Assembly: GCA_964514975.1 (NCBI GenBank)
Contig: CAZESS010000004.1
Location: 46,459-110,458 of the forward strand
DNA length: 64,000 bases
Direction: 5' to 3'
Origin: an uncultured Thermoplasmatales archaeon
Lineage (GTDB): Archaea > Thermoplasmatota > E2 > UBA202 > DSCA01
Under the pieces are notes generated by a model. That model saw only the letters and a program-made list of their open reading frames with translations, did no database searches and was not told the DNA's origin. Shown here piece by piece: positions 1 through 64,000 of this stretch (its first letter is position 1; each line of letters opens with the position of its first letter). The position numbers and the translations under genes are program-made.

Positions 1-298
1 TGCCTGCCGCCGCCTCTATCGTGGAGGGAACGTTGATGTCGATGTCCATGGCCCCGGCGAGAAGCATGGCGTTGAGGCGGGTGGCCGCGATGCCCATCAG
101 GTCGAGCCGGTGCTCCGACATGCCGAGCGCTCTCCCGGCCTTGATATAGCGTCGGGCGGTGGCGCCGCCGCCGGTGACCACGTAGAGCGCCATGTCATCC
201 GAGGCATGAGTGAGCAGGTCGCCGAGCTGCCGGAGCATCGCAACTTTGCTGGTGCCGAGCAGGGAGCCCCCGAGGGAGACGACCACGTTCATGGACAT
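1..298 (-). CDS. pyrH: UMP kinase, 5' part (runs off window start)
   Basis: Manual translation, not in ORF track: MSMNVVVSLGGSLL...LYVVTGGGATARRYIKAGRALG...LDLMGIAATRLNAMLL, matching archaeal UMP kinase motifs (SLGGS, GGGxxAR, DxxGIxxTRLNA). Start 298 or 292. Confidence 0.9.
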   Translation of the reverse strand, partial: MSMNVVVSLGGSLLGTSKVAMLRQLGDLLTHASDDMALYVVTGGGATARRYIKAGRALGMSEHRLDLMGIAATRLNAMLLAGAMDIDINVPSTIEAAAG

Positions 299-529
299 GT
301 AAGCACGAGGCTGTTAAAGCATTTTCGCGGGCATGCCCCCTGTATATGGGAGTTCGATTGGCGGGTGGCAGCAAACAAACCGTCGTGCATGCTCGATGAT
401 TTGTAGCCGTATCGCCCGTTGTTCGAGCATAATAGCGAAACAGGGCGTGTGCAGGCATCGTGATGACGCCTTCGGCAGGGTTGGCCATAACATTAATATT
501 CACTGGCTCTATTACCGGCTTGGATAATC

Positions 530-1429
530 ATGTATGAAATACGGTTTCACGGCAGAGGAGGCCAGGGTGGCCAGATGGCCGCTCAGACCTACGCGCTCGC
601 CGCCGTGCGGGAGGACAACTATGCTGTTTCCTTCCCGTTTTTTGGTGCGGAGCGACGTGGTGCGCCGGTCATGGCCTTCACCCGTGTCGACAAGGACCAG
701 ATACGGATAAAAACCCAGATCTATGAGCCCGACTACGTGGTCGTGCTCGACGAAACATTGCTGGACACCGTCGACGTGCTCAAGGGGCTGAAGGACGACG
801 GCATGGTGATCATCAACACCGACAAAGCACCGGATGAGGTCGAGCTGTCCCGGGAGGTCAACTGCGCAACCGTCGATGCAACATCGATAGCACTTGACAC
901 CCTCGGACGGGCGATTACCAACACGTCGATGCTCGGTGCGCTGGCCAAGGCGACGGGCGAGGTGTCCATCGAGTCCATCGAGGATGCGATCATGGAGAAG
1001 TTTGGCTCCAAGATGGGCGAAAAAATCGGCCGGAAGAACGCCGAGGCGGCCCGCCGTGCATACGAGGAGCTCGAAGTCGGCGTCTGCCAGGGCGGCAAGG
1101 AGTTCATGGCGCAGGAGGAATGGATGCCGACGGCGCAGGAGCTTCCACTGGGCGGCTCCGTGGGAACCCGGGAGACCGACGCCGGCCTGATTGGACCTGG
1201 CTCGTTCGTGAAGAACAAGACCGGTGACTGGCGGACGTTTATCCCCAGCATCGACGTGGACACCTGCATCGGCTGCCGGCAGTGCTGGTTTTACTGCCCG
1301 GAGGGATGTATTTCCATGGAAGACGGCAAGGCGGTCATCAACTTCGACTACTGCAAGGGATGCGGCATCTGCGCGGAGGAATGCCCCGTGGATGCCATCA
1401 CGATGAGCCGAGAGGTAAAGGAGGTGTAA
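530..1429 (+). CDS. 2-oxoacid:ferredoxin oxidoreductase, fused gamma + delta subunit
   Basis: N-terminal [11 protein letters not shown] and [10 protein letters not shown] (gamma); C-terminal KTGDWR plus two CxxCxxCxxxCP ferredoxin motifs (delta). Confidence 0.92.
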
Positions 1430-1433
1430 TAAA

Positions 1434-2630
1434 ATGGTACAACAGATTGAAAGTAAGAGAATGGTCGTCACGGGAGACTACAGCGCAGCATATGGAGCGC
1501 TCATATGCGACGTCGACGTCGTGGCTGCCTATCCGATTACGCCGCAGACGTTCATCGTCGAGGATTTCTCGGAGTTCGTCAACGATGGATTAACCGAGAC
1601 GGAGTTCGTCATGGTGGAATCCGAGCATTCCGCAATGTCGGCCTGTATCGCCGCGGAGGCAGCAGGCGCCCGCACCTTTACGGCGACGGCGTCGCAGGGC
1701 CTGGCCCTGATGCACGAGATGCTGTTCGTCGCGGCGGCGCTGCACATGCCCATCGTGATGCCCGTGGTCAACCGGACGGTCGCATCGCCCATTGGCATCT
1801 GGTGCGAATACAATGACACGATGCCGCAGCGTGACTCGGGATGGCTGCAGGTCTACTGCGAGAACAACCAGGAGGTGCTCGACATGGTCATCCAGTCCTA
1901 CAAGATCGCCGAGCACAGCGACGTGCTGCTGCCGGTGATGCCTTCTCTGGACGCATTTATTTTGTCGCATACCGTGGAGCCGGTCGATGCGCCTTCGACG
2001 GACGAGGTAGCAGACTTCCTGCCGCCCTACGAGCCCGAGGCAGTGCTGGACACGAAGAACCCGATGACCATCGGGTCGTTCGCGCCGCCCGAATACATCC
2101 AGGAGATACGGTGGCAGAACGAGCAGACCATGCAGAACGCCCGGAAGGTTATCCGTGACGTTAACGACGAGTTCGCAAAGGAGTTCGGACGCGACTACCA
2201 CGGCCTGATCGAGAAATATCGATGTGATGACGCGGATGTGGTGCTCATAACCATGGGCACCGTGACGGGGACGGCCCGCGACGTGGTCGACGAGATGCGC
2301 CAGGAGGGCAAAAAGGTCGGCCTGGTCAAGCTTCGGTTCTTCCGTCCGTTCCCCGCCGAGGAGCTGAAAGAGGTCGCCGAGGGCGTCGAGGCCATCGGGG
2401 TCTACGACCGCTCGATTTCGTTCAGCAGCGGCGGCCCGGCGTTTATCGAAACGAGGCATACGCTGTACGGCCATGACATCCCGATTGTGAACTTCCTGGC
2501 CGGTCTGGGCGGCAGAGATGTCGTCAAGGATGACGTGCGCACGATGTTCGAGAAGACATTGAAGGCAGCGAAGGAGGGCCAGCCCGAGAAAGAGGTTGTC
2601 TGGATCGGCACACGGGGGGTGGAAGCATGA
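1434..2630 (+). CDS. porA: Pyruvate/2-ketoisovalerate:ferredoxin oxidoreductase alpha subunit
   Basis: AYPITPQT, VESEHSAMS and TATASQGLALMHE motifs; operon context. Substrate (Por vs Vor) not resolvable. Confidence 0.9.
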   Translation: MVQQIESKRMVVTGDYSAAYGALICDVDVVAAYPITPQTFIVEDFSEFVNDGLTETEFVMVESEHSAMSACIAAEAAGARTFTATASQGLALMHEMLFVAAALHMPIVMPVVNRTVASPIGIWCEYNDTMPQRDSGWLQVYCENNQEVLDMVIQSYKIAEHSDVLLPVMPSLDAFILSHTVEPVDAPSTDEVADFLPPYEPEAVLDTKNPMTIGSFAPPEYIQEIRWQNEQTMQNARKVIRDVNDEFAKEFGRDYHGLIEKYRCDDADVVLITMGTVTGTARDVVDEMRQEGKKVGLVKLRFFRPFPAEELKEVAEGVEAIGVYDRSISFSSGGPAFIETRHTLYGHDIPIVNFLAGLGGRDVVKDDVRTMFEKTLKAAKEGQPEKEVVWIGTRGVEA

Positions 2631-3526
2631 GCCCGGGTATCAAGGACCTGCCCGAGGAAAACCTGTTCACCGAGGGACATACGGCCTGCCCCGGCTGCGG
2701 TGCCCCCATCGTGGTGCGCAACCTGATGAAGGTCCTCGGCGAGGACACCATCATCTACGCGCCGGCGAACTGCCTGCTGGTCTTCGGCGGCACCTATCCA
2801 AAGATAGCCTGGAAGATACCCTACCTGCACGAGGCGTTCGAGAACACCGGAGCCTGCATATCCGGCGTGACCCGCGCACTGCGCAAAAAGGGCAACGACC
2901 ACACCACGGTGCTGGGCGTGGCGGGCGACGGCGGCACCTACGACATCGGCATCCAGGCGTTGTCGGGTGCTGCGGAGCGAAACGAGGACGTCATCTATGT
3001 CTGCTACGACAACGAGGCCTACATGAACACGGGCATCCAGCGCTCCGGCTCGACGCCCTACGGCGCCGCGACGACCACGACCCCGGTCGGCAAAAAGATA
3101 CCGGGAAAGATGCGGCACAAGAAAAACATGCCGGAAATCATGCGCGCCCACGACATCCCGTATATGGCGACCGCGAGCATCTCGTATCCCAGGGATTTCC
3201 TCAACAAGGTAGAAAAAGCCCGCGACATGGATGGATTCCGCTACCTGCACATCTTTTCGCCCTGTCCGACCGGCTGGCGGCATGATCCCGCCAAGACCAT
3301 CGAGATGGGACGCCTGGCCGTCCAGAGCGGCATGTGGACGCTGTATGAAGCGGAGCATGGAGAGATAACGGACATCTACGAGCCCAAGAAAAAGATACCG
3401 GTGAAGGACTACATCGGCGAGCAGGGCCGCTTCCGTCATTTCAGCGAGGAGATGCTCGACACGCTGCAGCAGTGGACTGACCGCAAATGGAAGCGGATGT
3501 ACGGCTCCCTCCCCGACGAAGAATAA
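2627..3526 (+). CDS. porB: Pyruvate/2-ketoisovalerate:ferredoxin oxidoreductase beta subunit (TPP-binding)
   Basis: GHTACPGCG, GDGGTYDIG...YDNEAYMNTGIQRS TPP motif, SPCPTGW; ATGA overlap with alpha gene. Confidence 0.9.
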   Translation: MSPGIKDLPEENLFTEGHTACPGCGAPIVVRNLMKVLGEDTIIYAPANCLLVFGGTYPKIAWKIPYLHEAFENTGACISGVTRALRKKGNDHTTVLGVAGDGGTYDIGIQALSGAAERNEDVIYVCYDNEAYMNTGIQRSGSTPYGAATTTTPVGKKIPGKMRHKKNMPEIMRAHDIPYMATASISYPRDFLNKVEKARDMDGFRYLHIFSPCPTGWRHDPAKTIEMGRLAVQSGMWTLYEAEHGEITDIYEPKKKIPVKDYIGEQGRFRHFSEEMLDTLQQWTDRKWKRMYGSLPDEE

Positions 3527-3527
3527 G

Positions 3528-3572
3528 CCTTTCCCCATCCCTTTTTTCCTCTCCGTTTTTTTTTTATCTCCT
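3528..3572 (+). terminator. Oligo-T / pyrimidine-rich archaeal terminator
   Basis: ctttccccatcccttttttcctctccgttttttttttatctcc directly after the beta-subunit stop, between convergent genes. Confidence 0.6.
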
Positions 3573-3573
3573 G

Positions 3574-4329
3574 TTATACCAGCCCTGTCTCTATAGTGCC
3601 GGCTGCCATCAGCATCGCTACGAGCAGGGGCTGGTGTACCAGGTAGATTGCCAGGGAATGCTGGCCCATCCATGCGAGGAGGCCCGTCATCGGCCGCGTG
3701 GTAAAATCAGGCAGCGGGAAACGTCGCTCCCCGCCGGGATATAGCGCCCCGCCGAGAAACACGCCGAGGAGGACGACGCCAAGCCAGGGCAACAATGGAA
3801 AATAGTCAAACATGTACATGTCACCCGTCCTGACGCCAAGCCAGAGCAGCAGATTCGTGTTCGCCTCGGCGCTGCTCACCACGATGCCAGCGGCGATACA
3901 TGCCAGGCCAAATGGCAGCGCCAGCCAGCGACGGCACAGCACCGGGTATACAAGGATGATGGACAGGCCGATGCAGTGCAGGATACCAAACAAAATGATG
4001 CCGTCGGGCAGAAACAGCCACGTCACCACCGTTATCGCCATGCCATACAAAAAAATGCGAGCGCCCCGCCGCACATATTTCAACGGCAGCTCCATCCCGT
4101 CGAGGTGACATCTGGCCCGGCTGTAGCTCAACGTTAAGGAGACGCCGACGAGGAGGAGGAACAGCGATGCGGTCGCCTGCGCGAAGCCACGCCAAAACCC
4201 CGATGTGGCACCGATGCCCGCGCTGCCGAAATGGTCGAGGTCGTAGACCACGTGGAACGTGACCATCATCAGGATGGCGACGCCCCGCGCTGCGTCGATC
4301 TCCCGATATCGGCGGCTGCCCGCAGCCAT
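3574..4329 (-). CDS. DUF1624 / HGSNAT-like membrane protein
   Basis: RYREIDAARGVAILMMVTFH, FGILHCIG, DYFPLLPWLG and GQHSLAIYLVHQP motifs; multiple TM helices. Confidence 0.85.
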   Translation of the reverse strand: MAAGSRRYREIDAARGVAILMMVTFHVVYDLDHFGSAGIGATSGFWRGFAQATASLFLLLVGVSLTLSYSRARCHLDGMELPLKYVRRGARIFLYGMAITVVTWLFLPDGIILFGILHCIGLSIILVYPVLCRRWLALPFGLACIAAGIVVSSAEANTNLLLWLGVRTGDMYMFDYFPLLPWLGVVLLGVFLGGALYPGGERRFPLPDFTTRPMTGLLAWMGQHSLAIYLVHQPLLVAMLMAAGTIETGLV

Positions 4330-4417
4330 CGTCACCGTAGCCGAAGGCGATATTTAACCATGTGGCCGTATGGAGCGCTGCAAAAAGATTATATAAAGCG
4401 AGGGTTTTGTCCGAATC

Positions 4418-6454
4418 GTGGCAGAAGAACAGGAAGAACTGAAGGAGCAGCTTCCACCCATAGATACATGGATGCAGGAGCAGGACGTCGAAACGTCGGA
4501 TGACATCGAGATACCCGATACGTTGATGGAGCAGGTCATCGGACAGGATCATGCCGTCGAAGTCGTCCGGCAGGCCGCCCGGCAGAAGCGCCATATCATG
4601 CTCATCGGCGACCCGGGCACCGGCAAATCGATGATAGCCCGGGCGATGACCGAGTTCCTGCCGACCGAGGAGCTCGAGGACATCCTCACCTATCCAAACC
4701 AGGACGACCCCAACACGCCTCGGGTGCGCATCGTTCCCGCCGGCAAGGGCAAGGACATCGTCGACGCGATGAAGGCCGAGGCCCGAAAGCGCAAGCAGCA
4801 GCAGTCCCAGATGATGGCCACCATCCTCGCACTCATCGTCGGCGGTGCCATCATCGGCGCCATCGTCACCGGTGAGCTCACCATCGCCCTGTTCGGCATC
4901 ATCGCCGCGGCGATGATATATCTCATCGGGATGCGCGGCGGCATGATGCAGAATCAGGAGGAAAAGGACGTGCCCAAGCTCCTTGTGTCACATGAAGACG
5001 AGGACTCGCCGCCGTTTGTCGACGCGACGGCCGCACATTCGGGGGCGTTGCTCGGCGACGTTCGCCATGACCCGTTTCAGGCGGGCGGCCTTGAGACGCC
5101 GCCGCATCTGCGCGTTGAGGCAGGCGCCATCCACAAGTCACATCGCGGGGTCCTGTACATCGACGAGATCAACACGTTGAGCCTGCCGTCACAGCAGCAC
5201 CTTTTGACGGCGATCCAGGAAGAGGAATTCCAGATCACCGGGCAGTCGGAGCGGAGCAGCGGCGCCATGGTGAAGACAGAGTCGGTGCCCTGCGATTTCA
5301 TTCTGGTCTGTGCGGGCAACCTCGACGCCGTCGAGGGGATGCATCCCGCATTGCGGAGCCGCATCCGGGGCTACGGCTACGAGATATATATCAAGAGCGA
5401 CATGGAGGACAACGACGAAAACCGGACGAAGCTCATCCGATTCGTCGCGCAGGAGGTCGCCAAGGATGGCCAGATCCCGCATTTCGACCGGGCGGCCATC
5501 ACCGAGATCATCCGGGAGGCACAGCGCCGGGCCGGCCGGAAGGGAAAGCTGTCGCTTCGCCTGCGTGAGCTCGGCGGGCTCGTCCGGGCGTCGGGTGACC
5601 TCGCCATCAGGGAGGAGGCGGACATCGTGACCGCCGATCATGTCGTCAGGGCGAAAGAGCTTTCCTCGTCGCTTGAGCAGCAGGTGGCTGAGCGCTACCT
5701 GCAGAAAAAGAAGACCTATCAGTCGTTCAAGACCATGGGCGCCGAGATCGGCACGGTGAACGGCCTCGCCGTTATGTCCGCCGACCCGTCTATGAGCGAG
5801 TTCGCGGGCCTGATTTTGCCGATCGTCGCCGAGGTCACCCCTGCCGGCTCCAAGTCGGAGGGCAAGATCATCGCCACGGGGCGCCTGGGAGAAATTGCCA
5901 GTGAGGCGGTGCAGAACGTCTCCGCCATCCTCAAAAAATACATGGGAAAAGACATTTCGAAGCGCGATATCCACATCCAGTTCGTCGGCACCTATGAGGG
6001 TGTGGAGGGTGACTCCGCCTCGATTTCTGTTGCAACGGCGGTCATCTCGGCGATGGAAAACGTGCCACTGTCACAGGAGGTCGGCATGACCGGGTCATTG
6101 AGCGTCCACGGCGCCGTGCTGCCCGTCGGCGGCGTCACCGCGAAGATAGAGGCAGCGGCCAAGGTCGGCCTGAAAAAGGTGCTCATCCCGCGGGCGAACA
6201 TGCAGGACGTGCTCATCGAGGACAAGTACAAGGACCAGATAGAGATCGTGCCCGTTGAAACATTGAAGGACGTGCTGGACAACGTGCTGGTCGGCGGCAA
6301 AAAGGACGGGTTGATGCAGAAGCTCGAGAAGCTGCAGCCGTCGGTGGTCAGCAAGGTCGACCTGGAGTCGGAGCGGGCAACGAGCAAGGTACCCCGCACG
6401 GGAAAACAGCAGGGGCAGCCGCAGAGTGCCTCCAGCAATGATGGCGAGGGCTAG
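4418..6454 (+). CDS. lonB: Membrane-anchored archaeal Lon protease (LonB)
   Basis: Walker [11 protein letters not shown] hairpin inside the ATPase domain, LYIDEI Walker B, catalytic EGDSASIS and [12 protein letters not shown]. Confidence 0.95.
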
Positions 6455-7731
6455 CTCACCCAGCCGGGGCCGACCTGCGCCATAATATTTGTCCGTGTCG
6501 TCGTGAAATCGATGTCGTAGCTGTCATCGGCCGCGGGGCCATGCAGTGTGAGGGCGACCGCGCTGGATGTGTTGGTAAGGGTGTAGGACGATGCGCCAAG
6601 GTTTGCCCGGGTGAGCGTATTGTTCAGATAGCGATACCAGGCAGCGACATGCTTGGTGGCGATGGTAATGGTGATGTTGCTGGCGATGTATTCCTGTTCC
6701 TGCATGGAGGAATAGTTGGTTTTGATGGAATAGGTGCCGTAGCCGCTCACGCTGGTCTTACCCGCCAGGCCGGTGACGTCGACCATGCCGAGGCTGACCA
6801 TATGCGTTGGGTCGCCGCCCGTGGTATCGTTTTGTATCGAAAGCGCCGGCGCTGATATGACGGCCTGACCCTGGCTCTGGGTGAGGATGACGGCACCGCC
6901 CTCGTAGACATAGGTCTGGTCGACGAAGTAGGCGTTTTCGGAGCTGTATTCGATGGTGCCCATGCGGATGGTTCTGCCGATGGAGCCCCCGGGGTCGTAG
7001 CGGCTGCCGGTCATGACGAATGCGCCGCCGTTGGTGTTCGAGCTGTCGAACGACATGGTGAACGGTGTCGACAGGAAGGGCAGGATACGGGTGGAAAACC
7101 GGTATCCGTCGTCGAGCAGGTTTACAATGTAGCTCGCGTTTTTGGGAATCCATGCCACCGGCTGTTTGTAGACGGGGACCGCCGACAGGTTGGACACCCG
7201 GAGGTCGAGCTGCCAGAAGTCAGCAGAGAAGCTCGACACGGTCACGTTGACATATGCGGTGCCCGTCGACGCGTTGAAGTAGTCACCGCTGTAGAGATTG
7301 CTTCCATGGAGCTGGAGGTCGAAGGAGCTGAGGGAGCGAACGTTGGTCAGGTTGCCACCGGTTTTTTCGACGTTGGACATGCCCGTGGAGGAGAGCCCGT
7401 CCCCTGCTATGTCCACCTGGAAGCCGCTGTTCGCCGTTGAAAGGATGCTCAGGGACCCAAAGGCGCGGGCTGACACGAAAAACGGGAGCTCTTTGCTGCC
7501 GAGGGTGATGGAGTTGATGAGAGACATGTCCCGCTGCGCCATCGTCTCGATGTCTATCGAGGCTTTTATCTGGGAGAACTGGTTGGCAACGGTGTCCATG
7601 TGCTCTGCCTCCCGGTCCTTCATCCAGTTGGGGACATAGTATACCTGGACGAGGACGATGACCGCGACGAACAGGCTCACCATCAGGATAGCGACGACGA
7701 CGCCGACCTGTCCGCGCTCGTTTTTTTCCAT
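6451..7731 (-). CDS. Type IV pilin-like surface protein with class III signal peptide
   Basis: Start reassigned to 7731: MEKNERG|[27 protein letters not shown] (charged leader, G cleavage site, hydrophobic helix), then S/T/N-rich beta domains; TATA-like TTTAAA ~25 nt upstream. Confidence 0.72.
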
Positions 7732-7749
7732 CGGGGAAATAACCGCCCC

Positions 7750-7775
7750 TGGTTTAAATAAGTTTATGAAAAATT
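7750..7775 (-). promoter_or_regulatory. Putative TATA promoter for the 7731 gene
   Basis: Minus strand reads TTTTTCATAAACTTATTTAAACC, ending ~20 nt before ATG 7731, consistent with a short-leader archaeal transcript. Confidence 0.45.
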
Positions 7776-7811
7776 TGCTGTCTGCATCTGGCTCGCCGTG
7801 TTCCCGGTGTT

Positions 7812-10487
7812 TCATGACAGCATCCCCCGTCTGAACATGAGGTATATGGTCGCCCCAGCACCGATGATTGCGACGGCGGCGCCGATGATGAGCCAGGAGG
7901 GTCCACCGCTGTCGTCGTCTCCTCCGGGGACGGAAAACTGCATGGTTTGTTGGTTGTTGTCCTCGTTTTGCTCGTGGATGTCATCGTTCGGGTCGACATC
8001 CGCTTTGAGCGTGTGGGTTCCGGCGGTGACGTTGACGGCCTGCGTATGCTCTACCTGGCCGCCGGCTTCGATGGAGGGCAGCATGATGGAGGCTATCACT
8101 GTGTCGTCCATGATGATGTCCAGCGATGTCTGGTTTGCATTTCCGGTTCCGTTGTTGGCCACGGTGACGGTGACCTGAACCGTGTCACCGGCGTCCGGTG
8201 ATGCAGGGGTCATGGCCAGGCCGGCGAGTATGAGGTCGGGCTGCAATGGCTCCGGCGCTGCCACGGATATCTCCGTGCTTGTTTCGTCGGTCATGCCGTC
8301 GTTGTCCGTCACGGACAGCGTGACCGTGTAGGTGCCGTCTTCGCTGTAGCTATGCGACGGATTCTCCTGGATGGCAGTGGCGCCGTCTCCGTAGCTCCAC
8401 TGCCATGCGGTGATGCTGCCGTCGGGGTCGCTGCTCTGGTCGGTAAACGTCACGGTGCGGCCGTCCATGCTGTATGAGAAGGTAGCGGTGGGCGGCCTGG
8501 GCTCCGGAGGCGGAGGCGTGGGCTCCTGCCGGACCATGAAGCTCCATGTGTCCGATTGGGTGGCGGCGGCGCCGTCGTCGGCGACCGCATACCAGCGATA
8601 TGTGGCGGCGTAGCTCAGGCCGCTCCATGTCACGCTGGCCGTATCACCGCTGGCAACGGCGGCTACAGACTCTATTTCGCTGCCGACATCCGTGTAAAAC
8701 GTGACATCCATACTGTCTCCATCGGGGTCGAATACCGTGACCTGCAGGGTAACCGTCCGCGCCGTGCCGCTCGCCCCATCATTCGGCGAGGGATTGGACG
8801 GCTGCTCTGGCGGCTCGTTCACCGGCATGGTCTCGGTGGTAAACATCCATGCCTGGGAGGTAGTGGCGTTGCGGCCGTCGTCGGCGACCGCATACCAGCG
8901 ATATGTAGCGGCGTAGCTCAGGCCGCTCCATGTCACGCTGGCCATGGTGCCGCTGACCACGTCGGATATTGTATCGATGATGTCGTCGTTGCTGGCATCG
9001 TGAAAGGTGACATTCATCGAGTCGCCGTCCTGGTCCGCAACCGAAACCTGCAGTACAGCGTTCCGGGATACATTGTTCGCTCCATCATCCGGCGAGGGGT
9101 CGGATGGCTGCTCCGGCGGATTGTTGGCCGTTACCGTGACATCCCGCCGGGTTGTGTTAATCGCCCCGTCGTCATCGGTGACCGTCAGGGCGACCGTGTA
9201 GGTGTCGGCATGCTCATAGACATGCGTGGGGTGCTGCTCATGGGCGGTGGTACCGTCGCCGAAATCCCATGTCCAGTTGACGATGTCGCCGTCGTCGGTG
9301 CTCTCGTCGGTGAACGCAACCGGGTGTCCCGCACGGGGTTCCACCGGGGTATAGGAAAAATGTGCGGTGGGTGGCGGACTGGCAATTGTGAGCATCGCCG
9401 TGGTGGTGTTCGTCAGCCCGTCGTCGTCCGTCACGGACAGCGTCACCGTCTGGTTTCCCATTGCCTGATACCGATGGGTGACAACGGTGCCCGTATCGCC
9501 GGCGCCGTCTCCAAATGCCCAGGTGTAAGCGACGATGTCGCCGTCGGGGTCGCTGCTGTTCGCTGCGTCGAAGGTAACGGTCTCGTTTTTCACGGGCATC
9601 CGGGGATGCCATGCAAACGACGCCGTCGGCGCAACCGGCGAGGTAGACTCAAGGAGCACCTGTGCATTCCGGACATATACGGGTATCTCCTGTGCTGCCG
9701 TGTCGCTCAGGGTGACGTTCGAGATGTTGAGGTAACAGAGAGCGCCCTCGGTCCTGGGACTGAAGTGCAGCGTGGCGATATGGCCGCTCCCGGTTGTGTT
9801 TGTCCGGCCGACGAGGTGTACGATGCCGTCCTCCTGGCTCAGGGTGACGGATACCGGCGCGCCGTCGATTGAGCCATTGTCTGCCCCGGTGAACGACAGC
9901 AGGACGGGATCGTAGTGCAGGTCGAGGTTTACGCTGCTGAGGTTGGTGACGTTGGAAACATTGATGGATGCATCGAAGGCTCCCTGCACGGTCTCGGGTG
10001 CCTGTACCTCGAGCAGCGTGCCGGCAACGGTAACCCGATGGCCATGCCACGATGCCGGTATCTCCTGGCCGTCTCCATCGCTCAGGTTTCCCTCGATATC
10101 GAGGTCCGAATGGCCTGCTGCGGTGCAGGAAAACATTACCGTGGCGAGATAGCCGGAGCCGTTGACCGGCTGCAATCCCATGTCGTTGACGATGTGCAGC
10201 ACGCCGTCGTGCACGCTCGCGCTGGTCGGCACATCGGTGCCGTTGACGCTGCCGTTTTCGACCGATGCGACCGTGAGATATGAGGCGTTGTAGGAAACGG
10301 TAACGCTGGCCGCGTTGAATCCGGTCAGCTCTGACACTGATATCTGCACCGAGATGTTCTGGCCGAGCAGCGCCATGTCCGGTCCCGCCAGGGACACCGA
10401 TGGCTGCCCTTCGCCGGCGGCGGGCACGGCGGCGCCGATGGTCATGATGCAGCATGCACAGGCCAGCAGCGCAGCAACCTGTTTCAT
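7812..10487 (-). CDS. Membrane-anchored scaffoldin-like protein: 2x cohesin, 3x PKD, 2x Ig/Fn3-like repeats, CARDB, C-terminal TM anchor
   Basis: Signal peptide; two cohesin-like units (ISVQISVSELTGFNAASVTVSYNASYLTVASVENG; FDASINVSNVTNLSSVNLDLHYDPVLLSFTG...IATLHF); PKD WxFGDG...VTLxVTDDDG; CARDB PDL...VDPNDDIHEQNEDNN; TM helix followed by RR. Confidence 0.8.
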   Translation of the reverse strand: MKQVAALLACACCIMTIGAAVPAAGEGQPSVSLAGPDMALLGQNISVQISVSELTGFNAASVTVSYNASYLTVASVENGSVNGTDVPTSASVHDGVLHIVNDMGLQPVNGSGYLATVMFSCTAAGHSDLDIEGNLSDGDGQEIPASWHGHRVTVAGTLLEVQAPETVQGAFDASINVSNVTNLSSVNLDLHYDPVLLSFTGADNGSIDGAPVSVTLSQEDGIVHLVGRTNTTGSGHIATLHFSPRTEGALCYLNISNVTLSDTAAQEIPVYVRNAQVLLESTSPVAPTASFAWHPRMPVKNETVTFDAANSSDPDGDIVAYTWAFGDGAGDTGTVVTHRYQAMGNQTVTLSVTDDDGLTNTTTAMLTIASPPPTAHFSYTPVEPRAGHPVAFTDESTDDGDIVNWTWDFGDGTTAHEQHPTHVYEHADTYTVALTVTDDDGAINTTRRDVTVTANNPPEQPSDPSPDDGANNVSRNAVLQVSVADQDGDSMNVTFHDASNDDIIDTISDVVSGTMASVTWSGLSYAATYRWYAVADDGRNATTSQAWMFTTETMPVNEPPEQPSNPSPNDGASGTARTVTLQVTVFDPDGDSMDVTFYTDVGSEIESVAAVASGDTASVTWSGLSYAATYRWYAVADDGAAATQSDTWSFMVRQEPTPPPPEPRPPTATFSYSMDGRTVTFTDQSSDPDGSITAWQWSYGDGATAIQENPSHSYSEDGTYTVTLSVTDNDGMTDETSTEISVAAPEPLQPDLILAGLAMTPASPDAGDTVQVTVTVANNGTGNANQTSLDIIMDDTVIASIMLPSIEAGGQVEHTQAVNVTAGTHTLKADVDPNDDIHEQNEDNNQQTMQFSVPGGDDDSGGPSWLIIGAAVAIIGAGATIYLMFRRGMLS
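8571..8943. repeat. 70-bp near-identical intragenic direct repeat (8571-8640 / 8874-8943)
   Basis: Offset 303 bp, one mismatch seen; encodes ASVTWSGLSYAATYRWYAVADDG in both Ig-like repeats. Confidence 0.85.
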
Positions 10488-12985
10488 GCCAATCCCAGGA
10501 TCATCTGGATAACGAGGGTCACGTCGGCGGTGGTCACCGTGCCGTCAGCGTTGGCGTCAGCCGGCGGCGGATACTCCGCGCCGGGATGAGCGGCAAGGTG
10601 CTGTACGACCAGGTCTGTCTTCGTGATGTCGAGCGCGTTGATGCGGCCGTCCATGGTGGCGTCGCCGCGTCGCCAGACCGATATCTCCCGCGATGTCACC
10701 TGACTGTTTCCGTAGCTGTCGGTCGTGCTCAGCGTCACGGTGTAGGAGCCAGGCTGGCTGTAGGTATGGGATACGTTCGGACCCGTTGCGCTTCCGCCGT
10801 CGCCAAACGTCCATGTCCATGTGGCTATGCTGCCGTCGGCGGTACCGTTGAACGACACGGTTTCGTTGACGAACGGGAATGAATGAGTGTAGTTCACCGC
10901 TGTACGCTCCACCGTCGTGAACAAACGGGTCGGGGATGTCGTGGTGGCCATGCCGTCCGATGCCGTCACATGCCAGGTATAGGTTTGCCCGTGCTCGAGG
11001 GTGCAGGCGACGCTCATGGTGCCGTTGCCGGTCTCCGTGGTGTGCACTGCCGTTCCGTTGAGATAAAACACGGCGTCCATGGTGTCGCTGTCGGGATCGG
11101 TGACCGTGGCTCTGAGGGAAAGGTTTGCATTGGTGGTGCTTCCGTTGCCGGGGGATTCCAGCGCGATGGATGGCGGATGGTTGTCGCCGGCGGGAACCGT
11201 GACGTTGCGCTTTTCGCCATATGCGATCCGCCCGGTGTCGCCCACGGCGATTGCCCGGTAGTAATAGGTCTTGCCTGCTGCAACGCCGGGTATGCTCGCA
11301 TTGAAACCGCCCGTCCGGTTGGTGGCCACAACGTTGGTGGAGGATTTTTTGCCGTTCCAGTATTCGAACCAGAGGTAGCATGATGTGCTGTCGCCGAGCG
11401 CTGTTAGGTTGCCGTGCAGCGTGGCGTTTTCTCCGGTGATGGTGGCCTGTCCCGTGGTGACCGTTGGGGCTGCGGGCACGGATGTCATCCGGAATGACAG
11501 CATGGTGCCGTTGTATCTGCCCTGGCTGTTGTTGACGACGGCCCGGTAATGGTAGGTGGTGTTCCCGGCGAGTCCTGTTACCACCGTGCTGACCGGGCCC
11601 TCGCCGGTGATTGTCTGCACGGGCGTGGTCATCGTGAGATTATCGTTTTGGCCGTATTCGAACCAGACCTCGCATGTCTGGTCGCCGCCCATGTCGGTGA
11701 CGTTTGCCTGCAGCACGACCGCGTGCTCCACCGAGCCGGTGTCCACCTGCGCCTTGACCGCCGTGGTGGTAAACGTGCCGTCCTGCCCGTAGGTGGCGCC
11801 CGCGCTGTTTTCGGCTACCGCCCGATAATGATAGGTCGTGCCCGGCTGGAGTCCGGTCAGCGTGCCGGTGAAGGAGCCGTCGTCAAGGGACATTGCCTGG
11901 GTGGCCGAGCCGTAGGCCGTCGTTGGCCCGTATTCGAACCATACAGTGCATTGTTCGCCGCCCCAGTCGTCAAGGGTGCCCCTGAGCGTGGCGGTGCTGC
12001 TGGTGACATTGTCGGCGCTCCCGGTTGTCACGGCGGGCCGGACGACATGGGTGGTAAACGTTTTGGTGGAGCCATCTGTCTCCCCGGCGGTGTTGCTGGC
12101 ATACGCCCGGTATTGATAGGTGGTGTCGAGCGACAGGTCGGTGAGCGTGTGGGAAAAGCTCCCGGAAGAATGCATCGTGGTATTCCCGACGGCGACATGG
12201 CTGCCGTCCGTCCAGTATTCGAACCATACGGTGCAGTTGTTCGCGCCCGGGCTGCTCAGGTAGCCGTTCAGCCTGGCGCTGTCGTAGTCGACCGAGCTCG
12301 CCGCGTTGGTTGACACCGAGGGCTTCGCCGCCGATGTGTGAAACGTTTTGTCGTCTCCGTAGCTCTTTTTTTGGCTGTTCTCGGCGACGGCCCTGTAATG
12401 ATAGGTGGTGTCGGGGTCGAGGCCTGACACCGAGATGGAAAACGAGCCGGTGCCCGTTTTTTCAACCTTGTCGTCGGTCGATTGGCCATAGGACTGGCTC
12501 GTGCCATACTGGAACCATACCTGACAGGTGCCCGTATCCGGGTCGTTCAGGTCGTTGAGCGTTCCATGCAGCGTTGCGCCGCCGCTGCCTACATCGCTCT
12601 CGTCGTTTGTAACAACAGCCGGGAAGCCGACGAGGGAAAAACTGATGTTCCGGGATGGCTCGCTGACGTCGAGCACGAAGCTTTTGCGGTTTTCCTGCTG
12701 GTCATGAACGCAGGACACCTGGATGGTGTCCCCGTTTTCGCAGTTTTCCAGCGCCGACAGATCCGCCTGGTAGTATCCATCGCTGTTCGTGGTGACAGTC
12801 ATAAGCGTTGACTTGGACACATCTTTCACCGTCACGGTCACGCCGGACGGCAGCGTATCCCCGTCAGCGTTTTTGATGACACCGTAGACGGGAAACGACT
12901 GGTCGAGCGCGTCGCTCGAAAGCAGCATCGGTATCAGGCTGGTCAACAGCAGGATGGCTATCATGACACTTTGTATTTTTTTCAT
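10484..12985 (-). CDS. Secreted Fn3-like repeat protein with PKD and C-terminal dockerin
   Basis: Signal peptide; ~5 repeats with VWFEYG...TTYHYRAVA; PKD; C-terminal GDATMDGRINALD...ADANADGTVTTADVTLVIQMILG (duplicated Ca-binding loop-helix typical of dockerins); no TM anchor. Confidence 0.82.
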   Translation of the reverse strand: MKKIQSVMIAILLLTSLIPMLLSSDALDQSFPVYGVIKNADGDTLPSGVTVTVKDVSKSTLMTVTTNSDGYYQADLSALENCENGDTIQVSCVHDQQENRKSFVLDVSEPSRNISFSLVGFPAVVTNDESDVGSGGATLHGTLNDLNDPDTGTCQVWFQYGTSQSYGQSTDDKVEKTGTGSFSISVSGLDPDTTYHYRAVAENSQKKSYGDDKTFHTSAAKPSVSTNAASSVDYDSARLNGYLSSPGANNCTVWFEYWTDGSHVAVGNTTMHSSGSFSHTLTDLSLDTTYQYRAYASNTAGETDGSTKTFTTHVVRPAVTTGSADNVTSSTATLRGTLDDWGGEQCTVWFEYGPTTAYGSATQAMSLDDGSFTGTLTGLQPGTTYHYRAVAENSAGATYGQDGTFTTTAVKAQVDTGSVEHAVVLQANVTDMGGDQTCEVWFEYGQNDNLTMTTPVQTITGEGPVSTVVTGLAGNTTYHYRAVVNNSQGRYNGTMLSFRMTSVPAAPTVTTGQATITGENATLHGNLTALGDSTSCYLWFEYWNGKKSSTNVVATNRTGGFNASIPGVAAGKTYYYRAIAVGDTGRIAYGEKRNVTVPAGDNHPPSIALESPGNGSTTNANLSLRATVTDPDSDTMDAVFYLNGTAVHTTETGNGTMSVACTLEHGQTYTWHVTASDGMATTTSPTRLFTTVERTAVNYTHSFPFVNETVSFNGTADGSIATWTWTFGDGGSATGPNVSHTYSQPGSYTVTLSTTDSYGNSQVTSREISVWRRGDATMDGRINALDITKTDLVVQHLAAHPGAEYPPPADANADGTVTTADVTLVIQMILGLA

Positions 12986-15900
12986 GTTTTCACCTCTATG
13001 TGATACTGACCGGACTGCGCTATCCTGAGAACGGCGCAGTCTCCGGGATGGATGACGAAGTCATATTCGGGCGGGGAGACACCGACGACATAGCTGTCAA
13101 AGCTGCCAGTGCTGGTATTCCACCGGCTCACCACGCTCCCAGGGGGCATGATAGCGCCGCCTATCTGCGACGCGAGCGCCGACGCCTGTACGGCGGTGAC
13201 GCTGCTCCACACCACGTGGTTGGCGACGTTGTCGCTGTTTTTGTGGAGCTGGACGATCCGGTCCGCCAGCCGGTAGGCCTGCTCGGTGAAGTTGCCCGCG
13301 GCTGCAACGCGGAGTACCACCGCGTCGTAGGGATGGATGACGAAGTCATATTCGGGCGGGGAGACACCGACGACATAGCTGTCAAAGCTGCCAGTGCTGG
13401 TATTCCACCGGCTCACCACGCTCCCAGGGGGCATGATAGCGCCGCCTATCTGCGACGCGAGCGCCGACGCCGTTATGTTGTCGCCCAGCCAGGGGATATA
13501 GTTGACCACGTTGTTGGCGTTTTTGACGATGTGGATGGTGGTGTCAACTGGCACGGTTTTGCTCATGGTGGCGTTTGCGCTGCCGTTGGTAATGGTGAGC
13601 GTGACGTTGTAATAGTTGCCGATGTGGTAGGTATGCGAGGGATTTGTCTGGTTGCTTGTTTTGCCGTCCCCGAAAGTCCACTGCCATGTGGCGGCATACG
13701 ACGAGTTATCATGGAAGGCTACGGGGCTGCCGGTGGCGGGGTCTGCCCCATAGGTGAAATCGGCTGCCAGGTATGTGCCGACGGATATGTGCGCGGATGT
13801 GCTGGCGGTGGCGTTGTCGTCGTCGGTAACGGTGAGCGTAACGGTGTAGCCTCCATCCTGGCTATATCGATGTGTCACGTCTGTACTCGTGTTCTCGTAT
13901 TTTATGGTGCCGTCGCCGAAGTTCCATGTCCAGTTGACGATGGTGCCGTCGGGGTCAGATGCGTTGGGGGAGACGCCTATCTGCATCCCGCTCTGGGCAT
14001 ATCCGAAATCGGCGGCCGGTGGAACGTTGTCCACGGTGACGTTCTGCTGCACCTGGCTGGATGCGCCGTCGTCGTCGGTCACGGTGAGCGTGACCATATA
14101 GGTGCCATCGTCTTGATAGCTATGGGTGGCGATGGCGCCCGTAGTCGTGGTGCCGTCGCCGAAGCTCCAGTTGTACCCGGTGATATTTCCGTCGGGGTCG
14201 GTGGAGCCTGATGCGTTGAACGTAATGGTATCGAGGTCGGTGGGCTGCCCCGGCGTGTAGGTTAAGGTCGCTGTCGGCGGCACGTTTTCAACCGTTATCT
14301 GCCTGGACAATGTGGCGGTGGCGCTGTCATTGTCGGTGACGGTCAGCGTGACCGTGTAGGTGGCGTCCTCGCTGTAGCTATGCGTGGGATGCTGAGCAGT
14401 GCTGGTGTTGCCGTCGCCAAAGGTCCAGTGCCATGCGGTTATGCTACCGTCGGGGTCATTGCTGTGATCTGTGAACGTTATGTTTTCCCGGCTGACCGGG
14501 GAGGCAGGACTGAAGGTAAAGTTTGCCGTGGGAAATATGGTTATGGAAAACTGCCCGCTGAATGATGCAAGGTTCCCCAGTGTGTCGTTGGCGTGGATGG
14601 TGACGTTGTAGCGTCCCTGCTGGCTGTAGCTCTGTGTGAGGAAATACAGTGAGGAGGTGTTCATTGTTTTGTGTGCCATGGTGTCGCCAGCATGGGTGAT
14701 GGTGATGGACACGTTCTGCATCGCGAGGTTGTCGGCAACGGTGCAGGACACGTTGACCGTCTCGTTTGGCTCCTGTATCCCCGGACTGATGGAGAGATTG
14801 GTCATGTGGGGCGGCATGGTGTCAACGATGGTGAACTGGTGGATGGATGAATTGGAGACGTAGTCGTTCACGTCGGTTGCCCATATCCTGTAGCTGTAGT
14901 TGCCGAGCGATGGGTATGTTTGGTTGTGGAAATATATGCCGTTGCAGTCGTCGTCTATACCGGCAGGGTCCATGCTCGTGTTGATGCTGCTGCCGTCCGG
15001 AAAGGTGACGTTTATGGTGACGGATGACAGGGCGACGTTGTCGCTGGCGTTGCATGATATGTTAACGGGGTAACCATACTGTTTTTCCTGAGGAACGTCC
15101 TGCACGTCGTGTATTTCCGGGGGCATCGCCGGGTGGAAAATCTGGAATGTATAGGGGTTGCTCGTGTTGCTGTTGCCGCTCGGGTCATCTGCCCATATTT
15201 TCACGGAATAGTTGCCGGCGGTGTTGTATGGTGCCTCGTGCCACCATGTCGTGCCATCGTTGCTGTGCATGCTCATGTTGTCGGAGGTGGGACCGGTGAT
15301 GTTTATCCATACCTGGTCGACTGCTACGTCGTCGGTGACCCGGCAGGTCACGTTGACTCTGCCCTTTATTTCCTGGGGGTTTGGATACGCGGAAACATTC
15401 TCTATCCGGGGCGGCTCGACATCCCTGACGGTTATCTCCCCTGTCATGGTATCGTTGCCGTCATCCCCGTCGGTGACGGTCAGCGTGACAGTGAAATTGC
15501 CGTTGGAGGCATATGCGTGGGTGGGATTGTCGTTGTTGCTCGTTGCGCCGTCGCCAAAGCTCCATTCGTGTTCGTAGACATCACCGTCGGGGTCATATGA
15601 CAGGTCGGTGAAGGAGACGGGTTCTCCCACGGTTGCATTGTCCGGCGTGAACGAGAAATCGGCGACGGGCAGAATGTTGCGGATGGTAACCTCTTGCTGT
15701 GCGGTGTCCCATGCTCCATGGTTGTCGGTGACGGTCAGGGTAACGGTGTAGGTCCGGTTTTTGCTGTACTGATATCCGACCGTTTCCCCGGTCATCGTTG
15801 TGCCATCTCCAAGATTCCATGTGTAGTTTATGATGCTGCCGTCGGGGTCAGACGAGCTGGTTGCATTGAAGGTGACGGTATCCAGCCTGGTTGGGCTGGC

Positions 15901-16944
15901 TGGTGTGTATGTGAAGCTGGCCGTCGGCTTGTTGGCTATAACAAATTTTTTTTCGGCGGACCGGACCGTGTTGTTGTTGGTGTCGTTGGCCCACACGGTA
16001 TAGCGGTAGGTGCCCTTGGCAGTGTAATTTCGGGTATAATGGTAGTTGGTGGTGTTGCCCGTCCGATTCATGCTGGTGTTGTGGCATGTGCCGTTTGGAA
16101 GCGTGATGTTGATGTAGTTCATGCTCACGTTGGCGGAGCTGGTTATCCGGCATGAGATGTTGACCTGTCCACCGGGCGACTGTATCTGGGGGGTTGCCTG
16201 CAGATGGAAAATGTTTATCCCGGCGTACGGCCGCATCAGGGGATAGCGATCGAAAGTTGAACCTGTGGCTGGCTGGATGGGATACGGGGTGTCACCGATG
16301 CCGTCGTTGTTGGTGTCGTTTCCGTCATAGCTATCCCAGTAGTTGCCCTCTTCGAGCGTGGCATTGTACCAGAAGTTGTCATGTCCGGCATCGTAGGCGC
16401 TGTTGTTGAGAAATGAGTTGTGAAACATGGTGTTGCCTGTGCAAAATTTCTCGACATACAGCCCGTGGTTGGCGGAATTTTCTATCCGGTTTTCCTGTAC
16501 CACATTGTTGTCGGCAAGCCGGAGCCGTATCCCGTCATAGTTGTCGGTGACGGTACACTGTGAAATCGTTACACGCTCTGTGCCGTCGAGGAGCATGCCG
16601 CCTTTTCCGGAGCCGCCGTTCCTGATGGTGCAGCCCGTTATGGATGCCCCGCTGGCCTTCACGGTCACCACGTATCCCTGTCCCTCCCCGTCGATGATAA
16701 CGGCATCCCGACCGGAGCCCACCAGGCTGACCTGTTTGCTGATGGATACGCGTTCATTGTATGTCCCCGCGTATACGAAAACGGTGTCTCCAGAGCCGGC
16801 GTCGTTGATCGCCTGCTGGATTGAGGTGTAATCCTCGCCCCCGTTGACATCCACCGTGATTGTCTCCCCCTCCGTAACATATCCCCTGAAGGAAAAGAGC
16901 AGGAGGCAGACAGCTAGGAGAGCGAGCGGGAAGCTTTTTTTCAT
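12982..16944 (-). CDS. Secreted NosD/pectin-lyase-like beta-helix protein with multiple PKD/Ig domains and duplicated C-terminal module
   Basis: DYTSIQQAIN...GDTVFVYAGTYNE beta-helix cap, GNYWDSY...D..GIGDTPY beta-helix end, ~6 PKD domains, two ~95-aa C-terminal repeats. Confidence 0.82.
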   Translation of the reverse strand: MKKSFPLALLAVCLLLFSFRGYVTEGETITVDVNGGEDYTSIQQAINDAGSGDTVFVYAGTYNERVSISKQVSLVGSGRDAVIIDGEGQGYVVTVKASGASITGCTIRNGGSGKGGMLLDGTERVTISQCTVTDNYDGIRLRLADNNVVQENRIENSANHGLYVEKFCTGNTMFHNSFLNNSAYDAGHDNFWYNATLEEGNYWDSYDGNDTNNDGIGDTPYPIQPATGSTFDRYPLMRPYAGINIFHLQATPQIQSPGGQVNISCRITSSANVSMNYINITLPNGTCHNTSMNRTGNTTNYHYTRNYTAKGTYRYTVWANDTNNNTVRSAEKKFVIANKPTASFTYTPASPTRLDTVTFNATSSSDPDGSIINYTWNLGDGTTMTGETVGYQYSKNRTYTVTLTVTDNHGAWDTAQQEVTIRNILPVADFSFTPDNATVGEPVSFTDLSYDPDGDVYEHEWSFGDGATSNNDNPTHAYASNGNFTVTLTVTDGDDGNDTMTGEITVRDVEPPRIENVSAYPNPQEIKGRVNVTCRVTDDVAVDQVWINITGPTSDNMSMHSNDGTTWWHEAPYNTAGNYSVKIWADDPSGNSNTSNPYTFQIFHPAMPPEIHDVQDVPQEKQYGYPVNISCNASDNVALSSVTINVTFPDGSSINTSMDPAGIDDDCNGIYFHNQTYPSLGNYSYRIWATDVNDYVSNSSIHQFTIVDTMPPHMTNLSISPGIQEPNETVNVSCTVADNLAMQNVSITITHAGDTMAHKTMNTSSLYFLTQSYSQQGRYNVTIHANDTLGNLASFSGQFSITIFPTANFTFSPASPVSRENITFTDHSNDPDGSITAWHWTFGDGNTSTAQHPTHSYSEDATYTVTLTVTDNDSATATLSRQITVENVPPTATLTYTPGQPTDLDTITFNASGSTDPDGNITGYNWSFGDGTTTTGAIATHSYQDDGTYMVTLTVTDDDGASSQVQQNVTVDNVPPAADFGYAQSGMQIGVSPNASDPDGTIVNWTWNFGDGTIKYENTSTDVTHRYSQDGGYTVTLTVTDDDNATASTSAHISVGTYLAADFTYGADPATGSPVAFHDNSSYAATWQWTFGDGKTSNQTNPSHTYHIGNYYNVTLTITNGSANATMSKTVPVDTTIHIVKNANNVVNYIPWLGDNITASALASQIGGAIMPPGSVVSRWNTSTGSFDSYVVGVSPPEYDFVIHPYDAVVLRVAAAGNFTEQAYRLADRIVQLHKNSDNVANHVVWSSVTAVQASALASQIGGAIMPPGSVVSRWNTSTGSFDSYVVGVSPPEYDFVIHPGDCAVLRIAQSGQYHIEVKT
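13045..13471. repeat. 142-bp perfect intragenic direct repeat (13045-13186 / 13330-13471)
   Basis: Base-by-base comparison shows identity over 142 bp at offset 285; encodes ASALASQIGGAIMPPGSVVSRWNTSTGSFDSYVVGVSPPEYDFVIHP. Confidence 0.93.
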
Positions 16945-16953
16945 CGTGACCTC

Positions 16954-19900
16954 TTATTCGACACGGCTGATGAGCGGACGGATGTCCTCTTCGCTGCTGG
17001 GGCCAGCAATGTCGTAATAAACGCTCCAGTACCAGGCGGTGCCGCTCTCGGGCTGCTGCGTTGCATTGGGATACCGCTGCTCGTAGTTCTTCCAGTAGTT
17101 GCCCTCTTTTTCCTCGGAGTCCGGATTGTACCAGCTGTTGCCGCCGCCTTCGTCGTAGCACAGGCTGGAACTCCTGAAGCTGGTGTTTTCGAAGTTGTTC
17201 GAGTATATCTTGTTGTTTTTGGAATTGTTTCCAAGGATGTAGACGCCGTAGCTGGCGGACAGGTCGATGGTGAACGTGTTTTCTTTGAGGACATTGTTAC
17301 TCGTGGAAGAGGTCAGGTAGATTCCTCTACCATTGTATTCAAGTATGTTATCCTGGATTGTGCCATCCGTGGCGGCTTCCATATATATGCCTTGCGTGCT
17401 GCCCGAGATGGTGTTGCCGGTGATGGTACAGTAGGTGGAGGATTGCACGTAGATGCTCTCGTTTGTGTTCGATGACATGGTGTTGCCGCTGATGGTGCAG
17501 GACCCCGAGTTCACGATGTATATTCCCCGTTCATTGTAGGATATGGTGTTTCCGTTTTCGACATGGGTGCCGTTGGAGCTCCTGATCTCTATGCCGATGC
17601 TGTTGTTGCAGATAGTGTTGCTCTGTATGGGGCGCGACGAACCAAGCGTCGATGAAAGCACTTTAACGGCGGCCGAGGTGTTATGCCAGTACAGGTGGTT
17701 GTTTTTAACGTCGGCGGTGTCGGAGTTGTTGATGACGATGCCCGGCGCGTTCTGCCACAGCGTGTTGTTGTTGACGACGTTGTTATCGGAGGAGGAGGCA
17801 AGGTAGATACCCGAGCCAGCGTGGCCATAGACCCGGTTTCCTCCCTCCGCGTTGTTGCCGACGCTGTTGCTGTTTGAAGCGGAGAGATAGATGCCGTCCG
17901 TGTTGCCATACACGGTGTTGTCAAAGATGCTGTTGCCGTTCGAGGACGACAGATAGACGCCCCGCTGGTTGCCATACACCGTGTTATCCTCGATGGAGTT
18001 GCCCTTCGAGGTGGCCAGGATGATGCCATTGCCGCCATTGTCATGCACCGTGTTGTTACGTATTTCGTTGTTGCCCGCGGTCGCCGGCTTGGAGTTCTCC
18101 AGGTAGATGCCGTGGGACGTGCTCGAATGGACGACGTTGTCCACGATGATGTTTCCGTTTCCTCCAGACGAGGAGAGATGAATACCGATGTCGTTGTGCT
18201 CGACGGTGTTGGACAGCACGTCGTTGTTGTTCCCCGAGGTGAGCAGCAGGCCCGTCTGCGTGTTGTTGTGGAGATAGTTGCCGGCTATCCGGTTGTTGGA
18301 GGAACTCGTTGACAGGATGCCGAAGCCCTGGTTCCATCGGATGACGTTGCCGGTGATGTTGTTCGTGGACGAGGACTGCACCTTCATGCCGTTGCCAGTG
18401 TACTCGACGAGGTTGTCAACAATGGTGTTTTCCTGAGCGTAGTTGTTGAGATAGATGCCGCTGATGCTGCTGTTGTTGATGGCGTTGCCGGTCACGTTGT
18501 TGTAGCTGCTCCCCTCGACATAGATACCATAAACGTTCTCCCAGAGCGTGTTGTTGTAGATGGCGTTGGTGTTCGAAAACGAGTACAGACGGATGCCGCT
18601 TTGCCCGTTGCCATATATATCGTTCTGTGTTATCTCGTTTTCATTTGACGACTGCATGTAGATACCATGTCTGCCGTTTCCAGTGATAACGTTGTAGATA
18701 ACGACGTTTCCGCCGGGGAGATTGTAGAGAGCCCGGTTGAAATGTATGCCGTCGCCGGTGCTGTTGGAAATTGTGCAATGCTCAATGGTGTTGTTCTTTG
18801 AATCATAGATGTATATGCCCCGCGAGTTGTTGTGAACCGTGTTGTTGTAGATGGTGTTGAAGTTGGAGGAGGAAGACAGAGATATCCCGGTTTCCGTGTG
18901 ATTCATAATCTGGTTTGCCTGTATCACGTTGTTGCTCGAGCTGCTCCCCAGGATACCGTACTGGTTGCTTTCTATCTGGTTGTGCACGATGTCGTTGTTG
19001 CTTGAATCCTGTAGCTCCAAACCGTTCAGATTTGACTGCAGGGTGTTATCTTCGATGGTGTTTGAATGGGAATAGTCGCTTATCAGGAAAGCGCTCCCGG
19101 AGTGGTCGGTTATCACGTTGTCGGTAACGATGTTGCTGTTCGATATGTTGAGATAGATGCCTCGCGTGTTGTTTTGTATCGTGTTGTATCTGAGGGTGTT
19201 CAGGTCGGTGGCGGACACGAGTTCTATTGCGGTGCCGGTGTTGTCTTTGATGGTGTTGTATGAGACGGTGCATGACTCGAGGTTTTCCAGGTAGACAGCA
19301 TTGTCCGTAAGGCGAATTGTGTTGTTGGTGATGGATGCAAGGCTGGAGCGGTACAAAGAGATACCCATCTGGCCTGTTGACTGGATGCTGTTCTCCCTGA
19401 TTTTGGTGCCCAGGCTGTATCTGCCATGGATGCCATAGCTGGCGTTTTTGAGCGTGCATCCGCGGATGGTATTGTTGTGGGCGTTGTCGAGCGATATGCA
19501 TTTGTCGGCTATGTTGGTAGCCAGGGTACAGTTAATGATGGAGCAGCGGGCAGCCCCATCGAGTAAAATACCATTTTGAGCTGAATTGCCCTTGATAATG
19601 ACGTCTTTCACGGTCGTCCAGTCTGCCCGAAGGGTGAGAATGTTGCCACCGCTGGCCCGTATCGTGGGCGTGTCGATACCGATGATGTTTACCGATTTAT
19701 CGACGGAAAGCTGTTCATCGTATATCTGTCCGCTTGACCCTATAACGTTGACGGTGCCTCCGGGCGGAACGGCAGCGATGCCGGCCTGTATGGTTTCCAG
19801 ATGGGTTTCGTCGTCGAGCCATCCTGCCGGCGGGTCGTTGTTCACCCAGACCTCGGTGTTGTAGCCGGCTCCTTCGGCCATCCATGCCAGTACATTGCGA

Positions 19901-22539
19901 AGATAGTTCGTTCGGCTTTCCTCTGTTATCTCGTCCGCGTTGAGGTCGAAGCCCAGGATGATGCTCCGGTTTTGGTCACGGGTTGCATCGATGGCGAAGT
20001 TGCCGGTGATGCTGCTGGCGGTGGTGCCGACGACCTCTATATCGTCAATATAGTACCCGTAGTCACGGCCTGAACTGCTTGTGTCGAGCGTCCAACGTAA
20101 CTGTATGTTTCCTCCCGTATAGCTTGAGAGATCATATGTCTGGGTGGTCCATGTACCGGGTTCGTTTGCCCGATCGAATGTATCGAGTTCATGCCAGCTT
20201 CCATCATATACCTCTAACGTGACTTGGTCATATGAGTCAGCAAATCTGTACCGGTGCTTGAATTCGAGTGTTGCACCATAATATGTGGAGAGGTCTATTC
20301 CGGGGGATTTCAGCCAGCAGTCTGCATCATTGTTATAATAATGCGAATAACCTGACACGTCAGTTCCGTACACATAGCTACTCCTGTACGGGAAATAAGG
20401 CGACCCATACCCTTGTCCCCCCCAACCGCTCTCCCATTCATCCTCATCCCCTCCATGGTCCCATCCGTTGAGGTTATCACAATCATAATATTCAATACGG
20501 CTTTCTTCACTGGGGCCATAGAGGCTGTTCGCTTGTATAGAATAGTTGAACAGCGGGTCTGACTGCTTGTTGAGGCCGTAGAGCTCGATGGGGGAAGAGA
20601 AGTTGAGGTAGGCTCCATTGGATGACGTTCCGGGCATGCCGACCAGCGAGCCGGATGCAGTGTAGGGCTTTCCCCGGAAATAGTCATCCGATATACGGTC
20701 GGAATAGGATACCCAGTCTGAATCATATACGATGCCGCCCTGGTCATTACCGTCGTAGTACAGGCCGAGCGTGGTGCCCAGGTCCACCTCGCTCTGGGTG
20801 ACACCGTTGCCGGGATAGTTGACGAGGTCGCGGACCGCGTAGCTCCCGGACATCATGAACACGCCGGCTGTATGGTTGCCCTCCATGTGCTGCTCTATTT
20901 CACGCATGTGGTCGGAGACGTCGTCGCCGCCCTCCGTCATGGGGGTGCTCCAGTAATTTGGGTAGGTGGTATAGGGATAGTTGTTGGCTCCGCCGCCGTC
21001 GCCGGGGAAGTTGCCGGTGCTCCAGATGACGATGTCGAACTGGTTGAGCACCGTCCCTGAAATATTTGCCCCGCGGAGGTCCGGAGAGGTATCCGCATCG
21101 TCGGTAAACACCCACTGGTCGAGCGCCTTTCCGTATGAGTAGTCGGAGTCGGGCATGATGTTCTGGCAGGCGGCCTTGAGATTGTCAATGCCGCTCTCCC
21201 ATCCCGTGGGGGTGTTATCAACGAACAGGAACCGGGGTGAGGATGCGGTCGCTGGCGAGCTCACCGTGATGTTTTTCTGTTCGACGGCCCAGCCCCCACT
21301 GTCGTCCGTGACGTTGAGCGTCACCGTGTAGTTGCCCGGCGTGTTATACTGGTGGCTGACGGTCGAGCCGTAGGCAGTGTCGCCGTCACCGAAATCCCAT
21401 GACCAGTTGACGATGTTGCCGTCCTTGTCGTAGCTATACGGGGAGCCGCCGTCGAAGGTCACGCTTGAAGCGGTGGTGATGTTCGCCGAGCTCGTCGAAA
21501 ACCCTGCCTGGGGACTGATGTTCGGCACGTCCACGTTTATCTCCTTGGTGCTGGTATCGCCGTTGTCATCGGTGACAATCAGTGTCACCGTATAGGTGCC
21601 GCTCTGGTCATAGGTATGGCTGGGGTTTTGGCTGGTCGAGCTGGTGCCGTCGCCGAAGTTCCATTCATATGAAACGATTTCGCCGTCGGGATCGCTCACG
21701 TTTGAGGTGAAATCGATGGTGCCGTTGACATTCGGGTTGACGCTCCAGGAGAAATTGCTGTCTGGCGGTACGTTGCCGGACACCGGTATCGGCGGTGGCA
21801 CGTGGACGCCGTGGGAATGAGCGGTGCTCGTCGTGTTTGTCTCACCTTCGTCGTCGACGACAGTCAGCGTGACATTATAGGTGCCTTCGGATGCATAGGT
21901 GTGCACGGGTGTCGGCCCGTAGGCATCTATGACCCCATCGCTCGTCCAGTCCCATCGGTATTCCTGGATGCTGCCGCCGTCGGGGTCATAGCTCTCCGTT
22001 GCATTGAAATATAGCGTTTCCTCTGTCTTTGGGTCATATGGGGTGTAGGTGAACTGGGCGACCGGCGGCATGGTGTGCAGGATGCCCTGCTGAAGGACGC
22101 CGCTCATGATGATGGAGTTGCTCGGTTTGTCGATGATGGCGACCGATATCTGCCAGCGGGCGACCTCGCCGAACATGCTCGTGCAGTCAAGCTCGATGTA
22201 ATCGCCGACGTCCCAGCGGCCATTGTCATTTGAGTCATGAAAGACGGCTGAGAGAGCGCTCCCTTCCAGCGTGTGTGACTGGTTGTCTCCTTTTTTGATC
22301 ACGACCCTGAGTTCCTCTAGTGGTATGGAGTCTCCTCCACGGTTTTCGACGGTGGCCATCGTGTTATCGTCCATCGATCCGACCATGTGGACGCTCGGTG
22401 CGGACGGCGAGCTGTCCATTGAGAGCACGTAGACGATCAGCGATGAAAATATGATGACGGCGATGGCGAGCAGGAGCACAGTGCCGATGATTTCTGAGAC
22501 ACCTTCTCTTCCTTTTATTCTTCCAATTTTTTCCATCAT
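16954..22539 (-). CDS. Giant type IV pilin-like adhesin: pilin N-terminus, 3x PKD, jelly-roll-like insert, long right-handed beta-helix
   Basis: KGREG|VSEIIGTVLLLAIAVIIFSSLIVYV class III signal; NRGGDSI...WDVGD pilin-associated domain; PKD motifs; WLKSPGIDLS...GYYIDDIEV jelly roll; dozens of NNxIxxNxIxxNxxGIYL coils; GNYW terminus. Confidence 0.85.
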   Translation of the reverse strand: MMEKIGRIKGREGVSEIIGTVLLLAIAVIIFSSLIVYVLSMDSSPSAPSVHMVGSMDDNTMATVENRGGDSIPLEELRVVIKKGDNQSHTLEGSALSAVFHDSNDNGRWDVGDYIELDCTSMFGEVARWQISVAIIDKPSNSIIMSGVLQQGILHTMPPVAQFTYTPYDPKTEETLYFNATESYDPDGGSIQEYRWDWTSDGVIDAYGPTPVHTYASEGTYNVTLTVVDDEGETNTTSTAHSHGVHVPPPIPVSGNVPPDSNFSWSVNPNVNGTIDFTSNVSDPDGEIVSYEWNFGDGTSSTSQNPSHTYDQSGTYTVTLIVTDDNGDTSTKEINVDVPNISPQAGFSTSSANITTASSVTFDGGSPYSYDKDGNIVNWSWDFGDGDTAYGSTVSHQYNTPGNYTVTLNVTDDSGGWAVEQKNITVSSPATASSPRFLFVDNTPTGWESGIDNLKAACQNIMPDSDYSYGKALDQWVFTDDADTSPDLRGANISGTVLNQFDIVIWSTGNFPGDGGGANNYPYTTYPNYWSTPMTEGGDDVSDHMREIEQHMEGNHTAGVFMMSGSYAVRDLVNYPGNGVTQSEVDLGTTLGLYYDGNDQGGIVYDSDWVSYSDRISDDYFRGKPYTASGSLVGMPGTSSNGAYLNFSSPIELYGLNKQSDPLFNYSIQANSLYGPSEESRIEYYDCDNLNGWDHGGDEDEWESGWGGQGYGSPYFPYRSSYVYGTDVSGYSHYYNNDADCWLKSPGIDLSTYYGATLEFKHRYRFADSYDQVTLEVYDGSWHELDTFDRANEPGTWTTQTYDLSSYTGGNIQLRWTLDTSSSGRDYGYYIDDIEVVGTTASSITGNFAIDATRDQNRSIILGFDLNADEITEESRTNYLRNVLAWMAEGAGYNTEVWVNNDPPAGWLDDETHLETIQAGIAAVPPGGTVNVIGSSGQIYDEQLSVDKSVNIIGIDTPTIRASGGNILTLRADWTTVKDVIIKGNSAQNGILLDGAARCSIINCTLATNIADKCISLDNAHNNTIRGCTLKNASYGIHGRYSLGTKIRENSIQSTGQMGISLYRSSLASITNNTIRLTDNAVYLENLESCTVSYNTIKDNTGTAIELVSATDLNTLRYNTIQNNTRGIYLNISNSNIVTDNVITDHSGSAFLISDYSHSNTIEDNTLQSNLNGLELQDSSNNDIVHNQIESNQYGILGSSSSNNVIQANQIMNHTETGISLSSSSNFNTIYNNTVHNNSRGIYIYDSKNNTIEHCTISNSTGDGIHFNRALYNLPGGNVVIYNVITGNGRHGIYMQSSNENEITQNDIYGNGQSGIRLYSFSNTNAIYNNTLWENVYGIYVEGSSYNNVTGNAINNSSISGIYLNNYAQENTIVDNLVEYTGNGMKVQSSSTNNITGNVIRWNQGFGILSTSSSNNRIAGNYLHNNTQTGLLLTSGNNNDVLSNTVEHNDIGIHLSSSGGNGNIIVDNVVHSSTSHGIYLENSKPATAGNNEIRNNTVHDNGGNGIILATSKGNSIEDNTVYGNQRGVYLSSSNGNSIFDNTVYGNTDGIYLSASNSNSVGNNAEGGNRVYGHAGSGIYLASSSDNNVVNNNTLWQNAPGIVINNSDTADVKNNHLYWHNTSAAVKVLSSTLGSSRPIQSNTICNNSIGIEIRSSNGTHVENGNTISYNERGIYIVNSGSCTISGNTMSSNTNESIYVQSSTYCTITGNTISGSTQGIYMEAATDGTIQDNILEYNGRGIYLTSSTSNNVLKENTFTIDLSASYGVYILGNNSKNNKIYSNNFENTSFRSSSLCYDEGGGNSWYNPDSEEKEGNYWKNYEQRYPNATQQPESGTAWYWSVYYDIAGPSSEEDIRPLISRVE

Positions 22540-22679
22540 TGTTATTCATTCCTCCCCAGCTTATATATTTTCTTATATATTTCTTTCCTATATCGCTAAC
22601 TTTTTGCTATCATTATCGTGCTACACTATTACAACGTGTTCCTGGTATATAAAGATTATCGTACGATTCGCAAAATATG

Positions 22680-23195
22680 CTAGCCCTGCATCCGCTGCCG
22701 GAGCTGCTCCCGAATTTTGTCTCTGTCCGTGGTTTCCAGCCCAAAATATTCATAAAAATATTCGGTTGCCTCCAGCATCTTCGTCCGGCCATGCGGCCGC
22801 GTCCGGACAAACCCGAGCTCCTCGAGCTCCGGCACATGGTCGTAGACCTTGCTTCCGACCATGTCCCTGACATCCGACTGCTTTACCGGCTGGTAATAGG
22901 CGATGAGCGACACCGTCTTCAGCAGCTTCTGCGGCACCTCACGGGGCGACAATTGCTGCCCATATGAGGCGTATTTCGAGCGGAGCTGCATCACGTACTT
23001 GTCGCCGGCACGAACCACCTCCAGCGCCGTCGCATCCTTTTCCGCAGCAGCCATATACTCCTGCTGCAAATGCTCGATGGCCTGCACAACCGTCCGCTCG
23101 CCCAGGTCGAGCGCCTCACACAGATTCTCCACTGACAGTGGGCGGCCCGCAGAAAAAAGCGCTGCCTCAACCTGTCGAACGCTACGTTTGTTCAT
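22680..23195 (-). CDS. scpB: SMC-Scp complex subunit ScpB (kite)
   Basis: VEAALFSAGRPLS, LKTVSLIAYYQPVKQSD, T..FYEYFGL; overlaps scpA. Confidence 0.92.
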   Translation of the reverse strand: MNKRSVRQVEAALFSAGRPLSVENLCEALDLGERTVVQAIEHLQQEYMAAAEKDATALEVVRAGDKYVMQLRSKYASYGQQLSPREVPQKLLKTVSLIAYYQPVKQSDVRDMVGSKVYDHVPELEELGFVRTRPHGRTKMLEATEYFYEYFGLETTDRDKIREQLRQRMQG

Positions 23196-24021
23196 AATGA
23201 GTGTTTTTTATGTAAATCGTGCCGTATGGAAAATCTTCCTGCCAGAGCTGTACCCGGTTCTCCCGGGCCAGGAACAGCAGCGATGACATCGTCATGACCA
23301 GGTCCTGCCTGTCGTTCGTGTCGCAGAGCTCGCCGATGGCGATGGCCCGGCCGTTCAGCTGGCTGAGCCGGCTGAGCACGATGCTTATCTCCTGCTCGAT
23401 GTCCTCCTGATGCGCGTTGTCTCCCACATCATGTTCGTCCTGCTCGGCCTGCCGCTGCCGCTGCTCCGCCCGCTTTTCCTGGCGCTGCTGTCGCTCCACG
23501 ACCTCGTCGCGGGCTTCCTCGAACGCGTTGATGAGCTCGACCAGGGTGACCTTGCGCTTGCCGTCCCGGCGGACTTTTTCCTCGATGGGTGCCTCGTTTT
23601 CGATGACCGCCCGGGTGTAGGTGTAGCCGTCGTCCTCCATGTACCAGTCGGGGATGTCATCCCATTCCTCGGGCTCCTCCTCCTGCTCGGTTTCCTCCAG
23701 GCGCTGGACCATGTAGTCGGACTGGAGCTTCAACACCTTCCAGGCCATCAGGATGATGCGTCCGGCTGTCATCAGGTCGATGCTCTGGGCCTCCCTGACC
23801 TTTCTGAGGTAGAGCCGTGAAAACGAGACGAGGTCGATCTCCCAGGGGTCGAACTGCTCGTCGATGACCAGCTCGAACGTGGCGGCGATGGCCTTGTCGA
23901 AAGGATTGTCGACATACATCGTCGCTCTGCCGTCGGCCATCTCTATATATTTTTGCAGGCTCTCCTTTTTGGCGACGTCCTCCCGCTGCAGCAGCAGATG
24001 GTCGACCACGTCGTCCTTCAT
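23182..24021 (-). CDS. scpA: Kleisin ScpA
   Basis: DPWEIDLV, AGRIILMAWKVLKLQS, RKVTLVELINAF, LLFLARENRVQLWQEDFPYGTIYI; overlaps smc stop. Confidence 0.9.
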   Translation of the reverse strand: MKDDVVDHLLLQREDVAKKESLQKYIEMADGRATMYVDNPFDKAIAATFELVIDEQFDPWEIDLVSFSRLYLRKVREAQSIDLMTAGRIILMAWKVLKLQSDYMVQRLEETEQEEEPEEWDDIPDWYMEDDGYTYTRAVIENEAPIEEKVRRDGKRKVTLVELINAFEEARDEVVERQQRQEKRAEQRQRQAEQDEHDVGDNAHQEDIEQEISIVLSRLSQLNGRAIAIGELCDTNDRQDLVMTMSSLLFLARENRVQLWQEDFPYGTIYIKNTHYEQT

Positions 24022-27000
24022 TTTACCTCCACGAGCTGCTCGACCTCTTCCATGTCGACGTTGCCGATGAGCGTCGACACGCCGTTGTCGTGCATCGTCA
24101 CACCGTAGATGTGGTTGGCCTTGTTGAGCGTGATGCGCCGCAAAGATATCGCGATGAACTGGGTGCTCCGCGCCCGCTGCTGGATCATGGTGGCGACACG
24201 CTCCGCGTTTTTGCCGTCCAGGAACATGTCGACCTCGTCCAGGATGTAGAACGGCGACGGGTCATAGGCCTGCAACGCAAAAATGAACGCCAGCGAGGCC
24301 ATGCTTTTCTCGCCGCCGGACAGCGCGTTGAGGCGAAGCGACCGCTTTCCCTTGGGACGCGCCCGGATGATGAGGCCGCCGTCGAAGGGCTGCTCCGAGT
24401 TTTCCAGCTCCAGCTTCGCATCCCCCGACGTCAGCTCGGCGTAGATCTCGGCAAAGTGCTCCTTCACCGCGTCGTACACCTCGAAAAAGGCATCCTTCTT
24501 TTTCTTTTTGATCTCCTCGACCAGGTTTACAAGGTTTTTCCGCTGCTCCCGGAGCCGGTCGATGTCCTGCTCAAACGACTGCCGGCGTTCCTCCTGCCGC
24601 TCGTATTCCTCGAGCGCGCGCATGTTCACCGGCTGGAGCTGCTCCATCTTGCGCTCCAGCTCCTTTATCCGGCTTTTGAGCTCGTCGAGCCCCGACAGCT
24701 CGTCCTCGCTGAACTCGTAGTCCTGCGTCTCCATGAGCAGCTCGCCGAGGGTTTCCTCCAGCGTCGGCAGCCGGGCCTTGGCCCTGGAAATCAGGTCGAG
24801 ATTTGTTTCCATCTTGGTGGAGATGCTGTCTATCTTGTTTTCGATGTCCACGGTTTCCCGGTACAGCGCATCCCTGCCCTCCGTCAATCCCTTGCGCTTC
24901 CCGAGCATCTTGTCCTCCACCTCCATCAGCGCCTCCATGTTGTCCTGGTTTTCCTGATGTATCTTTTTGAGCTGTGCTATCTCCGCCTGGTATTCCTCGC
25001 GCTGGCTGTCGATGGCCTGGAGCCGGTCGTCGAGCTCCTGCCGTCGTTCCTCCATGACCTCGAGCTCCTTGGAACGGGTGCGGATGTCGGAGGTCAGCGA
25101 GCGCTGTCGGTCGCGCTGCTCCTCGAGCGTTTCCTTCAACGCATCGATTTTTTTGGTGGTTTCCTTGGTGCTGATGTGCTTGAGCTCCTGCTCGGTCTGC
25201 TCGCGCTGTTGCTCGAGCTCCTCGATGTGCGTTTCTTTTTCCGTGATGTTATCCTGCACCTCGTCGATTTTGCGCTGGAGCTCGTCATGTTCCTGCTGCC
25301 GGGATTCCAGCCGCTCGGTGATAACCTTGAGCTTGCCGTCGAACTCTTTTTTGCGGGCGTCCAGCCGCTCGAGCTGGTCCTCCTCTTCGATGGTGCAGTC
25401 GCGGAGCTGCTGCTGCACCGTGGATATCTCCTCGCGGACCTCCATCAGCCGCTCCGACATCGCCTCCTGTTGATGGGTGACCTCCCGGAGTTTTTTGCTG
25501 ATGTCGCCGACCTTGCGCTGGTCTCCCTTGCCAAATGATGCCTTGCGAGGGGTGCTGCCCCCGATCATGGCCCCGCTCGACCCGACGATTTCGCCGTCGA
25601 GCGTCACCAATCGTACGCCACCCATGACCTTGCGCGCCGATGTGAGGTCTTCCATGACGATGGTGTCCCGGAAGACGTACCAGAACGCGGCCTTGTACTC
25701 GAGGTCGAAGCTCACCAGGTCGATGGCGAAACCATGCGACCCGTCCTCCTTGACGGTCATCAGCGCTTTGCCGCGCGGCTTCCCCGCAGACATCTTGCTC
25801 AGGGGCAAAAACGTGGTGCGTCCATAGTCATGTTTTTTGAGATAGTTGATACATTTCGAGGCGACCTCGTCGTCGTCGACCACGATCGCCTCTGCACGGC
25901 GACCCGCGGCGACACCGAGCGCCCGCTGGTATTCGTCGTCGACGTTGCCGAGCTCGGATATGCTGCCGTGGATGCCCCGGATGGCGCCCTCGTTGCGGGC
26001 CTTGAGGATTTCCCGTGCAGCGCGGGTGTAGCTGCTGGCCTCCTGCCGCGCCTTGAGCTTGGCGAGCTCCCGCTGGTAGCGCATGACCTGCTGGTCGAGC
26101 TCCTGCAATGTTTCCGATATCTCTGATTCCTCCTTTTTCCGGTCGAAGAGCTCCTGTTCAAGGCGCTCTTTTTCCTTGAGCTGTTCCTTCTGGCTTTTCT
26201 TGATTTCTTTTATCTGCCAGTTGACGTCCTTGAGCTCGAACTCGTAGGTCTGCCGGTTTTCCTCGAGCTCCGAGATGGAGACGTCGAGGCTTTCCATCTG
26301 CTGCTCCAGCCGGTCTTTTTCGAGCTCGAGCTCGTGCAATGCCTGCCGCTCCTGCTCATATTGTTTTTTTATCTTCGCCAGGCTGCGGGTGATATCCATC
26401 GCTCGCTCGTCCGAATTGCTCATCCGCTGCTTGATGGTCTCGAGCTCGTCGCCGGTGTTCTCGATGGCCCGGGTAACCTGCTCGTGCTCCTTTTCCAGCT
26501 TTTCGACGGTTTTCTGGTAGGAACGGATTTCTTTCTGCAGCTTTTCATGCGTGGCCTCGAGCTCCTTGCGCTCCTGCTTGCCCTCCGAGATTTCCTTGGT
26601 GTAGTAGTTGATTTTTTCCTTGGCCTTGATGGCTTCCTCGCGCGCCTCGTTTATCTGCTCCTTGAGCTCCTCGATTTCCTCGCCGCCGAGCTCCGCGATC
26701 CGGTCCTCGACTTCCTGCAGCTCGAGCTGCTTGTCGCGGTAGCGCTCCTGGAGCTCCTTCCGCTGCTCCTTGAGGCGCTCGCGCTCGTCCTTGTATGACT
26801 GTATCTGTTTTTCGATTTCCTGGATGTCCTTTTCGACCTCGAGGCGTTTTTTATAGGAGCGCATCGCCTTCGTCCGGCTGAGCGCCTCCTGCATCTCCTT
26901 GTATTGCACGGCGTCGTCGCGCTCCCGCTTGAGCTTGCGGAGCTGGCTTTTTATCTCCTTGAGGATGATGCCCAGGTGCTCGAGGTTTTGCTCGACCTCC

Positions 27001-27533
27001 TGCTTCTCTTTCTCAGATTTTTCGATGTCCCGGTCGAACTCGGAAACGCCGGCGATGTCGTCGATGACCCGTCGGCGGGGGACGTCGCCCATCTCGACGA
27101 TGGCGGTCACGTCGCCCTGCTGCACGATGCAGTTGTCGGAAATGTTCGCCGACGACAGCAGCTGCACGAACTCTGTCAGCGAGGACGAGTTGCCGTTGAT
27201 GTAAAAATAGCTGTAGTAGTTGTCGGGGTCGTCGGGCAGCGGCGAGCGCTTTACCTTCCGGGTCAGCCGGATGGTCTCGTCGCCGTCCTCCAGCACCAGC
27301 GACACCGTACAGTGTTTGACGTTTTTTTTGCCGTTGTAGATGAGGTCGGTGAGCCGGCCGGCGCGGATGGTCTTCGGGCTGCGCGGCCCCAGGATAAACA
27401 GGATCGCATCGGAAATGTTTGACTTGCCCGACCCGTTGGGGCCGGTGATGGCGGTGAAGCCGGGGAGAAACGGGACCGTAATCTTTTTCCCAAAGGATTT
27501 AAAATTTTCCAACTGTACTTCTTTGAGGCGCAT
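24018..27533 (-). CDS. smc: Chromosome segregation protein SMC
   Basis: Start MRLKEVQLENFKSF at 27533; Walker A GPNGSGKS, hinge GRTTFLPL, long coiled coils, LSGGEKS signature, LDEVD. Confidence 0.96.
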   Translation of the reverse strand: MRLKEVQLENFKSFGKKITVPFLPGFTAITGPNGSGKSNISDAILFILGPRSPKTIRAGRLTDLIYNGKKNVKHCTVSLVLEDGDETIRLTRKVKRSPLPDDPDNYYSYFYINGNSSSLTEFVQLLSSANISDNCIVQQGDVTAIVEMGDVPRRRVIDDIAGVSEFDRDIEKSEKEKQEVEQNLEHLGIILKEIKSQLRKLKRERDDAVQYKEMQEALSRTKAMRSYKKRLEVEKDIQEIEKQIQSYKDERERLKEQRKELQERYRDKQLELQEVEDRIAELGGEEIEELKEQINEAREEAIKAKEKINYYTKEISEGKQERKELEATHEKLQKEIRSYQKTVEKLEKEHEQVTRAIENTGDELETIKQRMSNSDERAMDITRSLAKIKKQYEQERQALHELELEKDRLEQQMESLDVSISELEENRQTYEFELKDVNWQIKEIKKSQKEQLKEKERLEQELFDRKKEESEISETLQELDQQVMRYQRELAKLKARQEASSYTRAAREILKARNEGAIRGIHGSISELGNVDDEYQRALGVAAGRRAEAIVVDDDEVASKCINYLKKHDYGRTTFLPLSKMSAGKPRGKALMTVKEDGSHGFAIDLVSFDLEYKAAFWYVFRDTIVMEDLTSARKVMGGVRLVTLDGEIVGSSGAMIGGSTPRKASFGKGDQRKVGDISKKLREVTHQQEAMSERLMEVREEISTVQQQLRDCTIEEEDQLERLDARKKEFDGKLKVITERLESRQQEHDELQRKIDEVQDNITEKETHIEELEQQREQTEQELKHISTKETTKKIDALKETLEEQRDRQRSLTSDIRTRSKELEVMEERRQELDDRLQAIDSQREEYQAEIAQLKKIHQENQDNMEALMEVEDKMLGKRKGLTEGRDALYRETVDIENKIDSISTKMETNLDLISRAKARLPTLEETLGELLMETQDYEFSEDELSGLDELKSRIKELERKMEQLQPVNMRALEEYERQEERRQSFEQDIDRLREQRKNLVNLVEEIKKKKKDAFFEVYDAVKEHFAEIYAELTSGDAKLELENSEQPFDGGLIIRARPKGKRSLRLNALSGGEKSMASLAFIFALQAYDPSPFYILDEVDMFLDGKNAERVATMIQQRARSTQFIAISLRRITLNKANHIYGVTMHDNGVSTLIGNVDMEEVEQLVEVK

Positions 27534-27606
27534 GCTTCCCATCCCGACACACAAAGAATATATACGTTATATATAAACGTGTTGCTTTCGCCTTCCTGAA
27601 GCGGTG

Positions 27607-28356
27607 TCATTGGCTGCCAGACATTTGCGTCAGCATCTTGTGGGCGAACACGCCGGCGCCGTAGCCGTTGTCGATGTTCACCACCGCGATGCCCGGCGAG
27701 CAACTGTTCAGCATGGTGAGCAATGCCGCATATCCATCCATGCCGGTGCCATAGCCAACGCTCGTCGGGAGCGCCACGACCGGTGCCGTGAACAGGCTCG
27801 CGACGACCGCGGGCAGCACGCCGTCCATGCCGGCCGCGACGATGATAACCTGCGCTCCGGCCAGCGTGTAGCGGGAGGCAAGCAGCCGGTGGAGGCCGGC
27901 CACACCGACGTCATGCACCCGCTCGACGGGATGGCCGAGCGCGTCGACGACCACGGCCGCCTCCTCCGCCACCGGCACATCCGACGTTCCGGCGCTGACA
28001 ACCGCAACCCTGCCGCCGTCCCTGTCAGTGACGGTTCCTATCACGATGAGCCGCGCCCGCTCATGATACGCTGCATCCGCTCTTTTGCTGACCGCCTCGT
28101 AGACCTCCCGGCCTGCACGGGTGATAAACAATGGCCGCGCCCCGGCGGCCTCGACGAGCCGGATGATATCCTCGATGGTCTTGCCCGGGGCATAGATGGC
28201 CTCGGGGACGCCGGTACGCATCTCGCGGTGCACGTCGAACCTGGCCTCGCCCAGATCCAGGAAGGGTGCAAAACGGAGCTCGTGGAGTGCTTCCGCGATG
28301 TCAATGTCGCCCGCCGACAGCCGCTGCAGGATGTCGCGGACATCGTCTTCGTTCAT
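27607..28356 (-). CDS. larB: Nickel-pincer cofactor biosynthesis protein LarB (AIR carboxylase-like)
   Basis: RTGVPEAIYAPGK, SAGTSDVPVAEEA, DVGVAGLHRL, PTSVGYG, VVNIDNGYGA. Confidence 0.9.
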   Translation of the reverse strand: MNEDDVRDILQRLSAGDIDIAEALHELRFAPFLDLGEARFDVHREMRTGVPEAIYAPGKTIEDIIRLVEAAGARPLFITRAGREVYEAVSKRADAAYHERARLIVIGTVTDRDGGRVAVVSAGTSDVPVAEEAAVVVDALGHPVERVHDVGVAGLHRLLASRYTLAGAQVIIVAAGMDGVLPAVVASLFTAPVVALPTSVGYGTGMDGYAALLTMLNSCSPGIAVVNIDNGYGAGVFAHKMLTQMSGSQ

Positions 28357-28418
28357 TGGATGGCACAAACACTGAAGGGCTTAAATCATTTGTTCTCCGG
28401 CGGCCGCATCGGATGTCG

Positions 28419-28915
28419 TCACCATGCATCTTTTTTCCGCTTCACGCAGAGGCATATCAGCCCCGTGACAGCGAGAGCGATGGAGGCGAGCAGCGCGATG
28501 TTTTTGAGGGGTGTGAAGCCGTTTGCCACCCGGGCGATGCCATCAACGCGGACGGGGAACCTGTACAGTATCGTCGCCAGACAGATGTTCTCTCCGATGT
28601 CGGCGCCGCCGGCAAGCAGCGGCAGAAACAGGGGAGTGTACAGCACGCTGTCCAGCGGAAACATGCGCTGCAGCAGGTATCCGATAACGAGCACGAGCAA
28701 CGCCATATAGGCAAGCGGGTAGTAGAGACCGGCTAGACCCACATATAGGTATACATTCCTTCCCGGTTCCCCCATGCCGGAAAGCGTGTCGTATACCTCG
28801 CCCGGCGTATCGTTGCTTTTAAGGTCGATGACCTGTTCGCCGGTCGTCGTGTAGATATACAGTGTCACCGTACTCTATCGAGAAAACATCGAACACAGCC
28901 AGCGCGATATACACC
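28419..28915 (-). pseudogene. Hypothetical membrane protein, possibly frameshifted near the 5' end
   Basis: ORF 28419-28868 has TM segments and a DxxEN motif; a hydrophobic stretch VYIALAVFDVFSI lies just upstream in another frame. Confidence 0.35.
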
Positions 28916-29166
28916 TGCCTTTGGCGAATCAGACACATATCTCTCCCTGTAGACAGTAACAGGAGCACCTACTTGTGTATATCGATTTCCGCCTCCAGAA
29001 AACAGGGCATATCTCGATAGACAAAGAAAAACAGCTAAAAATACGGGACGAAGACCATGTCGTGCCGCCCGGCCGAAAAAAATAGATAATTTTTTAATTG
29101 ATGGCCGTTTTGTGCTGTGGATACGGGGACCGGCGTTTTGCCACGCCTCCCTCCCCCTCGTATCCG

Positions 29167-29604
29167 CTATGTTTTTTGCAGTGCCCTGTCCATGTCGTCC
29201 ATGAGCTGCGAGGCGCTCCGGTAGCCGACGGTGCGATGTATCTCGCTGCCGTTTTCTTTCAGGTAGACGATGGTGGGAACCGAGCGGATACCATACTGGG
29301 TGGCGAGGTCCTGCCGCTGGTCGACGTTGACCTTCACGGCGGTGAACGAATCCGCTATCTGCTGGATGACCTGCCTGTTCTTGTAGGTGGTTTCGTCCAT
29401 CTGCTGGCAGGGCCCGCACCAGTCGGCGTAAAAGTCCACCATGACAGGTGTCCCCGTGGTTTCGGCCTGTTCGAGCGCCGTGCTGTAGGAAACCCACTGA
29501 ACCGAGGTCGGCGTGCCATTGTCCCCGTTTTCTTCCAGGCAGCCGGCGGTCAGCATGGAGACGGTTATCGCTGTCAGGGCGAGCGCCAGGAACAGCCGTT
29601 TCAT
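29167..29604 (-). CDS. Thioredoxin-family lipoprotein
   Basis: Start reassigned to 29604: MKRLFLALALTAITVSMLTAGC lipobox, then DFYADWCGPC and cis-Pro motif SVPT. Confidence 0.88.
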   Translation of the reverse strand: MKRLFLALALTAITVSMLTAGCLEENGDNGTPTSVQWVSYSTALEQAETTGTPVMVDFYADWCGPCQQMDETTYKNRQVIQQIADSFTAVKVNVDQRQDLATQYGIRSVPTIVYLKENGSEIHRTVGYRSASQLMDDMDRALQKT

Positions 29605-29999
29605 GTGTATCGCTCTATCCAGGAGCGGAGCATGTTTTTGGGCATGGCGCCCATCTGCTGGTCGACGAGTTCGCCGTTTTTGAAGAGCAGCAGCGTTGGA
29701 ATGCTCATGATGCCGTATTGCTTTGCCGTCTGCTGGTTTTCGTCTGTATTGAGCTTGGCGAACACGACGTCGCCCTGCATGGCCTTGGCCAGTTCCTCGA
29801 TGACGGGGGACAGCATGCGGCAGGGGCCGCACCATGGCGCCCAGCAGTCGACGACGACGAGCGGGTGCTGTTGCACCACGTCCTGCACGTCGCCGTCGGT
29901 GACTTTGAGTGGTTTACCGGGCATCTTGTCGCCGCCTTTGATTCGCTGCATGAGTTCTTCCATCTTTTTTTTCTTGATGTTTTCTGTTTCTTCGCTCAT
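29601..29999 (-). CDS. trxA: Thioredoxin
   Basis: Start 29999; DCWAPWCGPC, IMSIPTLLLFKNG. Confidence 0.92.
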   Translation of the reverse strand: MSEETENIKKKKMEELMQRIKGGDKMPGKPLKVTDGDVQDVVQQHPLVVVDCWAPWCGPCRMLSPVIEELAKAMQGDVVFAKLNTDENQQTAKQYGIMSIPTLLLFKNGELVDQQMGAMPKNMLRSWIERYT

Positions 30000-30084
30000 G
30001 GTAGCCGCAATAGGCAGGAGATATATAACGTTTTTGCGTAATTTTTGCACAAACGTTAAGTATACCCCGGCATATACCAGACCG

Positions 30085-30462
30085 ATGACAGCCGACGGCA
30101 TACAGTGCGGCGACATGCTCTGCCTGCTTTTCGACCTCAACGAGCTCGACCTGCACATCTACCGGCAGCTCCTGAAGGGAGAACAACGAGCCGAAGACCT
30201 CGCCGCCGTCGTGGACAAAGACCGGAGCACCGTCCACCGCTCGCTCACCCGCCTCGTCGACGGAGGCCTGTGCACCCGGGAACGACGGCTCGTCAACAGC
30301 GGCGGCCGCTACTACATATATCGCGCGACACCCCCAGCAGAGGTAAAACAGCACATCCATGCATGCATCGAGCGGTGGCACCATCGCATGCACGCCTCCC
30401 TTGACCGCTTCGTCGAAGAATTCATCACCCATGACGACGCAGAAAAATTTCGACATCCTTAA
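30085..30462 (+). CDS. TrmB-like winged-HTH transcriptional regulator
   Basis: Start 30085; AEDLAAVVDKDRSTVHRSLTRLVDGGL HTH and GGRYYIY wing; divergent from thioredoxins. Confidence 0.8.
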   Translation: MTADGIQCGDMLCLLFDLNELDLHIYRQLLKGEQRAEDLAAVVDKDRSTVHRSLTRLVDGGLCTRERRLVNSGGRYYIYRATPPAEVKQHIHACIERWHHRMHASLDRFVEEFITHDDAEKFRHP

Positions 30463-30675
30463 ATGACACCGCAGCCATAACAAAGGGGCGGGAATCGAGG
30501 CGGGGTAGAGAGCAATGAAAACACCTCATGCCTCGATTCCCATCGCGTTCACAATCACGCTCAACCATACAATCCAACGTGCCATAATAAACTTTTCAGT
30601 GGAAACGGACCTCGGCCAGCACCGCCGGTATTTATAGAGTATAAACAAGCTTATAAAGTATGAGGCCATTAGCAC

Positions 30676-31248
30676 ATGAGACCCGGTGTTGCCATGCCAG
30701 ACCTTGACGACAAAGACAGAAAAATAATCGGGCTGCTACAGAGCAATCCCCACGCATCCCAGAGCGACATCGCAACCACAACCGACCTCTCCCAGCCAGC
30801 GGTCAGCCTCCGCATCAAAAAACTCATGCAACAGGGATACCTCTCCCGTTCCATCGGCATCGACCTCAAACAGCTCAACCTGCCCCTCGCAAAACTGGAA
30901 ATAGCCCTCAACGGCGAACAAAACGCCCTCGACGTCTTCTACCAGTGCCCCTACATCGTCAACGTGCTCCACATGACAGACTCCACCAGGCTCTCCCTTT
31001 TCATGGTCGGCGAAACAGCATCCACCATCCACTCGGTTACCTCCAGGCTGAAGCAACACGACGGGCTGGAGCTCATCCACCAGGACACCATCGCCGGCGC
31101 CCAAAACACGGTCATCCACCCACTCCAGCTCCCCGCAACGACAGAGAGTGCATGCCCGCACTGCGCCTGCACCACCTGCAGCCACCACAAGGAAAACCGA
31201 TGCATGGGATGCCCGCTCACCTCCCAGTACCGCGGAGAGCTCTGGTAA
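30676..31248 (+). CDS. Lrp/AsnC-family regulator with C-terminal Cys cluster
   Basis: LDDKDRKIIGLLQ...SQPAVSLRIKKL HTH; C-terminal CPHCACTTC...CMGCP. Confidence 0.82.
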   Translation: MRPGVAMPDLDDKDRKIIGLLQSNPHASQSDIATTTDLSQPAVSLRIKKLMQQGYLSRSIGIDLKQLNLPLAKLEIALNGEQNALDVFYQCPYIVNVLHMTDSTRLSLFMVGETASTIHSVTSRLKQHDGLELIHQDTIAGAQNTVIHPLQLPATTESACPHCACTTCSHHKENRCMGCPLTSQYRGELW

Positions 31249-31250
31249 CC

Positions 31251-31703
31251 TCACCCGAAACGTTCGATGAAGCCACACATGTTGTCCCAGTGGGTACCCT
31301 TCCAGTACACGCGGCCGCACGACGGGCACCGCCAGAACCGCTCATGCATCTCATACGCATGCTCCGGGACATCACCGCACACCTCTGCTTTGTCCACCGC
31401 GACGACGGGCACGTTGCAGACGGTGCACCTGTTCAACATGGCATCAACGGAAACCTCGACATCGCAGGCGTCAAACACGCACCGCAGCTGCCGCTCGAGC
31501 GAGGTGCTCTCAATCAAAACCGCCCCATCGGCCCTGTAAGCCAGCTCCTTATCACGGGTGAGCAGCACCCGCTCCTCGTCGGCTGCACGCTCCAGCAGCC
31601 GGTCATCATCACCCTCGCCCTCACGTGCATAGGCCGCATCATGGCCAAGGATGCGCAGCCATTTCGCCAGCGAGCCCAGCATCTGGTCACACAAAAACCG
31701 CAT
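31251..31703 (-). CDS. Mut7-C (PIN-like) RNase domain protein
   Basis: FLCDQMLGSLAKWLRILG, LLTRD, RCTVCN...CPSCGRVYWKGTH. Confidence 0.9.
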   Translation of the reverse strand: MRFLCDQMLGSLAKWLRILGHDAAYAREGEGDDDRLLERAADEERVLLTRDKELAYRADGAVLIESTSLERQLRCVFDACDVEVSVDAMLNRCTVCNVPVVAVDKAEVCGDVPEHAYEMHERFWRCPSCGRVYWKGTHWDNMCGFIERFG

Positions 31704-31706
31704 ACG

Positions 31707-32129
31707 CTACAAAACCTTCAGCCGGACGACGTTATGATGACGCCGGGCTATCTCACGGAGAATGTTAATGTTCCGGCCGTTCGCCCCGATCGCCTTTCCC
31801 TTATCCTCAGGAGAAATCGTCACGTCGACACGGACTCCGTTCTCCTGCTCCGAAACATCGATCTCCTCCACCTCGAACGGCTTAAAAAGGTTCCTGACAA
31901 AACGCTCCACGTTCTCGTCGTTCTCCACGAACTTGATTTCCTTGTTCAGCATCTTCTCAAGACGCTTCAGATTCTTCGCGTTCTTGCCGATGGCCTTGCC
32001 CAGCTTGCCGTGCTCAACGATAAAGGTCACCCGGTCGTCCATCTCGATGCAGTCTTTCACCGGCGCGTTCGTCACGTTCTCGGCGAGCGCGATGTACTGC
32101 ATCTCCTCGTTCGACAGCCGGATTTCCAT
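31707..32129 (-). CDS. nusA: Archaeal NusA (two KH domains)
   Basis: GKAIGKNAKN and KGKAIGANGRNI KH motifs; position after rpl30e. Confidence 0.92.
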   Translation of the reverse strand: MEIRLSNEEMQYIALAENVTNAPVKDCIEMDDRVTFIVEHGKLGKAIGKNAKNLKRLEKMLNKEIKFVENDENVERFVRNLFKPFEVEEIDVSEQENGVRVDVTISPEDKGKAIGANGRNINILREIARRHHNVVRLKVL

Positions 32130-32408
32130 CTATCTACTCAGCTCCATTATATTAGAGGTGCCCTCGTCCACCACGCTGATCACCGACACGCTAAACGGCT
32201 TCCGGCACAGCATGCCGAGCTGCATGGCGCTGCCCTGATACACGAACAGCGGGGTGTCCTCTGCCGCCTCGAGCACCGCCTGCTTCTCCGGGCAGTTGCT
32301 CGCCATGATGAAAAGCTTCGCCTCGTCGTTGTGCTTCAGCGCCTCCCTGGCGCCCATGTACACCTGTCCCGTGGTAAGGAGCCTGTTCAGTTCTTTTTGC
32401 ATATCCAT
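32130..32408 (-). CDS. rpl30e: 50S ribosomal protein L30e
   Basis: TGQVYMG, ASNCP, LGMLCRKPFSVS, DEGTSNI; rpo operon context. Confidence 0.93.
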   Translation of the reverse strand: MDMQKELNRLLTTGQVYMGAREALKHNDEAKLFIMASNCPEKQAVLEAAEDTPLFVYQGSAMQLGMLCRKPFSVSVISVVDEGTSNIMELSR

Positions 32409-32410
32409 CT

Positions 32411-34234
32411 TTATTCACCTTTCCTGACTTTTCCTACGTCAACAGAGAGCTCAACGGAGCCCGTGCCCAGTTTGATGGGCTGTCCGACAATGATGTTTTC
32501 CGCCACGCCGCGCAGCTCGTCCACCTCGCCCTCCTTGGCCGCACGCAACAAATGGTTGACCGTGATCTCGAAGGCTGCCCTAGCGATAACGGAGCTTTTC
32601 TCCCCGCTGACACCCTGCCGGCCAATCGGGCGGACAGTGCCATCGGAGGTCATGGTATCCGCGACGAGCATGATATGGCGGATGTCAACGTTCAAACCCT
32701 GCTCCTGTAGGGTGTTGTGCGCCTCCTTGATGATGGCGTTGCGGGCGGCCTCGACACCCAGCACGTTGTAGATGGCGTAGATGTCATTGGTCGTCGTCCG
32801 CGTCTTATCGACGCCCTCGATGGTGAGAATCTTCTTGAAGTTGCTGCCCTCGGTGTAGATGACATATTCGCCCTTCTCCTTCCTGATGACCGCGCGCTTG
32901 ATGCCCTTGATGCCCTTGATCTTGAGGTCTTTGACCTCCTCGTTGATGCGCAATAGCTCCCGGTAGGTCGGCTCGGTGGGGCGCACCTCGAACACGTCGC
33001 CGTTTTCCTCCACCTCGACGCGCCTGATGGTCTTCAAACGCTTCATGATGTCCTTGACCGTGATATCCTTCCGGTCGATGGCCTTCCCATGCGGCGCGAT
33101 GATGATCATCATGTTGCCCAGGTCGGTGGTGACCTCGGCGATGTTGATGAGACGGGTGATCTCAATCTTGTTCGCAATCTTGGTGGCCATCTCCCGCGTT
33201 ACCTTGTACTCTCCCTCCAGGTAGACGGTCATCATCGGCGTCGACGGCTGCTTCCGCGCGTCCACGATCTCGATGAGGCGGGGCAGACCGAGCGTCACGT
33301 TTATCTCGGCAACACCGGCATAATGGAACGTCCGCATCGTCATCTGGGTGCCGGGCTCGCCTATCGACTGCGCGCCGACGATACCGCAGGCCTCCAGCGG
33401 ATCCATCAGCGACCTGTTGTATTCCTCTATCACACGCTCGACGAGCGCCTTCATGTCTTTTTTGGACAGGTTGCGGCTGATGGCCTCCTCGATGATGTCG
33501 TCCTCGATGGCGGGCGGCAAAAACTCGTCATGGTCGTCGACGATGCCACGGATCTGCTGGCGGAGCGCCGCATGCTGCTCGGGCTCCTCATAGGACGGCT
33601 CGGGGATGTAATCGACCCGCTGCAGTATCTCACGGGCGTCAACATGACCGATGGCCTCCTTGATGTTCGCGGCGGCGTTGCCCACGACTTCCTCCAGCTC
33701 GTATTCGGGTGCCACCCTGAGGTCGAGCTCGTTGTGGTAGCCGGCCTCCCAGAGCGCCTCCGCCTTCGCCGGGCCGATGCCCTTTATCTCGGAGAACAGC
33801 TCAAGAGCCTCCTCCCGGGGAGGGGTGAGATGTTGCTTGATGGTGCTGGCATATTTTTTGCCGATACCCCTGACCTCGGCGATGGTCTCAATGGGCTGCA
33901 GCTGCAGCTCGTCCATGCTCCGGAACCCGGACTCGTAGAGCGCCTCGCCCTTCGCCGGGCCGATGCCCTTGACCTCAGAAAACTGGTCGATGATGCGCTG
34001 CTTCTCCGAAACCGCTTCCTCCTTTTCCTCCTCGGCGGACTTTTTCGCCTGTTTTTTCCGGCCGACCGCATCGAGGATGTCCTGCGCCTCCTCCTCGTCG
34101 AAGCCCATGTCGACGAGGTCGTTAACGTCGGTCTGTTTCAGCGCTGACAGGGTAAACTCCTCGGCGAGCTTCGACGATGTCTCCTCGTCCAGGCCGCGGC
34201 GCTGCAGCGCCATCATGGTGTCCTTCTTCGCCAT
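32411..34234 (-). CDS. rpoA2: RNA polymerase subunit A'' (Rpo1C) with N-terminal HhH-repeat extension
   Basis: [22 protein letters not shown] trigger loop, [16 protein letters not shown]; ~215 extra N-terminal residues with GIGPAK motifs. Confidence 0.95.
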
Positions 34235-36877
34235 CTAGACCACCTCCTGCGCAACGCTTTCAACGTTCACGGCCTTGCCCCGCACGCTTTTGGTCGGGTC
34301 GACGCCGTCCTCGCCGTACTGGAACTGGACGATGTCGCCATAGGTGGTGCGGACGGTACCGTCGTCCTCCATCTTGAGGTTTTCGAGCGCGTTGATGAGA
34401 CGGCGCTGCATGTAGCCCGAGCGGGACGTTCGCACCGCGGTATCGACGAGACCCTCGCGGCCGCCCATTGAATGGAAAAAGTATTCGGTTGGATTGAGCC
34501 CTTTTTTGTAGTTGCTGGACACGAATCCCTTCGCGTCGGCGCCCAGGTCGCCTTTTTCGAAATGCGGGAGCGTCCGTTCCTTGTAGCCACGGTGGATGCG
34601 CTCGCCACGGACAGCCTGCTGGCCGACGCAGCCTGCCATCTGGGACAGGTTGAGCATCGAGCCCCGGGCGCCGGAGCGGGCCATGATAACCGCGGCGTTG
34701 CCCAGACCAAGATGGTGGCTGGCGATTTCGCCCATCTGGTCCCTGGCCTTGCCGGTCACGCGCATGATCTCCATCTCCAGCGTCTCCTCGAGGCTGCGAC
34801 CGGGTATCTCCTCGAGCTCGCCCTGCTTGTATGCCCGTATCAGGCTGTCTATCTTGTTCTTGGCCTTGGCCAGCCGCTCGTCTATCTGCATGTTGGCCTC
34901 GCCGGGCATATCCTCGTCGTCGATGCCCGTGGTGAAGCCGATGTGGTTGATGGCGGATATGCCAAGCTTGGTGACCCTGTCGATGAACTTGCGGGCCTCC
35001 GTCAATCCTTTCTGCCGGGCGATGTGGTTGAGGATGACACCCTTGAACGCGCCGACGCTTTTCTCGTCGATGACGCCGGTCTCGAGCTGGCCGTCACGGA
35101 TGGTCACATATGCGTCGTATTCGCAGTTCTCCTTTTTGCATTCGTCGCAGTTGATGCAGGACTGTGCCTGGTATGCAAGATTGAGGTCGTCGGGCAGGAT
35201 GACGCTGAATATCTCCTTGCCCGTCATGTCCTCAGTCACGTCCTCGGTGTGGCCTGCAGCGGACAGCATACGGACCGCGGCCGACTTGTCAAACATCCGG
35301 TCCTTGTAGGTCAACAGGAAACAGCCGCTGATATGGTCATGGATGGCACCGATGATAACGCCGCCGAAACGCGGCGACAGAATGTTCTCCTGCACCTTCA
35401 TCAGAACCTCGGCCTCGCCCTTCGCCTCCTCCGACTGCAGGACATGGAGGTTCATTTCGTCGCCGTCAAAATCGGCGTTGTAGGGCGGGCAGACCGCCAG
35501 GTTGAGCCGGAACGTCTTGTACGGCAGCACCCGCACCGTGTGTGCCATCATGGACATGCGGTGCAGCGACGGCTGCCGGTTGAACAGCACAATGTCGCCG
35601 TCCTCGAGCTGCTTCTCGACGACGTAGCCGACCTCTATGCGCTCCGCCACGTTCTCGGCGTTTTCCTCCGTGACCTTTATCCGTCGGCCATCGCCCCGGA
35701 TAACGTAGTTGACGCCGGGCAGATACACCATGCCCTTCGGTGCATCCGGGCTGGGGCCGCGCTCCACGAGCTCCCGTATCCCGTCAATGTTGTGCGGATG
35801 CACGCGAACGCGGACGGTGAGCTCCCGGGCCATCCTGATGGGCACGCCGACCTCGTTGATGCTGATGTTGGGATCCGGTGATATAACCGTTCGGGCCGAG
35901 AAATCGACGCGTTTGCCGGACAGGTTGGACCGGAAGCGTCCCTCCTTGCCCTTGAGGCGCTGCGCCAACGTCTTGAGCGACCGGCCGCTGCGATGCCGCG
36001 CGGGCGGAATCCCTGCCGTTTGATTGTCAAAATAGGTGGTAATGTGGTACTGGATGAGCTCCCAGAGGTCCTCGACGATGAGCTGCGGGGCACCGGCATC
36101 CCGGTTTTCCTGCAGCCGCTGGTTGATCCTTATGGTATCGACGAGCTTGTGGGTCAGGTCGTCCTCGCTGCGCTCGCCGGTCTCCAGCGTAATCGATGGC
36201 CGGGTGGTCACGGGCGGAACGGGCAGCACGGTGAGCACCATCCATTCCGGGCGGGCCACATCGGGGTTGATGCCGAACAGGTAGAGATCCTTGCCCTCGG
36301 CGTCGCTCACCTTTTCCAACCATTCGCGGACCTCGGACGGCGTCAGCTTGTGCCCCTCCTCCCGGAACGTCGTCGGCTTATCGAGCTCGATGGGCAGGTT
36401 TTCACGACCGCAGTAGGGGCATTCCTTCGCCTTCCGGGCCAGCGCGATGACCTCCTTGGTGAAACGGTGGATGTCCTGTTTTCCCTCCAGGATCTCCTTG
36501 TAGCGTTTTTTGAGCTCCCGTTTTTGCCGCTCGTCGACCTGCAGATGGCCGCAGCTCCGGCAGGTCGCACGCAAAATGCCGAGGATGGTCTTGACGTAGC
36601 CGACATGGATGACCGGCATCGCGAGCTCTATGTGACCAAAATGGCCGGGGCATCCATCCTTGCCGACGCGCTGCTGGCAGGTCTTGCAGCGCAACCCTGG
36701 CTCGATGACGCCAAGCCGGGGGTCCATAAGCCCCATCTCTATGGGGAACCCATCCTCATCGTAGGTGTCCGGCGTGATGATGCGCGTGGCGGACATCTTC
36801 CGTATATTTTCCGGGGAAAGCAGTCCAAACTGAATCGTATCTATCTTTTTTGGGGCATTCGTCCTCATTTTTGTCAC
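34235..36877 (-). CDS. rpoA1: RNA polymerase subunit A' (Rpo1N)
   Basis: YNADFDGDEMN catalytic motif, CKTC...CPGHFGH, GGREGLVDTAVRT. Confidence 0.97.
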   Translation of the reverse strand: MTKMRTNAPKKIDTIQFGLLSPENIRKMSATRIITPDTYDEDGFPIEMGLMDPRLGVIEPGLRCKTCQQRVGKDGCPGHFGHIELAMPVIHVGYVKTILGILRATCRSCGHLQVDERQKRELKKRYKEILEGKQDIHRFTKEVIALARKAKECPYCGRENLPIELDKPTTFREEGHKLTPSEVREWLEKVSDAEGKDLYLFGINPDVARPEWMVLTVLPVPPVTTRPSITLETGERSEDDLTHKLVDTIRINQRLQENRDAGAPQLIVEDLWELIQYHITTYFDNQTAGIPPARHRSGRSLKTLAQRLKGKEGRFRSNLSGKRVDFSARTVISPDPNISINEVGVPIRMARELTVRVRVHPHNIDGIRELVERGPSPDAPKGMVYLPGVNYVIRGDGRRIKVTEENAENVAERIEVGYVVEKQLEDGDIVLFNRQPSLHRMSMMAHTVRVLPYKTFRLNLAVCPPYNADFDGDEMNLHVLQSEEAKGEAEVLMKVQENILSPRFGGVIIGAIHDHISGCFLLTYKDRMFDKSAAVRMLSAAGHTEDVTEDMTGKEIFSVILPDDLNLAYQAQSCINCDECKKENCEYDAYVTIRDGQLETGVIDEKSVGAFKGVILNHIARQKGLTEARKFIDRVTKLGISAINHIGFTTGIDDEDMPGEANMQIDERLAKAKNKIDSLIRAYKQGELEEIPGRSLEETLEMEIMRVTGKARDQMGEIASHHLGLGNAAVIMARSGARGSMLNLSQMAGCVGQQAVRGERIHRGYKERTLPHFEKGDLGADAKGFVSSNYKKGLNPTEYFFHSMGGREGLVDTAVRTSRSGYMQRRLINALENLKMEDDGTVRTTYGDIVQFQYGEDGVDPTKSVRGKAVNVESVAQEVV

Positions 36878-36878
36878 C

Positions 36879-39800
36879 TCACACTATCCCCGTCAGCCGG
36901 AGCTTCGGCTCAATCGCCAGCGATTTCAGCTCCTCGAGCAGCAGCTTGAACGCATAGCTCATCTCAACGGGATGAATGGATGCATCGTCGCCGCAGATGG
37001 GGCATTTCAGGAATCCCTTCCGCGTTTTGACGGCGATGTGGCCGCAGTTCTCGCAGACATACTGCACCGTCAGGTCGGATTCCTCGAGCAGGCGGTCCTT
37101 GATAGTCATCGAGGCGCCATGGCCGACGAGGCAGTCACGCTCCATCTCGCCGAAGCGGAGGCCGCCATCCCTCGCCCGGCCCTCGGTCGGCTGCCGGGTG
37201 AGAATCTGCACCGGCCCCCTCGAGCGAGCGTGCATCTTGCCTGACACCATATGATGCAATTTTTGATAGTAAATGCAGCCGACGAAAATATCGGCGGATA
37301 TCATCTCGCCGGTTTCGCCGTCATACATGATCTCCTTGCCGCTGTGCTTGAACCCGTTGTCGACGAGCGCCTGCCGCAGTTGCTTTTCCGTTTCGCCGGA
37401 AAACGCGGTGCCGTCGACCGTGCGGCCCTCCAGGGCGCCGACCTTGCCGCCTATCATCTCCAAAACGTGGCCGACGGTCATCCGGCTCGGAATCGCATGG
37501 GGATTGATAACCAGGTCCGGTGTCACGCCTTCAGCCGTGAAGGGCATGTCCTCCTGCGGCAAAATCAGGCCGAGGACACCTTTCTGTCCATGCTTGGACG
37601 CGAACTTGTCGCCCAGTTCGGGCGTCCGCTGGTCGCGCACCTTGAGCTTCACCAGCCGCGAGCCGTTCACCGACTCCGACAAAACGACGGTGTCGACGAC
37701 ACCTGTTTCCCCGTGGCGTACCGTAACGCTGGTCTCCCTGCGCTTCTGCGGAATCAGGATGTCCGTTGGCTCCTCCAGAAACCGGGGCGGCGACGTCTTG
37801 CCCACAAGGACATCATCGCTTCCCACCCGGCTCTCTGGGGAAATGATGCCGTCCTCCGACAGGTTGGCATATGCCTCCTCGGAGCGCACGCCACGACACT
37901 CGGGATCGGGTATCTCAAAATGGTCCTCCTGGCCGCCAGGATAGCGCTGCTCCTCCGCAGAATAGGCACGGAAAAACGTGCTCCGGCCGAGACCGCGCTG
38001 GATGGACGCCTTGTTCATAATGAGCGCGTCCTCCATGTTGTATCCCTTGTAGGAGAGAATGGCGACGACGAAGTTCATCCCCGCCGGCCGCTCCGAAAAG
38101 TTGATGTACTGCGATGAATGCGTCTCCACCATGGGCCGCTCCGGGTAATGGAGCAGATGGCCGCGGGTGTCCGGCCGCTTCCGGTAGTTGGCGCTGCCGA
38201 AGCCCAGCGACTGCTTGCCCATGCTTGCACCCATCGTGATACGGGGCGACGAGTTGTGCTCGGCATAGGGAACCAGCGAGGCGCCGATGCCAAGGATGCA
38301 CATCGGGTCGAGCTCCATGTGGGAGTGCTCCTCGGCGAGATTAGCCTCGTTGAGCGCGATGTAGGCGTTTTCTTCCTCCTCGGTGTCGACGTATTCCACG
38401 ACGCCGAGGTCGATGAGGTCCACCCAGCTGAGCTCGCCGTTTTCAAGCTGCTCACGCTGCTCGCCGTTCATGGCCAGTTCGCCGTTGTCAGCAACGAACA
38501 ACGGGCGGCGCACCCGGCCGGGGTCACAGTTGATAAAGACGTCGTTGCTGTCGGGGTAATATGCCACGTTGATTTCGATGTCGAGTTGGCCGTTGCGGCG
38601 CTTCGCCCGGACCTTGTCCGCCAGTTCCTGACCGTCGGGGTACATGCCGACGAGCTCGCCGTTGAGATACACCCGGGCATGCCGGGATTCCTTACGTACC
38701 TCCTGGAGACCCATCTCGAGGAGCTCCTCCTTGACCCCCTGCTCAGGATAGCCCTCGGAGACCTCGACGGTCATCGCCAGGTTTTTCACCAACCCACAGT
38801 TGGGGCCCTCGGGCGTCTCGTTGGGACAGAGTCGGCCCCAGTGCGTGGAATGCAGGTCGCGCGCCTCGAAATGCGGCTGCGTCCTGGTCAGCGGAGACGT
38901 GATGCGCCGGAGATGGCTGATGGTCGCCAGGTTGGACGTCCGGTCGAGCAGCTGCGACACGCCCGTGCGGCCGCCGACCCAGTTGCCCGTCGCCAGCGCA
39001 TGATGGATGCGCTGGGTGAACACGTCGGTGCGGACGCAGGGCTTGATGCTCAGGTCGTCCAGGCTCTTGCCGCGGGCGTGCAATCGCTCGAGCTGGTATT
39101 TCATGTCCTTGCAGAGCGCGATGAACGCAACGCGGAACAGGTCTTCCATTAGATCGCCGGCGAGCTTCAGGCGCTTGTTGGCATAGTGGTCCTTGTCGTC
39201 CTCCTCGCGGTGGTCGAGCGCCAGCTCCAGGACGGCCTGTCCCATCCTGGCCAAAAACACGGCTTTTTTGATGCGGTCCTCGGGCTGGTTGCCGAGATGC
39301 GGCAGCAGGTTGCGGTCCATCAATGAGAGAGCGCGCTCCCGGCGGTATTCCTTCGCCTGGCCGCCGGCGACCTTCCGGCCGAAGTACTCCAAAGCCTCCT
39401 CCTGTTCGGTGACCTCGTATTCATCCTGCGACTCTTCGATGTTGGAGAGCACGAAGACCTCCGTCTCGGGGTAGGAGACGATGTTGTCCATGATGTCCTG
39501 GGATTCCATACCCAGCGCGCGCAGCAAAATGATGAGCGGGACCTGGCCTGCCACGGTGGGCAGCGTGGTCATGAGCATCCCGTCTTTTTTCTTTTCGACG
39601 ACGATGATGGATCGGTAGCCCTCCTTCTGGGAGAACACCTTTGCCGTCTCGACGGTGTAGCCGTAGCGGGTGTTCTTTTCGATGAGCACCCTATTTGGAG
39701 CAAGGTCTTCCAGGGTGATGAGCACGCGCTCGGTGCCGTTGCTGATAAAATGGGCGCCCGGGTCGAGCGGGTCCTCGCGTGCCTCCCGCAGCTTGTCGTG

Positions 39801-40247
39801 GTATTCTTCGTCGGAGAGCTCACGTTCGGCGTCCTCTTCGAGCATCTCACGGGATATGTTGCACCGCTGGGACTTGGTCATGATGGGCAGCGAGCCGATG
39901 CGGACCTCCTCGGGCTCGTAGGGCACGCCGTGTATCTCGGGGATGAACTCCACGAAGACCGGCGCCTCGTAGGTCAGGTCGCGGAGGCGGGCCTCCATCG
40001 GGGTGACATGGTGCTCGTCGCCCGTTGCCTCCTTGACGACGGGGCGGCCGACGCGGACCTTGCCGACCTTGATGCGGTAGCCCTCGATCTCTGTGTGGAT
40101 GTATCCCCGCTCGAGGTTTTCTCCCTCGCCGATGCGGGTGCTGTCCATGATCTCCTGCATCCGGCGATTCAGGAAATCATTGTAGGATGCGATGTGATGA
40201 TTCGCTATGGTGCGCTCTCCATAAAAGGCGTCGACGACCTCCCTCAT
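36879..40247 (-). CDS. rpoB: RNA polymerase subunit B (Rpo2, unsplit)
   Basis: [34 protein letters not shown]-terminal Zn ribbon; single 1122-aa ORF. Confidence 0.97.
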
Positions 40248-40248
40248 T

Positions 40249-40524
40249 TTATCTCCTCAGTGAACGTAAATTGCGGATGTTGCCCATTCCCTGCCCGACG
40301 ACGTGCCGGTATGCGATGCTCTGGCCCGCGGTGCGGCTTTTCCGCATGATTTTCACGACGTCGCCCTCCCGCGCGCCGATGGCCTGCGCAACCGGGTCGG
40401 TCACCACCATTTTCGGCAGTTCTCCCTTGTCTATGTCGTAGGCCTCGGTGAGCTGCTGTTCCTCCTCCCGGGACAAAATCCTGAAGTAAGGTACCATATC
40501 GTGCTTTAATATGTTGAAATGCAT
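40249..40524 (-). CDS. rpoH: RNA polymerase subunit H (Rpo5)
   Basis: [28 protein letters not shown]...YRHVV. Confidence 0.94.
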
Positions 40525-40578
40525 TTCTAACTACCCTCCATTGTTATAGGCGTCGATATTTAAGGTTTTTGGTGGAGA

Positions 40579-40685
40579 CGGGCCTGAGGGGATTTTCGAC
40601 CGGCAGCACGGTGACGCTGCCAACGTTCGAACCCCTGGCCACCTGGTTAAAAGCCAGATGCTCTACCTAGCTGAGCTACAGGCCC
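40579..40685 (-). tRNA. tRNA-Lys(UUU) with 33-nt intron at position 59/60 (40593-40625)
   Basis: Acceptor GGGCCTG/CAGGCCC-G, D arm GCTC...GAGC, anticodon arm CTGG-CTTTTAA-CCAG; removing 40593-40625 restores AGGGG-TTCGAAT-CCCCT. Confidence 0.93.
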
Positions 40686-40829
40686 TCTCTGACCCTCATA
40701 CCATTGTGCCTAATAAATGTTTTGAATATCCGCAAGCGACGCCGGCATCGACGAAAATCCTCTGCTCATGGGGATAACGCGACGGCAAAAAGAAAACCTA
40801 TAAAAGGAAGGGCGAGCATTAATGGGGTG

Positions 40830-41207
40830 ATGGAAGATGGACAGCGGTGGCTGGCGGAGCTGCTGGAAACGGCCGCTGGGGACGACGACGTCATGGCCGT
40901 CATCCTCTACGGCAGCAGCGCCCGGGGAGAACGGGCACGGGACGTTGACATATGTCTCGTGTTGTACCCTGGAAAAACGGCGGATGCCTTTGAAAAAAGG
41001 GTGGAGTATTCGAGGCATGAAAAACTGGACGTACAGGTATTCCAGCAGTTACCCCTGTACATCCGGCGGCGGGTGCTGAAGGAAGGCCAGGTGCTCCTGT
41101 GCAAGGACGAAGACCTGCTCTATGATATCGCTTTCGACGTCATCAGGGCGTTCGAATACTACAGGCCCCGATACGAGGAATACCTGGAGGGTGTCCTCCA
41201 TGGATAA
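40830..41207 (+). CDS. Minimal nucleotidyltransferase (MNT) antitoxin
   Basis: Start 40830; LYGSSARG...DVDIC (GS-DxD) motif; overlaps HEPN gene. Confidence 0.88.
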   Translation: MEDGQRWLAELLETAAGDDDVMAVILYGSSARGERARDVDICLVLYPGKTADAFEKRVEYSRHEKLDVQVFQQLPLYIRRRVLKEGQVLLCKDEDLLYDIAFDVIRAFEYYRPRYEEYLEGVLHG

Positions 41208-41619
41208 AAACAGGATACTGGTGAAACTGGACGAGATAGACGGCTACCTCCGCGAGCTCGACGACGTTGTTCCAGCATCCGTGGAGGAATACAGGGAGAG
41301 CGCGGTCAAACGGAGAGCCTCAGAGCGGCTGCTCCATCTCGCTATCGAGGGAACCATCGACATCTGCGCGATGCTCGTGAAGGAACTCCGGCTCGGCGTG
41401 CCCGGGAAAGAGGAGGATCTGTTCGACAAGCTCTCCGGGCGTGTGCTCTCCGCAGAGATGGCCGACATGCTCCGTGAGATGAAGCGGTTCAGGAACGTGC
41501 TGGTGCACAGATATGGAACCATCGACGACGAAAAGGTGTACAACATCCTCAGCAAACGACTCGTGGACTTTGAAGATTTCAAAAAACAGGTCACCGGTTT
41601 TCTGAAAAAGGCGGGCTGA
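41200..41619 (+). CDS. HEPN (DUF86/HepT-like) RNase toxin
   Basis: Start 41200; ERLLHLAIE and FRNVLVHRY (Rx4HxY). Confidence 0.9.
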   Translation: MDKNRILVKLDEIDGYLRELDDVVPASVEEYRESAVKRRASERLLHLAIEGTIDICAMLVKELRLGVPGKEEDLFDKLSGRVLSAEMADMLREMKRFRNVLVHRYGTIDDEKVYNILSKRLVDFEDFKKQVTGFLKKAG

Positions 41620-41793
41620 CAGCGATGGCAGCGCATTCCCGGGAATAGACTAAAGGCGGGTTTGACCAGGGCGCCATGGCTATTGTAAACCGCCCAATAA
41701 CGTTTACATCTATTTGCTGCCCGCCCTGCACATGCTTCTCTCCGCCCAGAGTGGCATCCGCAAATCTTTAAAGCCCGGCGTGATGCACATGGC

Positions 41794-43554
41794 GTGATAT
41801 ATCTCGGCAAGCTCAAGCTGCGCTGGTGCCATGAGTGCAACGTGCCCGTGCTCGGCGAACGCTGCGGCACCTGCAACGGGGAGACCGAGCAGGTGCGGCT
41901 TACGCCGCCGGGCGACGTCAGGCCGGCCTTCGAGCACGACCGGCGGCTGCTCCGGGAGGTCATCATGCGGCAGTTCGGCATCGCGCTTGTCCCCGACGTC
42001 GTGATTCTCAACGACGCGCCGGCGGTCGACCGAATGGACGAGGTCATCTTTGACGGCGGGGTCGCCGGGACGCTGCGCTATGACATCGAGGAGCGACGCT
42101 ACCGTTTTTTGCCGCGCATCTGGTATGCCAGGCTGCTGGAGCCCGAGCGGGGCTACGTCGTGGCTGACAAGGGGGCGGTGAAGCCCATTCTTGACAGCGA
42201 GAACCTGATGGCGCCCGGGGTGGTCGAGGTGTGCGATGACGTTGCAGATGGAGACGAGGTCGTCGTTTGTAATCCCGATGGAGAGGTCATCGCCGCCGGG
42301 ACCGCCCGCATGGACGCCGGGGAAATGCGTCGCAGCAACCGGGGCATGGCGGTGAAGGTCCGCCGGAAGGGAACTCCCGAGATGGTGCCGCGTGAGCGTC
42401 CATCCTGGGATGACGTGCTGGATGCGAACGCCGACGTCCTGGACGGCATCGTGGGCGAGGCTATATCATTTATCAGGAGCACAGCCGCATCGCATGACAT
42501 GCCCCTGGCCGTGTCGTTCAGCGGGGGAAAGGACAGCCTTGCCACGCTGCTGCTCGTCCGCGAGGCGGGCTATGCACCCCCGCTTTTGTTCGTGGACACC
42601 GGCCTGGAGTTCGAGGAGACCGTCGAGCACGTGCATGGCATAGCAGAGAGGTTCGACCTGCCACTGCACGAGGAGCATGCCGGCGACATCTTCTGGGAAA
42701 CCCTGCCCTTTTTTGGGCCGCCCGCCCGCGACCGCCGGTGGTGCTGCAAGACCTGCAAGCTTGGGCCAACAACGAGGCTCATCGACCGATATTTTCCCGA
42801 CGGTGTGCTCTCGTTCATCGGGCAGCGCCGCTACGAGTCGATGCAGCGCTCCCAGAAGGGACGGGTCTGGCACAACCCCTGGGTGGAGCAGCAGATAGGA
42901 GCGTCGCCCATCCAGCACTGGACGGCGCTGCACGTCTGGCTCTACCTGTTCCGGAAGCAGCGCGACGAGGGTGTCGACTGGAACCCGCTCTATGAGCAAG
43001 GCTTCGCCCGTATCGGCTGCTGGTGCTGCCCGGCGAGCGACCTGTCAGAGTTCGAGCTGCTTGACAGCCGGAGATGGGAGCGCTTTGCCGGATATCTGGA
43101 GCGATATGCCCGGCGGCATGGCTGCAGCGATGCATGGCTCGAGCAGGGATTGTGGCGGTGGCGTGAGCCGCCGGACTGGACGGATGACCCCGGGGAGCAG
43201 ACCCGGGAGCGTGAGCTTGTTGTTGAGCCGGGCGATGAGCGGGTGGTGAACATGCTGACCTGTCTCGGCCCGGCCGAGGCAACCATTGACGGCTACCATG
43301 TCGGTGATATATCCATCGATGTCGGGGAAAACGGTATAGAGGTGTCGCCGTCCGAGCGTGCAGCCGAGGTCAGGGAGACCGTTGACCGGGCGCTCCACTG
43401 CACGGGCTGCGGCGTGTGCGTCGGCCAGTGCGAGGTCGATGCTATCTCCCTGACGGATGGACGTGCCTGGATCGATGACACGGTCTGTCTGCACTGCGGT
43501 GTCTGCAGCGAGCTCTGCCCGGTCGTGGTGTTCGGCCGCCGCGGCTACCGCTAG
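41794..43554 (+). CDS. PAPS-reductase-family protein with PUA and 4Fe-4S domains
   Basis: N-terminal Zn knuckle, PUA (LMAPGV), SFSGGKDS PP-loop, RWCCKTCK, RIGCWCCP, two ferredoxin motifs. Confidence 0.88.
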   Translation: MIYLGKLKLRWCHECNVPVLGERCGTCNGETEQVRLTPPGDVRPAFEHDRRLLREVIMRQFGIALVPDVVILNDAPAVDRMDEVIFDGGVAGTLRYDIEERRYRFLPRIWYARLLEPERGYVVADKGAVKPILDSENLMAPGVVEVCDDVADGDEVVVCNPDGEVIAAGTARMDAGEMRRSNRGMAVKVRRKGTPEMVPRERPSWDDVLDANADVLDGIVGEAISFIRSTAASHDMPLAVSFSGGKDSLATLLLVREAGYAPPLLFVDTGLEFEETVEHVHGIAERFDLPLHEEHAGDIFWETLPFFGPPARDRRWCCKTCKLGPTTRLIDRYFPDGVLSFIGQRRYESMQRSQKGRVWHNPWVEQQIGASPIQHWTALHVWLYLFRKQRDEGVDWNPLYEQGFARIGCWCCPASDLSEFELLDSRRWERFAGYLERYARRHGCSDAWLEQGLWRWREPPDWTDDPGEQTRERELVVEPGDERVVNMLTCLGPAEATIDGYHVGDISIDVGENGIEVSPSERAAEVRETVDRALHCTGCGVCVGQCEVDAISLTDGRAWIDDTVCLHCGVCSELCPVVVFGRRGYR

Positions 43555-44973
43555 CTAGAGCAATGCCTCCTCTATGTGCCGCCGGTTCAGGTGGGAGATA
43601 ACGATGGGTGGCGAGACATGTCCCTCCGGGGTTTCGACCTCGTCGACTTCTTCGACGGTGAGCTGTACCGCGCTGCCGAGCATGTCCTTCTGGTATTCCT
43701 TCCGGATGGCGTCAATGAGCGCGGTTGCCTCGGCGTCGTCGCATCCCCCGGGGAGTATGACCCGTATGTGGATGTCGTCGAGGTCGTGCTGGACGACCTG
43801 GAAGCGCTGTATCGTGATGTCGAACCGCTCGGCGGTGGTGGCGAGGGGCATCGGAAACGTGGCAGGCGGGTAGATGCTGCCGTCCGGCAGGATGATGGCG
43901 TCTTTTTTTCGTCCCTCCAGCTGTTCAAGGAGCGGGGTCTGCATGCCGCAGGTGCCGTGCTGCTCGGCGAGGGCGGCGATGTCGTTGAGGCCGGTATAAC
44001 GGATGATGGGGGTGCCGCCCGGGTAGAGGCGGGTTATCACCATGCTGCCGAATGCGCCCGCCGTCGCCGGAGCGCCGTCTTTGTCGAGGATTTCGACGTG
44101 GACGAAGTCGCTGTTGAGGTGGAATTCCTGGCTGAGGCATTCGAAGGCGATGGAGCCGCCCTCCGTCGTGGCGTAGAGGTCAACGACCGGCGCCTCGAAG
44201 GCCTCCTGGATGTACCGCCTCGAATAATCATCGAGGACCTCGCCGCTTGATATGACGACGCGGGGGGTGACATTGCTGCCGTGGCCGTTTCGTTTGAGCG
44301 TGGCGAGGCCGGTGAGCACGCTGGTATAACCGATGATGAGCTCCGGCTCGAAGCTGTTCATCTGCTCCATGAGAATCCGTGTCTCGTTGCCGGTGTAGAG
44401 GTTCTGGTAGTTGTCCAGCGAGAAAAAAGTGGACAGGTTGCCCAGCAGTCCTTTTTTCAAGGATTCCTCGTCGCTGGTGCCGGGCACCGAGAAGTCCCCA
44501 ATATTGGTTACCCGTGTCTTCCGCCAGTTCATGTCGTAGGCCCGGAGCTGCCGGACGCCTGCGAGCGCTTCGACGGTGATGTATTCCATGTCCTTGTACA
44601 TCTGCATGGGTTGGCCGGAGGAGCCCGAGGTGCCAACCAGGAAGGCGGCATCGGTGTCGTAGCCGGGTGGAACGATATCGTTGGGGAATGCCTCGATGAG
44701 GTCCTGTTTGGTGGTCAACGGGAGCTTCGGCAGGTCATCGACCGTCGTCATGTCGCCGGGTGCAATGCCGGCCGTTCGCCATTTTTTTCGGTATAGGGGA
44801 ACCTTCCAGGCGTAGCGCATGGTGCGCCGGAGTGCTCTGTTCTGGTATCGCCTGAGCTTCTCGGGGGTGACGCGCCATGCCCGGCCGGGGTCCCGGAGAT
44901 AGCGGATGAGCATGCGAAGGGCAAATGCGGGGTTCAGGAAGGGGTTCATCGCCCGTTGAATATCCGGGTTCAT
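43555..44973 (-). CDS. Phenylacetate-CoA ligase / F390 synthetase-like adenylate-forming enzyme
   Basis: LPLTTKQDL, GTSGSSGQP, SSGEVL, DLYATTEGG, PIIRY, EGRKKD. Start 44973 or 44949. Confidence 0.82.
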   Translation of the reverse strand: MNPDIQRAMNPFLNPAFALRMLIRYLRDPGRAWRVTPEKLRRYQNRALRRTMRYAWKVPLYRKKWRTAGIAPGDMTTVDDLPKLPLTTKQDLIEAFPNDIVPPGYDTDAAFLVGTSGSSGQPMQMYKDMEYITVEALAGVRQLRAYDMNWRKTRVTNIGDFSVPGTSDEESLKKGLLGNLSTFFSLDNYQNLYTGNETRILMEQMNSFEPELIIGYTSVLTGLATLKRNGHGSNVTPRVVISSGEVLDDYSRRYIQEAFEAPVVDLYATTEGGSIAFECLSQEFHLNSDFVHVEILDKDGAPATAGAFGSMVITRLYPGGTPIIRYTGLNDIAALAEQHGTCGMQTPLLEQLEGRKKDAIILPDGSIYPPATFPMPLATTAERFDITIQRFQVVQHDLDDIHIRVILPGGCDDAEATALIDAIRKEYQKDMLGSAVQLTVEEVDEVETPEGHVSPPIVISHLNRRHIEEALL

Positions 44974-45172
44974 ATTAATGTTGCGTCCATGCCGGGGAAA
45001 GCACCTGGATGGGCAGGGGAGGCATAAAAAATGATGCAGCGGACGCATTTTTTCCTGCCCATCCGGGTATGGATTTCACTGGCGCCCGCTCATCCGTTTT
45101 TCACATCTACAACGCACAACGCATATATATAATTTTCCCTTTTTGCTAACGTTTTGTAAGCAAATAGTGTCG

Positions 45173-45607
45173 TTATGGAAGGTCGTACAGCCCCGCCAAA
45201 CGGGCATTTTCCTTCACCGACAGGCCGGCATCACCGACCACGAGCAGCGCCACGATATCCCCGCCTGCCTCCACCGTCCGGGCCGGAACACAGGCGCCAG
45301 CGTCAAGGAGCCGGGGCAACGACCGGAGCAGCGCACGTCCCACGGTCAGCCGCTCGTTGAACACCACGCGGTACACGCCCCCGTCGAGCGTCCACCAGCC
45401 ATAGTCATCGCCGGGCCGGCGTTTCTCTGGCATTATTTCCTCAGCCGGGGCAGCACGGTACTCGCCGCCGCCAAAGTCAAGATGGCCTTGTCCCGTCAGC
45501 TGCCATATCTCCGCCGCGGTCAGGTCAACCCGGCGGTCATGCACCTGCGTCTTCCCATGGATGGTGCCCTTCAGAGCCTCAAACAGGTCCGAACCATCGC
45601 GAGTCAT
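45173..45607 (-). CDS. dCTP deaminase / trimeric dUTPase-like protein
   Basis: VDLT, LDFGGGEY, WWTLDGGVYRVVFNE, ENARL motifs. Confidence 0.72.
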   Translation of the reverse strand: MTRDGSDLFEALKGTIHGKTQVHDRRVDLTAAEIWQLTGQGHLDFGGGEYRAAPAEEIMPEKRRPGDDYGWWTLDGGVYRVVFNERLTVGRALLRSLPRLLDAGACVPARTVEAGGDIVALLVVGDAGLSVKENARLAGLYDLP

Positions 45608-45686
45608 GGTATCATTTCATATCAAGGCGGAGACATAAAAATGTTTCACACCAAACCACATAAACCCCCGGCAGCGTTTCCATCAC

Positions 45687-46178
45687 ATGAACATCTTCGT
45701 CACCGGCGCACCCGGCTGCGGCAAATCCACCCTGATACAGCAGCTCAAACAGCAGATGGAAAACCGTAGCATCGCCGGCATCGTCACTCCGGAACTCAGA
45801 AAAAACGGCACACGACACGGATTCAAGCTCGTAGACATCGCCACCGGCGAAGAAGCGGTGCTGGCCTCCAGGGACATATCCCCGGCGGTCATCGGCAGAT
45901 ACGGCGTCAACCTGGCGAGCATCGACCACATCGTCAACCTGTTTCTGCGCTCCGCCGAGCAGGCAGATGTCATCCTCCTCGACGAAATCGGCCCCATGGA
46001 GCTCCGGTCCCTTCGCTTCAAAGAAGCAGTCCGACAGGTGCTGGAGATGGAGCAGCCCGTGGTGGCCACGCTTCACCGCCGCCTGACAGACCGATATGGA
46101 GAGCACGGCAGGGTGCTCAGGCTCACCCGCGACAGCTTCGACGAGGTGAAACAAAACATCCTCCACAGGCTCGGGTGA
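45687..46178 (+). CDS. THEP1-family NTPase
   Basis: IFVTGAPGCGKST, LLDEIGPMEL, VATLH. Confidence 0.9.
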   Translation: MNIFVTGAPGCGKSTLIQQLKQQMENRSIAGIVTPELRKNGTRHGFKLVDIATGEEAVLASRDISPAVIGRYGVNLASIDHIVNLFLRSAEQADVILLDEIGPMELRSLRFKEAVRQVLEMEQPVVATLHRRLTDRYGEHGRVLRLTRDSFDEVKQNILHRLG

Positions 46179-46193
46179 TGAGCCACCTGGCGG

Positions 46194-46739
46194 TTACAGC
46201 GACCCGCGGTAGCGCTCCCATTCGCTAAACAGGCAGCCGCAGTATTTTTGCCGGTACAGGCCATACTGCATGGCGATGGCCTTCCCCTGGTCCCAGCCCT
46301 CCCGGAAATCCTGGTAATGAAACGGCACCCCGTAGCGCCCGGCGAGCTCCTCACCGATATCCCTGACGGCGTCATGTTGCTGATGATGGGACACGAGCAG
46401 GGTAGAGGTGAACGCGTCAAAACCGTTGTCGGCGGCATGCTCCGCCGTGGCATCGAGACGGATGCGGTAGCATCGCTGGCATCGCTCACGTCGTCCCCCC
46501 TCGCGCATCGCCGACAGCGCCTCCTCGAGATATGGCAGGGGGTCGTAGTCACCATAATGAACCTCGACGTCCTCGAGGGAGGCATATTTTTTGACCGCGT
46601 CCTCCCGTGCATGGTATTCCATGTAGGGATGGACGTTGGGATTGTACCAGAAGCCGACGACCTCGTGGCCGTCCTCCCGGAGCTTCTTGTGGGGAAAGGC
46701 GAAGCAGGGGGCACAGCAGATGTGGACCAGGACTGCCAT
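46194..46739 (-). CDS. queH: Epoxyqueuosine reductase QueH (DUF208) homologue
   Basis: LVHICCAPC, YNPNVHP..EY..R, RCQRCY..RL, FTSTLLVS, YRQKYCGCLFS. Confidence 0.85.
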   Translation of the reverse strand: MAVLVHICCAPCFAFPHKKLREDGHEVVGFWYNPNVHPYMEYHAREDAVKKYASLEDVEVHYGDYDPLPYLEEALSAMREGGRRERCQRCYRIRLDATAEHAADNGFDAFTSTLLVSHHQQHDAVRDIGEELAGRYGVPFHYQDFREGWDQGKAIAMQYGLYRQKYCGCLFSEWERYRGSL

Positions 46740-46777
46740 GGGCTGTCAACGCCACGTCGGTTAAAAAATCTTTCCGC

Positions 46778-48268
46778 CTACTTGAACCGGGAGAGCAGCC
46801 GCCGCATCGCCCCTTTTTCCTCCTCGCCGTTGACGACGGTGGCCGCCCGGCCGCCGTGGCTTGACCTGCGCACCCTGACCTCGACGAACAACGGCGCGTT
46901 GATGGGCAGCCCTGATATAATGGCCATGCCGATGGGCAGGCGCTGTATCTCGTCGGCGGCGCCGCGAGTGAGCCCCTCGACCGAGGCGACGATGGCCTTG
47001 AGGTCGTTGGGGTTGGTGGTCTTCAGCACGATCTGGGTGTTGCACTGGGACACCACGTTTTTTTCCACGCGGGCCGGGCGCTGGCTGACGATGGTGAGCC
47101 CCATGCCGAACTTGCGTCCCTCGGAGGCGATGGTCCGGATGATGTCCGAGGAGACCGCGTTGCCCATCCCCCGCTCGGGGCAGTAGCGATGTGACTCCTC
47201 GATGACGACCATGAACGGCGGGATGTCGCCCTGCTTGCGGCGCTCGAACAGCTGGGTGAGGATGTGCGAGACCACGGCATCCTGGATGTGCTGGGGGACG
47301 CCCCGGAGGTTGAGGATGGAGCATGTTCCCTGCTGCACGAGCGATTCCATCGGTGTCGCATCAGCCGAAAACAGGTTCATCTTGTCGAGCTCCTCGAGCT
47401 GCGGGATGACGTTCCATTTCGCGCTGCTTTTGACCTCTTTCAGGGCCTCGATGATGTCCGGCAGCAGGTAGACGCGCTTGGTTTCCTGCATGTCCTTGAT
47501 GGCCTTGTAGAGGATGCCCTTCTGGACGCCGGTGAGCTTCGAGGGCAGCACGTCGAGGAGGTCGTTCATACCGAGATTGATTTCGTCGATGTGCAATGGG
47601 ATGGCATCGCTTTCCGGGTCGCCACCGGGCGCGTACAGTTCGACCTGTTCGCCGTATCCCCGGGGCTTGACGCCGAAGCGTTTCATCAGCCCGAGCTCCT
47701 CGTCGTCCAGGTTCGGCCGGATGAGCGACGCATATTCTCCATGGGGGTCGACGATGACCACCGGCACGTCATGCTCCATGAGCTCCTCGGTGATGACGCC
47801 GACGGTGTAGCTCTTGCCACTGCCGCTCTTGGCGAGCACCGCGATGTGTTTTTGCAGGAGAGCGTTGATGTCCAGGTAGACGGGGATGTCCATGTCCTTG
47901 AGCCGGCCGAGGTAGGCACCCTGCTCGGGCAGGCCGAGCACCTCACGGACCACCGTCTCGGTTGCCGCATAGACGGGGCTGCCCTGCCGGAACGGCGAGC
48001 GGGGCACGCTGAGCCCACGCGCCGCACGATACCCGATGACGTCGGCCGTCGCAGAGATTTTTTGTTCCTCCTGCTGCGCGTTGCCTGACAGCACGCGCTC
48101 GAAGGAGACATCGGAGACCCGTTTGACCTTGCTTATCTGCGCCAGCACCCGCTGTCCCTCATGCTCGACGTAGACGTAGTCAAGGCGTTTTATCTGCTGG
48201 CCGGATGCAAAGGTAAACGACGTCGACGACGTGTCGCCGTAAATGGTCCCAATCCGCTCCTGCATCAC
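46778..48268 (-). CDS. HerA-like (DUF87) ATPase with N-terminal barrel
   Basis: KHIAVLAKSGSGKSY, IVDPHGEY, IEESHRY, EGRKFG...SQRP, SQCNT. Confidence 0.88.
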   Translation of the reverse strand: MMQERIGTIYGDTSSTSFTFASGQQIKRLDYVYVEHEGQRVLAQISKVKRVSDVSFERVLSGNAQQEEQKISATADVIGYRAARGLSVPRSPFRQGSPVYAATETVVREVLGLPEQGAYLGRLKDMDIPVYLDINALLQKHIAVLAKSGSGKSYTVGVITEELMEHDVPVVIVDPHGEYASLIRPNLDDEELGLMKRFGVKPRGYGEQVELYAPGGDPESDAIPLHIDEINLGMNDLLDVLPSKLTGVQKGILYKAIKDMQETKRVYLLPDIIEALKEVKSSAKWNVIPQLEELDKMNLFSADATPMESLVQQGTCSILNLRGVPQHIQDAVVSHILTQLFERRKQGDIPPFMVVIEESHRYCPERGMGNAVSSDIIRTIASEGRKFGMGLTIVSQRPARVEKNVVSQCNTQIVLKTTNPNDLKAIVASVEGLTRGAADEIQRLPIGMAIISGLPINAPLFVEVRVRRSSHGGRAATVVNGEEEKGAMRRLLSRFK

Positions 48269-48318
48269 CCGTTAAATGCAAAGCCCGCTGTTATAGTTTG
48301 CGATATGCCGCTGTGCCG

Positions 48319-48747
48319 TCACTCGTAATAGACGGGTATGGCGTCCTGCTCGACCATGAGGCGGCTGCCCCTGGTCGCCATGAGCGAAAGATAACGCTTT
48401 TCCTGGAACGGCCGGGTAGGAGATGGGAAGGGAAGACTGACCGTGGCGATTCCATCGGCGTTCGTGGTGCCCTCACCGGCCGAATGGAGGTCATAGATGG
48501 TGACGCTGGCTCCCGTAACTGGTTGCCAGTCGTTCCATGTACCCTCCACCTCGATTGTCAGGTGCGATGGATGACTCATGCTGTACTGGAAAAAACTGTC
48601 CGTGCTGACATTGTTTATCCGCACGACGCGCGCCGTCAGCTCTCGTGGAAGATCCGGCCTAAAGGTTACAGAGGGAGCAACCCGGGCGACAGCAATCGCG
48701 ATGAACGCCACGGCGATGACAAGAGCGAGCCACCGTTTCCACCGCAT
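48319..48747 (-). CDS. Hypothetical protein with N-terminal signal/TM segment
   Basis: MRWKRWLALVIAVAFIAIAV then PVTGASVTI...TTNADG (Ig/prealbumin-like motif). Confidence 0.55.
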   Translation of the reverse strand: MRWKRWLALVIAVAFIAIAVARVAPSVTFRPDLPRELTARVVRINNVSTDSFFQYSMSHPSHLTIEVEGTWNDWQPVTGASVTIYDLHSAGEGTTNADGIATVSLPFPSPTRPFQEKRYLSLMATRGSRLMVEQDAIPVYYE

Positions 48748-48823
48748 CGACAGATAAGCAAGGCGGGATTAATAAAGCTATCTCCCAGCGGTATCCGTCG
48801 TTGACGTCATGCAAATCTCCCGT

Positions 48824-49306
48824 TCAAAGACCCGTCAGCAGCGATGCCAGCTCGCCGGGGCTGGAGACCATACAAAAATCCTCCTGCATGGCAGATGCAA
48901 CGGCATCGGCCAGACGTTCCCGGACGACGACAACAGCGTGCGGCGCATGCCGGAGTGCAAAACGAGCTGGAGGCATCAATCCGTCGTGGCGGAGCTCGAG
49001 CGGGCCGAGCTCGTCGACGATGGTAAGCTGCCTTGTCATTGAACCACGATAAATCGCCTGCCGGGCATGCCTGATGCCGGACCGGCGGAGCCGGTAGCGT
49101 CCCACCGGGATGCCATCTCCATGCATCCTGGCCAATGGTACCGTCACGCCGGTGGCAACATCGAGTGCGTCCATCCCTATCTTGTCGCCATTCCGAAAGA
49201 AGGGCAGCGTGATGACGCCGCCGCAGGCAATGTCGAGCGATGGCACGAGACCATGCAAAAACGTGCTCTTTCCGCTGCTCCGTCGTCCCGCATAGAGGAT
49301 GTTCAT
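48824..49306 (-). CDS. THEP1-like NTPase (second, divergent)
   Basis: Start 49306 (ATGA overlap with upstream gene); YAGRRSSGKST, IVDELGPLEL, VVVRE. Confidence 0.8.
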   Translation of the reverse strand: MNILYAGRRSSGKSTFLHGLVPSLDIACGGVITLPFFRNGDKIGMDALDVATGVTVPLARMHGDGIPVGRYRLRRSGIRHARQAIYRGSMTRQLTIVDELGPLELRHDGLMPPARFALRHAPHAVVVVRERLADAVASAMQEDFCMVSSPGELASLLTGL

Positions 49307-49947
49307 AACAGCAGGATGCCGATCCAGCACAGGACGGAGACAGCCGAGGCCATCGGATAATAGACCTCCTTTCTCACCGAGGCGATACGCTCCGAGAGAT
49401 TCGCTGGCAGCGCCAGCAGCGCGGGCAGCGTCGCACCGGCAAGCAGGCCGGCCAATGTGGCATGGGAGAGCGCCCGGGGCAGCAGCGCCGCGGCGTCGGC
49501 CAGGATGAGCGGACCACCGGCCACGACGGGAGTGAGCATCTGCGTCGCCATGTAGCCGACGGCGTACATCGTGTAGCCGGAGATAACGCCCATGCCGATG
49601 CGCATCGACGGGCTGTCAAGGCGGTCGATGCGGAGGCGCGGGCTACGCCAGATAATCTCGAAGATGGCACCCTCGACGGCGATGGCGATCGCCGAGCAGA
49701 GCATGCAGCCACCGACGGGATGCATGTATTTCAGGGCGCCAGCGAGCGCGCCCATGCCGAGCTGCATGCCCGGCTGCCGGTACATGACCCGGGTTGCGGC
49801 CATCAGACCGAAGCCCACCAGACCGGTCATGATTGAGCCGGCGGGTAGCGACGTGCTGTACAGTGCGTCGCCGAGTGCGCATTCGAGCAGTCCCCAGATG
49901 GAGCCAAACAGGACGATGCCCGTTATCAGATGTAGGTTTTGTTTCAT
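49303..49947 (-). CDS. Integral membrane protein, possibly ECF S-component-like
   Basis: Start 49947; ~6 TM helices, FGSIWGLLE motif; translationally coupled to the NTPase. Confidence 0.6.
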   Translation of the reverse strand: MKQNLHLITGIVLFGSIWGLLECALGDALYSTSLPAGSIMTGLVGFGLMAATRVMYRQPGMQLGMGALAGALKYMHPVGGCMLCSAIAIAVEGAIFEIIWRSPRLRIDRLDSPSMRIGMGVISGYTMYAVGYMATQMLTPVVAGGPLILADAAALLPRALSHATLAGLLAGATLPALLALPANLSERIASVRKEVYYPMASAVSVLCWIGILLL

Positions 49948-49949
49948 GG

Positions 49950-50375
49950 TTATCCCACCGGTATTTCTATGAGGTTGGCCACCCAGAACTGTTTGGGCAG
50001 CTCGCTGAATATGATGCGTTTGCCGTCCATGTCGGAGAGCACGCTGTCCTGGACGTGTTTCCATTCCACCTGCTTGGAGTAGCCGTCGGCGCCGGCGAAC
50101 GTGTAGTCGTGCGCTGCCGGTTCCGTGACGCCGGCGTGTGTGAGGACGTCGGCCATGGCGATGCCCGTGTAGCGTTCGTCATCGTATCCGGTGATTGTCT
50201 GCTCGGGGTAGATATCGGTGAGCTCCGCATAGGTGATATCCATGCCATTGACGGTGATTCTGTCGGTGGTTTCCTGCTGCTGGAACGACTGGACGTATAT
50301 CGTGGCTGCGGTGCCGAGGAGGAGCAGGCCTGCCGCTATGAGCGGGATGATGCGCCGCGTCGCGGCGTGCTTCAT
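49950..50375 (-). CDS. Membrane-anchored protein resembling a molybdopterin-oxidoreductase-like domain
   Basis: Start 50375; TM helix then YTGIAMADVL...GADGYS...WVANLIEI. Confidence 0.55.
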   Translation of the reverse strand: MKHAATRRIIPLIAAGLLLLGTAATIYVQSFQQQETTDRITVNGMDITYAELTDIYPEQTITGYDDERYTGIAMADVLTHAGVTEPAAHDYTFAGADGYSKQVEWKHVQDSVLSDMDGKRIIFSELPKQFWVANLIEIPVG

Positions 50376-50575
50376 CTCTTGTCCTCCGTGTCGGGCATGG
50401 TCGCGATGAGCCATCCTGCGACGCCGAAGCAGACGAGCACGATGGTCACGGAGTAGATGCCGATGTCCACCCAGGCGCCATAGGTGATGTTCCAGGCAAG
50501 GTAGAATATGATGCCTGCGATGGCTGTCAGGAGTGACACGATTGCCTTGGGATTCCGAACGGTTTCCTGTATCAT
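50372..50575 (-). CDS. Small two-TM membrane protein
   Basis: Two hydrophobic helices; ATGA overlap with downstream gene; follows tRNA-Trp. Confidence 0.6.
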   Translation of the reverse strand: MIQETVRNPKAIVSLLTAIAGIIFYLAWNITYGAWVDIGIYSVTIVLVCFGVAGWLIATMPDTEDKR

Positions 50576-50610
50576 GTTTTCTATCATACTATCGCTCCAT
50601 GTGAGGGGGA

Positions 50611-50752
50611 TGGGAGCACTGGGATTTGAACCCAGATCGGCGGGTCTCTTCTATGGGTCATCGCTCCAGTTAATCGTCACCTTTCGGATGACCCTCTTGT
50701 ATTCATTCCCATAACTGGAGCCCGCAATGATCCCTGGTTACACCATGCTCCC
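50611..50752 (-). tRNA. tRNA-Trp(CCA) with 69-nt intron at 37/38 (50646-50714)
   Basis: Acceptor GGGAGCA/TGCTCCC-A, anticodon stem GCGGG/CCCGC with CTCCAG|intron|A, T arm CTGGG-TTCAAAT-CCCAG. Confidence 0.93.
50646..50714 (-). ncRNA. Intron-encoded box C/D guide RNA
   Basis: Terminal stem TATGGG/CCCATA, C-like ATGAATA, D' CCGA, C' GTGACGA, D-like ATGA; guide AACTGGAGC is complementary to the pre-tRNA's own GCTCCAGTT. Confidence 0.78.
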
Positions 50753-50975
50753 GAGAGGGCAATAGTGTATTACCTCCTCTTATTTAAACTTTAAATTCCG
50801 GCTGGGGTGACATCGTGGCGGGCGGCACCGTTTTCAGGAGGAACATGGCCGGCTGGCGGCGGCTGCCGCGCTGGCGAAAATATCGGGGATGCGGCATGTC
50901 ACGTCCGCCGGTGGTGGAAACATAACGCAAAACAGCCGAAATCTTTTTATAGAACCACTGCCATAGTATACCGAG

Positions 50976-51923
50976 ATGTTGGGAGAAAAAAACACCACAG
51001 CCAAAAAAATAGACGAAATTACCGAATGCCCTGAATGCGAATCGAAACGCATTGTCCAGGATTACCACCGGGGAGAACTTGTCTGTCAGAACTGCGGGCT
51101 CGTCGTCGACGAGTCATTCATCGACCAGGGACCGGAATGGCGCGCATTCGACGCAGAGGAACGAGCCGCCAAAGCCCGAACCGGCCCGCCGACGGACTAC
51201 CGCAGCGGAAAAAATAGCATAAGCACCATCATCCGGGGGACCAGAGACAGCTACGGCCGCTCCATCCCCACAAAAAACAGGTCACAGCTCTACCGCCTCA
51301 AAAAATGGCACCGGCGCATCAGCTCAAAAAGCAGCGTCCAGAGCAAGCTCGCCTCTGCCCTCCAGCAGATGGACCGGCTGTCCTCCGGCCTGGAACTCCC
51401 CAGAAACGCCCGGGAAACAGCCGCGCTCATATACAAAAAAGCCATCGAGGAGGACTTCATCAAGGGACGAAAAATCGATGCCGTCGCCGCCGCAGCGGTC
51501 TACGCCGCCTGCCGGCAGGCCGGCATCCCGCGGACGCTCGATGACGTCGTGGAAGCGTCATCGGTCGATCGGAAAGAAGTCGGGCGGACATACCGCCTGC
51601 TCGCACGGGAACTCTCCCTGAAACTGGTGCCGGCCTCGCCGCAGGACTACGTCGACTACTTCGGCAGCCAGCTCGACCTCAGCCAGACAACAAAGGCCAA
51701 GGCGCTGGACATCCTCCAGCAGGCAGACCAGAAAGGACTGACCTCCGGGCGCGGGCCCACGGGCGTCGCAGCCGCAGCCATCTACATCTCCTCCATCCTG
51801 TGCGGCGAACACCGGACACAGCAGGAGGTCGCAGATGTGGCGGGCGTCACCGAGGTCACCATCCGCAACCGTTACAAGGAATTACCGGAGACTCCGGACG
51901 ACCTCAAGGCCCTGCTTCAGTAG
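50976..51923 (+). CDS. tfb: Transcription initiation factor IIB
   Basis: CPEC...CQNCG Zn ribbon, [11 protein letters not shown]-reader, two cyclin repeats, [14 protein letters not shown]. Confidence 0.95.
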
Positions 51924-52045
51924 CCAGGCAGCCCCACCGGTCTCACGGGCACACATTCGGAGAGCGTGAGCCATGCCGATATCGTTATACTGCACAAAGA
52001 TAACCACAACATTTATATAACACCACGCCTACTGGCGCTCGACGC

Positions 52046-52726
52046 ATGAACCCCGACCTTGTCAACGGCGCAGCCATCGCCGTGTTCATCGGCTGCGTCG
52101 CCCTGTATGCGGCGGTGTTGCACCGGAGCCTGCGCGACCCGACCACGGCGAAACGCGGGCTGCTCAACCTGCTCTACCGGGCGTGGGTGAAACGGGTATC
52201 CCACATGGAGGACACCATCGTCGGCGTGCAGAGCATGCGGAACCTTATCATGTCGACCACGTTTCTCTCATCCGCGATACTTGTCCTGCTCGGTCTGCTG
52301 GTCCGCAACTTCGAGGATTGGATAGACCTGACCGGGGCACCGGCGCATGTCATGGAAATCAAGCTTTTGCTGCTCTTCGGCGTGCTCGTGTTTGCACTGA
52401 TGATGTTTCTGCTGTCGCTCCGCCACATGGTCCGCTTCACGATTCTCATCGGCGTGCCGCCGGAGGACATCGAACAGACAGCCTGCAAGCTGGAAAACGG
52501 CGAAAAGGGGGAGCTCGAGCATCAGCCGCTCCGGCAGAAGGTCTTCGAGCGAGCGATGCACCGCTTCACGTTTGGCATCCGCGCCATCTACTACCTCCTG
52601 GCGGTCATCCTGTGGTTTCTCAACCCCTACGCCTTCGTCGGTGCCACCCTCGTCATCACGGCGCTGCTCATATTTTACCAGGACGTCAAGACACCCTGCC
52701 CGGAGGAGGAAGAGGCACCCATCTAG
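52046..52726 (+). CDS. DUF599-family membrane protein
   Basis: R.AWV, VQSMRNLIMSTTFLSS, GIRAIYY. Confidence 0.82.
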   Translation: MNPDLVNGAAIAVFIGCVALYAAVLHRSLRDPTTAKRGLLNLLYRAWVKRVSHMEDTIVGVQSMRNLIMSTTFLSSAILVLLGLLVRNFEDWIDLTGAPAHVMEIKLLLLFGVLVFALMMFLLSLRHMVRFTILIGVPPEDIEQTACKLENGEKGELEHQPLRQKVFERAMHRFTFGIRAIYYLLAVILWFLNPYAFVGATLVITALLIFYQDVKTPCPEEEEAPI

Positions 52727-53105
52727 CGGTGCGATGCAAGCTTCCGGACGAGCCATCGTCGCGCCGCCGCAGCGAGCATCTCGTCCCATGACCCGAACGA
52801 GGTATGCACGGCGACATAGCGGTCATAGCGCTCGCTGTTGAAGGCCTCGGTGGGGCTCTCGAATCCCGTCTCGCAGATGGTGCATGTGAGACCACCGCCG
52901 GCAAGATCCTCGGGCACGAACTGACCGCTCTGCAGCAGGAACGACTCGATGTCCGATGCATCGGTATGGGTTCCCATGAAGTCTGATGGAAACAGCTCGG
53001 CGAGCGGAACGCGCTGCCCTTCCTGCAGCTGTCCGAGGTGCTCCCGCATATCCTCGAGAGGTGCTCCACCTCTTTTATGTCCTCCGCATCCACGCTATCG
53101 GCCAT
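52723..53105 (-). pseudogene. Hypothetical protein with probable 1-nt frameshift near 53057
   Basis: ATG 53105 with GGAGAGGGTG upstream gives MADSVDAEDIKEVEHL; adding one base joins it to (L)EDMREHLGQLQEGQRVPL... (ORF 52723-53049). Confidence 0.55.
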
Positions 53106-53272
53106 CGTCTACACCCCTCTCCTGTTCATTCTCCCGGCGCCATTTATAGGTTGACCTGAACAAAAAAGGGAAAACCGGATGAGGCTCCCGGCCACATTGG
53201 CCCGTCACTGCCACCGTGGCATCCCCGGGGAGAACACATCAGACGGCGTTGCAAGGACAGGCATACGCCCCG

Positions 53273-53554
53273 CTAATGGGAGATATAGTCGGCGATGCTG
53301 GTTCCGTCTATCATGACGGTGCAGACCAGCGCGTCGTCCTCGATGTCCACCGGCTCTGCCAGCGTGACCTGTTCGCCGAACAGCAGCTCCATCAGCCTGT
53401 TTTTGACTGCCTCGTAGCCGGGCATGCCGGGCGCCGGGGCCGTGTAGCCCGTCGCATGGACAAGCACGCCGTTTTCACCCTGCCATTTCCAGAACGGCTG
53501 TACCTCGAAGGTGTTCCCATCATGTATCTTGGCTACCTCGAATGTTTCCTGCAT
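53273..53554 (-). CDS. Small thermonuclease (SNase)-like protein, apparently degenerate
   Basis: VAKIHDGNTFEV, GYTAP, L..LLFGEQVTL pattern, with substitutions at the usual DGDT / R / PE positions. Confidence 0.55.
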   Translation of the reverse strand: MQETFEVAKIHDGNTFEVQPFWKWQGENGVLVHATGYTAPAPGMPGYEAVKNRLMELLFGEQVTLAEPVDIEDDALVCTVMIDGTSIADYISH

Positions 53555-53598
53555 TATCCCTGGAGAAAGAACGGTTGTTTATAAACATACCCGTAGAG

Positions 53599-53961
53599 CT
53601 ATTCCCTGATGATGAGCCAGGCGTCCTCGCCGGCTTTTTTGAAGGGAACGAGCACGTATTGCCCCTCAAGCCGCTCGCCGTGCAGCATAAACTTGATTTC
53701 GTCGTCCTCCCGCTTCAAAAGCTCATAGGTGCCCCTGTCCCAGATGGAGACCTCGCCGGCGCCATACCGGCCCTCGGGAATCGTGCCCTCAAAATCCATG
53801 TACCCGAGGTCATGGTCCGCTGTCTGGATGGCCAGCCGTTTCTCCCCCTGTTCCTCCGGCATCTGCTTCGGAACCGCCCATGACCTGGCAACGTCGCCCA
53901 TCTCAAGGCGGAGGTCGTAATGATGGCTGCTGGCATCGTGCTCCTGCACCACGAAGCGCAT
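53599..53961 (-). CDS. Stand-alone LigD 3'-phosphoesterase domain protein
   Basis: Start 53961; RFVVQEH.A..HYDLRLE, SWAVPK, KRLAIQT.DH...Y..FEG.IPEG.YGAG.V.IWD.G. Confidence 0.92.
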   Translation of the reverse strand: MRFVVQEHDASSHHYDLRLEMGDVARSWAVPKQMPEEQGEKRLAIQTADHDLGYMDFEGTIPEGRYGAGEVSIWDRGTYELLKREDDEIKFMLHGERLEGQYVLVPFKKAGEDAWLIIRE

Positions 53962-54124
53962 ACACCGGCATCCTGCCATGTGTTAAAAAACTTCGCTCAA
54001 AAACGCGGCCTATCCCATATTTCGCCGGGATGGACATGTCAGCAGGGCATCCCGCCATCGGATGCACAAAGCTTTTTACACGGCACCCGTTGTATATAGC
54101 GTCCTGAAGGGAACGGATCACACC

Positions 54125-55813
54125 ATGAACGTCGAGGTTGCACTCTCCCTGGCCCCGCTGTTCATCGGCGGGCTGCTATCGCTGTCGCTGCTGGCATCGC
54201 TCTGGCCGCGGCGACACACGCCGATGGTCGCCGTGTTCATCCATTTCCTGGGGCTCGCTGCGCTGTGGTCGTTTGCCTATGCCTTCGAGCTCTGGGCGGG
54301 CACCTTTGACGGCAGCCTGTTCTGGAAAAAAGCCAAATATCTCGGCATCTCGTTTATCCCCGTCCTGTGGCTCACGTTCACCCTGCAGTATACGGGCCAG
54401 GAGCGATGGACGCAGCGTCGCTACATGCTGCTGCTCTCCCTTGTACCAACGGTCTGCCTGGCCGCCCTCTGGACGAACCAGTATCATCACCTGTTTTATC
54501 CATCAACGGCGGAGGCAACAATCGGGCCGTTCACCGGCGTTGCCACCACCGGCGGCGTCCTGTTCTGGCTGAACTCGGGCTATGCATATCTGCTCATCGT
54601 GGCCGGAGTGGTCATCCTGCTTCACTCTGTTTTATCGGCGCAGCATATCTACACCCGGCAGGCGGTAGTGCTCTCCGGAGGTATCCTGATGCCGCTGGTC
54701 GCAAACGCCTGCTACATTTCAGGCATGTGCCCGTTTCCGTTCGACTACGACCTGACACCCTCAATGTTCGTCGTCGCCGGCATCGCGGTCTGGTGGAGCA
54801 TATTCCGGCTCCGATTTCTCGAGGTGGTACCCATCGCCCGGGAGACACTGATGGAAAACCTGAACGACGCGATCATGGTGCTCGACAGCGACAACAAAAT
54901 CGTGGACGTCAACCAGGTCGCCCGGGACATGATACAACAGAAGCTGGTTCGTTCGCCACGTCGACAGGTCATCGGCACCCGGGCAGAAACGCTCTTCCCC
55001 CACCGCCCCGAGCTGGTGGAACGGTATGGCAGCGCCAGAGACGCCCAGGGGGAAATAAAGCTGCACATCGGCGGAGAACAGCGATGGTACGACGTCACCA
55101 TCTCCCCATTGCACACCTCATCCGGACGATACGTCGGCCGGGTCGTCAGCCTCCGGGACATCACGGAGCGCAAGCGAGCGGAGGACCGCATCACACGGCT
55201 CAACGACAGCCTCCGTCTCATCAACAAAATCATGCGCCACGACATCCTCAACCACATCCAGGTTGCATCCAGCGCCCTCGAGCTCAGCCGTGAGGAATCC
55301 GATGAGGAGCTCTACGACACCGCCCTGTCCCACATCAGCCAGACCGTCGAGGTCATCGAGCGGATGCGCGAGCTCGAACAGCTCATCGCCGCCGGCGGCC
55401 AGCTCGAGCGCTACAGCGTCGCCGAGGTCGCCCGGGAGGTGCTCGAAACCACCAGCATAGACACCTCCATCGAGGGCGACTGCACCGTGATGGCCGACGA
55501 GGCCCTGCACTCGGCCATCCAGAACCTGGTCAGCAACGCCGCCATCCATGGCAGCGCTGACAGCGTCACCATAACAGCCGAGGCATCCAAGCGGGAATGC
55601 GTCGTCCGCGTCGCCGACACCGGCAGCGGCATCCCCGACGAGATAAAAAAGCGGGTGTTCGAGGAACGCTATAGCCATGGCAGCAACGCCGGAACGGGCC
55701 TCGGCCTCTACCTGGTCCGGCAGACCATGCAGCGCTACGGCGGCAGCGTCGCCATCGAGGACAACATGCCGCAGGGAACGGTCGTCATCCTCCGGTTTCC
55801 CTCCAGCGGATAG
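54125..55813 (+). CDS. 7TM-PAS sensor histidine kinase
   Basis: N-terminal 7TM (WLTFTLQYTG, DLTP), PAS (RDITERK), H-box RHDILN, N-box NLVSNA, G-boxes DTGSGI and GTGLGL. Confidence 0.9.
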   Translation: MNVEVALSLAPLFIGGLLSLSLLASLWPRRHTPMVAVFIHFLGLAALWSFAYAFELWAGTFDGSLFWKKAKYLGISFIPVLWLTFTLQYTGQERWTQRRYMLLLSLVPTVCLAALWTNQYHHLFYPSTAEATIGPFTGVATTGGVLFWLNSGYAYLLIVAGVVILLHSVLSAQHIYTRQAVVLSGGILMPLVANACYISGMCPFPFDYDLTPSMFVVAGIAVWWSIFRLRFLEVVPIARETLMENLNDAIMVLDSDNKIVDVNQVARDMIQQKLVRSPRRQVIGTRAETLFPHRPELVERYGSARDAQGEIKLHIGGEQRWYDVTISPLHTSSGRYVGRVVSLRDITERKRAEDRITRLNDSLRLINKIMRHDILNHIQVASSALELSREESDEELYDTALSHISQTVEVIERMRELEQLIAAGGQLERYSVAEVAREVLETTSIDTSIEGDCTVMADEALHSAIQNLVSNAAIHGSADSVTITAEASKRECVVRVADTGSGIPDEIKKRVFEERYSHGSNAGTGLGLYLVRQTMQRYGGSVAIEDNMPQGTVVILRFPSSG

Positions 55814-55852
55814 AGAGCAAACCTTTTTCTATCCCCATCTGCTACAGTTTTC

Positions 55853-55993
55853 ATGGAGATGGCAGGGCTCTGCGCCATATGCGGCCAGCCGGGCGCCATG
55901 CACACATGCAGCCTGTGCGGCCAGAACGTCTGCAGCATGCATTACGACGCAGCCCATAGCGTCTGCACCTCATGCATGCAGGGAAAACGGTAA
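55853..55993 (+). CDS. 46-aa Cys/His zinc-finger microprotein
   Basis: Manual translation MEMAGLCAICGQPGAMHTCSLCGQNVCSMHYDAAHSVCTSCMQGKR (CxxC, CxxC, CxxH, CxxC); fills the gap before ribH. Confidence 0.78.
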   Translation: MEMAGLCAICGQPGAMHTCSLCGQNVCSMHYDAAHSVCTSCMQGKR

Positions 55994-56028
55994 GCAAAAC
56001 AATATAAACAACGAGCCAATAACGGGGT

Positions 56029-56478
56029 ATGCGAAGCGAAAACGAAGGCAGCGACGTCATCAGGCTGGGCTTCGTGGTCTCAGAGTTCCACTATGACATC
56101 ACCATGATGATGATGGAGCGCGCCCGCGAGCATGCACATTTTCTGGGCGCCCAGGTCGTCAAAATCGTCCGGGTGCCAGGCGTCTTCGACATGGGGCTGG
56201 CCATCAAACGGCTCCTGCAGAGCATCAACATCGACGGCGTCGTCGCCATCGGCGCAGTGATAGAGGGCGAAACGGAGCACGACGACATCGTCATGCAACA
56301 CGCATCGAGAAAAATCACCGACCTATCCATCGAATACGAGAAGCCCGTCGGGCTGGGCATCACCGGACCGGGCATGAGCCGGATGCAGGCCGAGGAGCGC
56401 ATCGAGCGGGCCAAGGCAGCCGTCGAAAGCGTCGTCAAGATGCACAAAGCCCTCCACCACCATGAGGAAGCTGCTTGA
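56029..56478 (+). CDS. ribH: 6,7-dimethyl-8-ribityllumazine synthase
   Basis: VVSEF, VPGVFD, GAVIEGETEHD, KPVGLGITGPG. Confidence 0.92.
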   Translation: MRSENEGSDVIRLGFVVSEFHYDITMMMMERAREHAHFLGAQVVKIVRVPGVFDMGLAIKRLLQSINIDGVVAIGAVIEGETEHDDIVMQHASRKITDLSIEYEKPVGLGITGPGMSRMQAEERIERAKAAVESVVKMHKALHHHEEAA

Positions 56479-57205
56479 AAACAGGACAGCCCTGATAACC
56501 GGTGCATCCCGGGGCATCGGCCGAGCCACCGCCGTCACGTTCGCCAGGGAGGGCGCCTATGTCGGCGTCAACTACCGCAGCAGCGACAGCGCCGCACAGG
56601 AGACCCTCGAGATGGTGCAACAGCACAGCGACGGCATGCTCCTCCAGGCCGACGTCTCAAGAGAGGGCGAAGTCAAAACCATGATACAGGAGCTGGCCGA
56701 GCATCGCGACGCTATCGACATCGTGGTCAACAACGCCGGCATATACAAAAGAGCCACCGTCGACCAGAAAACGCTGGAGGACTGGCGCCAGGTTTTGGAT
56801 GTCAACCTCACCGGCTGCTTTCTCGTTACAAAGCATGCGCTGCAACATGTGCCGGATGGCGGACGCCTCATATTCATCTCATCGCAACGCGGGTTCAAGG
56901 GCTCGCCGCACGGTGCAGACTACGCGGCCAGCAAGGCCGGCATGCTCGGCCTGATGCGAAGCCTGGCCCGGGAGCTCGCCAAGCGCGACATCACGTCGAA
57001 CGCGGTGGCACCGGGCACCGTCGACACCGACATGATATCGGGACTGTCGGGCGAACGCCGCAAAAAGTACATCCGGCGCATCCCGATGAAACGGCTCGGC
57101 AGGCCGCAGGAGATCGCCGACGCCTGCCTGTACCTGGCCTCGGACATGGCCAGCTACGTCACCGGGGAGACCATCAACGTCAACGGCGGACTGTATATAC
57201 ATTGA
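56462..57205 (+). CDS. Short-chain dehydrogenase/reductase (FabG-like)
   Basis: TGASRGIG, NNAG, YAASK, VAPG, VTGETINVNGG. Confidence 0.9.
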   Translation: MRKLLENRTALITGASRGIGRATAVTFAREGAYVGVNYRSSDSAAQETLEMVQQHSDGMLLQADVSREGEVKTMIQELAEHRDAIDIVVNNAGIYKRATVDQKTLEDWRQVLDVNLTGCFLVTKHALQHVPDGGRLIFISSQRGFKGSPHGADYAASKAGMLGLMRSLARELAKRDITSNAVAPGTVDTDMISGLSGERRKKYIRRIPMKRLGRPQEIADACLYLASDMASYVTGETINVNGGLYIH

Positions 57206-57296
57206 CTATTTTGATAGTACCCTACCTGTAGATGCGGCTACATAATTTTGGGTAAATTTAATAATTGCATTCTTGATGTATGTTGTCAGCGATAGG

Positions 57297-57827
57297 ATGG
57301 CCTATACGGTAGATGACATCGCTATTAAAAAGTTAGAAGAAGAGGATCTGGAGGCACTTGCTGATTTTTGTAGTTCATATTCTGATTTAGAGGAATTTCT
57401 GAAAGATGATGCTTTCCGGGATCAGTCTGTTAATGTTTCTGTTACATATCTGGTCTATGACAGGGAAGAGCGGCTGTTGGCCTACATCACGTTGCTGAGT
57501 GATTCGCTGCGAATTAAACGAGATGAGGAACTGCGGGAGCATTTTAGAGACCTGGGGATTTATTATCCGTATCTGCCTGCGTTGAAGATTGGACGGTTAT
57601 GTATCCGGGATGAGTACTGGAGAAACAATCTTGGTACCTTGTTGCTCCGGTTTGCCGTCCGTGTTGCATGGGAGATAAGCGAAAGGTGCGGCTGCCGTTT
57701 TGTTACTATCGACGCGAAAAACCATGGGGATGGACCAATCGATTTTTATCGGGATTTCGGGTTTACGGAGTTAACGACGAAAACGGGTGATACTGTTCCG
57801 ATGTACCTGGATATTCTTACTCTTTGA
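57297..57827 (+). CDS. GNAT acetyltransferase, toxin-like
   Basis: L..F.S...DLEEFLK.DA, PALKIGRL, GCRFVTIDA, FY..FGF; visibly AT-richer than flanks. Confidence 0.85.
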   Translation: MAYTVDDIAIKKLEEEDLEALADFCSSYSDLEEFLKDDAFRDQSVNVSVTYLVYDREERLLAYITLLSDSLRIKRDEELREHFRDLGIYYPYLPALKIGRLCIRDEYWRNNLGTLLLRFAVRVAWEISERCGCRFVTIDAKNHGDGPIDFYRDFGFTELTTKTGDTVPMYLDILTL

Positions 57828-57972
57828 CGTTGAATTCTATGGAAAACGCTCGCTGTTTCGCTTTCCTGATTTGTTCCGATGTCAGTTCTTTGTTGGTTTC
57901 GGCTAACCGGCGGAGGAATCGCTCCGCATCTTCTCCTTCGAGGGGGGGCGTTGGTTCGATTGGTTTAGCCAT
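57817..57972 (-). CDS. 51-aa peptide, candidate GNAT partner/antitoxin
   Basis: Manual translation MAKPIEPTPPLEGEDAERFLRRLAETNKELTSEQIRKAKQRAFSIEFNVKE; GGTGA SD-like element and TATAAA upstream on the minus strand. Confidence 0.7.
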   Translation of the reverse strand: MAKPIEPTPPLEGEDAERFLRRLAETNKELTSEQIRKAKQRAFSIEFNVKE

Positions 57973-58180
57973 TTCGTTTCACCCGATACATCAAGAGCCT
58001 CGCCGTTTATATACATTTTCCTTCTTTTTATGCGCGCTATCGACCGTGCCATGATATGTAGGCCGAATAAAAGCTGCACCAAAAGGCCCTTTTTCAGAAA
58101 AAGGTTCGCGAAAAAGCATTTTTTAGAAAACTACTTACAGCATCGGCTGATAAAGCCCTGTAGCATTCAGGGAAGAGAAC

Positions 58181-59311
58181 ATGGACATTGCATGGTTCAC
58201 GGACACCTGGCTTCCCACCCGGGACGGCGTGGTCACCTCGCTCCAGAGCTTCAAAGGCGAGCTGGAGGAGCGCGGGCATCGCGTGTACCTGTTCGCACCG
58301 GGAACAGAAAACCATGACGACCTGGATGAAAACATTTTTATCTACAAAGGACGGACGTTCAGGGGTTACCCGAGCTACCGCGTGCCACCGATTCGCTCGC
58401 TGCTCACGCGGCGGACGGAGCGCCACATCGCCAGGATACAGCCCGACATCATCCATTCACATGGACCGGCCATTATGGGCGTCCACGCCGTCAAAGCCGC
58501 CCGCCATAGCAATGCACCGTTGCTTTTCACCTACCACACCATGCTCGAGGACTCCCTGCACTTCGTCACCACGATGCCGCTCACGCAGGCCATCGTCGGG
58601 CGGCTGCTCCCGATATGGCTCCGCTGGTACTTCCACCGCTGCCAGGGCGTCATAGCCCCGAGCCGTGCAGCGGCGATGGAAATCAGTCGCTATAGCAACG
58701 TGCCCATAGAGGTCATCCCGACGGGCATCGACCTCCAGCGCTTCCACCAGGCAGACGGCACAAGGGTGCGGCACCGGCATGACCTCGCGGGGGCGGTTGT
58801 CCTGCACGTCGGCCGGATCGTCCAGGAGAAAAACCTCGACCTGCTCGTTTGGGCGGCGCCGCGCATCCTCAGGGAAAAACCGGATGCCATGTTTGTGGTC
58901 GTCGGCACCGGGCCATACGCCCCGGCGGTGCAGCGGCACGTCGAGCAAAAAGGACTGTCAGACCATTTCGTGTTCCCTGGGTTTGTCCCCGACGAGGAGC
59001 TACCCGGCTACTATGCGGCTGCGGACGTCTTCGCGTTTCCCTCGACCTATGAGACGCAGGGTATCGTCGCCATAGAGGCCATGGTCACAGGGACGGCAGT
59101 CGTCGCCGCGGCGGCGCGCTCGCTCCCCGAGCTCATCCGGGACGGCGAAAACGGTTTCCTGTTCCAGCCCGGCGATATGGGAGCGCTGGCCGACCGCGTC
59201 ATCGAGGCGCTCGATGCGGACGTTGAAGCGGCGGCACGGCGGACAGCCGAAGAGTTTTCACGGGAGCGATGCACCGACCACCTTGTTTCATACTACGAGC
59301 GGTTTCTATGA
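58181..59311 (+). CDS. GT4-family glycosyltransferase
   Basis: FTDTWLP..DGV.TS, TYHT, VGRIVQEKN, ETQGIVAIEA. Confidence 0.9.
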   Translation: MDIAWFTDTWLPTRDGVVTSLQSFKGELEERGHRVYLFAPGTENHDDLDENIFIYKGRTFRGYPSYRVPPIRSLLTRRTERHIARIQPDIIHSHGPAIMGVHAVKAARHSNAPLLFTYHTMLEDSLHFVTTMPLTQAIVGRLLPIWLRWYFHRCQGVIAPSRAAAMEISRYSNVPIEVIPTGIDLQRFHQADGTRVRHRHDLAGAVVLHVGRIVQEKNLDLLVWAAPRILREKPDAMFVVVGTGPYAPAVQRHVEQKGLSDHFVFPGFVPDEELPGYYAAADVFAFPSTYETQGIVAIEAMVTGTAVVAAAARSLPELIRDGENGFLFQPGDMGALADRVIEALDADVEAAARRTAEEFSRERCTDHLVSYYERFL

Positions 59312-59535
59312 GCGTGGAATGCACCTTTACCCTGGAATATGACAGCGCAGCAGAAGCACGGGCGATAGCGGCATCTCTGGAGCCGGACAGCCAGGGCTAC
59401 CTCGACATCGAGGTGAACGGCTCCACCGTGATCGCCGTGACACGGGCGAAAACGGTACCGTCGATGCTGCACACCATCAACGATTTTCTGTCCTGTCTCA
59501 GCGTCGCGGAGAAAATAGGGAAAGGATTAAAATAA
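59308..59535 (+). CDS. pcc1: KEOPS complex subunit Pcc1
   Basis: Start 59308; A.AIAASLEPD...SMLHTINDFLSCLSVAE; 75 aa. Confidence 0.8.
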   Translation: MSVECTFTLEYDSAAEARAIAASLEPDSQGYLDIEVNGSTVIAVTRAKTVPSMLHTINDFLSCLSVAEKIGKGLK

Positions 59536-59553
59536 ACAGGCTGCTATGCGGCT

Positions 59554-61062
59554 ATGCATTTCGACCTCGAATGCACCTTTACGTTCAGCAAGCCCGTCGA
59601 ACAGCGCGATGACATCGAAGTGTTTCTCGCCGGCTTTGTAGCGGAGGCCAACGACGACCTTTTGCAGCGCGGTGCCCGGGACTGCGGTGCGGACATCACC
59701 GACTGGACGCTTTGCGAGGCAGCGGTAGACATGCGTATCGTGTCCACCGACAACGTCCGGAGCCATGAGGGCGCATTGCGCATCAAGAAGGCGCTGGCGC
59801 AGCAGCTCGGGCAACAATTCCATATTGGCGTCCGGGACCTCCTGCTGCAGCGCTACGTTGTCACCATGGAGCTCGACCCCTCGCCGGTGCATGACATCAA
59901 CATTCCCTTTGCAGAACTCAGCATCGAAGACGGAACGGCCCGCATGGTCATCAAAGAGCAGGATGAGGCGTTTCTCCGGAACAACTATGTCGACCGGATG
60001 GTCAACCGGGTGCAGGAAAAAGCATCGCTGCAGCACTATGAGGGCAAAAAGGAGTACTGGGAGCAGCTCTGGCGCTCCCCGGAAAAAGAGCCCATCTGGC
60101 GCCGCGACCCGTCGGGGGAGATGCAGGAACGCGGCTGGATAACCCTGGGGGAGACCAAAGGTAAGTGGTTCTATTATCCCCCTGCGGCAGCCGTCATGCG
60201 GGCCCTGGAGCGGCTCGCCATCGATGAAGTCGTGGCGCCGCTCGGCTTCCATGAGACCATCGAGCCGATGCACGTCTCGCTTGACACGTGGCTGTCCACC
60301 GGGCATCTGGAGGGCATGCCCCAGGAGATGTACTACACCTGCGAGCCCGCCACCCGGGACGCCGACAAATGGGAGCGCTTTGTCGACCTGGTCAATATCA
60401 CGCGGGAGGTGCCAACGGAGGAGCTCCAGCGGAACCTCAAAAACGTCAGGGCCGGCATCTGCTATGCGCAGTGCCCCAACATCTACGCGGCGATGACCGG
60501 CAAAACCGTCGCCGACGGCTCGCTGCCCATGTTGCTCTATGACCGATCGGTGCCCAGCAACCGGTACGAGTCGGGCGGCCGCCACGGCATCGAACGGGTC
60601 GACGAGTTCCACCGGATCGAGATCCTATACATCGGCACCCGCGACCAGTTGCTCGATTTGCGGGAACAACTCATGGAGCGCTACCGGCACGTGTTCAACG
60701 AGGTGCTCGACCTGGAATGGCGGATGGCCCGGGTGACCCCGTTCTACCTGCAGCAGGCCGGCATCCATGGCGAGGCATCGGAGGACCAGGGCACCATCGA
60801 CTTCGAGGTCTGGCTCCCATACCGCGGCGACCGCGGCGAGGAATGGCTGGAGATACAGAACATCTCCATCGTCGGCGACAAGTACACCGAGGCGTTCAAC
60901 ATCAAGGGACAAACATCTGATCTCTGGTCGGGATGCAGCGGCATCGGATTGGAGCGATGGATGGTCGCCTTCCTGTCCCAGAAGGGACTCCATCCCGACA
61001 AATGGCCGGAGGGCTTCCGCCGGTATCTGCCCGAGCTCCCCGACATGCCCGAGTTCCTCTGA
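59554..61062 (+). CDS. serS: Seryl-tRNA synthetase, methanogen-type (type 2)
   Basis: Alpha/beta N-terminal domain with G..F.IGVR, YAQCP, RYESGG.HGIERVDEFHRIE, WLEIQN, WSGCSGIGLERW (Cys/Glu/Cys Zn-ligand pattern). Confidence 0.9.
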   Translation: MHFDLECTFTFSKPVEQRDDIEVFLAGFVAEANDDLLQRGARDCGADITDWTLCEAAVDMRIVSTDNVRSHEGALRIKKALAQQLGQQFHIGVRDLLLQRYVVTMELDPSPVHDINIPFAELSIEDGTARMVIKEQDEAFLRNNYVDRMVNRVQEKASLQHYEGKKEYWEQLWRSPEKEPIWRRDPSGEMQERGWITLGETKGKWFYYPPAAAVMRALERLAIDEVVAPLGFHETIEPMHVSLDTWLSTGHLEGMPQEMYYTCEPATRDADKWERFVDLVNITREVPTEELQRNLKNVRAGICYAQCPNIYAAMTGKTVADGSLPMLLYDRSVPSNRYESGGRHGIERVDEFHRIEILYIGTRDQLLDLREQLMERYRHVFNEVLDLEWRMARVTPFYLQQAGIHGEASEDQGTIDFEVWLPYRGDRGEEWLEIQNISIVGDKYTEAFNIKGQTSDLWSGCSGIGLERWMVAFLSQKGLHPDKWPEGFRRYLPELPDMPEFL

Positions 61063-61107
61063 CCAACATTTAAATAACACCGCCATGTTATATCGGAGAA
61101 ATCGATT

Positions 61108-62094
61108 ATGCTGTGGATACTGGCCGGCATCATAGCCATTATTTTTCTCATCGGATGCTCCGCGTTTTTTTCCGGCTCCGAGATGGCCTTCGTCTCAGCC
61201 AGCCGCGCATCCATCCGCGATAAGGCCAACCGGGGCAACAGGCATGCGCAAACGCTTGAACGGCTGCTCGACACGCCCGACGAGGTGGTCAGCGCCATCG
61301 TGGTGGGCAACAACATAGTCAACATCTTCGCCTCGGTCATCGCCGGCTCGATAGCGACGGCGGTGTTCGGCGACATCGGCATCGGCATCGCCACCGCGGT
61401 CATGACCCTGCTCATCGTCATCTTCAGCGAGGTCACACCCAAAGCGTTCGGCATAAACAACGAAAAAATGGTGCTCCGCATCGCCACCGCCCTCCATTAC
61501 ATCACCAAGGTTTTTTATCCCATATCCGTCGGATTGACCGCCATCTCCAACAGAATAATCGGGCTCACCAGGGGGAAAGAGAAACGCAGCGCCGCCGTCA
61601 CCGAGGAGGAGATCCGGGCGATGCTCGAGCTCGGCGAAGAGGAGGGCACCATCAAGGGCGACGAAAAAGAAATGGTCAACGAAATCCTTGACTTCGACGA
61701 CACCATCGCCTGGGAGGTCCACGTCCCCCGGGAAGACATCGTGTTCCTGCACGAAAGCGACACCATCACCAAGCTGGTGAAAACCTCGATAGCCACGGGC
61801 TACTCCCGCTTCCCCGTCTACCGGGACACCATCGACGACATCGTCGGGCTCGTCCACGTCAAGGACACCCTGGACATCGATGATATGGACCGGAAGGTAA
61901 CAGACATCCTGCGGGACATCCTCAAGATACGGGCGGGCATGAAAGCCGACGACGTGCTCCGGGAAATGCAGCGCCGGAAGACCCATCTGGCCATCCTCCA
62001 GGCAAAGGACGGCGACACGCTGGGGCTCATCACGCTGGAAGACCTCATCGAGGAAGTATTCGGCGAAATCGCCGACGAGCACGACACAGCATGA
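61108..62094 (+). CDS. CNNM/DUF21-CBS (hemolysin/CorB-like) protein
   Basis: SAFFSGSEMAF, IVVGNNIVN, SEVTPK, YSRFPVY, GLITLEDLIEEVFGEI.DE.D. Confidence 0.9.
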   Translation: MLWILAGIIAIIFLIGCSAFFSGSEMAFVSASRASIRDKANRGNRHAQTLERLLDTPDEVVSAIVVGNNIVNIFASVIAGSIATAVFGDIGIGIATAVMTLLIVIFSEVTPKAFGINNEKMVLRIATALHYITKVFYPISVGLTAISNRIIGLTRGKEKRSAAVTEEEIRAMLELGEEEGTIKGDEKEMVNEILDFDDTIAWEVHVPREDIVFLHESDTITKLVKTSIATGYSRFPVYRDTIDDIVGLVHVKDTLDIDDMDRKVTDILRDILKIRAGMKADDVLREMQRRKTHLAILQAKDGDTLGLITLEDLIEEVFGEIADEHDTA

Positions 62095-62774
62095 ACATCG
62101 CAGCGTTGCTATCCGGCGGCAAGGATTCCCTCTATGCAGCCTATGTGGCGTCCATGTACGGCTGGGACATCACCCATGCGGTCACCATCCAGCCGCGCCG
62201 TCTTTCATGGATGTACCACACAGATAACATCCATCTCACCGGGGCCATCGCCGACGCGCTCGACCTGCCGCTCATCATCCGGGAGAGCAGAGCAGAAAAA
62301 GAACACGAGCTCACTGACCTCCATGATGCGCTCACCGGTCTTTCCGTTGATGGAGTGGTCAGCGGCGCCGTCGCCAGCGAATACCAGCGCACCCGTATCG
62401 AGCGGGTCTGCCATGCGCTGCATATCAAGTCGTTTACCCCGCTGTGGCACAAAAACGGCGAGGGGCTGCTCAGGGACATGGTGGCCGCGGGCTTCGACAT
62501 CGTCATCGTCGCCGTCGCGGCGGAGGGACTCGACGAGAGATGGCTCGGCCGTCATCTCACCCCGGAGGCGATAGACGACCTCGTCGCGTTGCACAGGAAA
62601 TATGGCATCCATGTCGCTGGGGAGGGCGGCGAATACGAAACCCTGGTGCTGGACTGCCCGCTGTACCGGCATCGCCTCGCCATCGAAAAAAGCGAGACAT
62701 CCTGGGACGGCAGCCGGGGAACACTGCATGTCAGCACCTTCATGGCTGCACCTGAAACAGAAACACAGAGATAA
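62091..62774 (+). CDS. Diphthine--ammonia ligase (Dph6) family
   Basis: LLSGGKDS, SWMYH, GAVASEYQ, PLW, GEGGEYETLVLDCP. Confidence 0.9.
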   Translation: MNIAALLSGGKDSLYAAYVASMYGWDITHAVTIQPRRLSWMYHTDNIHLTGAIADALDLPLIIRESRAEKEHELTDLHDALTGLSVDGVVSGAVASEYQRTRIERVCHALHIKSFTPLWHKNGEGLLRDMVAAGFDIVIVAVAAEGLDERWLGRHLTPEAIDDLVALHRKYGIHVAGEGGEYETLVLDCPLYRHRLAIEKSETSWDGSRGTLHVSTFMAAPETETQR

Positions 62775-63311
62775 CCACCGTGGCGCCGCTGCCCGGAACC
62801 GACGGTCGATGTGCTGCGCCTTCAGAGATAGTGTCTCCCCCTCGGAGGCATTCCAGATCTGCTATAGCTCCTATGTACCGGTCGATGAAAAAAAAGAGAT
62901 GCTTGCATCGTCAACTGAGGGAAAACAATATGGACCGGGGGCAGTATTTATACAGGAAGTAAAATCTCTCAATAAAACAGGGGGTTACACACAGATCGCC
63001 CGACACATGATATCACCAGATGTCCGGGCCTGATGAAAGAATGGGATGCAAAATAAGCGAAGTTGTTATTATTAGGTATGCATTCAGTGAGGAATTTGAG
63101 CATATTGGTAGTGGTGAACTCCGGCTCCGGAAGATATAACGAGGCTTAAACGGTATGAAGCTGCACAGCGGTGTAATGCAATGATGCACAGGCAGACGGA
63201 TGAAATTCTGCCTTTCCCTGGCCATTTATGGGTTCCGTCACATGCCTGCTCCTTTCTTCTAAAAGCGAGTGGTTCACTGTTGTACCTGCTTCAATTGTAA
63301 ATCTGCTAGGG

Positions 63312-63872
63312 CTAAGATGTGAGGAGGCCTCTTGCATCCAGGTCTTTTTGAAGCTGTATGACGGCTTGGGATGCCCGCTCGGGCTCTCGTGCACCCGTGC
63401 ATACCACGCGGCCGCTGCTGAACAGCAGCATCACCACACCCTCCTCGCTGCTCCCGCGGTAGACCAGCCCTGGGAATATCTCTGGCTCATATTCCACATT
63501 CTCTAGGCCTAACGCCAGGGCGGTGGCAGGTAAATCCAAGCGTCCCTGCAGATCTCCTGAAGCAACGATGTTTCGCACCTCGACATCAGGGATATCTATC
63601 ACCGGGATATCCGCCTCTCTGAGCATGTCCAGGAGCTTCCCTACTGCTTTCTGTATATCACTCTTGGTTTTTGCTCCTGTAATCACCATCTTGCCTGTGC
63701 TGAACAACAGGAATGCAACTTTCGGCTGCATAATGTGGAGCACCAGGCCAGGGAAGACCTTCGGCTGATACTTGGTATCCGAGAGTTCCCTCTCTAGTTC
63801 GGCCAGATCAAGACCTTCAGCAATCTTAGTAGAAGCCACAATGTTCTCCACGGTAACAGTCGCATCAGCCAT
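63312..63872 (-). CDS. tbp: TATA-box-binding protein (divergent, possible paralogue)
   Basis: Start 63872; two repeats of NIVAS...Y.P..FPGLV...LLFS.G..V.TGA. Confidence 0.92.
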   Translation of the reverse strand: MADATVTVENIVASTKIAEGLDLAELERELSDTKYQPKVFPGLVLHIMQPKVAFLLFSTGKMVITGAKTKSDIQKAVGKLLDMLREADIPVIDIPDVEVRNIVASGDLQGRLDLPATALALGLENVEYEPEIFPGLVYRGSSEEGVVMLLFSSGRVVCTGAREPERASQAVIQLQKDLDARGLLTS

Positions 63873-64000
63873 ACACAGGCATAGCGTGCCATGCCCATAA
63901 ATGTTTCCGTCGACCACCCACCCAGCTCACCAGAAAGGATACCATCATACACAGCTTTAAATAACATCGGACAATAGGAGACGTGGTGACACCGTGAACG

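What the first reader, a model, noticed from the sequence alone, without database searches (positions are those of the whole stretch)
6451..22539. Archaeal cohesin-dockerin surface assembly in one cluster with type IV pilin-like adhesins
Seen: four large co-oriented genes abut or overlap (22539-16954, 9-bp gap, 16944-12982, 12985-10484, 10487-7812), followed by a second pilin-like gene. The third ends in a dockerin and has no membrane anchor; the fourth starts with two cohesin-like domains and ends in a TM anchor. Known: cohesin-dockerin pairs assemble bacterial cellulosomes, and archaeal examples (Archaeoglobus fulgidus) have no established function. Inference: this is a non-cellulolytic scaffold in which a membrane-tethered two-cohesin protein displays dockerin-tagged partners, co-expressed with pilus-associated adhesins. 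No glycoside hydrolase is recognisable here, so the cargo may be adhesins or dockerin-tagged enzymes such as peptidases encoded elsewhere.
Basis: partly seen in the sequence, partly recalled or inferred. Interest (0 to 1): 0.85.

Follow-up and report, generated by a model that had tools for sequence, protein, structure and literature searches.

The report
Archaeal cohesin-dockerin surface protein operon
An uncultured wall-less archaeon carries a conserved five-gene operon for giant surface proteins in which a secreted protein ending in a dockerin "plug" sits next to a membrane-anchored protein starting with two cohesin "sockets", a known kind of snap-together system in an undescribed, lineage-wide arrangement.

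Summary
The five co-oriented genes lie at the stated coordinates and carry the stated domains:
- a 1861-aa pilin-signal, PKD and beta-helix protein;
- a 1320-aa NosD-like and PKD protein;
- an 833-aa FN3-like protein that ends in a Dockerin_1 domain;
- an 891-aa protein with a signal peptide, two cohesins and a C-terminal TM anchor;
- a 454-aa DUF7289 protein with a pilin-type signal.

The cohesin pair models at pLDDT 94. Its 41 best structural matches are all cohesins, and the best is the Archaeoglobus fulgidus cohesin at Z 17.9.

The cohesin pair was found strongly in 31 of 39 genomes of the order and in 0 of 138 other genomes sampled from the phylum. A dockerin lies just upstream in 28 of 28 testable loci.

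The genome holds four further dockerin-gene then cohesin-gene junctions. Binding itself is inferred, because the complex predictor was unavailable.

The guess of dockerin-tagged peptidases is not supported. None of the 7 dockerin proteins has an enzyme domain. The peptidases instead carry an unnamed tandem C-terminal domain, which the second gene of the operon also has.

Verdict: a non-cellulosomal archaeal cohesin-dockerin system, and a new variant of a known kind. The scan had already noted the same operon on other DNA (e1-4722211).

The parts
16954..22539 (-). P1, 1861 aa: class III (pilin-type) signal and hydrophobic helix, 3 PKD domains, weak MAM-like region, about 900-aa parallel beta-helix
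   Evidence: Pilin_N 53.2 bits; Beta_helix 412 bits; 17 PbH1 repeats; single TM-like segment aa 21-39; motif conserved in orthologues
12982..16944 (-). P2, 1320 aa: Sec-type signal, NosD-like beta-helix, Ig-like and 6-7 PKD domains, tandem C-terminal domain
   Evidence: (NosD TIGR04247 119 bits, below the cut-off of 300)
12994..13524 (-). Unnamed tandem C-terminal domain of P2 (aa about 1141-1317, two copies of about 85 aa)
   Evidence: 22 proteins of the genome end in this pair; no Pfam family above cut-off; 4541 representatives; 134 of the 150 best end within 3 aa of the C-terminus; 142-nt perfect repeat between the two copies
10484..12985 (-). P3, 833 aa: Sec-type signal, CarboxypepD_reg-like tip domain, five to six FN3-like repeats, PKD, C-terminal dockerin; no anchor
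   Evidence: orthologues 43-58% identical
10496..10666 (-). Type I dockerin of P3 (aa 774-830), two Ca-loop segments DATMDGRINALD and DANADGTVTTAD
   Evidence: 28.8 bits against 22.9; best solved relative 4fl4_A, E 2.9e-5; loop residues D775 D779 G780 N783 D786 D810 D821 invariant in 12 sequences
7812..10487 (-). P4, 891 aa: Sec-type signal, cohesin pair, 3 PKD, two FN3-like modules, CARDB, C-terminal TM anchor with basic tail
10023..10406 (-). Cohesin 1 of P4 (aa 28-155)
   Evidence: 43.7 bits; pLDDT 94; Z 17.9 to 2xdh, rmsd 2.6, 131 aligned
9633..10022 (-). Cohesin 2 of P4 (aa 156-285)
   Evidence: 36.7 bits; pair matches cohesin dyad 3l8q, E 2e-17
7836..7892 (-). C-terminal transmembrane anchor of P4 (aa 866-884), followed by FRRGMLS
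   Evidence: conserved in orthologues
6451..7815 (-). P5, DUF7289 protein with class III signal ([12 protein letters not shown]); probable true start Met29 at about 7731
   Evidence: 426-aa cluster mate; single copy in the genome
22540..22679 (-). A+T-rich intergenic region upstream of P1 with TATA-like runs and a GGGGAGG motif before the ATG; probable promoter of the operon (inferred)
   Evidence: Read directly; no archaeal promoter tool was available

Best explanation
This is a five-gene surface-protein operon of an uncultured, non-methanogenic Thermoplasmatota archaeon.

P4 is a type I membrane protein. Its C-terminal helix sits in the membrane, and about 570 residues of PKD, FN3-like and CARDB spacer hold two N-terminal cohesins away from the cell.

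P3 is secreted without an anchor. Its C-terminal calcium-binding dockerin plugs into a P4 cohesin, so up to two P3 could bind one P4. The complex would be a two-piece stalk. Its outer end would be the FN3-like array and the well conserved N-terminal CarboxypepD_reg-like domain of P3.

P1 and P5 are held by pilin-type N-terminal helices after processing by one of the two prepilin peptidases encoded elsewhere. P2 is retained through its tandem C-terminal domain.

The assembly is an adhesive or coat structure, not a polysaccharide-degrading machine.

Shown: domain identities, folds, topology, operon structure, conservation and distribution. Inferred: the P3-P4 binding, its stoichiometry, the retention roles and the adhesive function.
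For: - Domains pass the curated cut-offs.
- The cohesin pair models at pLDDT 94.3. The 41 best VIA rows are all cohesin entries (Z 13.3-17.9). The first non-cohesin entry has Z 12.4 at rmsd 13.5.
- The dockerin aligns to clostridial type I dockerins. Its two Ca loops are invariant in 12 orthologues.
- Topology follows from the hydropathy scan.
- The 4-nt overlaps at the P2/P3 and P3/P4 junctions recur in the 6 orthologous loci mapped.
- The cohesin pair is strong in 31 of 39 genomes of the order. A dockerin lies directly upstream in 28 of 30 loci, and the 2 misses are at contig ends.
- Four further junctions in the same genome place a dockerin-ending gene directly before a cohesin-starting gene.
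- In one paralogue group the dockerins (65-71% identical) and their neighbouring cohesins (76%) stay alike. Other pairs are 23-41% identical over alignments of 40 residues or more.
- Archaeal cohesin-dockerin pairs are reported to bind (PMC9012536, section 32, passages read; PMC12484212, passages read).
Against: - No binding test of any kind was possible, because the complex predictor was unavailable.
- The dockerin score is modest (28.8 bits).
- Only two sequence groups are clear: the operon's own pair, and the tight group on contigs C5 and C14. The remaining dockerins and cohesins are heterogeneous, so the argument from co-segregation rests on one group.
- Two cohesins face one dockerin gene, so one cohesin may have another partner.
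- No RNA data were found, so co-transcription is inferred from spacing only.
- Nothing shows what the assembly adheres to.
Confidence: 0.62

Rival explanations
1. The neighbouring cohesin and dockerin do not bind each other. Each binds a partner encoded elsewhere, and the adjacency only reflects shared regulation of surface proteins.
For: The genome has an orphan dockerin protein (contig C7) and an orphan cohesin protein (contig C26), so pairing in trans must exist. P4 has two cohesins for one adjacent dockerin.
Against: The P3 dockerin is at most 36% identical to the other six dockerins over alignments of 49 residues or more, so no other like dockerin is on offer. Adjacency with a 4-nt overlap holds in 28 of 28 testable loci across the order. 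The same gene order recurs at four other junctions.
Confidence: 0.15
2. The operon encodes accessory subunits of a type IV pilus-like filament. P1 and P5 are minor or tip pilins assembled by machinery elsewhere, and the P3-P4 pair is mounted on or beside that filament.
For: P1 gives the best Pilin_N match of the genome. P5 has a canonical class III signal. Three T2SSE ATPases and two A24 prepilin peptidases are encoded elsewhere. Earlier scan notes describe pilin-cohesin fusions in DPANN archaea (unchecked).
Against: No ATPase, platform protein or small major pilin lies in the window. P4 has its own TM anchor and no pilin signal. Recalled, not tested here: archaea also use class III signals on large non-pilus surface proteins.
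Confidence: 0.15
3. It is an enzymatic, cellulosome-like complex. The beta-helix proteins P1 and P2 would be polysaccharide lyases or hydrolases organised by the cohesin scaffold.
For: Right-handed beta-helix and NosD-like repeats occur in carbohydrate-active enzymes. Another beta-helix protein of the genome gives a weak pectate-lyase-like hit (protein 20: 27 bits, with no stretch passing on its own).
Against: Neither P1 nor P2 carries a dockerin. No GH, PL or CBM family was hit in the five proteins, nor in any of the 7 dockerin proteins. The only dockerin cargo here, P3, consists of FN3-like and PKD modules.
Confidence: 0.05

Closest known systems
Non-cellulosomal cohesin-dockerin modules of Archaeoglobus fulgidus (cohesin structure 2xdh)
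   Same: Archaeal, not linked to glycoside hydrolases. It is the best structural match of cohesin 1 (Z 17.9, rmsd 2.6, 131 residues). The pair is reported to bind and is used as a display tool (PMC12484212 and PMC9012536, passages read).
   Different: Here the cohesins form a pair at the N-terminus of a TM-anchored protein. The dockerin protein is a separate, conserved FN3-like stalk. Both lie in a five-gene operon with two pilin-signal proteins that is conserved across an order. The gene arrangement in A. fulgidus is recalled only and was not checked here.
Dockerin/cohesin proteins of ANME archaea (Chadwick et al. 2022, PMC9012536, section 32 read)
   Same: Many archaeal surface proteins with dockerins or cohesins and no cellulolytic role. 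The nearest cohesin relative outside the lineage is a Methanosarcinales protein with an N-terminal dockerin and four cohesins (35% identity).
   Different: The paper describes the ANME proteins as variable between genomes, with dockerins on substrate-binding and S-layer proteins and with scaffoldin-like proteins of up to five cohesins. Here one fixed syntenic pair is conserved across an order.
Bacterial anchoring scaffoldins (cohesin plus cell-surface anchor, such as SLH-bearing SdbA or OlpB and sortase-anchored ScaE; recalled)
   Same: The same logic: a surface-anchored cohesin receives a dockerin-bearing partner. Solved type I and type II cohesins align at Z 13-17.
   Different: The anchor is a single C-terminal TM helix in a wall-less archaeon. 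The partner is not an enzyme-loaded scaffoldin. No CBM or GH modules are present.
Pilin-linked cohesin-dockerin clusters noted earlier in this scan in DPANN archaea (e1-1247005, e1-1451598, e1-4969480)
   Same: A dockerin gene next to a cohesin gene among pilin-signal genes in archaea (summaries only).
   Different: In those notes the cohesin is fused to a pilin. Here it is on a Sec-signal, TM-anchored protein. Those notes were not checked here.

Membership tests
Cohesin (PF00963) | Profile match above the curated cut-off | tested here: met
   76.5 bits against 24.1 in two stretches; 43.7 and 36.7 bits singly
Cohesin (PF00963) | Cohesin-type beta-sandwich fold rather than a generic Ig fold | tested here: met
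   pLDDT 94.3. The 41 best VIA rows are all cohesin entries, Z 13.3-17.9. The pair matches cohesin dyad 3l8q at E 2e-17. Cohesin 2 was not searched alone.
Cohesin (PF00963) | Binds a dockerin | not testable with these tools
   The complex predictor was unavailable
Dockerin type I (PF00404) | Profile match above the curated cut-off | tested here: met
   28.8 bits against 22.9; 33.4 bits in the genome scan
Dockerin type I (PF00404) | Two duplicated segments, each a 12-residue Ca-binding loop followed by a helix | tested here: met
   DATMDGRINALD and DANADGTVTTAD were read. The segments align over both loops to 4fl4_A. The loop Asp, Asn and Gly residues are invariant in 12 orthologues.
Dockerin type I (PF00404) | Calcium-dependent binding to a cohesin | not testable with these tools
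   No experiment was possible and one search was unavailable
Cellulosome | Dockerin-bearing glycoside hydrolases and a CBM-bearing scaffoldin | tested here: not met
   No GH, PL or CBM family was hit in the five operon proteins or in the other six dockerin proteins
Archaeal type IV pilin (Pilin_N, class III signal) | Class III signal peptide with a hydrophobic N-terminal helix | tested here: met
   P1: Pilin_N 53.2 bits against 25.2. P5: the motif K/R-G-Q followed by VGVVVAIL is conserved in 7 orthologues, but there is no Pilin_N hit. Each has a single strong hydrophobic segment.
Type IV pilus locus | Assembly ATPase and platform protein encoded with the pilins | tested here: not met
   The three T2SSE matches lie on contigs C1, C12 and C13, none in the window's contig. 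No such family was found among the window ORFs scanned.
NosD (N2O reductase maturation) | Equivalog-level match | tested here: not met
   TIGR04247 gives 216 and 119 bits against a cut-off of 300. The matches reflect generic parallel beta-helix repeats.

The most novel reading that the evidence does not exclude
This lineage may display its whole exoproteome on a wall-less cell through two modular systems. The first is cognate cohesin-dockerin pairs encoded as neighbouring genes, with the order-wide P3-P4 stalk as the fixed core. The second is an undescribed tandem C-terminal domain that acts as a surface-retention or sorting tag. That tag is carried by P2, by one cohesin protein, and by gingipain-, clostripain-, legumain-, subtilisin- and M28-type peptidases. 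In function it would resemble bacterial SLH repeats or the C-terminal domain of type IX secretion cargo (analogy recalled).
Probability: 0.3. Interest if true: 0.7.

Novelty: new variant of a known kind. Interest (0 to 1): 0.5.

Why it matters
Archaeal cohesin-dockerin modules have been known since 1999, but their role is still open (PMC9012536, section 32).

Here the pair sits in a fixed, translationally coupled operon. That operon is near-universal in one order of Thermoplasmatota and was not found in 138 other genomes sampled from the phylum. This names one defined cohesin partner and one defined dockerin partner, so binding can be tested directly. It also gives a lineage marker for a surface structure.

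The side finding may matter more for ecology. It is a widespread, unnamed C-terminal tandem domain on extracellular peptidases, and it bears on how sediment and mat archaea keep protein-degrading enzymes at the cell surface.

Tried and rejected
- Word-based homologue search with the cohesin pair: only 3 proteins, including the query itself. This was too few for a deep alignment, so orthologues from related genomes were used instead.
- AF2 of the tandem C-terminal domain: pLDDT 63. Foldseek against the PDB gave no match at E <= 0.001, so the fold is undetermined.
- Lenient Pfam scan of that domain: only P11_C at 18.8 bits, below its cut-off of 27.
- The sigma-70 promoter and intrinsic terminator scan gave counts at the shuffle expectation and does not apply to archaea.
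- Peer et al. 2009 (PMC3035643) is not held, so its survey of archaeal modules was not read.
- Literature searches for cohesin and dockerin with Thermoplasmata, Thermoplasmatota, or Thermoprofundales/MBG-D gave no paper whose title or abstract concerns such a system in this phylum (listings only). A search for 'DUF7289' found no paper.
- I first read genome G004 as lacking P3. tblastn shows P3 intact there. My ORF picker had hidden it.
- A methanogen identity was rejected because no McrA was found in a genome that is 98.9% complete.
- A covariation test between dockerin and cohesin across the 28 pairs was considered and not run. There are too few independent lineages for it to be meaningful.

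Full report
OBSERVATION

There is a 9-nt gap between the first two and 4-nt overlaps at the next three junctions. Their translations are open and of the stated lengths.

Pfam gives the following:
- P1 (1861 aa): Pilin_N 53.2 bits, three PKD domains and a very long Beta_helix/NosD region. NCBIfam counts 17 parallel-beta-helix repeats.
- P2 (1320 aa): a NosD-like beta-helix and six to seven PKD domains.
- P3 (833 aa): a CarboxypepD_reg-like start, FN3-like repeats, one PKD and Dockerin_1 at aa 774-830 (28.8 bits, cut-off 22.9).
- P4 (891 aa): two Cohesin stretches (76.5 bits), three PKD domains and CARDB.
- P5 (454 aa): DUF7289.

A hydropathy scan shows the following:
- P3 has only an N-terminal signal-like segment.
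- P4 has a signal-like segment and a C-terminal TM segment (aa 866-884) followed by a basic tail.
- P1 and P5 each have one strongly hydrophobic N-terminal helix behind a pilin-type cleavage motif.

No glycoside hydrolase, lyase or CBM family was hit. The one correction is that P5 probably starts at Met29.

CONTEXT AND ORGANISM

Upstream on the same strand lie smc, scpA and scpB. Downstream, lonB converges on P5. Further on are rpoH, an unsplit rpoB and rpoA'.

The genome is 1.96 Mb in 66 contigs and 98.9% complete. It has no McrA. Proteins in the same 90% cluster as its RpoB are named 'Thermoplasmatota archaeon'. The best named relative of P3 is a MAG labelled 'uncultured Thermoplasmatales archaeon' (48% identity). 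So this is an uncultured, non-methanogenic Thermoplasmatota archaeon.

ARE THE DOMAINS REAL?

The P4 cohesin pair (aa 28-290) was modelled with ten orthologues and gave mean pLDDT 94.3.
- Foldseek ranks the type II cohesin dyad 3l8q first (E 2e-17).
- In the VIA re-alignment the 41 best rows are all cohesin entries (Z 13.3-17.9). They are led by the A. fulgidus non-cellulosomal cohesin 2xdh (Z 17.9, rmsd 2.6, 131 residues). The first other fold follows at Z 12.4, at an rmsd above 13.
Cohesin 2 rests on its own Pfam score (36.7 bits) and on the dyad match.

The dockerin aligns over both calcium loops with clostridial type I dockerins (4fl4_A, E 2.9e-5). The loop residues are invariant in 12 orthologues.

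CONSERVATION

Mapping of the window proteins onto loci of relatives shows the order P1-P2-P3-P4-P5, followed by a convergent lonB, in six genomes:
- G003, of the same genus;
- G012 and G010, of another genus in the same family;
- G019, G013 and G024, of another family.

The contigs of G012 and G010 start within or before P2. The locus taken from G024 cuts P1 at its edge.

The junctions behave as follows:
- The 4-nt overlaps at the P2/P3 and P3/P4 junctions recur in all six.
- The smc-scp neighbourhood is shared only within the genus.
- P3-P4-P5 adjacency is also seen in G002, G006, G017 and G027, and in the named MAG.
- G004 has an intact P3 as well.

A profile of the cohesin pair finds a match at E <= 1e-10 in 34 of 39 genomes of the order. 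It finds a strong match (E <= 1e-42) in 31 of them, which covers the whole profile in all but two. A dockerin profile built from the P3 orthologues hits directly upstream in 28 of the 30 loci returned. The two misses have 0 and 4 nt of upstream sequence.

In an even sample of the phylum the pair occurs in 11 of 12 genomes of the order and in 0 of 138 others. The absence holds for those genomes searched, not for the phylum as a whole. The system therefore looks like a trait of this order.

P3 is better conserved than P4. Mean pairwise identity is 55-63% across P3 regions, highest in the N-terminal domain, against 37-41% for the P4 cohesins and spacer.

THE SAME LOGIC ELSEWHERE IN THE GENOME

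The genome has 7 Dockerin_1 and 8 Cohesin matches, one of the cohesin matches below the cut-off. Besides the window, a gene ending in a dockerin directly precedes a gene starting with a cohesin at four junctions:
- on contig C5 (311 aa, then 655 aa);
- at the start of C5;
- at the end of C14, where the genes are cut by the contig ends;
- on C16, where two dockerin genes are followed by a weak-cohesin gene and a cohesin gene.

One dockerin protein (C7) and one cohesin protein (C26) are orphans.

The three dockerins of the C5/C14 group are 65-71% identical, and the two of their neighbouring cohesins that could be compared are 76% identical. All other comparisons over alignments of 40 residues or more are 23-41%. 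The P3 dockerin is at most 36% identical to any other over 49 residues or more, apart from a 60% match over only 20 residues.

This supports neighbour-equals-partner. It is clear only for that one group and for the uniqueness of the window pair. The remaining modules are heterogeneous.

CARGO

None of the seven dockerin proteins has a recognisable enzyme domain. A C25 peptidase gene lies next to the C7 dockerin gene but has no dockerin itself.

A SECOND TAG

The last 180 residues of P2 are two copies of an unnamed domain of about 85 aa.
- An iterated search in the genome's own ORFs finds the pair at the extreme C-terminus of 22 proteins and single or cut copies in 3 more.
- No Pfam family reaches its cut-off. 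Atlas neighbours are unnamed Thermoplasmatota clusters.
- The AF2 model is poor (pLDDT 63) and has no PDB match.
- A profile finds 4541 cluster representatives at E <= 0.001 among 1.84 billion proteins. In 134 of the 150 best the match ends within 3 residues of the C-terminus.
- The domain is found in 12 of 12 sampled genomes of the order and in 25 of 151 of the phylum sample, G000 included.
- Of 20 carriers scanned in this genome, 7 have peptidase catalytic domains (C11, C13, M14, S8 twice, M28, C25) and one has a C25 propeptide only.
- I scanned 56 of the 100 best representatives, namely those of 450-1500 aa taken in rank order up to the size limit of the call. Of these, 9 are peptidases, 2 are Porphyromonas-type arginine deiminases, 1 has a cohesin and 12 have beta-helix regions.
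- The large cohesin protein on C14 also ends in this pair. There the tag takes the place that the TM anchor has in P4.

I read it as a surface-retention or sorting tag. This is an inference from position and cargo only.

MECHANISM

Shown: domains, folds, topology, gene order and distribution.

Inferred:
- P4 is anchored by its C-terminal helix and presents two cohesins at its far end.
- Secreted P3 docks by its dockerin and extends the stalk.
- P1 and P5 are tethered by pilin-type helices after cleavage by one of two A24 peptidases encoded elsewhere.
- P2 is held by the tandem tag.
- The pilus reading is weaker, because the three T2SSE genes lie on other contigs.

COMPARISON AND NOVELTY

Archaeal cohesin-dockerin modules are known from A. 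fulgidus and from ANME archaea, and are reported to bind (PMC9012536, section 32, passages read; PMC12484212, passages read). The closest outside relative of the P4 cohesins is a Methanosarcinales protein with one dockerin and four cohesins.

Three features are new:
- the fixed five-gene arrangement with a TM-anchored cohesin pair;
- a conserved enzyme-free dockerin stalk;
- restriction to one order.

My literature searches listed no paper on such a system in this phylum (listings only). Peer et al. 2009 could not be read.

The scan itself had already noted the orthologous operon in another genome (e1-4722211). My counts agree with that note's 'about 30 related species', but this is not independent evidence.

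VERDICT

Observation confirmed. Interpretation partly supported. This is a new variant of a known kind, with moderate interest. The tandem C-terminal tag on peptidases is the more novel lead.

Noticed in passing
window 12994-13524 (-); also G000 contigs C1, C3, C5, C7, C9, C11, C13, C14, C15, C19, C23, C39: An unnamed tandem C-terminal domain (consensus GWNLxTVP...IVAYWNAS.G.F.SYVVG...GYFVYV) ends 22 proteins of this genome, 7 of 20 scanned being peptidases. There are 4541 representatives in public data, and the domain is nearly always at the extreme C-terminus.
   Followed up: partly
window 13045-13186 and 13330-13471: A 142-nt perfect direct repeat between the two copies of the tandem domain inside P2. 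It suggests recent gene conversion or duplication.
   Followed up: no
window 7731-7815: The annotated-length start of P5 (7815) adds 28 residues that are absent from orthologues and from a 426-aa cluster mate. The real start is probably Met29.
   Followed up: partly
L038:2824-6699 (genome G024): The P4 and P5 orthologues read as one 1291-aa ORF with no stop between the P4 TM anchor and the P5 pilin signal. This could be a real fusion or a sequencing error.
   Followed up: no
G000 C5:1-1743 and C14:53641-59758: Two near-identical dockerin-gene then cohesin-gene modules are cut by contig ends, so such paralogues seem to break the assembly. The C14 cohesin protein is 1861 aa long and ends in the tandem tag.
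   Followed up: partly
G000 C7:44289-53870 (L019): A C25 (gingipain-like) peptidase gene sits directly upstream of a 2381-aa dockerin protein with DUF11, beta-propeller and CARDB modules. The peptidase itself has no dockerin.
   Followed up: no
window 512-3673 (-): Three ORFs (319, 294 and 423 aa) have no Pfam family. Two of them are conserved at 72-77% identity beyond lonB in genome G003.
   Followed up: no
P0007 (public Methanosarcinales MAG protein, 624 aa): A scaffoldin-like archaeal protein with an N-terminal dockerin and four cohesins. It is the nearest outside relative of the P4 cohesins (35% identity).
   Followed up: partly
window 10484-12985 versus 7812-10487: The dockerin protein P3 is much better conserved across the order (55-63% pairwise) than its presumed anchor P4 (37-41%). 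The N-terminal CarboxypepD_reg-like domain of P3 is the best conserved part.
   Followed up: no
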